64,000 bases of DNA from Ramazzottius varieornatus (Eukaryota > Animalia > Tardigrada), in assembly GCA_001949185.1 (NCBI GenBank), contig BDGG01000005.1, positions 2,891,972-2,955,971 on the forward strand, read 5' to 3'. Positions 1-64,000 of the stretch are shown piece after piece. Each line of letters starts with the position of its first letter. The first letter of the stretch is position 1. The position numbers and the translations under genes were made by a program. Under the pieces are notes generated by a model that worked only from the letters and a program-made list of their open reading frames with translations, had not been told where the DNA came from and ran no database searches.

Positions 1-21
1 CACGAATTCTACTGGACTGGA

Positions 22-1560
22 ATGGCTTCTCTGCCCTTCGATAGGATTATTATCCAACTGCAGCTTATGGGCTTCCTGTCAGTGAACGTCAATGCCGGTC
101 TTTCGGATATCTCTAATCGACGGCCAATTCGCGCTTCGGTCATGAGTTGTCTTCAAGCTTTTGCTTTCTCACTGGTTGCTTCAATGATCTGGATATCCGC
201 TGGTGCCGAAATCGCAGTAGCAACAACCAAACACTTGGCAGCAAAGGAACTGGCGGCGAACTCAACCACCCAAGCTGATACTTCGCAGTTGATCGATTTG
301 ATATTCCGTTTCCGGTACAGTCTTCGACGAGTCAGTTTCTGCGTGATCACCACCGTGTTCCATATGAATCGAGTTAGTATACAAAATGGTCTTTTAGCCT
401 TGCAGGCAATTACTTCGAGTAAAAAGAGATTTTGGGGAAAGATCCACAGCCGATTAGCTTTCATATTCAATCTTGGGATAGGTGGGGCTGTCCTGGTTAG
501 TTTCACTTCCTGGTCGAGTAGACTGCTAGTGAATTACTCAATCATTGTCCTGCCGGCTATCGATCGTCCGGTCGCCTTCCTCGAAAATTTACCTTCGAGT
601 GCGTGGATGCTCATTACGGGAATATGTTGTACGCCTGGCGAATATGCGTCGTTCCTGATAGCTTCGTTAACCGTCGGGGTGGTGGCCGCTTTGTCCATAC
701 ATATCGAGGAACTGGTTAGCGAAGCTCACGAACTACGAGAAAACGTGCAGGCGGTGAGAAGCGCGACGGACTTACCACAAAAAATTGCGAATTTATGGGT
801 GGGTTTCATGGTAATTAAAGATGTGACGCGAGCCTTGGAGCGCGGCTTTTCCACTGTCATGAGTTGCTTGATCATTGGGCAGTTTGCGCCACTATTGGCG
901 TTCTCACCAATTTTCGTCCGCGCTGGGGTTTTGGCAGCTTTCCAGAATTACAGCCTTCATCTCATTCTATACATCGCCGTTCCCCTTGTAGCGTTGTTTT
1001 CGTTGCTCCTGACATGCGCAAAAAGCTATTCGAAGGTACTGTAATCTAATTTCCAAAAAACTGCAGAAACATATTGAACGGTTTATTTGTTGGTTCGCAG
1101 CGTTCATGTGGTGTTATTACAGTGTGAGGAACTGCAGTTTGAGTTAAGACAGCTGCTGCACATCATGAACAACCTCGACGTAGCCAAGGTGTCGAAGGAT
1201 CTCGTCAGTTTCCCATTACTAAACAAAACGTTCTTCATCGATAACTGGGAGCAAAACAGTGTGACTGGATACTTGAGACCAATGCAAAGCTACGTCAGAT
1301 CATTGGTGCGAGCAATTCAGCAGTATCCATCCATCGTCGAAGTTTGGTTATTCGGCGTCATCGAGTATTCCACTTTGAACGAGGTACAGAGATGTCACCA
1401 GCTGTAGACATTTATTTTTCGAAAGAATTTGACTTTGCAGATGGTCGCCTTCTTCGGGGGATACATGTTTTTTGTCATCGAACGAGGAGCTCCGCCGTCC
1501 GATCCGTTGGCTACGCTATCGGGGCTGCTCAATTTGACCCCTGGGAGTCCAGACTCTTAG
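22..1560 (+). CDS. Gustatory-receptor-like (7TM ionotropic chemoreceptor superfamily) gene, spliced
   Basis: Long hydrophobic multi-TM exon 22-1035 ends at a phase-0 GT. The next exon starts at 1123 (CEELQFELRQLL...QQYPSIVEVWLFGVIEYSTLNE, donor after 1383; an internal intron near 1204 is possible). The last exon 1441-1560 reads MVAFFGGYMFFVIER..., resembling the GR TM7 TYhhhhhQF motif. A long first exon plus short phase-0 C-terminal exons is the typical GR layout. Confidence 0.7.
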
Positions 1561-2382
1561 TAGTGCTTCCTGCCAGGAAGGTCATTGTAAGAAGTACTTG
1601 ACGACAAGCTCTTTTTGGTATCAGATCGACTGCTTAAAATCAATCAGCTGATTTTTGGCTTGTACGGCTTGCAGAGACAAACTCCGTTTTGAATACGGGG
1701 CAGTCGTACAAGTTCGTACGTCCTAACGTGATCATAGCGCTGTTACTTCACGCTTGGAATCAGCAGCTTCTCGCTTACACCAGGGATGCGTCTTCTGGAC
1801 TTCCGGTGCGTTCCCCAGCAAATCCGCTGAAGCAGAAAGAGAATTCTACAACGGCTCACTACTTGACTTTTGAAAATGAAGACTTCACTGATTCTATCAG
1901 GAACGAGAGCAAATAAGGCTATTGCTCAAGTTCAAGAAATGGAGCTTAAGAGCGCCCTCACGGCACAAGCTGTTGCAGCATCTGCAATATTATTAATAAG
2001 CGTCGATTGCTGACGAAGTAATGCTTAATTTATATCACACTACAGTACCGGTACACAGCATAGTTTTTCCTACTCACCCGATGATCAGTGTCATAGAGAC
2101 AGAGGTTCCGTTTAAAAACGATGAATAAATCATTTTCCTTGAGGCCTCTGAATATACGCATGAATAAAGTGTACCTGACCTCTCACGATATATTCTTTGA
2201 ACACACGAAGCTGGACTTACTTCGGTTCCGTATCCGTTCAAGGCTCACGAGTAATCTCGCCAGAAAGGTTTTCAATCGACGACCGCGGTTATTTTTATCG
2301 CGCAAACGTTGTTCCTCCTTTCGGACGATTCGGAATTCGTCTCGTTATTTTCCTGCCCCATCTTTCTTTGTTGTCCTCAGTA

Positions 2383-3434
2383 ATGTCACATTCGACTGGT
2401 ATTTTGCTTTGCGCGGTCCTGTTTGCTTTGGCCCCAACAAGCCAACCGGCTACACTAAAGTCGTCGATCTCCGCCTTCTCGCCAGACGGTAACTACACAG
2501 TACAGTCTCGCAATTTGACAAATATTATTGATTCTCTGAAGTTCTTACGTCGGGTTTGAAATGCGTAGCGCCGTTTTGGATCATGCTACAGGACCTAGCG
2601 GCGTCGCTGGCCAATGCCAAAGAAACTGCCGAACGTCCTATCACAGTACCCGGAAGAGACGCCAGTACCTATTTGCAAATTCTAAGGGATATGGACAAAA
2701 GCATAAAACTCATACAGCAGGTCGCTGCTGGTAAAAAGACGCTGACTGGTTCCGAGTGCCTGTCAGCCACTCTGGACTTTGCTTCCGCCACTGGACAGGT
2801 CCTGAGACACGCAAATGATATCATCAAGAGAGACAGCTCCAGAAAACCAATCAATGACGAAGGTAGGCTATCTTGGTTTGCAGAAAGGTGCCGTACCATG
2901 GTTTCTAGTTGTAGGAAGCGCGGTAAAAAACACGGTGTACTATTATATTTTTTTTGTGATCGGGCTGCAATTTATCACACTATGGCTACCAACAAAAATA
3001 CATATAACGAGTTAACAATATAACTAATAACCAGTCGACATCCCCTTAACAAGAAAGTACAGCATCAGCGAGCAAAAACACCGCTGGACCATCTCATAGC
3101 TCACATTTGAAAAGTAAAAATGCTTCCCCAAGCCCACGGGAAGGGGAAGGAACTTAAAACGTTAAACTTAATGACTACATTACTTGTCTTTGCAGAAAAG
3201 TATCACGCTACCGTGCAGACGCTTGCAGCGGCGCAAAATGCCGTCCTAAAAGCAGCTGTCAGCAACGCGAAAGTGTCAAGTCCGGGGCAATACCTCAGCA
3301 TCATGCTGAAATTCAGCAAGAGCTTAAATCGTGTTCAAACAGTTGTTGCAAGCGGTGACACCAGCCCGGAATGCGTGGCGGCGCTTAAGGCGGTTTCCGA
3401 AAGCATGTCTGCTATACTCGCCCAGCTAAACTAG
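2383..3434 (+). CDS. Secreted helical protein with two exon-encoded internal repeats (about 212 aa)
   Basis: Exons 2383-2488 (signal peptide MSHSTGILLCAVLFALAPTS), 2569-2862 and 3196-3434 join in frame through phase-1 GT-AG introns. Exons 2 and 3 are similar to each other. The 2568 acceptor has a weak pyrimidine tract. Confidence 0.6.
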
Positions 3435-3810
3435 GAAAAGCTTCACCGTGAGTGAGTTGGGAAGAAGGTTCTTTACTCAGATTCTGTGCCCGACGCAGTA
3501 AAGTATTAAATGTTCCAACTGACATAAGAGATTCACAGGCGAATCACGGTATGCCGTACTGTAGCCGTCAGTCGGCGAATATATGCGTACGCCGTAAGAC
3601 ATGCGAGCGCACAATTCTCAATCGTTATGGTAAACGTGGTTGCAGCAGCTTGGGGGTAGTACGGTTTTCCAGGTACGAGGTAAACGACATAATTCGGCCG
3701 TACCCATTTTTGGGACGTAATTCTGACGGCGTAAAACGTTTGAACATTATTGTCAACGCTTGATTGATTTCTCATCGTACGCCTGTTGATACAAATTTAG
3801 GCTTTTCAAC

Positions 3811-4624
3811 TAGAGCTGTTAAAACCAGACCAGACCACTTGGAAAGTGGTTTATATGGTTTATGCGGTTCGTGGTTTGACATCCAAACCGAACCACCTCA
3901 AACCATATGGCATCTCAAACCAAACCACTCAAAACGGTTTCGATCTCACGCCAAACCATATGAACCACTGGTTTATGTGATTTAATATGGTTTGCGGTAA
4001 AGGGAAATTTCATACGAAATCTGCAGATTCTGTGCTAGAAGTCGGGCCGAAATTGGCCGTCTGACAGTGCCAATCTTTTTCCCCCCACTGCCACCGTGCG
4101 CTGCCACATCGTTCTGAGTGCCACGTGATGCACAGCTTTAATTGGGTGAGCATCGTGTCATAAGCTGCGCAACATCAGAACTACGCCTTCCGTCAGGTAT
4201 AAATCGCAGTTCCGGCAGTGTTGAACAACACTGCTGGTGGAAAATGATTGCACTACCGGATAGCTTGCCATGGTGCTTTTTTAAGTCCAGCATGCGCCAT
4301 TTTTCTCTGTTTGCGTTTGTTTGTGGAGAAACCAGCAACGGTCGCTCAACTTCTTATGTCTTCGTTGGTTATTTTCGTTGATTAGTCAGTTGAAGAAAAC
4401 TGTGTTAGAATTTACTATGTACTGGTGGTAAAAAAGCTGTTCGCAAACCGGTGCAAACCGGCGGTTTATGTGATTTGGTTTGAATGGTCTGGTCCGGAGT
4501 TTAGACCAGACCACTTTTGGTGGTNNNNNNNNNNNNNNNNNNNNNNNNNNNNNNNNNNNNNNNNNNNNNNNNNNCACCACATGGACGAAACCAAACCATA
4601 TGGTTCAAACCATTAACAGCTCTA
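3811..4624. mobile_element. Non-autonomous hAT-type MITE (contains the assembly gap)
   Basis: TIRs TAGAGCTGTTAA / TTAACAGCTCTA; 8-bp TSD ttttcaac / tcttcaac (7/8); many AAACC/GGTTT subterminal repeats. Confidence 0.8.
4525..4574. other. Assembly gap (50 N)
   Basis: Run of N inside the repetitive end of the hAT MITE. Confidence 0.99.
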
Positions 4625-4879
4625 TCTTCAACAGTAGACCGACCCCTCTTCCTCCCAAGAGCAGTTTCTTCGACCCAAAACTTCATCTCATCCTATCAAT
4701 AAAACCTATCCAGAGCTCTGGGAGATAAGCTTGTCTACATTGGTAACGAAAACCCAAACGACGTGGTACAGTGAGCTCAGAAATATAACCCGTCGTAATT
4801 ACGTCCCAAAAACAGGTACGCAGAAGTATGTCGTTCACCTCGTACAGAGGCTAATTACTGCTAAGTGATCAATGAAAGG

Positions 4880-7695
4880 ATGGAGAATGCATATTTTCAC
4901 CATCTTATTCAGATTCGGTTACAATTGCTTGGCTTTCTACCGCGAACTTCCTGCTGTCGAGTCGCAATCCCGTTGACGATGTTCGAGGATTATAAACCTG
5001 AAACTGTTGCCATTGTCGGTCGCTGTCGCTACATTATTGTCTGCATGCTTTTTTGTCGTGTCGGAGCTAATGGTCACGATTGCCGATCACCTGAAAGAAA
5101 TTTGGGAAGAACCAAGTTTGCACACCTGTACGTTAGTCAACCATGACAGTGGATCACACTTGGTCGACAGCTGCGGTGCGCCTCGCGTAACCGTAGCTTT
5201 TTCCTGCTGATAATCATCAGGATGTTGTATCTCAGTCGGAACCAGGCTCACCAAGGGCTTTCTTTGCTTCAACAGCTGCCTAGGTCGAACGATCTTCTAA
5301 GAATGACCAAGAACCAAATGGCTTTTGGGATCGTTTTCACCCTTGTGCTTTTACCCGTATCTTAGATGACCACTGAGCTAACCCTTTATTAATTTTGAAG
5401 ACAAAAATATCCTCTCAAAAAATGAGGAGGCAGCGATACAAAAAACAAACAAGCGTTACATGGACTTACCATTCTTAACATCTAAAACATATAAAAGTTC
5501 GTCCAGACCTTTCAAATCTTTCACAGTACTGAGAACGGAATAACAATTACCACGAAGAATATCTATTGACACTCACTGCTTAAAAAACTGGAAAGATGTA
5601 GACTGGCCAGTCACATCTGCCATCTTTCTTCCGACCACCTCAAACAGCTCTGTTGCACGAGGTCCCCATGGTCCACCGGTCTCGAGACCAACAGGGCAGA
5701 ACTGGAATTGGCTTCCGAAGTCCTGGTACTTGGCAGTCTCAGGGCACGTTTGAGCGACTCGTTCAGAGCGCTGTGTCGACTGTAACGACTGCCCTTAACT
5801 CGCAGCTCCACCATGGGATTAGCCTTTGGACTCGCCTTTGAGGCGAGATTAGCCTTTGGAAGGGTTCCTCGGGAGGCCTCCCCCCTATGACAATAGTAGA
5901 TCGAGATGTGAACTACTGTACACGATACACAAATCCGCAGTTCAGTATCACCGCCTAGTAATAAACCACGACTGTTCTGACGTGGTCCTCCAAATTGAGT
6001 ATATTGCATCTTTCCGGCACCAGGGAAGAATGACCAGCCACGTTTAGTTACCGCCTGCCTGGTCTTTGTCTTCAAGAAGAAGAACAGGTGACAGCACGTA
6101 GAAGATTACTGGACAAGCAGGCGGTTGCTGGCTACTGGTCCAGCGTCTTTCTGACTGTTTCACTCTCTGACACAAACTTTCAATCGGCCTTCCTGAACAA
6201 TGCACCGTTTTCGGGGTACTTTATTTGGAAGTTGCGATCATGCTAATTTTTTCTGGAACGGCCAACCGACAACAGTGCTTTACTGCACGAACGCGGAAGG
6301 GACTCTGCCGGAATGAACGCACTCGTTATTCGAATATGAAGCGAATCCTGATGCGCCCTTTATTGAGAAGGGAACCAGTACAGAAAACGCCGGGTGGGTG
6401 GGTGGAAGAACTCCTTTCCGTGCAGCGATTCGAAACAAACTTTTAATACGAAGTTTGCCCATAGACGTGAAACATGATCGAAGAGAATGTAGGCTGTGTT
6501 GTTCAGAAAGGAAAAAAGTACTGATAAGAAACCCGGTATCGAGTGCGTAAAACCACTACTGCATAACGATATGACAGCAGCGTGGACAGTGTAAAGCTTG
6601 GATGGGAAGCAAAGAAAGAAGGTGTGGCGTCGTGAAAACGCGGTGGTCAGTAAATATTAACCAAAATTGAACTCAATTCAATTTTAACCAGCTCCACAGC
6701 GGCATGTGCGAGGGCGAAATAGCTCAGCTTCCAAACATACACCAACGCTAACACGGAGGGCGTTATTGTCCAAAAGGTTTCCGAGCGAGAACGACGGGAC
6801 GGTTGAACACTTGCTTGAATGCGTACCAAGTTATCTTCATCTTCGACCCAAACAAAGTGGAATTAACCCATTGGAACTCCTCAGGTATCAACCGGAACAC
6901 TTGTGGACCATGTTAACGGGTGCTGCTGTACACCTGGCGAGTGCTGCGCTGACTAGTATACCGATCGCCGTGATGTGCTCCGCGATGACGTCACATATCA
7001 AAGACCTCGTCCATGAAACTTCAGGGCTTCGTGTGAAAATCAGCTCACAGCCAAAATCGTCTGTTTTGTCGGAGATGATTGCGGATCTGTGGGTACGGTT
7101 CTTGACGGTTAAGGAAGTGCGATTGAACTGGAAAAGGGCTCTTCATGGGGTTGATCCATTTCCTGGTGCTGTCTCAATTAGGTCCGCTGATTTCCTTCTC
7201 GCCTGTTGTTATGATACCGGGCGTGTTACCTGCTCTGACGACCTACGCCTTGCTCACTTTTTCTGTATATTGGTGGTTCTCATTGTAGTTATCATTAGTG
7301 ACCTACACGTTGGCACCGGAAACTCGACACAGGTAAGCAGACCGAGCTAGTGTCGAGCGGTACGTCTGAAAAAATTTCCACGCGACTGCAACGTTCGTTG
7401 GTGACCTTGACGTAGAGTTGGCAAATGGAAATCCAGTTGCAGAATCTGATCAAGTTACTGGATGGACCTGATCTTCAGCGGAAAACTGGGACGATTTATT
7501 GAAACATCATGGCGTCGCAGCCAGACATGACAAGCTTGTATATGGATCGTCGGCTGAATCTGCAATGCCGAAGGCTCCATATTGTGGCCGGTCACGAAGG
7601 CACATCAAAGGTTCGCGTCGACTGTGTCAAAGGTATCCACCTGTGCTTGATGTGGGGTTTCTCGGCCCACTGTCTTCGATAACTCTAATCGAGGT
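4880..7695 (+). pseudogene. Decayed paralog of the GR-like gene
   Basis: MENAYFHHLIQIRLQLLGFLP matches MASLPFDRIIIQLQLMGFLS. SHIKDLVHETSGLR...IADLWVRFLTVKEV matches IHIEELVSEAHELR...IANLWVGFMVIKDV. QRYPPVLDVGFLGPLSSITLIE matches QQYPSIVEVWLFGVIEYSTLNE. There are several frameshifts and about 1.4 kb of unrelated sequence between about 5360 and 6800. Confidence 0.7.
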
Positions 7696-8182
7696 ACGAG
7701 GAGCGAGGCTTGACTTCGTCCGTTTCCCGCAAAGGAGACTACTTATTCCACTGACGATTTTCTCACTAACCTTTCGGTATCAAAACCCCAAACTAATTCC
7801 CAGGTACCCTCTAACACTTGGCTTCATTCCTATTCAGCCAAAAGTGGGATTAAAGAAAAGATCATGACGGGAGAAATTCTAGAGCGCAAGTCTTTGGTGA
7901 TATTCGTTCCATCTTAGGGAACACGCTTTCTGCAGAGGGCACAACAAGCCGGGACAAGTAAACTACATATGTGCCCGACCGAGCAGAATCACACAGTTCT
8001 GAACGTGTGCCCAAGGTTAATCCTGATGTCGAACGACCGTTTTTCCACCAAAATCAGAACGGCTTGAACTTTGTAAACTTCCGAGCGAAAACGCATTGTT
8101 TACGGACTCCTCAATTGAATTTTCGTGCTAGAAGATTATCATTCTTCTTCCTGTCACGTCCAAGGTTTTCCTTGTCTTTATA

Positions 8183-9501
8183 ATGGCTGAAAATTGTTCT
8201 CCGGTGACTTCGGCGACTTCCGAAGGCTACCTTCCCGCTCCCGCTCCCGCTCCCCTGCGATCCATAGACAAACTTCGGAAACGACAATGTGTGCAGGCAC
8301 ATCCTGGAATGGAAGCAGCTGCAGCTGCTGTTAACGATGGGATGTCCATACGGATGTCCGACAAGAGATATCGGATACCTCACACAACTCTTGCCAACAA
8401 AGTCAACGGGAAACACGGAAAGAAGGCTGGAAGACCCAGTACCTTCACGATGCAAGGAGAGGCAGAAATAACCGAAATCCTCGTGCGCTGCTCTAAGAAT
8501 GGTTTTCTTCTCGCTAAACGTACTCTGATCAAGATCGTCAAAGCCATCGCCATTGCAAAAGGTGAGCTTGATGTTGCTCAAATTTCTCTCGTATGAAGGA
8601 CAGCCTTCGGATAACATCAGCCACGTGTTAAGCATGAAATGTCCGAACAGCTGACTTCTGGCCGACCGTGCACCAAGGATGACCTTGTCCGCAGTGTTGC
8701 TTATTTCTAGGCGTAGACTGGGCTGACAGACGGCACCGGAACTTTCTTCGGAGAAACCGTGAAGTTTCCGTACGGGTACTGAGCGCACTGAGCTTCAAGA
8801 AGTCGAGGGAATGGACCGCTAAGCGCTGCGAAAATGGATCTCACTGTTACAGAAGCTGAGTGACGATGGATTTCTTGATGGTCCTAACGGAATATGGAAT
8901 TTGGACGAATCGAGATTTCGACTGGTCGGACTCTACGACAGGGTGTACGTAGAGAGGGGCGTAAAGGAAGCGGGGGGCTACGTGAAAGGCAGCTTCCTGC
9001 ACTCCACAAAAGAGACGTCGCGAAAAAGATTCCCGTTTGGATTTATCCAATGGAAGAATCCTTACCGAGAGTGCTTACATCAGCACAAAGAAAGCCACGA
9101 TGGAAAAGAACAAAGAGAAAACCTAAGGTCCGAGAAACCGAGGGCGAAACATCGAGGCGGGGGAGGAAAGCGCGACAGAATACGAGGATGATAGCCCCAC
9201 AACCCAAGGATACCCTTGTCAAGTCCCACCAAAGCGACAAAGAAAAACGGCCAAGCAGGTGGCTGCTGAAATGGCAAGCGACGTAACCGCACCACTACGG
9301 AACATCCATTTTCCGGCGAACGTTCCTGAAGGGTGTCCTTCGAAGACAAGACCGAAACGAGCCACGGCACGGGCGAAGACCGCTCCAGCTCCCAGAAAGA
9401 AACAGTCAGCGCCAGCTTCGAACACAAAGGCCAAGTTGCTTCCATTAACAAAAACTAAACCTGGAGTTTCTGCTGTAAAGTCGAAGGTTAAGAAGACCTA
9501 G
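8183..9501 (+). mobile_element. Decayed pogo/Tigger (CENP-B-like) transposase remnant
   Basis: HTH_psq motif MEAAAAAVNDGMSIRMSDKRYRIPHTTL followed by GRPSTFT..E and a CENP-B-type second HTH start. IWNLDESRF at about 8892-8920 matches the first Asp motif of the pogo DDE_1 domain. Most of the catalytic domain is deleted or frameshifted. Confidence 0.7.
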
Positions 9502-9619
9502 ATGGTATCTGAACATTCTTCGTTGTCCTGAGAATTCAATTGTTTAGCTGCTATAACGTTTCGCATCTTCGCGAAAGAAGAATGTAGGAACTCGGCAAAT
9601 AAACTCGCCATGATCGTTT

Positions 9620-9735
9620 CCCCAAGTGGCGCACGCTACCAGTTAATATTACTCGATACGTGCGTCATCTGAAAAATCGTCAACAAGTGGCGCACGCTTC
9701 TGGCCAATAACACTGAAATGTGCGCTACTTGGGAA
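9620..9735. repeat. Palindromic CAAGTGGCGCAC...GTGCGCCACTTG repeat units (dispersed family)
   Basis: CAAGTGGCGCAC at 9623 and 9684, inverted copy at 9720. Related units at about 38877-38925, 40134, 59523-59610, 61389-61435 and 62514-62605. Confidence 0.65.
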
Positions 9736-11079
9736 AACAATTATTCGCAACATCGCAAAGTGAACATATGTGACAGCGGAAGTAGCAATATGGTCTTCGG
9801 GCGGTGGGTGCATATTGTCTGCCTTCTGCCTTCATTTCTGTGAAAAATCCGAACGGCTATAACTTTGTACACCCTTCGGTGGGTGACTTATGGCGGTAAA
9901 CGTGGCCAGCGGTTTCTAATCAAGCTAGGCAGCTAACATCGCCGCCTGCAGAACGTGACTGTACAAAGTATGCTCGTCGACGAAGTAAGGCCTCGCTCCT
10001 CGTACGTATTAACACTCAAAAGACCACGCAATTCCGATCTCTGGGAGTACAAGGGGGGTAGATCACATTCCCCAATTTTTAACTGGCTGAAATCATAGGG
10101 TGGGGTCAGATCGGGCCAATCACCATATGTACGCTTCGCGGTTTTGGAGTAAAATGCGCCACTAAGTGAACCAAAGTGCCAGACCTTATTTTTGCTCCGA
10201 CCACTGGTCACACAGCATGGAATATACTGAAGCGTCTAAGACGGTACTAATGTACTAGCTCTGTGTCCAATCTTTAAGGGGGCTTTGCGTCAGCCAGCTC
10301 TTGAGTAAGAATTTGGTCCGTCAACTCAAGACACAGTATGGTTACAAACGAAATAGTCTCTCGAAATTTTCAGAAAGCTGCTAGCCAGTTCACGTCTTTT
10401 TTTACTGGAAGCGACGAAGTTTCTGAAAGCAAACGTGAAAATTTGAGACGAAAAGAGACGAAACAGTAGCCATTCCGCAAGGCTTTTGGGGTGCGCCAGG
10501 CAACCGGGGTACCCCCTTTGGTCTTTTAAGTGTTAAACAGCCCGCGCATGATAATTAATGGTGTTTTACAATTTTTCAGCTGGCTTTGTTATAAGCCGGT
10601 TTCGTCGGCTTTGTACTGTAATGCTTTTTGAACGTCGCGATTTACGTCATAGTGAGCGTGTGCTTTGTGCGTCATCATATTAGTTGCGGAACTATGACTT
10701 GCAACTTTCCGGAGGAAAGTCTTCAAAAAATTTTCCCGACTTCAGATTTCAGACTTTTTGAACCACCTAAATGTTTAAACTACAGTCTCGCTGTACCAGT
10801 GTCCGAACAAATAGAAGGATAATAAAGAGATAAGCTATGATTCTGAATAGTGTTAGATGGGGAAACTTACAATGTCGAAAGTGCTTCCCAGCCCGTGGCC
10901 AAATTTGATTAAAACTTGTGGACACATCACTGCAGCAAGAATGAACTTGTGCAGGCACACTAAACCAATCTATTTTGATCATGGGCTAGAAAGCTTTTTC
11001 AACATTGTAATAAAATCCAGGAAGTAAACCTTCACGGCGTTCAGCGGAACGTACAAACAGCAAAGCAATATTCCGAAAC

Positions 11080-14000
11080 TCAGTATTCAAAAGATTCCGG
11101 GGTGGACGAGCGAAAAGCCTCTTCTTCCACAGCAACCTCCTCCTCTCCCGGCAGGCTCTCTGGACTCTCCGACATCTGCACACTAGGAGCATGAGCCAGA
11201 TTCCGCAGTCGTTCATGAACAGACCGCACAACCGAGTCCAAGTATGTAAGAGTATTCAAATCGTCCTTCTTGGACATCACAGGAATCAGTGATATATCCG
11301 AGCCGAAAACCTCGCGGTACTCCGTATCAGGCAACATCGCTGGTAGTTGTTTGCCGACCAGCAACGCCGTCTCGTAAGTCCAGCATCGTGCCACGTTACT
11401 CACGGTATACCCACCACCCCCAAGAACCAATAAAGGTAAGTGAAAGGCCTTGACGTATTCCACACAGCGTCCATGGCCTTTGATGGTGAGGGAGAAAGGA
11501 CCCAGTTTGTCTCCGGCCAGCGAGTCAGCGCCACATTGGAGGACGATGACGGAAGGTTGAAAGACGCTCATGACACGGTCGATCACAGGCTTGAAGGCAA
11601 GGTTGAAGTAATTGTCGTCGGTGATGCCCGAACGCAAAGGTACGTTGATGGAGTAATACTTTCCATCGTCGCGTCCGATTTCATTCAGATGTCCAGTCTG
11701 CGGGAAGAAGTCGCTACCATAGCGGTGCAGGCTGACGGTCATGACTCGATCACAGTTATAAAATGCATCTTGAACACCGTCGCCGTGGTGGACGTCGATG
11801 TCAATGTAGAGGACACGTTGATGGTAGCGGAGGAGCTCGAGGATCGCTAGGACAATATCATTCACGTAACAGAATCCGGAAGCTTGGTCTTTCTTGGCAT
11901 GGTGGAGACCTCCTGACCAGTTGATGGCAATGTTATGAGATCCTGCGACGAAACAGACTGTCGACGACAGAGTAACATAATGTGGTACACTGTCGGTAAT
12001 CTTTATCGAGTCAAAAGCGAGAGTGCCTCTTGTCGAAGATCGTTAAGGTCTGATTCTCCCCACAACCCCAAGAAATAAAACGAGGAAGATTTCAAGAACT
12101 ACAAAATCTGTTCATAGCGTTATAGCAAAAAGCGTTCCCATCCCCTGTTTACACTCCTCTGAGGATCACGCAGTATTTCCTGCTTCGATGCATACGAGGA
12201 GAACATAGCGGACTTGTCAATGCGAAATCGCACGCGAAATTGTCAGCTTTCAGGTCGCGCGGTGGCGACACATCCTACTCCCTTACCTCCAACAACTTAA
12301 CGACACGCGACATAAACGCCCCAAGCGGCTCTCAACAATTTTCCCACAGGCTTTTTGACATTAGAGAAACTTCTCTCACTGTTACACCCGACAAGAGATA
12401 CTCTGTATTCTACTCAGCTTCTGGACCAGTATGGTTAGATTCCACACGGTTTCTGATGGACCGAGAAAAAAGCAAAACAACCCAGTACTTCGTCAGATCC
12501 GACGCTGACAAGTTGGCCATGCGATTTTGCATTGACAAGTCTGCTTTGTTCTCCTCGTAGCCATTCGTTGCTGCCTTCAGGAAGCGATACATCAATTAGT
12601 TTTCCTCATTCGCTTTGTTTTCTTGCACTCACCCGCCCGCACCTGTTTTTATGTGTGTTTTTATATTGGCCTTTCATAGCATAAGGGTATCGGCAGCCCA
12701 TTTTTGGGCATTACGATCGCCGATCAAATTGTTCAGGAATCGACGTCAAGGTTTTAAGACCCCAAGGACAAAGTTAAACTGCTGTGCAATTTGGTGTATC
12801 CGAAATTGAGGATTGCGATGCTGAGGTTCATTTGGCCACCTGACTAGTGGTCGGGAGAATCTAAAGGGGTTCGGGTTTTTGACTGCAAATGTTTGACATC
12901 ATAAAGCGTAAGACTTCGCCTGCGTCTGTTCGGACGCAAAACCCCCGTGTGGGGTAACTCGGCTAAGAAACCGACAGAATTTTCGAGAATTTCTTTCACA
13001 AAGAGCGAAAACGTTTGGTGAACCCTCTATTCGCGTGCGAACTTAGCATTCGAGGCCTCTTGATATTGCTTATAATTTTATGTCGAAAACAGGTGGTTTG
13101 GAGCTAAAACAGTTATGCCCAAAAATGGGCTGCCGACACCATATGTTTTTAACGAGATCTTCGCTCCGCTTCCGGCTCTCTCGCAGCTTGTCGGTGAAGT
13201 AAAAAAGTCAACATGTTTAGTTTAGCCATCAAAAAAATGTTGCCTGTTTAATCAATCATTCGCTATCATCATGGCTGGCTCGGACAAGGAAGTATGCGCC
13301 ACATTTGGCCCACGCTCTCCCGTCACGCGACTTGCTCATGGCAAAACCTAAATGGCCGAAATATAGCACAAAGACCACTGTATAGTCTACGCCAAAAGAT
13401 ATGCTCATTTTTCTCCTACAGTTTTCCATGTCGGTTTTTCGCCTCACTTAGCGACATTTTCCATCGACGAAAAGACTTTAATTTCAATATCGTGCGACTT
13501 TCTCGTTCGACCTTGACGAAATGAAGATCTCTTTTGACGTAGTCTATACAGTGGTCTTTGTGCTAGATTTCGGCCATCTAGGTTTCGCCGTGAGCTAGTC
13601 ACGTGACGGGAGAGCGTGAGCAAATACGGAAATATGACCGTGACTGTACTATTGTCAGATTTTGGCGAATCGAAAACTGCGGTGATCGGTCGAGTTTGGT
13701 GCCACCCTCGCCCCGTCCGACCTCAACTAGTTGAAATGAGGCGCAAGTAAGTTTCGCACCTCGTATTCTGAAAGCATGAAATCGCGTCGTGTCACAGCTA
13801 TTCGCCTGGTTGAGTTAAAATTTCTAGCGGTATAGGAAGGTATGTTGTATAAGCTGGACAAGACGCTTGAGACGGTCAATGGACAGTTCTCGTTTGAACA
13901 GTTGTACTGGACAATTGAACTGGACAAAATGAGTCACAGTTACGTACAAAACGACGGAAGCACGAAAAGATTTTCTTGTGCACCACGTCCGCACCAACTT

Positions 14001-16971
14001 GCTACCACCTCTACATAAAATCCCTGTACAATCCAGAATGAAAACAAATTTCTCTTTCTAATTCTATATGATCCCCCTTCTTGTCCAGCATCTTCTGAGC
14101 ACGGCTTTCCCAGGACAAAAGTGATCGACGGATTATTTCGAGGTCGAAGTTCACGCACACTTCTTGGAGGACCTTGATCAGACCCTCTATGCTGGTAACT
14201 TTCCGTCAGTACTATTGGCCATCCAATGGCCCTGCGGAAGGTAGTTTGGATGGTTCTCTTCCATCCAATTTTGGGTCCACGCGGGACTTTGCGATGTCAA
14301 AATGCACCATGACATCCTTCGGAGTTTTGGGGTACAGTCGAGGAATTGTTTTTCACCATCGGCGACAGTAAGTTATCGACGAAATGCTGCGCCGATACTT
14401 TCGCATCACCATCAACAACGTATGGCTTCGGCATCCCATTCCAGGAGATTCCATGGCGAGCATGATCTTCTTGAGCGAGTGCTTCACCGGCCTTTTGTAT
14501 CAATGGTCCGGCACCTCCAAAACTCCATCGGTGTAGTAATACTTTCCTCGCTGTTACAGTCAGCAAGAGTAATCCAGGTTCGTCCATGGTGAAGATTTTC
14601 GTGACTCTATCACCTAGAGATAGGAGATGAACAGCTTTCCGCGTTCGTACCTCTGTTTCTTCTGAGCATCCGTTAGGTGTTGATCTTTCTTCTTCTTGCG
14701 CCCGTCCATACCCAGATCTTGGTTGATGATCCCACCTACAGTGCTAAGGGAACATCCCAGCTTACTGGCCAGTTCTCGTTAGGGATCCGGAAGTTTGTTG
14801 AGGATTGCATTCTTCACTTTCTTGGTAGCATCCCTCGTACGCGCTGACGGAAGGTTTTGCGAACAGAGTCGTTTCACAGGTTTGGCCCATCCGATTCCGT
14901 CCGTTCCTTCTTTTCTGATCAGATTGCCAATCGTTTTATAATGGATGGAAGTTCCGAGTCTCAGCAGTTGCTCTGAAATTTTCTTATTTTCAAACGTTGA
15001 CTGTGCAGCGCGATGACCACCGCCTTCATTTCAGAACTAGTTTCTGAACCCATTTTTGAAACGAACTTTCAAAAGATGCGGGACTGAAAATGGATAATGA
15101 AATCTGCTGAGATGACAGGAAAGCTGGTGTAGGGATATTTGTTTATAGCCGAGTTTCAGGTGGTAGCAAGTTGGTGCGGACAGGGTGTACTCTCTCCGGA
15201 GTCCGGAACGAAGCTAAAATGACACGGCAAATGTCAAAAATTGCAAAGCGCGACCCATAATTTGAGAAGTTTATCGAGTTAAAATACTCATAGCGATCCA
15301 ATAGAGTTCTGATGATATAATTCGGATTGTCTGCGAATCTCATTGCAACATTCAGTTTGCCTAATGTGAGGCATGATTTACAGGTCTCAAAACTTTTGGG
15401 AGGCCGGCGAAGTGGAAAAGATCGTCCTCTTGATTGGTACAAGTGTCCGTTCTATTTGGCCGGAAGCGTGCGTCACTTGGCAAAGCGGCTGTGTACGCCT
15501 TGTTTACTGTTTCCCAAGAGTTGTAAACAATGTCTTAAACACTGCAAACTGGATGCTACATTAGGGTTTGCAGACGAGCCTGTTTCTATCATCAGAAATC
15601 CACTGGATCGCTACGACTACTTCAATTTCATATTATGAGTTGCGCTTTCGCAAGTTTTTGCATTTGCTCTGCCCCTTTTGCTTCATTTCGGAGAGCGCAA
15701 GAAGAAAGGTCTTTCCTTACTGCCGTCGTTTTGTACGTGGTTTTGATTTTTTGATCCGTCGAAAACGGAAATTTCATAGGTAAAGGCCTCATACAACCCT
15801 AGCTGGTTCGTGGAATTTATACTATACGTGCTTCGGTTGACGAAGCCATACGAGATAAACGATATAATTCGGGCATAGCCGCCATAGCGGTTTTTCAACC
15901 ATAATTCGAACATGTGCTTTTTCTCAGCTTTTGCTGAGCGTACTCAAATGTTCCTTGTTACACGAAGCAAAACAAATTCCCTCCTCGAAGACTTAACAGG
16001 TGGGGGAACAAAAAGAATGCTGTTAACTGGAGGAATCTGTCCTGGGAGAGAGCTAGGTCGGTGACCAAAACTAAGCTTTGTGGTTCACTAAGAAGCATTG
16101 AAGAATCGCAAAGCAGGAAAGGCGACAGGGCGGTCAAGAAAGCCTGCGCGATTTACAAAATGCAGCTGGATTTGAGTATCGAGATCGTATCGGGAGCAAG
16201 AATTTTTGAAGCGAGATATCAGTTTTAAGATGTTGAAGACCAATGCCCAAGATTAATTAACTTAACTTAAATTACCTGCGCCAAGCCTAGAAATGGTCAG
16301 GCAAAAGGTATCCTAAGCAGATGCATCCCTACCGTCGGTGTAGTAGATGCATCCATAAACCAGGCACTTGAAAGATTTGGCTTCCGTACGAGACCATTTG
16401 ATAACATAAAGGCAACCTGCGGTACAACTTGATATTTCAAAGAACTTGATGTGATAGAGTTCCGTTTCGAAAAAACAACACCCTAGACGCATTCCCATAT
16501 GCAGATACTGGTAAAAGGACTAAATTCCCAAAGTAGTAAATCAACTTCAGCCATACGCTTACCTGAATTGAGAAGTCTGGAGGCTTCGAGCGATCCTCCG
16601 GCATAAATGGCACAGTAATCAAAGATCCCTTTGAATACTGGACAGTCTTCGCTGATGTTGAAGAATTTGTGGAGAGGCACGAGGTCTTTTCCGACGTACG
16701 GCAGCTCACCGTTGTTTACAATGGACAGGAAGTTTACATATTCGCTGGTGTGATATCTGGCAAAATCTAATCGTGAAGCTCTTCGCGGCCGGAACACATC
16801 CATATGCCCCGTCAGACCATAGCTTTCAATCAGGGAATGTGTAACTGCAAGTCTGTAAGGTTTCATCGGGTGGGCCGAGTGGTAGTCGAATGCACCGACG
16901 TCTTCATCGTGGAAATACGCAATTTTCTTTCGTCCAGTTGAACGGTCATTGGATTTCGCTAGACCTGTCAT
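11080..16971 (-). CDS. HDAC3: Class I histone deacetylase, HDAC3-like divergent paralog (2 exons: 16971-16563, 11942-11080)
   Basis: Motifs [69 protein letters not shown] and GGGGY are present. The phase-1 GT-AG splice reads NSG|SHNIAINW in frame. Assignment to class I is firm; HDAC3 versus HDAC1/2 is by motif similarity only. Confidence 0.9.
13296..13629. mobile_element. MITE-like long inverted repeat in the HDAC intron
   Basis: About 13296-13412 and about 13519-13629 are about 110-bp imperfect reverse complements (cacgctctcccgtcacgcgac...gcacaaagaccactgtatag / ctatacagtggtctttgtgc...gtcacgtgacgggagagcgtg). Confidence 0.75.
13981..15187 (-). mobile_element. Tc1/mariner element with frameshifted transposase, in the HDAC intron
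   Basis: About 30-bp TIRs CACC(AC/CT)GTCCGCACCAACTTGCTACCACCT at 13981 and (reverse) 15158-15187, with TA on the right and TG on the left. Minus-strand transposase remnants: ATG at about 15053, HTH ([23 protein letters not shown]), IFTMDE, and a C-terminal [17 protein letters not shown]. Stops and frameshifts are present. Confidence 0.85.
15235..15660. mobile_element. MITE-like inverted repeat
   Basis: About 15241-15360 and about 15544-15655 are imperfect reverse complements; the opposite-strand ORF translations also resemble each other ([20 protein letters not shown] vs [20 protein letters not shown]). Confidence 0.7.
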
Positions 16972-17359
16972 AGTGGCGAGCAGCTCTGAAATACAAAATG
17001 AACCGCTAAGTTTGCAAATGAGAGTCTGTCTTTTGCAAAAATTCCGAACGTCGGTTTTATGATGCGAGATTGTAAAGAAAACTCCAGGCTATCTGGGATA
17101 CTAGAAACGACAGGATTACTCGTCGTAGCTGTCGTGTAATTTCGAGGACGTTTGGGTATTTTGGAGTACATATATTTTCCCTTGGGTAGGGTCGGATGCG
17201 AACTGTGTACTTTATGTACATGCCGCATGACGTCAGCACACACGTAATAAATTGCTGGCAGGGATTGCTTGGACATCATATCCGGATCGGGGTTCAACTT
17301 CATTTGTCTGAACGACGTACCGCGGCATGCTCATAAAGAACGGCGATACTGGACCCCCA

Positions 17360-17815
17360 GTATCACAAAATGAAACGGCAGAAAGTCATAGGAGGGTTCT
17401 CTCTATCAATATCGACAGACTAGGACGACAGAAGAAAATCCTGGAAGACGCAGCAGAAGGCAAAAGTAACGTCAGAATCTGGGCGGAAATAGGCATCCGC
17501 AAAGTTCACTTCGGCATCAGTCAAGTGGCTTGATTGTGTTTCGGTTGATTCACCTCTTGATTGATCTGTGACACTATATGGGTAAAAGAGGAGCTGATCA
17601 CTACAGTTTTCGAGAGCTATCATGTCTCTGTAAAACTCACCTTCCTAGTTTCAATCAGTACCATGATAGTCTCAATCAGTACCATGTCTCGTTCAAATTC
17701 TGGCGTCACTTCCGCTTCCTGCTACGTCTTCCAAGATTTTCTTCTGCCAGCCTAGTCTGTCTTAGTCGACATAGAAAACTCCCTCCTACCTTTCCGCCGT
17801 TTCAGTTTGTGAAAT
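17360..17815. mobile_element. MITE-like inverted repeat just upstream of the HDAC start codon
   Basis: tcacaaaatgaaacggcagaaag...gaagaaaatcctggaagacgcagcagaag (about 17362-17460) pairs with cttcctgctacgtcttccaagattttcttc...ctttccgccgtttcagtttgtga (about 17715-17812). Confidence 0.7.
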
Positions 17816-18793
17816 AAAACTAGAGCGATGGCAACATCCCCTCGTTTGTTTCATCCAGTTGGTAGATCAGGCGCCAGTTTTGTGTGGCAAGCGGATGGTG
17901 GGAGTCAGAATATGGGAGTCAGAAACAGAAATCGGACAAATGACGTAACGTGGTAAAATTCAACCGTAGAAAATTGTCATGGTCAGTGGCTATCAGCTGA
18001 TCAGCTATTTAACGCTTCAACGCTACTGTTAACTTTCTCCCGAAGAAGCCTTGGACTAGCATCAATTGTTGCAGGTATGCGTGTTGCGGTAAAATGGAAA
18101 TCTAACTGCTACTCTAATTTAAATATACTGCTATCCATTTATTTTCACTGTACGCTCTCGCGTTCGCCCAGTTTCAGTCCGAATTGGTTTAAACTTTGCC
18201 CAAAATTCAGGAATGTTGTCTAGGTGTCACCAACGTGGTCGGCTTTTCAGTTTTCTATTCTGTAGTTCAAACTTACATTTTTTCTTGCAATTCTTATGGC
18301 TCCTGCGTGTTTTCATGATGCGACTCATTGCCTAGCAAACTAGCAAATACTTTAGGCAGCTCCATTCCCGACGTCTATGTGCGCTGCTACATGGATCCTG
18401 TGGAACTTTTCCCGATAGTCACAGACGAGGAGTTTAACAGGGTTCGTCCCAGTTCCGTCCACTATTTGGAACCTGCTGGTTCAGACCTACTCGAACTTCA
18501 CCTGAGTTTCGCTGATTTTTTTAGGGCAAATGGTTTCCCAGCGGACCAAACGTTCCCGAACGCCACATTCAAAGGTGTAGAGAGTGGTCGGTGGGCTAGA
18601 TCAAAGCGACTCTCGCAGCGGTCAAGGCCGGGACACTCTTTGGCCTCTGTTAGTTAAGGTAAACGGGGGCAGGGGTAAAAGAGATAGTAGAAAGCTGGCC
18701 CACTGAAACAATGTGTCATCGGACACATCGTTCGCGCTCCAAACTGGATGTCAAGCCTGAGAAGTTTTTCCGAAACAAACGTTTTCACAAACC

Positions 18794-18996
18794 GTACACG
18801 CACGACGGGAAATTACGGGGTCGGTAAAAATTATGGGACCAGGCGGAAAGGACGGCAAAATGGAAATTCAAACGTAGAAAATTATCCAAAAGTGCATGAC
18901 TGTGAATCGGTCACGTAGGTACGTACTTCTGTACCGCCGTAGTGGGCCTGGTCCCACAATTTTTACAGGCAGCATAATTTCCCGTTGTGCGTGTAC
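18794..18996. mobile_element. Small TA-flanked MITE
   Basis: About 50-bp TIR: tacacgcacgacgggaaatta...aaaaattatgggaccaggc / gcctggtcccacaattttta...taatttcccgttgtgcgtgta. Confidence 0.75.
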
Positions 18997-21288
18997 TAGA
19001 CGAAACTTTCAACTTTGCAAATTCGAAAGAACGAGAAACGTACGACAATCAAGCATTAAGTTATAAGAAGAAACCCGCTAGCAGGTCGAAAATCTCTGCT
19101 CTCTGGCCCCTCTCAATTCTGGCCGCAACATTGACAGTACTGCTTGCACAGTAACTGCTAGTCTCTTTTCGTTTTGTGTTTGGGGTTGAGCAATACTCTA
19201 TTCTTTCGGCTATTTGTTTATCTTCGCCGAAAATTTCTCGTAAGAATTGGTTTGAGTATTTTATTCAACGAAGTACATTGCGGGATGGTCACTGTTGCCA
19301 TCTGATCGTCTGAAGGGGAAGTAGAAAGCAAGACTCCCTTCTAACTTCGCACTGTCTCTCTGCATGTCCCCTCTATTTGCTCATGCAGCCGCGGTTCATG
19401 TGATGAGTGAGCGCTTCCCTCGCTATTTGCGATAAATCCAAATTTTAGTACTTTAGTTTCATGGCCTTAACCAAGTTCACCGCTGCGAGAGTGGAGTTGG
19501 TTAGATGTTTCCAGAAAGCTTGGTGCCACACTTTGGCGGAATCAGCCTGACCGAACGACCGAGTTCCAGAACTTCCGCGGTACCCGAATAACCGTTGGAC
19601 AGAACACACATGCTGCTCGAATTATTCCGCTAACTTTGCAATTCCCCTATTGAATACCTAGCTGGAACGAAATCTCGAGGAAAAAATTGCATTTTTCTCG
19701 GATCCCTAGCCGCATTTGTCAAACAGTTTCATCGAATGGAGCCCGACTTTGAGCTGGCGCACCGAATACCTAGTCTTCTAAAAATCTGATTCTAGATCGG
19801 TTCATTAAAAGTCTAAGCCGGGAAAGCAGTACTTACAGTAACTAGTCAATCTAGTCGACTGTTTCTGTCTTCTGCTTTTCCGGCTCATGTTTCACGAAAC
19901 ACCGGAAATAGTGATGTTGGCGTAAGGGTATTCCGACTTCATATAATTTTGATTTAATAAGTTCGGGCTGCCGGATTTCTAACATAATTCTTATATAATA
20001 TGCCACGAACTGGGAGCATCTAATATGATGGCAATATATTAATTTGTTTCGTCGGGTCCTTATTATAATATATTATAATATTTCTGATGCGTGTATGAAC
20101 AGAGCAAGGGAGCTTTCTGTCACAGTCCTAACTCTGTTTTGGTGTTACCGAAGCCACCTAACTTTCCTCGATTCATAATTTCGTGAAAAAAAGAGACGAC
20201 AAACATAGCGTTCGGAAACGCAAAACCGGACCTGGAGAAGCGGACAGCGTCACACTGAGGAATGGGCATTTTTAGTATGTAGGTGGATCGTGAAACTCAT
20301 ATTTCTACATCGTTTAATCAAACGACGTGTGACAATCAATCTATCACCCTGAACGTTCGTCAATGTGCTCTCACGTGCAGGTGCATGATGCGCTGTGATC
20401 GAACCTAGCAGCGCACAGTGCACAGTCACGCGATTCAATGGCGCAAATTCAGCCTTATTCTAATCAAATCAAAGCCGAAATCGCGGTTGATAATTCTAAT
20501 ATGGAGCGCTCTGCGAGTTAATTTTAATATAATATCTTCAGCTCTTGCTCCTATATAATTTAAGACTTATGAATATCCCACTAAGATTAAGGGATCTGAT
20601 AAACATTAATATGTTATGTTAGATGCAAAAAGCATTTAATTGGCTCTAATTTAATATAATATTCATATATGCCAACATCGCTAACCGAAAAGTGGCTATC
20701 CTACTGAGCTTGGTTACGGGTTTTAAGACATTGATCTTCAAGCGTGAACGTCAAAAGACGCGACAAACTTTCTATTTTCTGGGCCTCACTTTATATCTGA
20801 TGAAAAAATTCGGTTTGAAATCAAACAACCTCGAAGTTTTTCTATGGTTTGAATTTGCGCACTCGGACGATCCCTCGTTAGTCCACTATGTTTAGAGCGG
20901 ACCTACGAGATCTTCTCGGTCCAAACTGACCATAACTTTCAATATCAAACTGCCGCTCCTCCGCGCTACCCGTTTCCGTTTTTCAACATCATCGACAAGC
21001 TGCGAGCGAGCCGAAGGCGAAGCGAACAGCTTGTAACAAAATAATATGACAAGCTTCAGCTCTTCGGCCTGAAATCCAAGACGTACGTACAGCAGTCCAG
21101 CCTTCGATGTTGACATTATACATGGCTTCGATCCCGATACCCGTTACATCGGCTGAGCCCTGATTAATTCATTACAGACATTGAGTTGCCACCGCCAGAT
21201 GAAAGTCCCACTGTAGCTAAAATGGGTTGCAACGTCACTCATAAGCGCAGCAGCTGATCAGAACTTTGAATAGTTGGGCAGCTACCAT

Positions 21289-21360
21289 GCTTCCCAATGC
21301 TAGTCAACCCGCAAGCGTACCTCCGCTTCCCAATGCTAATCAACCCGCAACCGTACCTCC
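21289..21360 (+). repeat. 36-bp tandem duplication (2 copies)
   Basis: gcttcccaatgctagtcaacccgcaagcgtacctcc followed by gcttcccaatgctaatcaacccgcaaccgtacctcc. Confidence 0.9.
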
Positions 21361-22721
21361 GATCACGCTATTTTTCGAGAACAAGGGGAGCTCCGGAAAG
21401 CAAGATGTAGTTACAAGTCACGAAAGGGGCGGAGCAAGGCCGTAGCTACAGTTGCAAAGTGAACGGGAGTGGCAACTTAATCTCTATATTGCCGTCATGT
21501 GGTGCGACCGTGCGAGATCGATACGTGAAAGCCTCATTGTGTTGTGCGTTTGAAGCATCCGATCGCTGAACGGTCGAGAAGTACGTGTAGATATTAGTAC
21601 AAAAAAAAGCTTGTAGGAGAGGCTTGTAATTAATTCTGCTGTAGAGCTCACCGCTAAGTGGCTGATAGAGCGTTGGCTTTCGCAAAATCACGGTACTGGC
21701 CGTACCAAGATGAATCCCAAGGTGCACTTTTTAGGTTTCTGATCTGATTTATCCTCTCTGATTCCTCTGACGAGTCTAGCAGCGACGGGGACTCGTCCTC
21801 TGAGCTAGGCAACGATGTCGAGCATGGAAAGAAATAGAAGAAGACCGTATGGGACCGACTGGGTGAAAAAAAAGCATCAAGGATCGACTGGGAATCTGTA
21901 AAGTCCGTAAGTGCGATTACGAGCTTTCATGCGAACCCCCCCCCCCCCCCCCCCACCTCCCACCAGTAAGAAAAAGGCCTCCTCAAGTCTTCGTGCAACG
22001 AAAGCGAATAAGTGAAGATCAGTGAGCTCCTCCAAGAAAACCGCATCCCATCCGGTAACAAGTCCAAAAAGTACGGTACTCAGGTTACCACAGATGCAGA
22101 AACGGGCCAGGTGGTCTTCAAAGCCGCCACCAAAGGATGCACCGTCTCATCCTTTGCTGAATTGGTTGAGTGCTTTACGGTATTGTCGTCAACCCTCAAC
22201 TTGCTCGTCCCATGACCAACTGCATGAACGTCATGGCTGAGCTGGCCCATCCCGATCGTGGTTATCCCCTCCAGAAGTGGCTAGCTTACGAGGCTCGACT
22301 GCGTATCCTGGCCGCCCGCAAACCAAAAGACCTGTCCTTTTGGTCCACTGCCCATTCCGAAACCAAGCAGCACACCTGCCTGACGAACTCCCATGGCTCG
22401 ACGACGTCGCGCGACCACGCCCACAACGTGCAGTTGCGTGTGACCGAGAGTTTTAACCAGCCCTTTGGGACCTTTTCCGCCAAAGACAGAGAATTCTGCC
22501 AGCGTTTCAGTCGTGGCCAGTGCAACGACAAGCCATGTCCAAATGGTTTCGTCCATGCCTGCAACATCTGCCCAGTGTAGTCGCAACGACCCAAACTATT
22601 TCTCCAACAGCCGCCATACCGCCAAGAGCCTCCACTCCGCTAAAATCTAGAGCATTTAAACATTACCTGCGAGATCACCGTGATCGAGGTTTTGTGCATA
22701 TGTTACTAGATATGATCGATA

Positions 22722-23914
22722 ATGGAGCAGATGTCGGTTTCACCGGTCCTCACTATAGCCGATACACCCAAGGCTGCCTTTCGCCTTGTGCCCGTCCGCC
22801 GGCAAGACTGGCCTCTTCTTGGATACAAAGTTCTTAACGACTATCACTTCGATATCGTGTTGCCTTTCGGGTGTCGCTCATCTCCCTTCCTCTTTTGTCT
22901 CTTCTCCTCCGCGGTACACTGGATCCTCGAGAAATGTACCGGTCATAAAAACATCTTGCATTACGTCGACGATTTTCTGATCAGTGGTCATGACGAGTGT
23001 GGCCGAGTGATCAATGAAATGAGACGTATATGTGAAGAGTTTGGCGTCTCTTTGGCTACCGAGAAAGCCGAAGGTCCCTCGACCGTCCTAGTCTTCCTCG
23101 GCATACAGTTAGATTCAGTCGCTCAAACCCTCAGCCTCCCACAGCCTGAAATCCATGAGATAACGCAGCTCATAGCTACGTGGTCTGATGCATCGAGCAT
23201 CTCTCGTACCGAGCTCCAAAGCCTGATCGGAAAGTTGCAGTTCGCAGCGAAATGCGTACCTGCAGGCAGGTTGTTCACTCGTCGTATGATCAAGCTCCTC
23301 ACAGAATATCACAGAACACCACACAAGAAAATTCCTCTGAACGAGGACTTCCGGCTCGATCTTCTATGGTGGCGCACTTTCCTTCTAAAGTGGAATGGCC
23401 AAACTTCTTTGCTTGAGGTCAATTAGACATGTGGTTCGGTATTACAGCTGTACACAGACGCTTCTGCCACACGCGGCATGAGCGGGTACTTTCGTGGCCA
23501 GTGGTTCCAGTCTGAATGGCCTGACTGGGTTCTTCAGAAGAAAACCGTGCATAAGTACTTGGAGATGGTACCTATCTTACTGGCATTACTTGTTTGGGGA
23601 AAGTCGTTTCGGCTAAAACGACTTATTTTCCACTGTGCGATAAGCTTAGTGCGGTCTATGCATGGGAGAACCTCGGGTCGAGTAACAGCGCTGTACTCGA
23701 CTTGAAGCGTCGCATGACTACTATCGCAGCACAGAATAATTCCACATTCACGCTCAAACATGTTAGCGGTGTCGACAACAGTATCGTTGACTCACTATCC
23801 CGCTTTCAGAACAAAAGATTCCGGCAGCTAGCCCCCGATACCGCCGCCGATCCAGTTCCCCTTCCGAAAATTCTCACAGAACTGCAGGAGACCTACGACC
23901 GCTTGTACGTATGA
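22722..23914 (+). pseudogene. DIRS RT/RNase H (frameshifted, N-terminal RT deleted)
   Basis: YVDD motif intact; in-frame stop at 23424-23426 before the RNase H DAS motif; frameshift near 23640. Confidence 0.85.
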
Positions 23915-24864
23915 AGTTCCAGCGTGAGGTTGACGGTCTGCTTCATAATCATATCAATGAGAGCACAAGAAATACCTATAAAATCGGTGTTCGTCATTAT
24001 CTCCTCTTCTGCCAAAGTCACGCACTCAACGGCCTTCGCTTCACACCAGACGCCCTTCTACAATACCTCGGCTACCTACATGCTAAACTTCTTTCGTTCT
24101 CCACAGCGAAGGTCTACCTGAGTGGAATAAATAACTATATCGTCGAAATAGGACATCCGAGCCTCCAAAAGCATACCGCGATCCAGCGGGCTGTTCTCGG
24201 CTTCAAGCGCCTTCATCCACCACTGAACGATAGAAGGCTTCCCATCACGCTTGCCATCCTCTGTCACATTCATGGCAACATCAGGAACACCCCTTCTCTA
24301 TCTCCGCTCGTAAAGGCCCTCTTCTGGTCTGCCTGTACGATGGCTTACGCCGGTTTCTTACGAGCCAGCGAGTTCACCACGACGAGAAAGCACGCCGCAC
24401 ACACCTTACAACACAGAGATGTCGTAATCGCGCACGACTCTGTCAAGCTCCGCCTTCGGTCGTCGAGGACCGATCAGCACAAAGCAGGAAGCTCCATGGA
24501 GTTACCTGCCACCGGACGACCAGTCTGTCCTGCGGACGCAGCTCAACGTTATCTAGAGCTACGCCCCCTGCCGGTCACACACGATGAAGCCTTCTTCGTT
24601 CTCCACGACAGCTCGCCCTTGACTAAAGGAATCTTCGGTTCACATCTCAAGAATCTCCCCCATCTCAACGGGTACTCGACGCACAGTGTCAGCATTGGCG
24701 CGGCCACAGAAGCCTCCAATCAAAGTCCTGCACCCGAAGAGATACAGCAAGCCGGTCGCTGGAAGAGCAGCTGCTACAACGGCTACATTCGAAACAAGAA
24801 ATACACCATGGGTCTTCACGCGTATCACAGTATTGGGTGCTCTATTTCTGTTTGGGGTCTCTGA
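23911..24864 (+). CDS. Tyrosine recombinase ORF of the DIRS element
   Basis: Motifs GFLRASEF, SRTDQ, CP, HSVSIGAAT (consensus HSFRIGAAT) and GRWKS..Y..YIR. Confidence 0.85.
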   Translation: MKFQREVDGLLHNHINESTRNTYKIGVRHYLLFCQSHALNGLRFTPDALLQYLGYLHAKLLSFSTAKVYLSGINNYIVEIGHPSLQKHTAIQRAVLGFKRLHPPLNDRRLPITLAILCHIHGNIRNTPSLSPLVKALFWSACTMAYAGFLRASEFTTTRKHAAHTLQHRDVVIAHDSVKLRLRSSRTDQHKAGSSMELPATGRPVCPADAAQRYLELRPLPVTHDEAFFVLHDSSPLTKGIFGSHLKNLPHLNGYSTHSVSIGAATEASNQSPAPEEIQQAGRWKSSCYNGYIRNKKYTMGLHAYHSIGCSISVWGL

Positions 24865-25795
24865 GCTCGCTAAAGGGACCGTTGCAGCTCAGAGGAACAG
24901 GTGGAAGGCTGATGCGCCAAGCCGTCACTTCCGCCTCGGTCTCGCACACGGACTGTGAGCCACCTCTTGTTGCATCGACGACACCCATCGATGCGTTCAG
25001 ACAATCCCAAACTGCCCAAATAAAACTATACCCTTATTTCTGCCTATCACGTTATGTTCATTAATTATCACTCAACTGTCTAGTTTAGATTTAAACTTTT
25101 TCATTTAGCATTTTGAGCGCTCAAACTCGTGGAGAAGTTTCAGATGTTGCTAAGCTCTGGAGTGTCCTGTTCTGAAAATTGTGTTCTGCAATACCCAGCC
25201 CACTATCGCTATCGCTGAGATTTTGGACCACAGTTTCCAGGACACCAGCGTTTTGCCGAGTGCAGCTTGATCTAAACGTCAGATTTTACGTTACAATTTA
25301 TTAATAAAAACGTAATGAGGGTTCTAATAGCGGATTTTCAGTGCAATCTTTCAGAAGCATGCAGCGATGGTTAGAAACGTTCGTCCATGTTTAGTTAAAG
25401 TAGTCAACTAGTCACTTAAAAGTTACAGCTGCAGTTATACCACTTTGCAGTTTTTGGAAAGTACACTTTTGTACAAAATGTTGGAAACCGTGCTCAATGA
25501 TGTCTGTGGATTTGTAGAAAAGTTTGATGTCATCGTAAACTTTCGAAATTCCACCTTCACCCGGAATTCTTTTTCTTGCTGCCAAGCCAAGAAAGCGAAA
25601 AAACCAAGCACCACGACAAAGAAGACTTCAACGAAGACGCTAACGCATGATTGTTTCCTTTCTGGTAAGAATAATCGCCTCACTGAACTAGCCAGGCAGG
25701 AGAAGACACTCCGAAAAACTAACAAGAGGCGATCCGGAGTCAATTGCTCTGCAGATAAGCAAACTTCAGCTATGGATATTTTGAAGTAGTGATCT

Positions 25796-25961
25796 AGTGG
25801 GACAGCTTTGGGTCTCGGTGCGTGTAAACAGACTGGCCGGAACTCCCAGTTTTAGCTGTTATGTGTGATGTCATGTTGACCAGCTGATCGGTACACACCC
25901 TGATCGTATATTCACTCTTTATCCGGAGAGTCTTTGCACCCGGACCCAAGACTGTCCCACT
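25796..25961. mobile_element. Small MITE-like inverted repeat
   Basis: agtgggacagctttgggtctcggtgc... pairs with ...gcacccggacccaagactgtcccact. Confidence 0.6.
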
Positions 25962-26707
25962 TTAAAGTGATAGATACACTGGCTTACTCCACAAAAATTT
26001 TGGATCTCGCATCCATCGAGCAATGACACGATAAAGTCACGACCCTTTGATGTACTACAACATTATCCTATCATCCTCCAATTTCGAGTGCCCGTTTCCC
26101 GACAGAAATTTTGCGAAGCGGGCGTGTTCATGATTGAGTGTCACTCCTTCGGACTTTTGTCTTGTTTAATCGCATTAACGATATTTACCCCTCAAAGAAT
26201 CGAGAAGATTTTGTCACACAAATAGAACATCACAGAAGTTTTGGACATCTGTACATGATGTCTGAAATATGCTTTAAAGTCTTCTGTTAAGAACCGCAAA
26301 GTCATACTCACCGACCTGGTAGTTCCTACTGAAGAAGCGCAAAACCACATAAAGTATAACACAATTGAACTGTGATTCCACTATCACCAAAACTCTGCTT
26401 ACCGAAGTTCCGCTCAGACAGCGATGATTTGATGTGGCGACAACCAGATCAGCAAGATCTGTATGGTGAGGGCTAGTATTGGACTCGCAACATCCACATC
26501 ATACAACAGAAAAAAAGGATACACACCGTTACTGGTCTACGGTAACAGAATCGGAACAACTTATGAAATCAACGATAAGTTTCGTGGTGGTACAGAAGGA
26601 GATACACGCGTGGGCATCAGATGATGGAAGCCCTCAAACAGCAGAGACCAGGCAATCAGCTGATCGTTAACGTGATATGTTACCACAAGAAGCACGTTGG
26701 ACCGAAG

Positions 26708-27344
26708 TAGTGCTGGGATAAATATGATATATCTTATCTTATCGAAATATATCACATCATAGTGATTCGGTATGACAAAAATATCAAATCGGAATATCGA
26801 TTTGGACGGAATATCGCTGAGCGGAATATGATAAGTGAAAATATCATATCGCGATATATCGATATATTTCTGATACATCAATAAATCGCAAACCCGCACT
26901 TAAGAATCGGAACTTCGGAAGTCAATACTCCGGTTCGGTACCGCGCAGGCAGCGCAGCCTCGCCCGTAATGTATCGCGCCCATGCATCCAAGCTGACTTC
27001 GGAGAAGTGAACAGTCAGCGTACCTAGGTGCGTAACGACAGATCTTGATAGATTGAGCAACGAACACCAAGCGTACACGAAGACATCTGACTTTTGTTCT
27101 GACTCGAACGTAGTGAACGACAGCCGTTTGGTTTCTGTTTGGCTCTTTCTTGATTTCGATAGTTTTCAACATGGTACTGGCTTGATATATCGATGTATCA
27201 CTGCAATAAAATTCGATATATCAACAATATAATATCAGAAACGTATCATGTCGAAATATCGATACGTGGTTAATATCTAAAACGAAATATAAATATTGAA
27301 AAATATTTATCAGAAAATATCATATCGTATTTTTCCCAGCACTA
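26708..27344. mobile_element. Non-autonomous hAT-type MITE
   Basis: TIR TAGTGCTGGGA / TCCCAGCACTA; 8-bp TSD gaccgaag / ggccaaag (6/8); ATATCG-rich subterminal repeats. Confidence 0.8.
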
Positions 27345-27689
27345 GGCCAAAGTTTGGCCTCATACGTTTAGGGGGTTGTTAGCTAGGTCTATTCAATATG
27401 ATAATTAAATGAATTTATTTATTCTTGCTGGTGCGTGTGCGCATCCATCCAAAACTGCACTATCAGCACCGCACTTAAACAACAACCAGCAGCTGAATTT
27501 GCAGAGTTAAGCAGTCTGCGTTCCAGCGAATTTCACATCGTCGGATTTACAGCTTTGGTAAGAATTTCGAAAACTTTGTGCACATCCATGAAACCTATGC
27601 AAAACCCGTTCTCGAAATTTCCCCGAGCGATCCTTCCAGAATATTGGTCTAGTAATACACGATGGACAATACACGAAGAAAAGGAATAA

Positions 27690-28080
27690 TGAAAGCCCAG
27701 TCATCATCAAGCTTTGCTTTCGCAACGCCCTCAACCCCATTCATCGTAACGCCTTGCCACGTGTTGTCGTGTTGTCAAGTGTGAGCTGTTCGCGTTCGGC
27801 GGATCCATCCAGGAGCGTCAGGCCAACCAAGAAGCATTAGCTGACGCCTGTTCTGGTATTTTGTTTCCTTCCAGAAGTGATCTGAGTCTTCTAGGTGCAC
27901 CACTGCTGGAAGAGGTTCTGAAAGAAGCCGTCAGGGCAAACACAAGTAAGATGAAGCTGGTTCACTCAAGCCTTAACTTGCTGTTTTCCCACCTGGCCCT
28001 CTTCCTGCTCAGAGACTGCCTCTGGCTTCCGAAGCTTCTCTGCATTTTGTGGTGCTCTCCTGTCCGGAAGGCTCCGTGAG
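27690..28080 (+). mobile_element. Relic of a CRE/NeSL-like non-LTR retrotransposon RT
   Basis: IIKLCFRNALNPIHR resembles KLDFRNAFNSIRR. LLGAPL...LFSHLALFLLRDCLWLPKLLCILWCSP matches the post-RT region typical of these elements. Confidence 0.55.
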
Positions 28081-29059
28081 TGCTACAGGAATCTGACGAG
28101 TTGTTTTACGTTTTAGATGTGAAGAAAGGAGTCTGTCCATGTGTAGCTGTTTGTCTTTTGTTTCGCTATTTTCTCGCTTTTTGAGAACAGAATATTGGCT
28201 TTCCAATATAGCTTCAAACCATACATATAAATACTTTATGAAGCTCTGAGTGGCGCCAGTCCTATATTAATCTTGGCACCATAGTGGGCATGAGAACGAC
28301 AATGCGTTGCAGATCACGGAAGTTTGTCCTGGGAGAGAGATGGGTCGGTCCAATGATAAAGACTAAAGTTGTATGTCAGACGTACGATGAATCAAGGGTT
28401 GTGGATGATGTTCAAACTTTTCGCGTTGCCCGAATTATGTCGTATACCTCGTACCGCTCATGGGTTTCGCATAGTTGATGGCATCAGTCCCACTCAGTGG
28501 TAGCAGGAACCTTATAAAGCTGGAAGTGGTCGCCGGCTGTTTACCACTAACTGGGATGCTTCCTTCTCTGGATTGGGAGCCACTAGCTGCACACGTCTTT
28601 GTTTAGCCGGAAACTGGCGCTGAGGGCGGCAACCGCTGTACAGAAGCCTCTGGTCCAAGTGGGTGGACAATCTGCCTTTGCACGTTTCTTTACACAGAAA
28701 ATATCAGTTTTCTCGAGCTGATAGAAGCTCGTCTCCAGTCTGAGCCAAACAGTGAAAGGTGGTTTCGAAGGTACAATTCACATGTGCTGTTATCGTAGAG
28801 TCCGACAACACAGACGTTTGCCTTCCTCGGCCGAGGTACCACGAAGAATTCCGAAGAGCTTAAAATGGCTCAGGTTGCTGTTTTACACCTCCTGCACGTT
28901 CGATTTTCACATTCAGGCAAAGCGCTTACCCAAAAACGGAGAACGTATCGCCAGTTGCTCTTAGCTGTTTACTCGATAGTCAGACTTTTGCTCACATCTT
29001 CCGTTCTACACATAATCTTCACAGAATTATCTTATGAGCACTGAAAATTCTTCGTTTCG

Positions 29060-29480
29060 TATCTACTCTACTATGACAAGTGGACGCGAAGTGGAGGACC
29101 TTACCGAATGCTGCCTCGACCGAATCAAGCAAACGCATTATTCCTCAGAATGGGAAGCCTACCACACTCTTTGCTCCGCGCAAAAACTCACCCCACTTCC
29201 GGCCTTATCTTCCACAGTCTGCCGTTTCATTGCTTTTCAGTCCGACAGCCTTATTCGTTCATTTGCAATGATATAGCAAGCTTTGCTTCAATGTACACTG
29301 ATCGCAGTGTGGATGTCTTAGACCTCCGTTCGACCAGCTCTGGCAGGCCTAAAGCGTTTCCGGATGGAACTTCCAAACAAACGCCATCCGATTTTTCCAC
29401 ATCGTCTTCTCACTCTTCGCTGTAACATCCACGTGGTTGCCTCTGATTACAGTACAAGCCATTCCATCCGGCTGCGTGTT
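29060..29480 (+). mobile_element. Short relic of a second DIRS-type tyrosine recombinase
   Basis: W.AY..LC....LTPLPA...TVCRFIAF and KRHPIFPH.L resemble the YR N-terminal region; fragmentary. Confidence 0.4.
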
Positions 29481-29969
29481 CGCAGTTCAAACCTGTTCAA
29501 GGTCCGACGGAGGACACATTACGGAAACGTCCATACCATAAATGGCGTATGCGGAACTTTCACATGGGAGTCCGAGACATGATGTCAAAGTGATGAAATG
29601 GTAGATTTATTTTGATCCTTTCCCTACAGGTACACGGTGCATTGAGAGATCCGGAAGACCTATGCTGTCGAAAATACAGTAGTCTGATGTTTTTCTATTT
29701 AACAAAACCATCACATGCACTCTTTTCCGATACTCAGCACTGCTAAAACAACACTCGGTACTACCGTTGCTGTTGTCTAATCAGTCAAAGATTGCTACTT
29801 AACGTGTTTCTTTTGCATTGCAGAATGTGGACAGGAAAGTTCAAAACAGGATGGGAGACCAAGGTCGTAACCCAGATGCGGGAGGCAATGAAGCTGTGGT
29901 TGTTGATGGCATGAGTGTCAGCCGCGCTGCAGTACTGCATAACGTGCGCAGGTTTAGCGTTGCACACGG

Positions 29970-30712
29970 CGGCGTTGTATTTGGTTTTACTCCCAAAATT
30001 ACTTACTGTAGTGCTACCAAATTATCGCGCACTGAACCACGCGATGAGTCATCGCCGCCCAGTGTGATCAGATGTTATCAGTTCAGCCTCGTGAACAAAT
30101 CACTCCCACGGTTTTCAGTTTCAGCTCCCATATATCTGTCCTACTCCGATGAATTTAGTTTTACTCTCGTTTAAAGGCGTTTTACTCTCCCGAATTTCAG
30201 TTTTACTCCCGGGATCCAATTCCAGTCCAAGAATAATCCAGATCTATTGTTTGCAGAAATATGTTAGTCTTTTGAATCTGAATGTTAGTTGTGACCTTTA
30301 AATTTCAGTTCGAAGCAGTAAGTTTCAGTCTTTACAAAACCTTCGAAGACCTAACTTAATCCCGGCCACGGCCGCATTGTCTTCAAAATCTTTGTTGCTT
30401 TTGAGGGTTTTCAGTCATTGGCTTTGACTTTTGAATCTTGTCCTTTCAGTTTTACTCCCGAGATTTCTGGTTTTTTGTCTTGCGTATCAGTTTTTCTCCG
30501 ATGAGTGAAAATTTTACTCTCGGTCATTGTAGTCTATGGCTTTTGTCTTTTCGTCTCGGCATTTTCATAGTTTTACTCTAGAGCATTTTAGTTTTACCCC
30601 CAGCTTTTCTATTTTACTCCCGACAGTTACGGTTTTACTCTCCAGAGTAAAACTGTAACTGAAGAACAGAGTAAACTGATTTTACTCTAGAGTATAAGTA
30701 AATACAACACTG
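29970..30712. mobile_element. hAT-type MITE with TTTTACTC repeats
   Basis: TIR cggcgttgtattt / aaatacaacactg; 8-bp TSD gcacacgg / acacacag (6/8); many (T)TTTACTC motifs. Confidence 0.7.
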
Positions 30713-31032
30713 ACACACAGCCTGAGTAAGGCCAGATTTCAGCCGAAACCTCGAAGAGAAACGAAAGACCACGTCTGAGTGAGGCTATTCAGGAAGATCT
30801 GCAGAAAGGTGCCAAAGCTCGACCTACAGCCATGAAGCACGAAGTCGGCTACTATGGAATTAGGTACTGTACAAGCTTATTCGGCTGGGCCACTGGCAGG
30901 CGAACAAGCGAAACGTCAAACAGAAAACTCAGGACAATGCAGTAGGCGCAGTTCTGGATGATAAATTGACCGTCAGGGCAGTGTCGAAGCAGTATGGACT
31001 CCAGCACTGTACAATCAGCAAAGAGATTATTA

Positions 31033-34000
31033 TCAGGTGCGGAAGTATGACTTGTTACTTCCCCGACGAAGATTTCCAAAAAAGTTTCCTGACTGCCAAG
31101 CTCGGTATTTTTGATCGGGTTATCCACCCATCCTATCACGGTACTTCACTCATTTTTCCGGCAGCGAATGCATGCCTTTACTGTAGGAGCATAGGGGAAG
31201 AGAAAAGATAAACTCCCCACAGCCATTTTTCGCAGCCTCTCTGGAGGAGATTGTTTTTCACGTAGGGGGAGCTCTGAGTTTTCGACGTGGTGATAATCCT
31301 GTAGTACCAGGTCCTCTCTTCCTGATGTGTGAAGGAGTTTCCCGTTCCGCCTTCTGCAGTTTTGCGGAAGTGTTCTGTTCAATGTGTACTCTAAAGCCAA
31401 CATGCAACATTGGTGCTTTGAGTCGACTGAACAATTTCGTTTAGTGAACGGCAACTTTCCTCATCATTCTTTTGCGTACCAGAGAGGTCTAGTCACCGGC
31501 TACCGTTATGCCGGGCGGAAAGATTTCGCAGCGGTCTAGACTTTAGAATTGTAATCAGACAGTAGCCACAATTTTCCTTTGGTGCCGCTCACGATTCGAA
31601 ATTTCCCACACGGCTTCCGCTCTTTCGAAACATTCCGATTTTTGCTTCAGACCGTTCTACAGAGCCCACTTATCATGGCTGGCAACAATGTGATCTGAGA
31701 TCGGTTCGCTCTCGTTCAGAACCGCGAGGGTAAATAGAGGCAAAACCTTGCGTTATCTGTAAGGTGCGCGAGGTAAACGAGGGTATAATGATAGTAATAA
31801 CCGCTTTACTGTTCTATGAGCTCACGAAGTCGAGCGAATGAAGAGCAATGTTTTAAAAAAAAGAGTGGCTAGAGCGCCGTAGAAAAAGATCATAATAGGA
31901 AAGCACCTAGAAAAAATACAAAATGTCCAAATTTACACAATCAACAAGCGGTGGTCAAGATGGTCCTTAGACCATTTCAGAGCTGAAAAGTTAAGAGACT
32001 TTAGATATTTTTTAGATGAGCCAATAGTAAGCAGATTTGTGGCCGAAGGACTAAACAAAGGGTCTTTCAACAAGTTCATCGCGATGTAGGCGAAGGACGA
32101 CAGCGTGGTGTCGAGAAGGGTGCCAGAAGCTGGGGCGATGCTGCCTGGCGCGAGGACAAACTCCTTGGACTGCGTTCTTGATCTCCCTGGCAGCTCCTTC
32201 TTCATGATGTGGCTTCCCCCTACAGAGACACCTGCTCTGATTTTATAAGCATTAATTAATTTACCTTCGAGTCGTCTTCGCCAGAGAGGAAGCCACTGAA
32301 CTTCCGCCAGATGCTGCCGATACTGGATGAGGTCGGTGTCGTGACTGTCTGTTGTTTCCATCTTTCTGAGTCTGATGCTGCGGAGAAACTTCTTCTGGAT
32401 TTTTTCCAGCTGCCGTCGGAGACCGTTCGCCGAAACAGACCATGCCGACGAGGCATAATCCATGACTGACCGCACGATACTCTTGAACAGGAGTTGCTTG
32501 ACCGAGCCGAAGCAGCGAGGGAAGTATGCGTTGATAGCCTACAACCTCTTCCTGCATTGTGCTGTCACCTTATCGACCTGGGCGGTCCAGTCAAGTCGGC
32601 TAGAGTATGTCACGCCGAAACATTCCCCCTCATTCTCGGTAGGTTTCGGATCACTCATAAACTTGTACGACCCACCTGGAATCCCCGTTTTCTTTTTCTT
32701 GTTCGAGATCCGGAGGTGCTGGGACTTTCTGGAATTGATGTCTAGCCCAGCATTTCTTCACCGCACCGCAATGTTGTCCAGGTCTTCTTGTAGGGAACGA
32801 CAGTCATCTTCACTGCTTACTGTTCGATGGAGGACGACAGCATCGGCATACTGGAGAACTGTCGACTTGACACGGGTAGAAAGACTGTTGGCTGCAACCG
32901 TAAAGAATGTCGGACCAAGGACTGATCCCTGTGGAACTCCAGACTTCACAGGCTGATCATCGGAGAGGTATCCGTCGACCATCACTCGCTGGCTTCAGCC
33001 ACGGAGGTAGTCCGAAAACAGAGCCAGTAGCCGACCAGTAACTCCATGCTTGAAAAGACTGTCAACAATTACGTCATGCGGAATTCGGTCGAAAGCTTTC
33101 GTACAGTCCAACAGGATGACGTCGGCCTCCTTCCTCTGCAGCAAGACTTGGGAGAAGTGGTGAGACATCTGGGCTAGCTGGATCTCTGTCGACCTTTGCT
33201 TCCTGAAACCATACTGAGAGTCAGACAACAACGTATTCTGGTACAGGTAGTTGCTCAGATGATCGGCAAGGATCTTCTCGAAGAGTTTGGACAAGGGTGG
33301 GAGGAGCGAGATTGGACGAAAGGCGGAGCCTCCTTTCTTCGGTATCGGGACGGCGTCAGCCTTCTTCCACACCGTAGGGAACTGTCCAGTTTGGATGATG
33401 AGGTTGGACAGTCTTGACGGGGGGTGAACGATGGCAGTACCTGCAACTCTGAGGAGACGGTTGGTGATGAGAGATGACCCAGCTGCTTTGTTGACGTCCA
33501 ACTTCTTGACGATGGTTAGGATGGCAGTAGTCGTTATCAGCAGGTCTAGACATCGGGGCGAAATTGCAGGCTCCATCAGACGGACAGGCAGAGGTGGCAG
33601 ATGGGTCTTGCAGTGGACGGGGCAGTCGACATACTCATCGGCGAAGGTCTTGGGGATGAATTCGGCCTTATCTTGCGGATGGACCAGATATCGATCATCG
33701 CTGCCTAGAACAGGAATCGGTGGGATCGAACTGCAGACGGTGTTCTTCTTAACATACTTCCAGACTGCGGTTGGATTTCTTCCTGGAGGATCAACCTCTT
33801 CTGCGCTTCCAATGCTTTCCACGCTGTCTAATCAGCTGGGTCCTTTGTCCTTCGCCATTTTTGATATGCGCCTCTGCACTTTCGTAGGCACCCAACTACC
33901 GTAGCCGAAAGGGAAGGACGAAGAAGGCGTCGGGAACCAACCGTCCTGAACTGGAAGCAGCTTGACGCACCTGGAAGAAACTTCTCCTGAAAGACATAAA

Positions 34001-34700
34001 CCACGACGTCAGATTTACACTGTACATCAAACATGCCGTTCCAATCAACTGGAGCCAGCATTCTGCGGAACTCAGTGGATATGTCGTCATCCACTTTCCA
34101 CTGTTTTCTGCTCTTTACGACGAATTTCGGAGTCATCAACATCAGAAAGAACTCTAGCCCATGGTGATCTTTAGGTGCTGCCGGTGGCGTGATGGTCCTC
34201 ACGTTGCGTATGAAACCGAGCTGCGAAACGAAGACAAGGTCCAGCGATGAACAGCTTTTCCCTCGTTCTCTGGTAATCTACCTAACTTTCTGCCATAGAC
34301 GAAATTCACTCTGTAGCGACAACAGGTCTCGTTCTCTTTCCGAGGATTCACTAGCTTTGTCTGACCAGGAAATGTTGGGGCAGTTGAAATCGCCCAACAT
34401 AAGGATGTTCCGTCTCAGATGTGGAGGAATCCGTTCCATCGAGGTGCGAAGCTTACTGAAAACTTCGCTGTCGTAGCCTGGCGCGTAGACGACTCCAATG
34501 AGTAATGCGCAGTTCATGCGCAGAGCAATCACTTTAACCCAAAGAACCTCTAGCCCAACCACTTCGTACTCTACCATCCTCCTAATTTAGAACTCTTTCC
34601 TGATTACAAGAGCTACTCCACCTTCTGTACTTTTCTGGCAGCCATCCTTTTCTGATGTTGACGTTTTCCCAGGGGTAACAAGTCATACTACCGCACCTGA
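31033..34700. mobile_element. Mariner-like element (TIR-bounded, TA TSD) hosting a LINE
   Basis: 26-bp TIR TCAGGTGCGG(A/T)AGTATGACTTGTTAC at both ends with 1 mismatch, flanked by TA at 31031-32 and 34701-02. The TIR start resembles Mos1-type TCAGGTG...AAGTATGA. Confidence 0.8.
31788..34630 (-). mobile_element. CR1/L2-like LINE, 5'-truncated, degenerate ORF2 (APE endonuclease + RT)
   Basis: GGVAL, LEVLWV, IGVVYAP, MLGDFNCPNISW (endonuclease); FRPISLL, QYGFR, LDCTKAFD, GVPQGSVLGP, YADA (mutated YADD); (TTA)n-like 3' tail at about 31788-31800. Confidence 0.9.
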
Positions 34701-35637
34701 TAGCAGCCGCGGTTACCGCTTCGAGCCCCGCTCTGGAAAATACGTCAAGCAGCCTTCTGCCAAGCCATTCACTCATCCAGCCCTCAGCGATGCAGAGTTT
34801 CAATCGAGCGACGAAAATTCACCAGCGCTCGAAGTGGTTAGGACCGATGATGATGTCACAGCACCTTTCTTGCAGGACGAAACCGTTAAATTGACCAACG
34901 CAGCATCTCCAGAGATCGAAAGAATTATGGAGTACCGGGTGCAGCGACAGTATTTGGTCCAGTGGAAGGGTGAGACGGAAGAACAAGCCACTTGGGTGGA
35001 CGAAGATGTCTTTCCCGAGCTGACCAGAATGTCGGCCTAGTAAGTCGGCTCGATGAAGTTTCCGCTGTCTTAGTACAGTCTACTCTTATTTTGCGCGAAC
35101 ATTACTATTTTCTTCCGAGAAAATCATAAGTTTTTCGGAGCTTAATTGGGGACCGATATTCAGGCCGAGCGAGCGAGGCCTTTATAAGTCCCACGATTTC
35201 AGTGCTAATCGGAATGTTCAGTCATGGCTTTGCCGCAAACTCTATTCTGTTAAAAGATACACCAGTTAATCGGATATTACTAAATGCTCGATCAGCCTTC
35301 CCAGTGGTCAGGACCACTATCTAGTTTACACATGCTTTCCTATTCACCACTGTTTTTTCTTATGCAAAGCTCGCATTTGACGATGCAATTATGACCAACG
35401 TTGACACGCGGAAGTACTGTAAGGTCTACGGCAGGTCAAAGCTCGGATCCCCTGAGCCTACTAATGTTTAGGTCGCTAAGAAAAAAACACCCCTCGTATT
35501 CGAAACTGATCGCATACAGTGAATGATTTCGAAGATAACCGATCTCCCAAATTTTCAAGCCGGCGCAAATAGTTACTTGAACGCTTCGGTTAGTGATTCC
35601 CAAACCCCGAAACAAATTTTCCACTTTTGCATCAAGT

Positions 35638-36414
35638 ATGGATCGACAAGATGCGCTGACTCGTCTGCGAAGTCTTCACGACCTCGAACGATGCCTCGGT
35701 CACCCGGCCTGCCAACTCAGCGACTGCGACAAAGGCAAGATCCTCATTGTGATCCTGGAAGCTAAAAGAGTCTGCGAGGGGCTGGCCCGCGGCTGCTGCC
35801 AGGGCCAGTGTCCGGACCAGCGCCAGATGGGCCCCTGGTGCCAACGATGTCCTCCCAACAGCTGCGAATGTCCGCCTGGATACAAAGGTGATCGTGGACA
35901 ACAGCCACAGCAGCAGTATAACTACGGACAACAACAAGGCTACGGAAACCAGTACCAGAAACCACAGCAAGGGCATCGCTCTTTCTATAACAACGGTAAC
36001 TCAAACCAGGGTAACTTTTGCGGTGGACGAGGACCCATGGAGCAGCAGAATTCCATGATGGATTTTGGGCAAGGCTTCGGACACAATCAAGATGTGCAGG
36101 AGTACAATCGTGGTCGTCACGGCACACGTGGTTTCGGTGGCGACTTCCATCCTGGTCAGATGGACGGACGTTATAGCAACGAAGGCAACAACCGGGACCA
36201 TAACAGCTACGGAGGAAGCTACAACGGGAGTCAGTACAATGAGCGACTGCATGAACTTGAGTCGAACGTGTCTAGCATGACTCTACACCAAGGGATGAAC
36301 AACCAGCGTCGCAAAACCAGGGACGCAACAGCAGTATGGCTCATTTGGTCGCGGAAAATAACCAACAGCAATGGTCAGTCTCGCAGTCAGTCCAGCCTTT
36401 TCCGCTCTTGTTGA
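35638..36414 (+). CDS. Cys-rich plus Q/N/G/Y-rich low-complexity ORF (possibly gag-derived)
   Basis: Open frame of about 258 aa from ATG 35638, with CxxC motifs followed by GQQPQQQYNYGQQQGYGNQY... and RGG-like stretches. Confidence 0.4.
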   Translation: MDRQDALTRLRSLHDLERCLGHPACQLSDCDKGKILIVILEAKRVCEGLARGCCQGQCPDQRQMGPWCQRCPPNSCECPPGYKGDRGQQPQQQYNYGQQQGYGNQYQKPQQGHRSFYNNGNSNQGNFCGGRGPMEQQNSMMDFGQGFGHNQDVQEYNRGRHGTRGFGGDFHPGQMDGRYSNEGNNRDHNSYGGSYNGSQYNERLHELESNVSSMTLHQGMNNQRRKTRDATAVWLIWSRKITNSNGQSRSQSSLFRSC

Positions 36415-36808
36415 TCAGTCGCAACGGCTTTTTGGCCCTGGACATGTTGTCTTCGATACTGTATATTCACCTCGTCATTTTTTCCGGTTCAAATTTGTAC
36501 GAGATGAAGATTTCTGAGTTCGCCAGCCTTATAACAAGTAAGACATTTGAAGGCCTATACTCCAGTAACAGGTGGCTAACTCAACAACCATTACCTCGTA
36601 CCGACACTTCCAAGGAGTTCAAGTTACCTTTATCCAACCGCTCAGGAAGCGTTTTCACGGCTTGCTACTTGACCAAAACTTACGATATTCGTCCATCTGA
36701 CTATGCGAATCTGCGGAATTCCAGAACTGAAATTAAATGAAAACAAAAAGAAAGAACAAAAAAATTGAAGCAAGAACCAAAAAGGATTTGTGTATCATGG
36801 TAGACTGT

Positions 36809-38809
36809 TTAGATATGGGAGCTATCCCATCCGGACGAGGTGCGTATCTCCAGCGCACTGGGGGGCTTATGAATAGCCCGTACACTATCGTTTGTCATGG
36901 AAGTCTTGCCCAACGACGACGGACCCCGTAGATCATCCTGCGTCAGTCTCTTGAAGGTCTCGCCGAACATTGTTTGCTTCATCGGCCTGAAAGCCTTGGC
37001 TTGTCCCGGCACAATCGAGCTTACATCGGTCGTGCGGGTTATACTGCTACTGACATCATCCTTCTTACTGCTGCCATTCACCGACGAGTCCTTCATGGGT
37101 ATGACCCCGTTGTTGATGAAGTTCAGATACTCGGACTTCTTCCCAGGTGCGGCCACCGATGTCAGCGACCCGTGGAAGTCCGGGTTGGTATACGCCCAAG
37201 GGTTACGTTCCACATCGTCCAGGTACAGTTTAGTGGTGCGTGGCAGCCGTGTTAGGGTATAGTCATGGGCATCACCAAACTTCGTCGGGGTGGAGTCACC
37301 TGAGACAGAGAAAGCTCGACCTCTTCTTCGATGATACCTGATGAAGATGACAACGGCAATAATTAAGAGCACAAAGGCCCCGATTGCACCGATAATGATG
37401 TAGATGAAGGACTGGTAGACATGGTTGGGTGCGGTGCCCACTTCTAATCGAGATAAGACCAAACCCGGCTCCAGGAAACTGCGGTCGTCCGAACTAAGCT
37501 CACTGGCTCTGTACACCGTGCCCGACCAGATAAAATGAAAATCTGCATCTTGAAGTTTAGTGGCGATCGTGTCGAAGTTGAGATTGTGGGACCATGCCAC
37601 CGACAAGTTGACAATGATGTTACCACAAGTCAGCTCCCAGACACGCACGCGACCTGGGTGAATGTCAAGGAAGGAGGCGAAGTGGCCTTCGAAGGCCTTG
37701 ACAAAGTCGTTGGTGCTGTCTTGCGAACGTTCAATGTCGTCGCAGGTGTTGTTGAGGGAAAGCAGGAGGTGTGATGGGCGGGATGTGTTGAGGAGCTCAG
37801 AGCTGTCGTCGACCAAGTCGGGGTTCGTGACGCCACCTGATTCGATAAAGGGTAGGGTGGAGGTGGAGATGGTTTCGTCCATGGGAACTGAACGGTGGAA
37901 TTGTTTGTGAGTGGTGAGGGTAGTACGTGATACCGGTGGAGACAGTGGTAAACTTTTTGCCTTCGGCGCAGTTTGAGCGTTGGTTGGAGTTAAACTTCTA
38001 TTTCCGGTGACGATATGTGCTGTACTTTTGGGTACGACGATTGGAGTGCGGTGGTCGTTGACGGACACACTACCCGTTCCGGTTCCACTAAAGATCGCAC
38101 CGCGCTGTACGTTATTCGACTGATTAGTATCTACTGTGATGGTGGCTACGGCAGGAATGCTGTTAAATACGGGCTCGTGAAATTCTCTGTTGATTCTTTG
38201 ATTTTCGGGCGGAACTGGGTCATTGGGATTCTTGTTGGCAGCTGAGTTCGAGACCGGGGGAGAATTGGCTGTTTGAGGGAAAGCAGGGAACAAAGTGGTA
38301 TTGACTGGAGGTACGTGCCACCGGACATGACGGAATGCATCGTCCGCATTCTGAGCTTCTTTGTATTCCAGGTTGACACCGAACAAGGAAGCAGCTCGGA
38401 CCTTGTTGACGATATCTTTGGCAATGCGTTCCGCAGGACTCAGCGTTCGTATTGTGGGTGGTACGTCCAGTTTGTACAGGGTATCGTTCGTGGGAGACGA
38501 TGAGTAAAACAGTTCGGTGGAAAGTGCGGCTGATGTCACTGCAGGCGTTGTATTGCGTGACGTCGTCGCCGTGCCTGCTGTACTGAAAAGCGCGGTCCTT
38601 GACAAATCTGGTGTGGACTGGGTAGTGATGGCATCTCCTTCAAAGAAGTGTATCGACCCGGTGACAACTTGTCCAGAAGGATTATGTTCGTTGAGATCAT
38701 GGTTGAGAGATGAGGCGAGAGGAACGTCTGTGGTGGCGAATGCCGGTGATGAACGCTCAGCGATCGCGCCCGTATCTGAAAAGAAAGACAACATCAGAAC
38801 AACACTCAA
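36809..38809 (-). CDS. Mucin-like type I membrane protein with a SEA-like juxtamembrane domain
   Basis: 666-codon ORF: hydrophobic N-terminus, long S/T/P-rich ectodomain, a C...F..LDIHPGRVRVWELTCGNIIVNL segment (SEA-like), TM FIYIIIGAIGAFVLLIIAVVIFI, stop-transfer RYHRRRGR, and a cytoplasmic tail. The true start is uncertain. Confidence 0.75.
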   Translation of the reverse strand: MSVVLMLSFFSDTGAIAERSSPAFATTDVPLASSLNHDLNEHNPSGQVVTGSIHFFEGDAITTQSTPDLSRTALFSTAGTATTSRNTTPAVTSAALSTELFYSSSPTNDTLYKLDVPPTIRTLSPAERIAKDIVNKVRAASLFGVNLEYKEAQNADDAFRHVRWHVPPVNTTLFPAFPQTANSPPVSNSAANKNPNDPVPPENQRINREFHEPVFNSIPAVATITVDTNQSNNVQRGAIFSGTGTGSVSVNDHRTPIVVPKSTAHIVTGNRSLTPTNAQTAPKAKSLPLSPPVSRTTLTTHKQFHRSVPMDETISTSTLPFIESGGVTNPDLVDDSSELLNTSRPSHLLLSLNNTCDDIERSQDSTNDFVKAFEGHFASFLDIHPGRVRVWELTCGNIIVNLSVAWSHNLNFDTIATKLQDADFHFIWSGTVYRASELSSDDRSFLEPGLVLSRLEVGTAPNHVYQSFIYIIIGAIGAFVLLIIAVVIFIRYHRRRGRAFSVSGDSTPTKFGDAHDYTLTRLPRTTKLYLDDVERNPWAYTNPDFHGSLTSVAAPGKKSEYLNFINNGVIPMKDSSVNGSSKKDDVSSSITRTTDVSSIVPGQAKAFRPMKQTMFGETFKRLTQDDLRGPSSLGKTSMTNDSVRAIHKPPSALEIRTSSGWDSSHI

Positions 38810-41800
38810 AGCCAGAAGCCAGAATATGAAAGTTTCAGCGATCTCGGCAAATAAACTCGATCAGAGCGTTTTCTGCGGTGGCGCACGCTTCCGGCCAGCA
38901 TCAACGAGAAGGTGCGCCACTTGGCAAATCGATGTGGTCGACTTTGTTTGCTGAGCTTCCATCTGTTCCGTGGAACCTCCGTCGTATAGTATGCTGATTT
39001 CATAAACGACGTCCCCAGAATACAATTAAATAAAAAACCAGACTTCGATGCAAATAATAAGGCAATAGTTCTTCCGTGAGATTTCTGATGGAATGTATGC
39101 TACTGCACTGCACCGTAGAGAGACTGTTTGCATGTGTGCACATGACGTAAGTCTCATTTTTTTCTTCGGGGACTTTTTCGTGTGGGGCCAATTGGCCCAA
39201 TTGGCAGATTTTTGCAATGTACTATTTTGATAACAGAACATCTGACGACCATGATTTATGTACGAAAAAACAACTGTCGCGGTTTGGACTACGGCACAGT
39301 TTACACGAGTTTCCTCGTGTCGGATGTAATTTCGGCCCACATGCCCAGCCGGTTGTTCCGTCATCATCACCCACGCGATGGCGATGGTGTACAAAAAAAC
39401 CGCACACGGATCAGCGACCGTGTTATCTTGTTAATAAGAGAAGAGATGAAACCGAATATTTAGGTTACGGAAAAGTCTCACGTTGTGATGCATAACAAGA
39501 GCCAGCCACAAAAGTCTGATAGAAAAGGCGTACCTGTGATAACATTCTTGACCACCAGCAAGAAAATAATCATAATGCGCAAACGATCGTCCATGTTGGC
39601 AGCACAGTGGTGGCCTCTAATGATGAATGACGGACGACGGCAGGATGGTCCGCCGCTTGCACAACCAGGCGGCGTCTTTTGTCATCTGTCAGGAAAAATA
39701 TCAGTCAAAGTTATGTCCGATAACACCGCTGTGTTTCCAGTTCAAGATCACGTCAGTGTCACAACGCAAATGTAATCCGCGCCGATGAGTTCGCCGTCGT
39801 GCAACACAACAGATCCAAAGTACTATGTACAAACAAAAGAATGAAAATTAGATCAATCTTATATCTCACAGTCTTTCCTCCCTTTTTAACCGAACTTTCG
39901 AAAACAAGATCGTAATTACTAAGACTTTCCTGCAATCTGTACAGTTTTTCTACGAGTACCTCACCGTCCTGTTTGTCTTCATTGGCCGAAAATTAAACCG
40001 TACCAATATACTTGCGGATTTGCGGGTCGTCTGCCCATCTTTCTCAACCACAAGTATGCATGGGACGTGAACTCGGTCAGCTCTTTATCCCGAGTGACAC
40101 ACACACACAGTTTTCCAGTTTTCTTAGCCGGAAGTGCGCCACTTGGGAACAAGATCTCGTTCAATCCATTTTCAAACGTACCGCCCTTGAAACTATATAA
40201 AAAGCCAAATTCGAAAAAGTGGCATGAATCACATTTCAGTGGGGAAGCATGTTATCAAAAGTAATTACGGAAACAAAAATAGTATTTAACATTGGATAAG
40301 AAAAAGTGGAATCGTGGGATAACAATAGTCTAGTAGTCACGGAAAAGAAGCGGCGTACGCGCCGGTTCTTCACTGAGGGCAGGGGTGGTGGTTCTGGTTC
40401 GCGATGAGCAACCACGCGGAACAAATCTGTGTGTCAGAAGTAATCTCATTTGCTTACGGTGGGCATGCTTGCTGTGCGGGCGCAACAATGCAAAAAGTCA
40501 CCGTGATGGATATATATTTTCGATAATCTCGAGACAGTCTTCAGCGACAGATATCAATTGCCGGTAACAAGTAGGATAATCCCCGCTCACGGACACTCAT
40601 TGTCCGTCTCATATTTCCCTCAAGCTCACAGTTGCGCAGGCAATTTGCCTTTACAGCGCGTGGTTCATAGTGGATACCTCTTCCCACCAGGAAGCAGGGA
40701 TAAAAGAACGAAGGAGAAGTCACAGAGAACCCCGGATTTAAATGCCTCACGTTCGCTAAAGACCAGCATTCACAAGGCGGCTATTAGGTCTAATCTATCC
40801 AAAATTGTTAGAATAATTGCCCCTGTTATCGACAAGGACAATTTTTCTAAATTTTTCGTCTTCGCCTCAGGCGAATGGTTTGGTACAGGATGATCGACCC
40901 GGATGTCAAAAACTAGTCAATTTAATGGATCGTTTCTACTCTTATCCGCAAAGCTCGGGTCGTTTTCGGAGGTTTCTGAACGAATGCGTCATTCAACTTA
41001 CTGATGACTGTGTAATGGCTCATAACGCGGTAAGACAAAAACCCCATCAGAAAAACGCAGACGGTCGTAAGAAACTGAAGAACGGCTACACATTTTGTGC
41101 TTACCTCAACGACATAATCCTCGATAATAAGCAGACCGTCTGAAGAAGTATCATCTTGAGATGAGGCTGGTGAGGAAGAAAGTGTGTACTGGCCAGCTCT
41201 GCAAATGAGGCCGCCGTTATGCGTGTCGGCAAGTGGACAAGTTCACAGAACTTTGCGCAGCCGCTATAAATATGATAAGACGCATTCAAAGCTAGTCAAA
41301 GAGTAACAGTACGTGTATTGTGCAGGCAAGTTTAGTTAAAGAGATGGGCCACCTACACACACTTCAATCTGAGACGACGCCGCCAACACTCGTTCGACCA
41401 TCCGCCATCAGCCGGCAAAAACGTAGACTGGCCAGCAGGAAAAAGATAAATTATGTCAAGCGATGATTATTGAATTGTAAAACTTCCCGGTGGTGACCGA
41501 CTTGCACCAGTGACTGGACCTGAAACCAGGAAGCAACAGTGATCACCAATTATTAATAGAATCAATGAATGATTCATACTTTTTGCTCGAACATTTTTTG
41601 CCCGGAACTTATTTTCAAGATAAAACGTCCAATAGCTTAGAATGTAGGTAGAAGGAAGCCGGCACGGAAATATTCACCGGGCAAGGAAACACCCACCGGG
41701 TCTGTACACAGGTTTTAAAGGTGAAGAAACAGGTGTAAATCCCGCGCCGACCACCTCGTAGCTCTCTAATGAAGAATAAAAAGTCATCCATCGTCTCAAT

Positions 41801-43683
41801 TCAATCCAAAGATAAATTTTTACATTGATCGACGGATTTTTACAGGGAATTTGAAATTCTGTCAGAAGATTTGTACCAAATCGCGAAGCAGTCCGGCCCT
41901 TTTCTACCAATTAATCTTACCGTTGCAGGTACTGGTGACCAAATCTTCGAAGCAGAGAAGTCCTCGATGCAGTGCGCCAGTAAAGGACCCCACGGTTCGG
42001 AAGATCAAACTAGAAAGCAGATGTGAACAAAGAGTGGAATGGCGAGAAAGTGATAACTTTAAACGGTGGTCAAACCGTAAACTCTTCTCGAATGGCAGCT
42101 GATATACGATCAGCCAGAGTAATAAACCGTGTATTTCTAGAGAGCTGAGATCAGTCTGGTGAAACTGATGAAACTGACAATGCGCACTCGAGATCATACT
42201 GTATCTTTACGTACCTCACATTGTTGTCGAGAATGTCAAGAGCGACGCGAGATGCAGAGTAAGGTGCAACATCCGATCGAACACAGGCTTCGGCTTTCTC
42301 GCAGGCAATTTCACGTCTGAAACAAATTATCCCATTGAGAACACGCTGAACCTTCGTACGTACAGAATAGAGAAACCATTACCCTGATCGATACTGCCAT
42401 GAACTCCAATCTCGCGTTAGGCGGAGTCGATCAAACGATGACACCGTTTCTCGTACAGTGATAAGTTGTTCCTTGTTCGTTGCAACGAGAAATGAGTCAG
42501 GTAATCGATAATGATACTCACTTAAGCCCCAGGACGAGAATGGGAGAAAGATCGTCCGGATGTTCCTGGAAGAGAGACATGAATTGATATAAGGTAGGTC
42601 CGAGCTCGCTCTTCCATCCTGAAAAATCCCAGTCCTATAGAAAACTTGGGAGCTTAAAAGCTCCAAGGGACAAATTCAACGACGGAAGGACGACGCAATG
42701 TACGTGACTGAGATAAGGAAGTTTGAGTTCCCTTAGGCCTCAATCTGGGTCGACTTCGTCCTCGAACCAGTACGGGAGCTCGGCAAACCAACTCGACAAG
42801 CTCGATGACTGAGTGGCGCATGCTATCGTTTAATAACAGCGAGAACATGTGCCACTCACGGAGTTTGTCCTTACTTTTTTCGTCCAATTTTTTACCAAAG
42901 TTGGAAGTTTCTACAAATTTGGAGACCTCGGTCGCAGCGTTGGAGTTCATTTTAGGTACAGGTTTGAGTTGGGGGATTGTTTGCATTGTCTGTTTTGTGT
43001 TAATTGTTGCTTGTTCAACTTTTGCGGTTTTTCGAACTGAAGTGGAGCGTTACGGCGTTCCGTGTACCTAAACAGAGCATTATGAAACACGGAAAGTGCG
43101 GATGAGCGAGCAATCGGTGCGAGCGTGAGACTATGCTGATTAATTCAGCCTGGCAGACGAGAAACGAGCGGGAAACCCATGGCATGTTCTAGAATAACTT
43201 TGCCTGTGCGTTGTCCTTCTGTCCAGCCAACAGGCTAAAATAAACAGAAGACGCACTCCCAATGCCAACAGGAAGAACAGGAAAATCTAGTAAAACACGT
43301 CTGCAAACAGGGGATGATTGTCTTACATAAGAACGCTGACTTGCAAACAGGAAGGAAGACACTTCCTGTTGAAAGGCCGGAATTCGACAACGTTGCTGCG
43401 GGAGCACAACGAACGACGGATGTGACATGACTTACTGTTTACGATGTATTGATACATGAGGCCATGTAATGCGCGGCGACGACAGTTCGAAAACACACAC
43501 CAAACTGTTTTTGATTGATTTGTTATGACTACGGCACGATTATCACGATATAGCAATGCGGCCAACATCTCACGTCTTTGCAAACAAGGCTTCAGATTGT
43601 AGATAGGATTGATTGACTTCCATTTGATTGGACACATAGATATCTCTCTGTTTTACATTTTTCACAGAATTCTTTCGGGATCA

Positions 43684-45306
43684 ATGCTGTTTCGTAGGTA
43701 CCTTGGACTGCTGTGGATCAAGACAATGTCGACTTCGCTGCAGCCTCCAGCGAGTATCCGTGGGATGAAAGAGCTGGACCGCAACGCCTTCCAGAAAACC
43801 ATCGACATTCCTTGCCTTCGCACTCCTGCTCGGGCGTTACTTTTCCCGCCGGTGACAGCCACCTTGAGGAAATCGCTGCTCCGCCTACCAAAGATTAAGG
43901 CGTTTCAACCAGCTGAAACAGACGGGGAGAAGATAGTCTTACTTGATCCGGAGAAAGCACCGGCATGGGATAGCATCGATGGCCGAGATGTCCTTGAGCA
44001 GCATGGCTTGTCAGCTGAAGCCTTCCACCGGAGACAGATCTGCCTCTCCTATGCCAACTTTTCTCCCCATGAGATCCTGGTAGCTGTCCTCGGGGATTCC
44101 GCACCGAATGTGGCTGGCTTCAGTTCCGTTGGACATATCATACACCTGAACTTGAGGAGTGAACACGAACCTTACAAGAAGATAATCGGTCAGTCAACGG
44201 AAAAGCAAAATCAAAATTCAAAATTCTTTTCAAGCGGCACATGACGTCTGTAATCGCCCTACGTTACATCTGTGGTGCGTATCAGCACGCTAACGTCATT
44301 GCGGCTGGTTGCGGGTGCGCCAATCAACAATCAAGCCAGGGTCTGGCTTACTAACTCGGCTTCGATTGATTGTTGATGAGCTCGTCTGTCAGTCATTTCT
44401 TCCTTATGAGTTTCTCTGTTGACACGTTGGCTGCTGTTTTCAGGTCAAGTCCTCGTCGACAAGATTCCCACGTGTCGGACTGTCATCAACAAGATCAACC
44501 AGATCGAGAATGAGTACCGGAACATCAACTACGAAATCCTAGCTGGCGTCGACGATCTAACGACAGTGGTAAAAGAAAGCAACTGTTCCTTCCACCTCGA
44601 CTACAGTCAAGTCTACTGGAATCCTCGTCTGAGCACAGAACATGAACGACTCGTCAAAGAAGTGCCCTCTAACTGTGTCCTGTACGATGTCTTTGCCGGC
44701 ATCGGTCCTTTCGCCATTCCGGCAGCCAAGAAGAAATGCGAGGTCCTGGCCAACGACCTGAATCCCGTTTCTTACGAGTACTTGCTCAAAAACATCACAG
44801 TTAATAAAGTAAAAGATAGGGTACAGGCGTTCAATATGGATGGAAGAGATTTTATTCATGGACCTATGAAAGAAGATTTGTTGAGAAGGTGGAAAGACAA
44901 ACCGGAAGTCGTGACGCATGTTGTGATGAATCTGCCAGCGTTAGCTGCGGATTTTGTGGATGCGTTCAGAGAATTGTTCCACGACGTGAATCTCCCTGTT
45001 CCTGCTGGGCTTCCTGTTGTTCATGTTTATGCTTTTGAGAAGAATGAAGATAAAGACGGATTGCTGGAAAGAGTGAGGACCAATTTGAGATATGATTTGA
45101 AGAAAGAAGCTGTGACAAGGTTCTTCGTGAGACAAGTGGCGCCGTCTAAAGACATGGTGCGGTTACGATTCGAGCTTCCGTGGGAGCTCTTGACAGCAAA
45201 GCCCAAGAACTCAGTCATGGAATCTTCTTCTGAATATTTGACGAATGATTTGACATCTGTGGAACCAAATGTAAAGCGGCGGAAAGTTTTAGACGGTAAC
45301 CCATAA
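43684..45306 (+). CDS. TRMT5: tRNA (guanine(37)-N1)-methyltransferase (exons 43684-44188, 44444-45306)
   Basis: Motifs GFSSVGHIIHLNLR, VYWNPRLSTEH, DVFAGIGPFAIPAAKK, ANDLNP and HVVMNLP; the phase-1 GT-AG intron joins IIG|QVLVDK. Confidence 0.95.
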
Positions 45307-45500
45307 AATCCTACTAGATGTGACAGATTTCTATACGTGATAAATCGAGCAAACGATAATGGGTTCGCTGGCGGTATACAGATTCAACTCTACGCACAGT
45401 AGTTCTTAATCCGACCCATAACGACAAAAAAAATACAGGAAATACTTGGATAAACCATAAACAGAGTATAACCACCAAGATTGACTCAAGTTCTCCGACA

Positions 45501-46061
45501 TCACAAGTTCTCTTGAACTTCTGCTTGAAGACCTATTGGTCGACCCTTGATAATGTTCTCGTCCTCCCAGCTGTTGTGTTCCTCCGAATATCCGTGCCAT
45601 TTGATGAGATACTGGCGCCTTTCCCTGCATCCGACGATCCTCTCGATGATTTGATCTTCCGCCGAAGCCATATCTGTTTTCTCTACCGACGCGCCACCTC
45701 TGTCGAGTTCGTCCAATACGCTGCACGAATTTCCTGATTCATCGGCGTCTTTCTTGGTGGTCGAATCAGCTTCGGCTCCTCCGATGGTAGATATCACGAA
45801 GCCCTCGGATGTTAACGGGATATCGACGCCGGCATTTGAGACCGCAGCAATTGCCGAAGTATCCGGCTTGTAATGTTGTCCATCAGCCTTAAAAAATATC
45901 AACGATATCCTCTCCTCCCCCGGGATGATAGTTTGCCGAAGAGCGTGGCAGGTTGCTTGGTGGAAAAGAGCCTGCATTTCTAGGCGGTTTTGATTCATCG
46001 CTGACCTTTTCAAGCTATCGCCTTCACCGGCAGACCTTTGTAGTGATTTGGTCCTCCCCAT
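45501..46061 (-). CDS. Small single-exon chromodomain protein (186 aa)
   Basis: C-terminal IIERIVGCRERRQYLIKWHGYSEEHNSWEDENII is a chromodomain; no clear HTH in the N-terminal part. Confidence 0.7.
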   Translation of the reverse strand: MGRTKSLQRSAGEGDSLKRSAMNQNRLEMQALFHQATCHALRQTIIPGEERISLIFFKADGQHYKPDTSAIAAVSNAGVDIPLTSEGFVISTIGGAEADSTTKKDADESGNSCSVLDELDRGGASVEKTDMASAEDQIIERIVGCRERRQYLIKWHGYSEEHNSWEDENIIKGRPIGLQAEVQENL

Positions 46062-46965
46062 GTCAGACCAAAACGGCGAAGAGTGAGATCAGTCGTCTAT
46101 GACTGGTGGTCAACATGAATGGTCAACACGAAGGGTCTAAATGAAGGAAGGCCAGAAAATGAGCTGTTCGTTCGAAGAACCTAACAACCCCAATTCTCGT
46201 AAAGGCCGCAGGAACGGATCGCCACTCAGCGACTGTAGTAGACTTTGGAAGAAACAAGTGCAAAAGTTCGGATCCGGAATAGTTGAAGATCCGGTTCAAG
46301 TTTAGCGAAGGCTGTAAATGCGGACTTGTATAATTGTCGTATCCATTCAATGGCCATAACCCGGTAAAACGGTCGAACAACCACACAGTAGGACTTCACA
46401 TCGAAATTGTTACTCGATCGTAATACTTCTGGTACCATTCAAACAATACACGCGCCGGGACTAATTATGGGCCGCGAGAAAATTTTTGGTCACCGGCCGA
46501 AAGCGGCATCTCCCGGCTAGACTGACAATCAATCGAAGCGTTGCCGCTTTCGGCCGGTGACCAGAAACATTTTTCCCGACCAATATCCAGAACTGATGCT
46601 GTTCCCCCGAACAGTGATATCCACCGAGCGAAAACCCACAACTCAATGCCATAATGTCATATCTCACCGAAACCGACTTACTTGCTTCCTCCCTTTCAAG
46701 AATCTTGCCATTTTACGTACCTCGTACAGTGAAACATCATGACATTGTTCGCACGTTTTCGCGGCTTCAACTGTTGGTCACTGTCGCTTTAGTTTGAAGT
46801 GAAAGTATCAGATTCTCCCAACAAGAGCAGAATAGCTTCGCTAAAATGATAGTAAACTGTGGCACTGCCGCACAAAAAGCCGCAAAAACTTCGGTCGCCC
46901 AGTAGGTGACCGAGGTTTAGTGGGCGACGTCTACATAACTCAAAAGCCACCCAAATAGCGTACTT

Positions 46966-47749
46966 TTACTGTTCTTCCCTGCGGGGTCTGCAAAGCCCAT
47001 TGAAGATGTCTTCGTCTACCCACGTCGCTTCCTCTTTACTCTCGCCCTGCCACCTGACCAGAAAATGACGCTTGGTTCGCACATCCAATACCGCTTCCAC
47101 TTCCGGCTCTTCTGGCAGCGTCTCGGACAACGCAGAGTTCCCAATCTGGCGTAGCACAGGTTCTGCTTGGGAATCAGCTTCCAAGGAAGTACCTTCAGTT
47201 AAGCTCTCGTTCGCCATTTCTTCTATGCGTAGCTTGAGTGCTGAAGGATCAACCTTGTAAATTTTCGCCGTCTCCTCGATGTTAATTCCAAGGATCATCA
47301 CAGCGTCCACTGCATCCCTTGTGTACGGAACTTCTACCAGCTTCGGCGATTTATCGGGTCGAGATCTGCAGACGAACAAGCTACTGACCAGTCGAAACGC
47401 TTTCCTCGAAAGTGGAAAAAGTCATATGAATAAAAATGAGAGAAAAACGGAAATATCGCAATAAGCTGATTCGAAAATTCGATACCAGACTTGCTAGTTG
47501 CTACTGTCGTCGTTAACCTTACCGTTTGTGCAGGTTGTTAGATGGAGCAGTATCGGCTGAGATTTCCCGACGTTTGCTGTCACGGGGCCGCCTCGACTTG
47601 GCCACACGGATCGCACTGATTTCCGGTGACTGCGAAGGGGATCGTACACCATCGGTGAGGCTGGAACTGGGTTCGCTGGATGAGAGGTTCGACGAATAAC
47701 CATCGGAGCGGGCGGAATGCCTGAACAACGACTGAGCATGTGAAGCCAT
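46966..47749 (-). CDS. HTH(psq-like)x1-chromodomain protein, about 208 aa (exons 47749-47523, 47365-46966)
   Basis: Ser-rich exon 1 ends NNLHKR at a phase-2 GT. Exon 2 has HTH DAVDAVMILGINIEETAKIYKVDPSALKLRI and chromodomain EVEAVLDVRTKRHFLVRWQGESKEEATWVDEDIF. Confidence 0.75.
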
Positions 47750-48283
47750 GCGTGCTCATCGGAAGTTCCCTTTGTTTCAAAGGATCAGTCCAAAGTATGG
47801 AGAATACTCCTGCTTCGGTCAACCACCACACCCACCGAACGAAATGTATGACATGACGTCCAACTTGTCTTTCTTTCTAGTTACAAAGCGGGCTCTTTGC
47901 AAATGGAACGGGTTTTCTAAACAAAGAGCACTTCCGGAACAGCCCTGAATAGGCCTCTGTTTTGGAAATCCGCTTCTGCGTCAGTATATGTACTATTGTC
48001 ACTACGGTGAACGACCCGGTGTACTTGTAGCCGAACAAAGATAGTAAATCGCGCAGTCGCGTGTGCGCAGTCAACGAGAAATTTGTTGTTGGTTTATTCG
48101 TCTTCTTTTGAATATGCTACGAATTTTGAAGGAAGTGCAAGGATAACTTAATCAGTGGCATATTGTGGGTGGCGTGTCAGCGTATCAGGACACGAGCTCG
48201 TTAATACAAGAACTTGTTCGGTAACATGTTACGAACGTATGTAAACAAAATGAGAAAAGTTTGACGGTTATTCTGGACGACCT

Positions 48284-49519
48284 TCACTGAACGTGCAAAT
48301 TGGCAAGTCCCAAGAAGACGTCTTCATCAACCCAGGTTGCTTCTTCTTCGCATTGCCACCTGACCAAGTACTGCCGCTTGACCCGAGTATCGACCATTCT
48401 TTCAGTTTCTTCCGGTTCCGGAGTGCTCGGTTTCTGTTCTTCGGTCGCTTCCTCTTATTTGGACGGCTGACGGAGTACGACCCGTGCTTTGTTTGTCTTC
48501 GGTCCATTCTCCTTCTTCTCCATCTTCTGGTGTCTGGCTGGTTGTTACAGGAGATTCCGTTTGCTTGTCATCAGAGCGCATTTGTGCTTCAACCCACTTT
48601 GCTGCAGGACCGGAGCCTCTGCACTTGTAGCCCAGCTCGCGTAGACGATTGTAGACGCTCTCATAACCCACTTTGTGGGCTGTCGCCGCGGACGTGGCGG
48701 TCGTTTTTTGCTCAACAACCTCGCGGACAGCGGCTTCCAGGTTCTCTCTGTTTCGCCTGTCAAGAAACTGAACGCCCTGGTCGATCAGCGCGCATCTTAA
48801 TGCGACTGGTTGGACTTTGTGTAGTTTTGCGCTGGCGCAGAAACAAAAGGAGTGACTCAAAAGGAGTGACAACGCACTCCTTTTGAAATGACATCGTTGA
48901 CAGCCTGTCGTAGTGATTCTGCTTTTCTCGGATCGATCTTGACCGTTCTGTAAACAGTCACCACGATCTGGCCGCATTAATCTCAACGTATGTAAGGCAT
49001 TTCTTTTCATGTTAGTTACCGTCTGCACGCTCGGGATTTCTTCACAGTGGCCACCGCGCCTTTCTCCAAAAGTACCTGTTCAAGTTCTGCCAACGTGAGT
49101 TGGTACTCACCCTGGGCACGCCTCAATTCTTGCTTCCTGTTAATGACGGCATCTGCTGCAGCATCCAAGGCTTTACTGCAAACAATCACAACGGGAATGC
49201 ACAACATTAACACAGAAATTTGTTATCAATGACTTTTCATTTCGCGAACACAGGAAAACATGTTAGAGGATGAAGTTGTACGAAATAATGCACATCTTAC
49301 CGCTTTTCATCGTCAACAAGCGGCATAAATGTTGATCTCCGCCCTGCTGGACGACTCGTTGGTGCGCTTCCCGGTTCTTGCACCAGGTCGCTTACAAGGA
49401 GAAGGCTCGACGCTCCTGTTGCCAGAAGACTCCTGGCCAGAATCACTAAGGCAGTCATATTTGTCAGACGAACTGCTGCTGGATGCCCATATCGCATCTG
49501 CAGAAACGTCCCGCGCCAT
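48284..49519 (-). pseudogene. HTHx3-chromodomain paralog with about 3 frameshifts
   Basis: Same exon structure as the 54.3-55.5 kb gene (DDEKR|gt; KALDAAADAVINRKQELRRAQGEYQLTLAELEQVLLEKGAV...RR|gt). HTH2 is disrupted at about 48845-48886; HTH3 reads NLEAAVREVVEQKTTATSAATAHKVGY. The chromodomain ETERMVDTRVKRQYLVRWQCEEEATWVDEDVFLGL lies in another frame. Confidence 0.75.
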
Positions 49520-51036
49520 TACTGTCGAATAAATTTTGCGAGCTGGAAATCACGATTTTCTTGTGGCACGAGGAGGGAGGCCTAACTTTTCTAACGAGAA
49601 TACTTTGTTACGCCAAGTTCTCAAGGTAGCGCTGCTCACTGCGAATCCACACTGTAGCCAGCTGACGACTGAGCAGAAGTTGGCAAAGTTTTAGCCAGTC
49701 AGCATTCGCGATTCACTTTGGGCCTTGATTCAATGATTGACGAGTTTACGACAGAACTTCTGCATGTTTTCGTGACAGTTACAGTTGTCGCCGTATCTCC
49801 CTGTAGGGTGGATCAGGTCCTGCTTCAGAGTCTGTCCACGCTACAGGATGCAGCCAGAAGCTCATACCTCATTTGAGAGAGGCGGAGAGGAGAATAAGTG
49901 GGGCTATTGCATGCAGTTTCGCTTCAACAAATCGTGGTTTAATTCTCTTCCGATGACGTCTTGCGTCACCGGAAGATAAACTGTCATTTAAGTCAGGCAT
50001 ATGTCTGTTTCGTCACACTTGCTACTTACGGTTCTGCGCTCGACATCTTCGGGCTACAGTTTGATACCTGGACAGCTTCTACTCCACCATCGTGAACCGA
50101 GATACAAGGTAATCATCATTCTCAATGAGATACCGAGTGCCGCAGTCTGTCACTGGATACCAGCTGAGCAGCGTTACAACGATAACTTCGGGAAGTTGTA
50201 GAGCTCGTTGCATTTGTGGCAACACATCTCGCACCCATGATAGATGAGTAAGGTAGATTCCGCAGGAGGGAAGGACAGAAAACAAAGGAAGATGTTGCGA
50301 GCGAGAGATTACTCAAGACATAGTAAACTCTTAGCCGTTCCGATTTTCAGTAGAAAACAGAAGAAAATTGAATCGGGACACCGGGACAGGCCGTCATATC
50401 CGTGCGATTTCTACTTGGTCTGGCCTATATGTGGTTTAGTGGCTTTGCTTGCTCTGCCCTCTGCAGAAAGTGTTCTCCCTAATGTCAGACTCCATTTTGA
50501 AAATGCGAATTTCAATTGAGACTCAAAAAGTCATATCGGAACAACACTGCTCTTCACGAATGTCTCCCGTCACGATCTGGTCGATCTCCCGTCGATTTTC
50601 AGTTCTGTCTGGCTCGTTATTCGTCGGTTTGGCCAGTTAGCAAAGAAAGGTCTCGCTTCTCGTACCTATGAGAACTGATGGCACCATGTATGTTTCGCCA
50701 TGTAATTTAGGTGTTCGGGCGTTCGGCCAGTGGGGATCCTCACGGCATCTGCTTCTTGTTCCATTGCAGTTACACGTAGCACTACCAGCCACCGGGAGCG
50801 GTGTGGTGGTGATGGAAGCTTGGAAGTACCGATTTGATGGAACGCTCGCTGAAAAGGACGGAAAATGTAAAGTAAGATGCGGAGGTACGGTATGGTGCAT
50901 ACATAATATTCGGTGCAGAGTTCTCAATATGGCGAAAGATAGCGCAAGCGTGACGCCTGCTTGTGAAAAAAAGAAACCGCCATAGACTTTCTCCATGCCA
51001 TGACTTAGGGTCAAGCTCTGGTACTGTAAAACAAAA

Positions 51037-52082
51037 ATGGCTTGTCATTCGTCGCTGCTGGCTCTGCCATTTCTGCGTAGTGTTAGTGGTGAGTTTACCC
51101 AGCAGCAGCAGCTGAAATTAGGGTAGAAGACAATGCCTGTTGATACCTGTGTTGATTATGTATGCCTTTGACATCGCTTTTACAGGTATGACACAAAATC
51201 TGGGACCTCTGCGCAGGTATTGCGCTCTTTCCTTCATGGAGTCTGAATCCCTGTGCACTTTTCGACAATTTTCTCGATTAGACCGACCAACCAAAACTAC
51301 AAATTTTCGTGCCAATCAGTTATCGGAATCGTTGGTGAGCGTGGGTTGTTGCTGACTTTAATACTTTCGTGGTCGGCCAGCGATCATGAAGAGCGGAGAT
51401 TTTTCTATACTCCCGATAATTTTGGGTAAAGTACTCAACATAGCTTTGATAACCTTCGTGATATCATGAATCTAAATCGGCGACGACTTATCTGCTTTCA
51501 ATTGTTGCATAGGTTTGTTGGGCAGCCGCATTCTGTCTGCATATCCACATGGCGCGATCGCACTTCCCACCGTTTTCGGATACGGTTTGTCGAGGCCGAC
51601 CACAGGTATTCGAGAATGGATCAACTGCTAAGTTGAGGAACTCGGTTTCGGCAGTTCAAGTTCTTGTTCTCTTTGTTTTAGGAGGCTACAACCAGCCGGA
51701 ACCCATCTACATTCAAATAACGAACGTAGTGAGCCCTCAGGTGACCAGCAATGCGGTGTCGAACGCCAATTCCGCCACCGGTCTACCGGGATCCCTCGGA
51801 AGTGGCACGAAGGATCTACGCGGTCTTTTGCTTCTGTCCGGGACCCAGCTGGTTCCTTATCAAGGAAGTGCAAAGGACGTCAAAGTGGTCCACATTCCCG
51901 TACTGGTACCCGTCAACGCTACGTCGCCAACAGGGAGCAGTCTCACTCCATCCAGTACCGTGACACCTCTTTCTCCAGCTTATCAACCTGTCCAACCATC
52001 AAGCAGCAAAGTGGGCAACAGCCTGCCTGCACAGTCAGAAATGACCACAAAGAAGAAAGCATGGACTTTTCCCTCGAAGTAG
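51037..52082 (+). CDS. Putative small secreted S/T/P-rich protein (exons 51037-51088, 51513-51605, 51682-52082)
   Basis: Three exons join in frame via phase-1 GT-AG introns; weak signal-peptide-like N-terminus; low-complexity body. Confidence 0.45.
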
Positions 52083-52146
52083 GGCACGTCAGCCATCACT
52101 AGGTCCGTGTGAAGAAGCAACTTGAAGCGGCTTGTGTACGCTCGGC

Positions 52147-53088
52147 CAGGGTTGCTCCAATATGACTTTTTCGATTCTAATTGCAATTACGATTAATCGG
52201 AATACTTCGGGCGGCAACAATTTCAGTTATCTGAGACCCAGCTAAGCTGAATTTGCAATTACAATTAATCGGAATTCAGCTCGCATCAGCAATTGAAATT
52301 ATTTCAATTGTTGTGGTTCATTTTTGAGATTTGAATATTCCCGAAATATCGTGTTTTAAAGCGACTCAAGCCTATCGTTCCATAAGCGTGGAATGGATGT
52401 TGGATGTTTAGCTCAAAACATGTTGTACGCAAGGCGTCAAACACGGATGCGCTGATGGAAGCAGGTATTGTAATGCTTCCTGGACCCTTGCGCGTACGTC
52501 GTCGTACACGCGAAACATCCCTTAGGGTTTTGGTAGGTAAAAATATCGGGACCACGGTTGAACTTCGCGTCTACATCGATGCACCGCGCGTGATTCGCAA
52601 AACAAAACTGTAAGCCTCGTGCCTTTCTCCGCCGTGCGACATGCACATACGCACGCATGTTCGCCCAATCAAGCGCCAAAGACCGCCAGAAACTCCGAAG
52701 CCTGTTACACCCACGTGCATTTTACCGCGCTGTAGCGCGTAAATTTAAGACTTTAACTAGACACATTCTTCACTCTAATTAGCAATTACAAGTACTGTAA
52801 AAACCCGCTGCGTCCGCGCAATACGTCAGCGCATACGTGAAGCACAGACCCGGTCCGGTTTTACTGCCTGTCCAACCCCCCACGGCGGTGCATCGTCACG
52901 TACGTGTACGTACTGCGCGGATGCAGCGAGTTTTTACAGTACTTCCGTTTTCGGAATTCTAATAAAATTCTAATTAATATTGGAATTACCCAGCTTGGGA
53001 TTCCCAATTTCAGTTGTCATAGTGGAATTCAAAAACGGTCGTTTTCGGCCTTTTTCATCTATCAATTGTAATTATCGGAGCAACACTG
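52147..53088. mobile_element. hAT-like MITE with AATT-rich subterminal repeats
   Basis: TIR CAGGGTTGCTCC / GGAGCAACACTG (11/12); the direct repeat GCTCGGC lies near both ends (TSD register ambiguous). Confidence 0.65.
52795..52939. mobile_element. Small TA-flanked MITE nested in the hAT MITE
   Basis: ta|ctgtaaaaacccgctgcgtccgcgca ... tgcgcggatgcagcgagtttttacag|ta. Confidence 0.8.
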
Positions 53089-53103
53089 CCGGCTCGGCCT
53101 TAG

Positions 53104-53571
53104 ATAATAATAACCGCTTTATTGTTCAATGAGCTCACAAAGTCGAGCGAATAAAGAACAATGTTTGAAAAAGAGTGGCTAGAGCGCCGTAGAAAAAGAT
53201 CAAAATAGGCGAAAAGCACCTAGAAAAAATACAAAATGTCCAAATTTACACAATCAACAAGCGGTGGTCAAGATGGTCCTTAGACCATTTCAGAGCTGAA
53301 AAGTTAAGAGACTTCAGATATTTTTCAAATGAGCCAATAGTAAGCAGATCTGTGGCCGAAGGACTAAACAAAGGGTCTTTCAACAAATTCATCGCGATGT
53401 AGGCGAAGGACGACAGCGTGGTGTCGAGAAGGGTGCAAAAAGCTGGGGCGATGCTGCCTGGCGCGAGGACAAACTCCTTGGACTGCGTTCTCGATCTACC
53501 TGGCAGCTCCTTCTTCATGATGTGGCTTCCCCCTGCAAAGACACCTGCTCTGATTTTATGAGCATTAATCA
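53104..53571 (-). mobile_element. Second, heavily 5'-truncated copy of the CR1/L2-like LINE
   Basis: Near-identical to about 31791-32258, including the 3' UTR and (TTA)n tail. Confidence 0.95.
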
Positions 53572-54311
53572 ATATACCAGATACACAGTCCGCTCGCTCG
53601 AGATTCGTACATTGCCTTCAGAATTCATCTTAAGGTCCGCTATACACTGATCACACAGCATGCCAAGCTTAGGGCCAAAATTACATCACACATGCATTAC
53701 ACCGCACTTTAACTGGCGTGATCAAGTAATCAAGTCGCTTGTGTCCGACTGCGTGGTATGGCCAGCCGTATCGTTAACCTTGCATGATTTTCCCATCTTG
53801 AAATCAGAAAAACGTGTACGGATCTCGAGCGAGCGGACTGTACAGTACAATGTCAAAAATGCTGCCCTGCTCATGATCACGTGTCTTACAGCACCAATCA
53901 ATAGAGAGGCGTACCACGCGATCTTCTGCAGGGCAGTCTTTCTGGACAATGTAGTTTTTTCCACTATGATTCACCCAAATATTGTAACAATATTGTAATC
54001 TATCGAGCTGTGACGTGGGGAATTTTTTTGGCTAAAACACCTTCCACTTTGCAATGGAGTGATACTGTGGATAGCATGGAACTAGGTGGAGCAATATGTG
54101 GCATAAATAGGCAATATCTTCAAAAGTGAATATCAAATCGAGATTTCGAAGAAGACCGCTGTATGTCGGCAGAACCTTCAAAAAATCGGCGTGTACGTTT
54201 ACAAGAGCTTACGCCATTTTGCGCGAGAAGAAGGTCTGAAAACAGCGACGGATCTTGTAAACGTTCAGGAACGACGAATAAGTTCTTCACAAGAAACAGC
54301 TAGAGAAAACG

Positions 54312-55537
54312 TCATTTGATAGTCAGGTTGGAGAGTCCCAGGAAAACATCCTCGTCCACCCAGCTTGCTTCGGTCTCTCCCTGCCATTTCACCAAATACT
54401 GCCGCCTGGTTCGAACATCCACGATCCGCTCGATTTCCTCGGTAGCTTCTTGATCGAGAGACCTTTCCTCCCTAAGCTTGCCTTCCTTCTGCGCATGCGA
54501 CAGTGTATTCTCGTAAATGTTGTCGCTCCAGTCTTCCTTCTGGTTGCTCTCTGGTGTTTCGCTGGTAGCAGGTTGGTCTTTCTCGTTGACAGATCCACTT
54601 TGCGCTTTCATCCATTGTTGCGCTCCTCGAGGGCCTTGAGGGCCTTTCTGAACGCAACCCCGCTCCTGCAGACGATTTTTTAGTCGCCGATGACCCACTT
54701 TGTGTACCTGGGCGGCAGTGTTCGCGGAGAACCGGCCCTCCAGGACGTCACGAACAGCGGCTTCCAGGTTCCCTCGCACAAGCGGTGAAGGAGCCGGAAT
54801 ACCCCGTTCAATGAGTGCCCGTTTTATTCGGTGCTGGTGGATCTTGTGTTTGTGAGCGCTGGCCCGCATGGACATGCCTTTTGAAACGACATCATCGACT
54901 GCCGCCCACAATGTCTTATCATGCTGCGGTTTCCATGCTCTGGAAAAATAAGTCGTACAATAAATGCAGAACGACAATGGCAGCTAGCCCATTGATGCTT
55001 TTATATGGTGCCGTTCTAGTATTAGTACAGTGTAACAACTTTGTGCTGCGGTGCTTACCGTCGACCTCCTCTCGATCTGTTGACCGTTTCCACCGCGCCC
55101 TTTCCAAGCAGTGCTCGATCAAGCTCGATGAAGGTTAGTTCAAACTTTTCGCGAACGCATGTGGGTCTTTCTTTTCTCGTAAGAATAGCATCGACCGCGG
55201 CATCCAGAATTTCGCTACAGAACAGAAGACAGATCCAGACGAGTTAAGGGATAATCCTCGATATTTTTCGTTGCCTTAAGTGGTCAGATACCAAACGTAC
55301 GTCTTTCGTATCTCATACCTACCGTTTCGGGTCATTATTCAAGGTTGCGGACGAGGTCGCATTACTATCGGCATGCCCGCTGCTTGTTCCGGCGGCGCCA
55401 CTGTTGGTTCCGTAACTGACCTTCTCCGAGGTGCCCATACCAGACGTGGCGCAGTCTGTTTCCTGATCGCGGCTCTTGGTAAATTTGGCGGATGAATCGC
55501 AAGATGATGTTGCCTCCTTGTCTGAAATGTCCGCCAT
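54312..55537 (-). CDS. Intact HTH(psq-like)x3-chromodomain protein, 332 aa (exons 55537-55323, 55214-55059, 54939-54312)
   Basis: Exons total 999 nt, in frame through two phase-2 GT-AG introns. HTHs: ILDAAVDAILTRKERPTCVREKFELTFIELDRAL, LWAAVDDVVSKGMSMRASAHKHKIHQHRIKRAL, LEAAVRDVLEGRFSANTAAQVHKVGHRRLKNRL. Chromodomain: EIERIVDVRTRRQYLVKWQGETEASWVDEDVF. Confidence 0.8.
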
Positions 55538-55745
55538 TACCAACAAACGCTAGCAAGTTGTTGCTTGCTATCCTGAAAACCTTAGCACGACTTTCTACCT
55601 CATGTATATACGAGTGTGAGGAGTTCTAAAAGGTTCGTCCATACTACTGTATAAATCGAGTCGAATTGCTGTACATGTGAGATACATCGACGTTACACCG
55701 CATGTGGACACTGAAAAGGTAAGGACAGTTAGCTGCTCGGAGAAG

Positions 55746-55799
55746 CATCCTGGCTGACCGTACGGTACATCCTGGCTGACCGTACGGTACATCCTGGCT
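55746..55799. repeat. 22-bp tandem repeat, about 2.5 copies
   Basis: (CATCCTGGCTGACCGTACGGTA)2 CATCCTGGCT; each unit contains the palindrome ACCGTACGGT. Confidence 0.95.
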
Positions 55800-56049
55800 T
55801 GAGACATTGCCCGACCTACAAACGCTCTACACAGAACAAGTATCGTTTCACCGGATTTCTTGACAGTGAGGAAGTAGTTGCCTATGCAATTGTATCAGAA
55901 CACAATAAAACTCTTCTATACACTAGAATTTCTTAAACGCAATGCTCATCAGTTTATCTAAAGCCAGGATGAAGCTCCCTGTGTGCAAGTTCTTATTCTT
56001 CAGGGTCGTCAGGTCCTGTATGCTCTAGTTTTGCACCACATTGACATTA

Positions 56050-58245
56050 TTATGATCGTATTCTTGGAAGTTCCACGCTGTAAAGAGCAACGGCCGGTGA
56101 GCTCGTCGAGGCGCCATTCAGCGGATCTTGCAAAGCCGGGCCTCTCAACCCAGGTGTAGAACAGCGCCGAAGCAGCTCGTTGCCCACCGGCACCAAACTG
56201 TCGAATTTGGGCTGGACCTGCTCTTCTTCGCTGGGGCTGGATGGCCGGCGATCATCTACACTGCCACGATGGCTCAGCAGTGCCACCTGTGGTGTGCAGG
56301 AGCGACGTCGGTATTGCGGTCGCGGAAGGGGAGGAGGGACTGGCTGGATGGGAAGGCCAGCGTCCAGTTGGGCCTTCTCGTCGGCAGCCCTTTGCTGAGC
56401 CTGGAGGCGAAGGAGCTCTTTGGGGGAGCAACGTGGTGTCGAGTCGATCATTTGAAATTTGTCAAAGTAATCGTGGTCGATGCGAACGACACCGTCGACG
56501 CCGGGCCGAACCACCTTCTCGAAGCGGGAACCCCAGCGGATTTCACTGGGTAAGTAAGATGTGCGGGCTTGGGTCGTCAGGCCGGTAGCTTCAACGATGC
56601 CTTCCAGTATCACTGAAACACATCGAAATGACACACTTGAGAGGGAGAATGTTCTCGACAAGGTAGAAGATACTGTGGGAAAAACGGTGGAACACAGCTC
56701 GAGTGACCTTTATTGAACAGGTTGTTTACCCGACTTGGCTATTGCAGCGAAGAAAATTATGTTAAAAGTACGAGTGAATAAGACACAGGTTTCAAAGGAT
56801 GCCAGAATATAGTAATGTTTTTTTCTGGATTGAATGAGAAAGGCAACGAGGGTTTTGCTCAGACTTACCAATAATTTCAAGGCGCTGGTGAAGTATTTCA
56901 TCAGCGGAATATTCGAACAAGGGACTTCGTTCGTCAATTTCATGAGTAATGATGTTGGGCCAGACGAGGAAGAGTCGGTCTGTGCCGTCGGAGAAGCCGA
57001 CGTCCATGTCGTAGGAATAGAAAGGTATCTCTTCGCCTTCAGCTGTCAAACGTTCCTTCATACACATGACCCGTATGTGGGCTTCCACCAAGTGCGACCT
57101 ATGACGAAAACGCTGCTTAATAGTTGGGACGATCCGTGGTCAGAAAGAAAACAGAGCGAGGTTAGGCTTGAGGAAATCGCGATCTTACCGTCTCATGTCG
57201 CCAATCCTGAACTGAAAAACCATCTTCCCATCTCTTTGACAAACGCATGCTGCAAAACAGAAAAAAAAATTTCGACACGTAGGTTTTGATACTGTCAAAG
57301 GTAATTTTTAGCCTCTTGTTTCAGAACTTCTTCCCCTCGAAACTGACTTACGAGATGACTTTGGAATTTTTCTACTGTTGAACTGTAAAACTTTATGCTT
57401 TGAAGCAGACGCGTGTTCAACCGATGTGTGAAGTTGAAGACATTAATCGTACCTTCTTTGGAGAACATGAGCGTTTCCGAGCGCATCTTGGGTCGGGATA
57501 ATTTAGCGAATAATACACCAACCAGTATCGATTGTAAGGCTACTCCTGTCAAGCATTGGAAGCACAAGACAATAATCACGTGAGGACATTCGGTATTTGC
57601 AAAGCGGTATCCGTATCCGATGGTATGCTGGGTCTCTAGAGAATACAGGAAGGCCGACGTGAAGTCTTTGATTTTATTGATACACGGCGTCCACTCTTCT
57701 TCCGTCAAATTCCCCTTGGTCAGATCATCGTGAAGCCAGGCGAAGAAGAAATAGACAAATGCATACAATAACCACGTAGAGAAGAAGCCAAAGGCAAAGA
57801 TCAGGGCGCACCAGCGCCATTTACAGTCCACCAGCGTTGTGAAGATATCGGCTAGATATTTGTAGCCTTTCCTCTTGACGTTGCTGTGCCGAACATTGCA
57901 TTCGCCGGTCTTGGAGACAAAGCGCATGACCGGTGTCGGACCGGTCTTGGGAGAGGGAAATGTGAAGGTGCGGTTGAGGAATAGAGGGGAGGTGGAACGA
58001 CTGCGCGACTCCGTGCCGGAGGAGCGGGAAGAAGGCACACTGAGATATCCATTGCGGCGTTTGTCGTGTTGTGGCGGAGGGACTTCTAATCCGCTTCCGG
58101 CTTCGACGTCCAGCAGGGATAGGGTTATTCCCGAGGCCGCGATGGGATCGGCGCGGGAACCAAAGGTTAGTGGCGCAGCTTCGACACTTCGCCGTGGCTT
58201 CTTCATCAGGTTCATCATACTATTTACAAGCAGCTCAAAGATCAT
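56050..58245 (-). CDS. Inward-rectifier potassium channel, Kir/Irk-like (exons 58245-57453, 57249-57189, 57098-56869, 56612-56050)
   Basis: RFVSKTGECNV, DIFTTLVDCKWRW, pore SAFLYSLETQHTIGYG, RIGDMRRSHLVEAHIR, HEIDERSPL, VILEGIVEATG..TQARTSYLPSEI; all splices are GT-AG and in frame. Confidence 0.95.
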
Positions 58246-61200
58246 GGAAGGGCTCACTTTTGAAGAGTTTTAAAGGAGAAACGAAGAGTAGTTTCTTGGA
58301 TGACGTTAGTGGCAAATGGATCGAAAGAGCATGACTTTTTCGACCGACAGTATCGACCACGAAGATCGAAGAAGAGGTGGCCGAAAGTGACGATCGAGTG
58401 GGATAAATCGACCTTTGGTAAAGTGTTGAACGAAGGTGTACAGTAGATGGCTTGTAAGAGACTGCTGAGTTGCAACTTGGGATAGTGATCACTGATGCTT
58501 AGAGAATAGAGCTTTAAGATGAACCTGCAACATAGAAATAAAACATGAACTTTCTTACCGGAAAAATGGTTCGGGCAGTAAAGCCAGGGTATATGTGAAG
58601 GTTCGGGTCAGCCGCTTTGCGAGTGAGCGAAGTGTCAAATCACAGTACATATAACCTTCCCCACACGCACGATTAGCTCTGCCATCAGTGCCATGCACCA
58701 TAACGCCAAAGGGCAGCACGATCGCGATTTGCCTGTCCCACTGCTTCCTGACAGACTCTGACAGGAACACTGCAGCTCGCCGTAAGTGTTGTGAACCATA
58801 CCCCGAGCTGAGTACTGCAGCGAGCTTCCCTCCCAGACGTCTCCAATTACTCCACTTCCGGGTCTCGTTCGAGCATTCCACAAGACATTATTCTCGGCAT
58901 GCCAAGCACACATTTCCTGCACCAAAGGCAAGCACAAATTACGTTCCTATTTTTAAGCTATTAATATAAGATTCTTGGAACAATTTTTCGGAAACATTCG
59001 GTTCGGATTGGCTAAGCTTATATGATCAAGTCGCGCACAGCATTGATGTCATACTTTTCTGACTTGATATTCAAGACATTTGTCGAAAGGTCAAAGTTTA
59101 CATCCATCACCCTTTTTTTCTCGTCGTGTAAACCTCTTCTGTTATGTTTACACGTCTCAGTTCTTTTTACGCGGAAGTTATTGCATAAGTAAGTGACGGA
59201 ATAGCAGCCTGAATACATACAGACACGTCGTCTCTGTTTGGCCTTTTCCCGAGAAGAAACTTCACATTACTCATCCGAGTTTGGTATTATTCTGGGATAA
59301 AGTTTAGGCTCTGACCGACGCGCCGACACTTCCAATCCATCACGTTGATTACGCAGAGCCAAGAGAAACTGCAAGTGGACAAGTGGTCGGCCAGAGTACA
59401 CAAGCAATGACGTCAGCGAACCACACGCCGTTTGCTCATGAAGGCGTCATGATCACATGGGATATCGGTAGATAAACTCGTTTTCCCAACTGGAGTAAGT
59501 TCTGAATGTTGTTGGTAGGACAGTGCGCCACTTGAACAAGCGATCTTGTCGAATTTTCAAGTGGCGCAGATCTTTGCTGTGATTGGATGAGTGAGTGCGC
59601 CGCTTGGAAGAGCGATCTTGTCAAGATTGTTTGACAAGACGGCACATGTTTCCCTGCCAGCTCACATCACATGCCTCCACTTGAAAGTGCACTGCTTGGG
59701 TGTATTTATATATAGCCAGCTGAAAAACAATGGGAGGAAAGTGGGAAAGAAAGAAAGAGGATGTGCTCGCATGAATATGCATACACTGCGTCGGATGTCG
59801 CTTTCCGACTGTCGTTCGTCAAGAGAGTTTACTTATTATAAACCGAGGAACTGCTCAATGATTCAAGAGCAGGCGAAAGCGGGAAGTCAGATGAACCATT
59901 GTCTGAAAGCGGATATTGGTGAGTTCCGCTTGGGTTCGCTTATGTCTAGTCAACTGTAATTGGAAAACTTCTCCCGAAAATCGCTCAATCGAACCGATAC
60001 CTGTTGAATAAACGAAGGCCTGCATTCCCTGATAACTTTCAGCTCGCACAAACCAAAGCAGTTTTCCAGAAATCTTCACGGTACGGACCGTAAGGTAGAT
60101 GAACTACAAAAATAGCTTAGCTGTTTTTGAAAAAAAAAGGGATTGCTCTATTTGATTTTTGATCAAAGACTTTGAAAACGGGGTCAGTATGCGACGGCAA
60201 TATATCTTGCCACGGCAGGTAGATATGCGTAAATATGTGAGATTTGCGAAGTCCTATGCGATCTTCTAGGCGAGATTTACATGGAACGAAACCACTGTGT
60301 GCCTTATTTTGTCAATATGGCCAAACCAAGGACCCATATGCACTGTTATGAGGGCAAGTTTTTAGTAGCTCTGTCAGTCTGTCTTTACGTACCTGAAGCT
60401 CGTGTTCGGTGAATGATTAAAGACAAAGTATCCAGCTTGCAAATGCGTGGCACAGATTTCAAGAAACATGTTTTTTGACGCGTGGGAGCAATAAGATAAA
60501 AATATTTAGGAGAAACATTAGAATGAACGAGCATGTATGTCCTGTATTCGTTATTATTTCGACTGTGTTACTGCTCATGATCATGACATCATGATATCAC
60601 ACGTTCCGATGAGTACACGAAAAGATTCAAAGTCCTAATCCGTGAACAGGAGGGTGCCAATAAGACTGATCATGTTATCGCGTGTTGCTGTAAGTCCAGA
60701 GATGAGTGGTTTGAGTGTTATCCTTGTGTTGATGGCATCATTCAGCGTACAAAAAATAGCTACAAATAAAGTGCGCTTTAAACAGACACTTGCGGGAGAT
60801 GTCGGACAGCGCAAAGCGTGTGCTGTAATGCAGCACTGGTCGGTGGGAGCTGTACACTATCCTCCCAGGACCCATCAAAGCAGCTCCTCCTATTCACTTC
60901 CGCGTTCTAATTACCATCTCAAGACTTGTCCATAATCTACTGGTTTATCTTTCATGATTGCCATTCCTTGCCCTCTCCAACCTCCGGTAACGCGACCACA
61001 GAGTCTTTGGCGAGAAACAAACTAATACTGTACATGGGATCCAGCCTGGGACACTGGGCCTTGCACTAAGCGGTTTTGAAAGAAGGAAGGAAGCGAAAGT
61101 AATCGATAGAAGCCCGTTACTTAACCATGTATTTGTACTACAGGATGCAGAAAAATGAATCGTTCATTGTCAAGGTCATGGACGGTCCGCCATTTTCTTC

Positions 61201-64000
61201 CGGCTTCGGTCAGTTTGACACTTTCAAAAAAATTTACTAAATGAAATACAATCCCAAAAAAAGTTCAAACAACATGCCGAAAACTCGTGATTCTATCTTC
61301 TCTCAAGTTTAACGTTGTGTTTTTTTCTCATAAATGAAGCGTGGCATTTTGCAGTTCGGCGAACAATCTGGAGCAGGTCGTTCTTCCGAGTGGCGCACTC
61401 TTCCTACCAACAACAGCACAAATATGCGCCAATTGAAAGTTCGGGCAAGGATCGGTCCGATCGAATTTGTTTGCCGAGTTCGTATCTCGGGATGAGATTT
61501 GGAAGGTGGTGCAGTTTTAACGGATGATTGGGAGTCGTTTTCTGACGGGTCGGCTATCGTAACGAAGATAATGTTACGAACAAGGGATATTACACCATCT
61601 GACAATTTTCTGGTTCAATGCCAAAATCACCGCCCGCGGCTCCAGGCAAACCCGAAGTTCAATCTCAGGCTCATGTTTTCAGCATCATCGAAAAGACAGG
61701 ACTCTGGCGACATTTTGCACGACGCAGTTATCGATGATCAACACGTAGTAAGTTTTGGCTCATCACCAGTAATTAGTTAGTGCTAGATTTGACGACAGCT
61801 CCTCTTCTGCTTGATTAACGACGAACGTTGTTTATCTCTCTGATGTTATCATTTCCCCACAGTAATGCTAACTACAGTGATAGTTTTGGAAATTGGCAGA
61901 ATGTAATATGCCTTTGGTATGCGATAGCACGTCATAGAAGTACGACAGTGTTCCGCAAACATTTTTCAAGGCACCGGAATTTCTGCCATTGGATTGTTAG
62001 ATTTTCTGAATATTCGGATTTTGTCGCTGTTTTAATGGGTGGATTGACCTAAATACTATCGTCACACAGGAGTAAACAGAAAGCCGACAGAAATTAATAC
62101 CAAAAATGTGATCTCATCTCTGTGAACTGCTGATCCATGTCGACCAGCTGGCGCATTCTGCGGGAGGCATTTGTCGCCCATTGACGTCATCGCGAATATT
62201 TCGCATGCGACAGGCAGAGAAGTGGCTCCTGCGTGCTGCTTGATATGCATTGACCATTGATGCGACATGATGGTGTGCCGTGAATAATAACGTGCTCCAG
62301 TAGCCGTTAAACGCTGTGAATTGAAGTTTAATTGGCCAAACAGATCCCTACTACCCACTACCCACTACCCACTGCGCCTAATGATTATTATGGTTCTTCA
62401 CAGAGCCCGTAGAGTACAGAGGTCGCCACAAGTTTGAAATGGGAACCCGCCAAATAAACTCGGAACGATTGTCATCTCAAGTGACGCATGCATGCCTTTT
62501 TATGGACAGGAAGTGTGCGCCAGTTGGGATCACGGTCTTGCCGACATTTATCCTCCAAGTGGCTCACATTTTTAGCGTTATTGGCTGAAGGGGTGCGCCA
62601 CTTGGTAGGCAGTTTTGCCGAGTTTGTTTGTTGAGCTTCCAAATGTCCAAGTTCCCGATTGCGCCTTTGGATCCTATTTCAGGGTCACGGATTTTCACAG
62701 ACATGGTTGACAGTTGTCTAGAGTACACAAACGACAGGGGTTTATGGTGATTGCTGCTGCTGCCGCAAAGACAAGTGGATATGATTGATCCCATTGATTT
62801 TTTGCGATTTCTCTTAGTTAGAGTACGGAAAACCTCGGCAAGACGAGACTTCTGTTTGCTCTAGTGGTCGTTGTGATATTTGTGAATTTATTGAGAAGCT
62901 TCAGGCTTTGCCATAACGTGATTAAGTGCACCAGAAAAACTGGAGGGGAGCTGGTACGAAAGGAAACCTTCGCGTCTCGTCTTACATATACCGTACCATA
63001 CACATATATATTTAGAGTAACACCTCCCACGAACGACAGGTCGATCCGCTCGGAGGAAATTCTGGATTGTAATCACGCAGGACGAGAAATTATGGTACAG
63101 TAAATATTATGGGACAGGCCTTTTCGCTACGGCGGTTCGGGAGCACGTACGTGCGCGACCGGTTCACAGTAATACATTTTTGGACACTTTTCTACGGTCG
63201 AATTTCCATTTCGCCGTCCTTTCCGCCTGTCTCATAATTGTACTGCACCATAATATCTCGTCCTGCGTGTACTGACAAAACGTCCATTCACGGGGTCGAG
63301 ATACGTCCTATTATGTATGTAGTCTGGTCGGGACCTGGCAAGACTTCGAAAACTCTCCCACGGATTCATCATATCAACAAAGATGCAACAAATATTCAGC
63401 AACTGAACGAAAGCGTCGTTTTACGACGGTAAATTCTACACTGTATATGTTGGACGACTACCCAATACTGGCTAAAAGAAGTTCGGACGGCATTTTATAA
63501 AGGCTTTGGTCTTGGTGTTACGGAATCGAGGCTTCGACCTTTCCGCCGTACTGAGTAATGTGAAAAGAAGGTCAAGCGTTTCTTCCTTACCGTAGAAAAG
63601 GATATCCGGCTGTGAGCTGGTTAGCAAGCGCTGTAGCCGCCTGAAACGGTCGTTCCTCCAACGTGCCGGATAAAATCCAGGCTCGGTTTGATCAGTGACA
63701 GAATAAAATCGCCTTGTAGGATTTCGGCTTCCCGTAGTTGAGGACAGTCCCACCTCGTGGTTCCACGGATCGGTGTCTTGCAGGTCACACGTAACCGCGC
63801 ACAGATGCACTCTTTAAGATGTCACCACAGGTAAGCGAACAGCGGGAATATCGGTGTGTGGGAGGGACTTGCAATTCACGCCGTTCCCTCTTGCAAAATC
63901 GGTAACTTCCGGTCCCCCACAGGGATGAGTTCGATATACACTGAGCCGAACCCTGAAAATAATTTCGTGATAGAAAATGAAACAACAAGTTGTATGTTAT

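What the first reader, a model, noticed from the sequence alone, without database searches (positions are those of the whole stretch)
29824..55537. Clustered gene family fusing tandem pogo/pipsqueak-type HTH repeats to a C-terminal chromodomain
Seen in sequence: five loci share a C-terminal chromo motif (E-[IVT]-E-[RA]-[IVM]-x3-R-x2-R-[QH]-[YF]-L-[VI]-x-W...W-x-D-E). They are at 29.8-35.0 kb (+, pseudogene), 45.5-46.1, 47.0-47.7, 48.3-49.5 (pseudogene) and 54.3-55.5 kb (all -). Four carry 1-3 repeats of the pattern AV-x-[AD]-V...[GK]-x-S-x-R-x-A-A-x-x-[HY]-x-V...L-x-x-R-L. The three spliced minus-strand copies share a phase-2 intron right after an exon-1 'KR' (NNDPKR, DDEKR, NNLHKR). Established knowledge: this pattern is the HTH_psq DNA-binding fold of pipsqueak and pogo/CENP-B transposases; chromodomains are chromatin readers; fission-yeast CENP-B homologues recruit HDACs to silence Tf2 elements. 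Inference: this is a fast-evolving, birth-and-death family of sequence-specific chromatin adaptors with variable HTH number, loosely analogous to KRAB-ZNFs and possibly directed at transposon ends. I know of no described family with this architecture, but I could not search.
Basis: partly seen in the sequence, partly recalled or inferred. Interest (0 to 1): 0.9.

Follow-up and report, generated by a model that had tools for sequence, protein, structure and literature searches.

The report
Tardigrade Psq-HTH plus chromodomain gene family
The window, from the tardigrade Ramazzottius varieornatus, holds five of the 13 genomic copies of an expressed, undescribed host gene family that joins 0-4 pipsqueak-type DNA-binding repeats to a short, atypical C-terminal chromodomain; its function is unknown.

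Summary
The window is Ramazzottius varieornatus scaffold C5. All five loci exist where stated.

- **Domains:** Pfam HTH_psq and Chromo pass their curated cut-offs in several members. A profile built only from the family's C-termini hits only solved chromodomains (best CHD4, E 5e-9).
- **Family size:** the genome has exactly 13 loci, eight of them within about 186 kb on C5.
- **Not a transposon:** copies share no DNA outside coding sequence, and there are no TIRs, LTRs or transposase domains.
- **Expression:** RNA-derived contigs from four studies show the predicted GT..AG intron of the 208-aa gene.
- **Gene structure:** exon 1 ends in a split K-R codon (phase 2) in five copies. HTH1 sits on a phase 2-2 cassette exon.
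- **Range:** an exhaustive profile search of 1.84 billion proteins found family-like sequences only in Ramazzottius, a near relative and three unnamed fragments.
- **Atypical chromodomain:** it keeps one of three aromatic-cage residues, and has a shortened hairpin and a truncated helix, so canonical methyl-lysine reading is doubtful.

Sequence-specific chromatin adaptors aimed at transposons remains inference. First readers also noted the cage defect on this stretch (s1-805916) and family members elsewhere in this genome (s1-790153, s1-808356).

The parts
54312..55537 (-). Intact gene RvY_10888 (332 aa): exon 1 55323-55537, intron 55215-55322, exon 2 55059-55214, intron 54940-55058, exon 3 54312-54939 including the stop
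   Evidence: The deposited protein P0001 maps exactly onto these exons. Runs guessed to be RNA hold 64-76% of the locus's sampled words.
55059..55214 (-). HTH1 cassette exon (156 nt, phase 2-2), a divergent Psq-like repeat
   Evidence: Family HTH profile E 9e-4 at 55097-55216. Modelled as two helices at low pLDDT. Exon phases.
54801..54917 (-). HTH2 of RvY_10888
   Evidence: Three-helix bundle with pLDDT above 90. Family HTH profile 62 bits.
54657..54788 (-). HTH3 of RvY_10888, the repeat that carries the Pfam HTH_psq match
   Evidence: PF05225 30.1 bits against a cut-off of 20.4. pLDDT above 90. LCoR HTH (2cob) is the top structural row, Z 5.0.
54336..54440 (-). Chromo-like domain of RvY_10888
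   Evidence: PF00385 15.6-16.3 bits. The family-only profile hits only solved chromodomains. AF2 core pLDDT 85-95.
46966..47749 (-). Intact gene RvY_10883 (208 aa): exon 1 47523-47749, intron 47366-47522 (157 nt, GT..AG), exon 2 46966-47365. One HTH at 47227-47313 and chromo at 46993-47106
   Evidence: The joint 47365/47523 is seen in contigs of 4 runs from 4 studies. The translation equals P0008. Chromo 22.7-23.5 bits.
45501..46061 (-). Intact single-exon gene (186 aa) with chromo only and no HTH; chromo at 45543-45647
   Evidence: PF00385 36.7 bits, above the 25.1 cut-off. Covered without joints by contigs of 4 runs. An 85%-identical orthologue, P0025, exists in a Logan assembly.
48087..49519 (-). 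Transcribed pseudogene. Introns 48948-49019 and 49176-49300. HTH relics at 49058-49177, 48774-48854 (broken) and 48630-48749. Chromo in another frame at 48287-48412
   Evidence: Frame breaks and a stop early in exon 3. A spliced 2460-nt contig in run X1 only, which runs on beyond 50200. HTH profile hits.
29818..35040 (+). Disrupted copy. HTH relics at 29890-29949 and 30930-31025 lie in different frames. The chromo ORF 34834-35040 is deposited only as the 117-aa RvY_10877
31790..34600 (-). Non-LTR retrotransposon (endonuclease plus reverse transcriptase) that interrupts the 29.8-35.0 kb copy. It is not a family member
   Evidence: RVT_1 59.4 bits and Exo_endo_phos_2 30.3 bits. Its tail 31790-32265 is 94% identical to 53103-53578.

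Best explanation
This is a host gene family restricted, as far as the searches reach, to Ramazzottius. It has 13 loci, eight of them in a cluster of about 186 kb. Each protein has a disordered Ser/Thr-rich N-terminus that ends in a basic K-R, then 0-4 pipsqueak-type three-helix HTH modules, an acidic linker, and a C-terminal chromodomain about 40 residues long.

Shown: the family, its gene models, its expression, its domain homologies, that it is not a transposon, and purifying selection on the chromo core.

Inferred: the proteins are nuclear DNA-binding adaptors. The HTH modules contact DNA, as in Psq, LCoR and transposase DNA-binding domains. The number of modules is varied by a phase 2-2 cassette exon and by repeats inside the last exon. 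The conserved chromo-like end docks the protein on chromatin, nucleic acid or a partner protein without a methyl-lysine cage. CHD3/4 chromodomains, which bind nucleosomal DNA, are the nearest working precedent.
For: - Identity and models.
- HTH_psq above the Pfam cut-off in four members. HTH2 and HTH3 have pLDDT above 90. The solved Psq-type LCoR HTH ranks first both by structure (Z 5.0) and by the family HTH profile (E 0.015).
- Chromo above the cut-off in two members. The family-only profile hits 82 PDB sequences; all 60 shown are chromodomain proteins, best CHD4 at 5e-9, then CDYL and HP1. The AF2 core has pLDDT 85-95 with two strands and a short helix. Foldseek's list is dominated by chromo and chromoshadow entries.
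- Discrete family: 13 chromo loci at 76-101 bits, then 42 bits. Strong HTH hits occur only beside these loci.
- Expression and splicing.
- No shared flanks, TIRs or LTRs. Unrelated host genes lie between the copies.
- Chromo core dN/dS about 0.16 with saturated dS.
- Mi-2 chromodomains bind nucleosomal DNA and PAR (PMC3145624).
Against: - There is no experimental or localisation data.
- Both structural matches are statistically weak: Foldseek E above 1, no VIA Z of 2 or more for the chromo model, and HTH Z of 5 or less.
- The first AF2 run, with a shallow alignment, modelled the chromo region as a helix at low confidence.
- The family's third helix reads V-G-[HY]-x-x-L rather than the usual I-P-x-x-T-L of Psq domains.
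- One intact member has no HTH at all.
- Three to five loci are dead or fragmentary.
Confidence: 0.6

Rival explanations
1. The family arose by domestication. A pogo/Tigger-type transposase N-terminal HTH_psq module was captured, duplicated and fused to a chromodomain. It now acts on the ends of related transposons.
For: - HTH_psq is the first DNA-binding domain of pogo transposases (established knowledge).
- The genome has more than 120 HTH_psq matches, many in identical multi-copy form.
- A pogo-like HTH_psq fragment lies in this window at 8183-8596.
- An unnamed ENA protein, P0141, independently joins HTH_psq repeats to a terminal chromodomain.
Against: - The family HTH profile gives no hit at E of 1 or less on the window's pogo-like fragment.
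- In the genome, that profile drops from 47-70 bits for family loci to 38 bits or less for every other HTH_psq locus.
- No family member has an HTH_Tnp_Tc5 or DDE domain.
- No binding data exist.
Confidence: 0.25
2. The loci are internal ORFs of one transposon or retroelement family.
For: - The copies are clustered.
- Chromodomains at a protein's C-terminus, and loss of the first and third cage aromatics, are also seen in chromoviral integrases of group II (PMC3605345).
Against: - DNA similarity between copies is confined to coding sequence, with no TIRs or LTRs.
- There is no integrase, RT or DDE in any member.
- There are only 13 loci, with saturated synonymous divergence.
- Spliceosomal introns are conserved in position and phase.
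- Host genes are interspersed.
Confidence: 0.03
3. The C-terminal module is not a chromatin or nucleic-acid contact. It is instead a protein-protein module of the chromoshadow type, for dimerisation or peptide docking, which assembles HTH proteins into homo- or heteromers.
For: - Several HP1 chromoshadow structures are among Foldseek's top rows, with the best TM of 0.47 for 3p7j_B.
- The extreme C-terminal tail is hydrophobic and strongly conserved.
- The cage is missing.
- The nearest non-family relative in the genome, the N-terminal domain of RvY_02419, has a faint Chromo_shadow hit.
Against: - Pfam and PDB profile matches are to chromo, not chromoshadow, domains.
- The helix that forms the chromoshadow dimer interface is truncated here.
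Confidence: 0.2
4. The family is a decaying remnant without present function.
For: - The 48.3 and 29.8-35.0 kb copies are broken.
- C5:2976898 has a frameshifted HTH2 and C10:922869 has a stop in its HTH relic and altered conserved residues.
Against: - At least eight loci have deposited intact ORFs.
- Two intact genes in the window are transcribed in four studies.
- The chromo core is under purifying selection.
- An orthologue at 85% identity keeps the full ORF.
Confidence: 0.08

Closest known systems
Pipsqueak (Psq) superfamily HTH proteins: Drosophila Psq, Dan, E93, human LCoR
   Same: They share Psq-type three-helix HTH modules, used in tandem as in Psq. HTH_psq passes the Pfam cut-off, and LCoR is the top structural and profile match. 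Psq binds GAGA DNA and recruits Polycomb (PMC6754745).
   Different: There is no BTB or other partner domain. Helix 3 lacks the usual I-P-x-x-T-L. A chromodomain closes the protein. The family is found only in Ramazzottius.
pogo/Tigger transposases and their domesticated CENP-B, Abp1 and Cbh relatives
   Same: They have an N-terminal HTH_psq DNA-binding module.
   Different: There is no second HTH_Tnp_Tc5 domain, no DDE domain and no TIRs. The family HTH profile does not recognise the pogo-like fragment in the window.
HP1, CBX and CDY chromodomains (methyl-lysine readers)
   Same: They are homologous by profile, with E of 2e-8 to 1e-6, and share the invariant W of the second strand.
   Different: The first and third cage aromatics are absent. 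The third is present only in the 45.5 kb copy and is lost in its orthologue. The hairpin between strands 1 and 2 is 3 residues shorter. The C-terminal helix is cut to about 10 residues and there is no chromoshadow domain.
CHD3/4 (Mi-2) chromodomains
   Same: They are the best profile match in the PDB, at 5e-9, with the same R-x-R-Q-[FY]-x-V-K-W-Q-G core. Cage independence is from my own knowledge. They bind nucleosomal DNA and PAR (PMC3145624).
   Different: In CHD proteins they come as a tandem pair inside a large ATPase. Here there is a single terminal copy in a small protein.
Group II chromodomains of chromoviral (Ty3/gypsy) integrases
   Same: They sit at the C-terminus and have lost the first and third cage aromatics (PMC3605345).
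   Different: There is no integrase, RT or LTR here. Group II was reported only from plants (same paper). No sequence link was tested.
KRAB zinc-finger proteins (analogy only)
   Same: Both are clustered, lineage-specific arrays of modular DNA-binding repeats joined to one shared effector-type domain.
   Different: The domains are unrelated. There are only 13 loci with no recent duplicates, and no evidence of transposon targeting.

Membership tests
HTH_psq (PF05225) domain | Score at or above Pfam's gathering cut-off (20.4 bits) | tested here: met
   30.1 (RvY_10888), 23.2, 25.5 and 28.4 bits in four members. It is 16.4 bits or absent in the others.
HTH_psq (PF05225) domain | Compact three-helix helix-turn-helix fold | tested here: met
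   HTH2 and HTH3 are modelled as three helices each with pLDDT above 90. The top structural row is LCoR HTH, Z 5.0, which is weak on that scale. HTH1 is modelled poorly.
HTH_psq (PF05225) domain | Sequence-specific DNA binding | not testable with these tools
   Needs EMSA, PBM or DAP-seq.
Chromodomain (PF00385) | Sequence homology to chromodomains | tested here: met
   36.7 and 27.1 bits, above the 25.1 cut-off, in two members and 14-23.5 bits in the others. The family-only profile hits only chromodomain chains in the PDB, best 5e-9.
Chromodomain (PF00385) | Three-stranded antiparallel sheet packed by a C-terminal helix | tested here: inconclusive
   AF2 with a bridging alignment gives two DSSP strands plus a 10-residue helix, core pLDDT 85-95. 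Foldseek's top rows are chromo or chromoshadow but with E above 1. VIA gives no Z of 2 or more. An earlier shallow-alignment model gave a helix.
Chromodomain (PF00385) | Aromatic cage of three residues for methyl-lysine | tested here: not met
   Only the middle W is conserved. The first position is E, P, S or D. The third is E or Q, except Y in the 45.5 kb copy, which is L in its orthologue.
pogo / CENP-B-like transposase or derivative | HTH_Tnp_Tc5 second HTH and DDE_1 catalytic domain; terminal inverted repeats | tested here: not met
   No such Pfam hits in eight members. No TIRs or shared flanks.
Pipsqueak proper (BTB plus Psq repeats) | N-terminal BTB/POZ domain with tandem Psq repeats | tested here: not met
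   Tandem repeats are present, but no BTB hit.
HP1 family | N-terminal chromodomain plus C-terminal chromoshadow domain | tested here: not met
   There is a single C-terminal chromo-like domain and no Chromo_shadow hit in family members.
Chromovirus integrase chromodomain | Chromodomain fused to an rve integrase inside an LTR element | tested here: not met
   No rve or RT in members and no LTRs.

The most novel reading that the evidence does not exclude
The family is a tardigrade-lineage system for aiming one shared, cage-less chromodomain at many different DNA sequences. Cassette-exon and in-exon Psq HTH arrays would give each paralogue its own specificity, for example transposon ends, satellites or stress-response genes. 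The common C-terminal module would recruit one silencing or protective activity, or bind nucleosomal DNA or poly-ADP-ribose as Mi-2 chromodomains do. This would be a functional parallel to KRAB-ZNF proteins built from unrelated parts.
Probability: 0.15. Interest if true: 0.8.

Novelty: new variant of a known kind. Interest (0 to 1): 0.5.

Why it matters
Ramazzottius varieornatus is the model for extreme desiccation and radiation tolerance, and its known lineage-specific chromatin protein Dsup has drawn wide attention (my own knowledge). This is a second lineage-restricted set of predicted DNA- and chromatin-binding proteins. Its domain combination is absent from the literature searched, and it turned up outside Ramazzottius only once among the 150 best-scoring of 678 hits in a 1.84-billion-protein library, in one unnamed protein. 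It also offers a natural series with 0, 1, 2, 3 or 4 HTH modules on one conserved effector end. That series suits tests of how Psq modules combine in DNA recognition, and of what a chromodomain does once two of its three cage residues are gone. The proteins are deposited only as 'hypothetical' or 'Chromo domain-containing'. Recognising them as one family with defined gene models makes knock-out and binding experiments straightforward.

Tried and rejected
- **Word-index protein searches** found only the query and two paralogues. They say nothing about range.
- **Whole-protein Foldseek** gave no significant match because most of the model is disordered.
- **phmmer of HTH2-HTH3 against the PDB** found nothing meaningful.
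- **VIA second look at the chromo model:** no Z of 2 or more.
- **ESM Atlas:** no hit by features, and only low-TM multi-HTH transposase-like clusters by structure.
- **Homodimer of the 57-residue C-terminus by complex prediction:** no verdict (score 0.20, mark 0.32). This is not evidence either way.
- **Maximum-likelihood tree of the last exons:** unresolved, with long branches, so the order of duplications is not recoverable.
- **dN/dS between paralogues:** dS is saturated, so only 'purifying on the chromo core' can be said. The recognition helices were not analysed separately.
- **Strain differences in run X9** are too few to test selection: 3 of 9 and 7 of 11 changes are non-synonymous in the two family genes, and 4 of 4 in the neighbouring Trm5 exon.
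- **Literature searches** for the architecture, the locus tags or a tardigrade chromo family found nothing relevant.
- **Transposon-ORF reading:** rejected.
- **Joined spliced sequences:** Exons were searched by reference, and the full-length proteins used were the deposited ones returned by the tools (P0001, P0008). One script joined the two RNA-supported exons of the 47.0 kb gene, only to check the frame.
Full report
**Source and gene models.** The largest exon of the 54.3 kb copy matches, at 100%, 'hypothetical protein RvY_10888 [Ramazzottius varieornatus]', which UniRef names 'Chromo domain-containing protein'. The window is scaffold C5:2891972-2955971 of a 55.8 Mb assembly. The deposited 332-aa protein (P0001) maps onto three exons: 55537-55323, 55214-55059 and 54939-54312.

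**The observation.** Three-frame reading confirms all five loci.
- The C-terminal motif is present in each. The 45.5 kb copy departs at the first positions.
- Pfam Chromo reaches 36.7 bits (cut-off 25.1) in the 45.5 kb copy and 16-23.5 bits in the other three intact copies tested. HTH_psq reaches 27.4-30.1 bits (cut-off 20.4) in the 54.3 kb gene.
- A family HTH profile scanned over every open frame of the window hits only these loci. It finds two relics in the 29.8-35.0 kb copy, one repeat at 47.2 kb, three at 48.6-49.2 kb and three at 54.66-55.22 kb. It finds none in the 45.5 kb copy and none on the pogo-like fragment at 8.2 kb.
- The 48.3 kb copy is broken. Exon 3 runs into a stop inside HTH2, and the chromo segment lies in another frame.
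- The 29.8-35.0 kb copy has its HTH relics in different frames. It is split by a non-LTR retrotransposon (endonuclease plus RT, minus strand, about 31.8-34.6 kb). The tail of that element recurs at 53103-53578 at 94% identity.

**Size and limits of the family.**
- The family-only chromo profile (A4) finds 13 loci at 76-101 bits in the genome. The next hit scores 42 bits.
- Eight loci lie on C5 between 2.881 and 3.067 Mb, two adjacent ones on C7, one on C10 and two on C14.
- The HTH profile (A5) gives 47-70 bits only next to these loci. It gives 38 bits or less at the many other HTH_psq sites of the genome (Pfam HTH_psq itself has more than 120 matches).
- Deposited proteins exist for at least nine loci, all 'hypothetical'. 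They carry 0 to 4 HTH repeats.

**Not a transposon.**
- Self-comparison of the window shows similarity between copies only within coding sequence. No terminal inverted or long terminal repeats surround them.
- No member has a transposase, integrase or RT domain.
- Unrelated host genes lie between the copies: a TRM5/TYW2 methyltransferase and a predicted 666-aa ORF without a Pfam match; an inward-rectifier K channel C-terminal exon lies just beyond the last copy.
- Synonymous divergence between paralogues is saturated (dS of 0.94 or more, mostly above 1.3, or undefined). The protein tree is a star with long terminal branches. The duplications are therefore old.

**Expression and introns.** Contigs of four runs from four studies were laid on 44300-50200. 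The runs are guessed to be RNA, and the splice joints confirm that.
- All four skip 47366-47522.
- The 45.5 kb gene is covered without joints in all four runs.
- The 48.3 kb pseudogene is covered in one run only, by a 2460-nt contig that is spliced at 48948-49019 and 49176-49300 and runs on beyond 50200.
- The neighbouring Trm5 exon serves as a positive control.
- In RvY_10888, RvY_10883, RvY_10936 and RvY_12159, exon 1 ends AAA CG|GT. The intron splits the R of a terminal K-R after its second base. The 48.3 kb copy does the same.
- The next exon, which carries HTH1, is 156 or 150 nt and also ends in a split R. It is therefore a phase 2-2 cassette whose presence or absence leaves the frame intact. 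The two one-HTH genes lack it. This gives a simple mechanism for part of the variation in HTH number.

**Domains.**
- *HTH.* AF2 of RvY_10888 with a 15-row family alignment gives two three-helix bundles with pLDDT above 90 for HTH2 and HTH3, a poor HTH1, and disorder elsewhere. An all-against-all structural search puts the LCoR HTH (2cob), a Psq-type domain, first at Z 5.0. Resolvase, recombinase, Brinker and Pax HTH domains follow. These Z values are low in absolute terms. The family HTH profile also ranks LCoR first in the PDB (E 0.015).
- *Chromo homology.* The family-only profile matches 82 PDB sequences at E of 1 or less. All 60 shown are chromodomain proteins. CHD4 is best at 5e-9, followed by CDYL, CHD1 and HP1.
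- *Chromo fold.* With a bridging alignment, AF2 models the last 57 residues with core pLDDT of 85-95, two strands and a 10-residue helix. Foldseek's list is dominated by chromo and chromoshadow entries but with E above 1. The VIA second look reports nothing. Homology is therefore well supported by sequence. The fold is plausible but not demonstrated.
- *Departures from canonical chromodomains.* Alignment shows a 3-residue deletion in the first hairpin, loss of the first and third cage aromatics, and a protein end about 10 residues after the W-x-D-E motif. The only third-position aromatic, in the 45.5 kb copy, is L in an 85%-identical orthologue from a Logan assembly. The chromo core is nevertheless the best conserved part. 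Mean column identity is 49% against 28% for the whole last exon, and dN/dS is about 0.16.

**Range.** A profile of the last exon was scored against 1.84 billion cluster representatives, with HMMER reading every protein. Among the best 150, family-type sequences were limited to the following:
- the R. varieornatus paralogues;
- the Logan orthologue P0025;
- three short unnamed ENA fragments (P0038, P0068, P0099);
- the N-terminal domain of another R. varieornatus protein, RvY_02419, which has the same short hairpin.

All other hits were generic multi-chromodomain or multi-HTH_psq proteins. One unnamed ENA protein (P0141, 628 aa) independently joins HTH_psq repeats to a terminal, canonical-looking chromodomain. 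No Hypsibius member was recognised, but tardigrade genomes could not be searched directly.

**Interpretation.** The well-supported statement is that this is an expressed host gene family, restricted to one lineage, with a new combination of two known domains. The working model rests on what these domain families do elsewhere. In that model the HTH arrays bind DNA, and a conserved cage-less chromodomain provides a second contact.
- Psq binds GAGA DNA and recruits Polycomb (PMC6754745).
- Mi-2 chromodomains bind nucleosomal DNA and PAR rather than methyl-lysine (PMC3145624).
- The cage pattern also recalls group II chromoviral chromodomains (PMC3605345), but no retroelement features are present here.
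- A chromoshadow-like docking role is a live alternative. The one complex prediction gave no verdict.
- Targeting of transposon ends is untested and gets no support from the sequence comparisons made here.

**Earlier notes of the scan.** s1-805916 (degenerate cage and truncated C-terminus) agrees with what alignment A3 shows. s1-790153 and s1-808356 describe the C5:3.067 Mb and C7 members of the same family.

**Verdict.** It is undescribed in the literature that was searchable, and its function is unknown. It is a new variant of known kinds, of moderate interest.

Noticed in passing
window 8183-8596 (+): ORF with an HTH_psq match (20.5 bits, just over the cut-off) followed by sequence typical of the second HTH of pogo/CENP-B-type transposases. 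It is probably a pogo-like transposase fragment. The family HTH profile does not hit it.
   Followed up: partly
window 31790-34600 (-) and 53103-53578: A non-LTR retrotransposon (Exo_endo_phos_2 plus RVT_1) sits inside the 29.8-35.0 kb locus. Its 476-nt tail recurs at 94% identity near 53.1-53.6 kb, so the element family was active fairly recently.
   Followed up: partly
window 46466-46585 and 52790-52944: Two short palindromic (self-complementary) elements, MITE-like, lie between family copies. One run has a small contig that ends inside the first.
   Followed up: no
window 44443-46221: RNA-derived contigs run without a break from the Trm5/TYW2 gene (+) into the convergent 45.5 kb family gene (-). 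The 3' ends of the two transcripts therefore overlap or abut.
   Followed up: no
window 48087-50200 and beyond: The spliced contig of the 48.3 kb pseudogene continues more than 540 nt past 50200. The transcript starts far upstream of the family-type exon 1 and was seen in one of four runs only.
   Followed up: no
P0102 = RvY_02419, G000:C1:6732400-6732510: Another R. varieornatus protein (471 aa) has an N-terminal chromo-like domain with the same shortened hairpin (R-x-x-R-Q-F-L-V-K-W) and a canonical chromodomain at its C-terminus. It is the nearest non-family relative in the genome (42 bits) and a possible source of the family's chromo module.
   Followed up: partly
P0141 (unnamed ENA protein, 628 aa, 53 kb contig): A GC- and proline-rich protein from an unidentified eukaryote joins several HTH_psq/HTH_28 repeats to a terminal chromodomain that keeps a cage-type aromatic at the first position. 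This looks like an independent occurrence of the architecture.
   Followed up: partly
G000, many small contigs (e.g. C84, C86, C88, C95, C97, C136, C150): There are identical HTH_psq matches (31.0 bits each) on many short contigs and on C1, C2, C4, C5 and C9. This points to a multi-copy HTH_psq-bearing transposon family in this genome.
   Followed up: no
window 44443-47831, run X9: Contigs of one study differ from the reference at 1.6-1.8% of coding positions in the two family genes, against 0.46% in the Trm5 exon. In RvY_10883, 8 of 11 changes fall in the disordered exon 1.
   Followed up: partly
window 56050-56661 (-): An exon encodes an inward-rectifier potassium channel C-terminal domain (IRK_C, 62.8 bits) just beyond the last family copy.
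   Followed up: no
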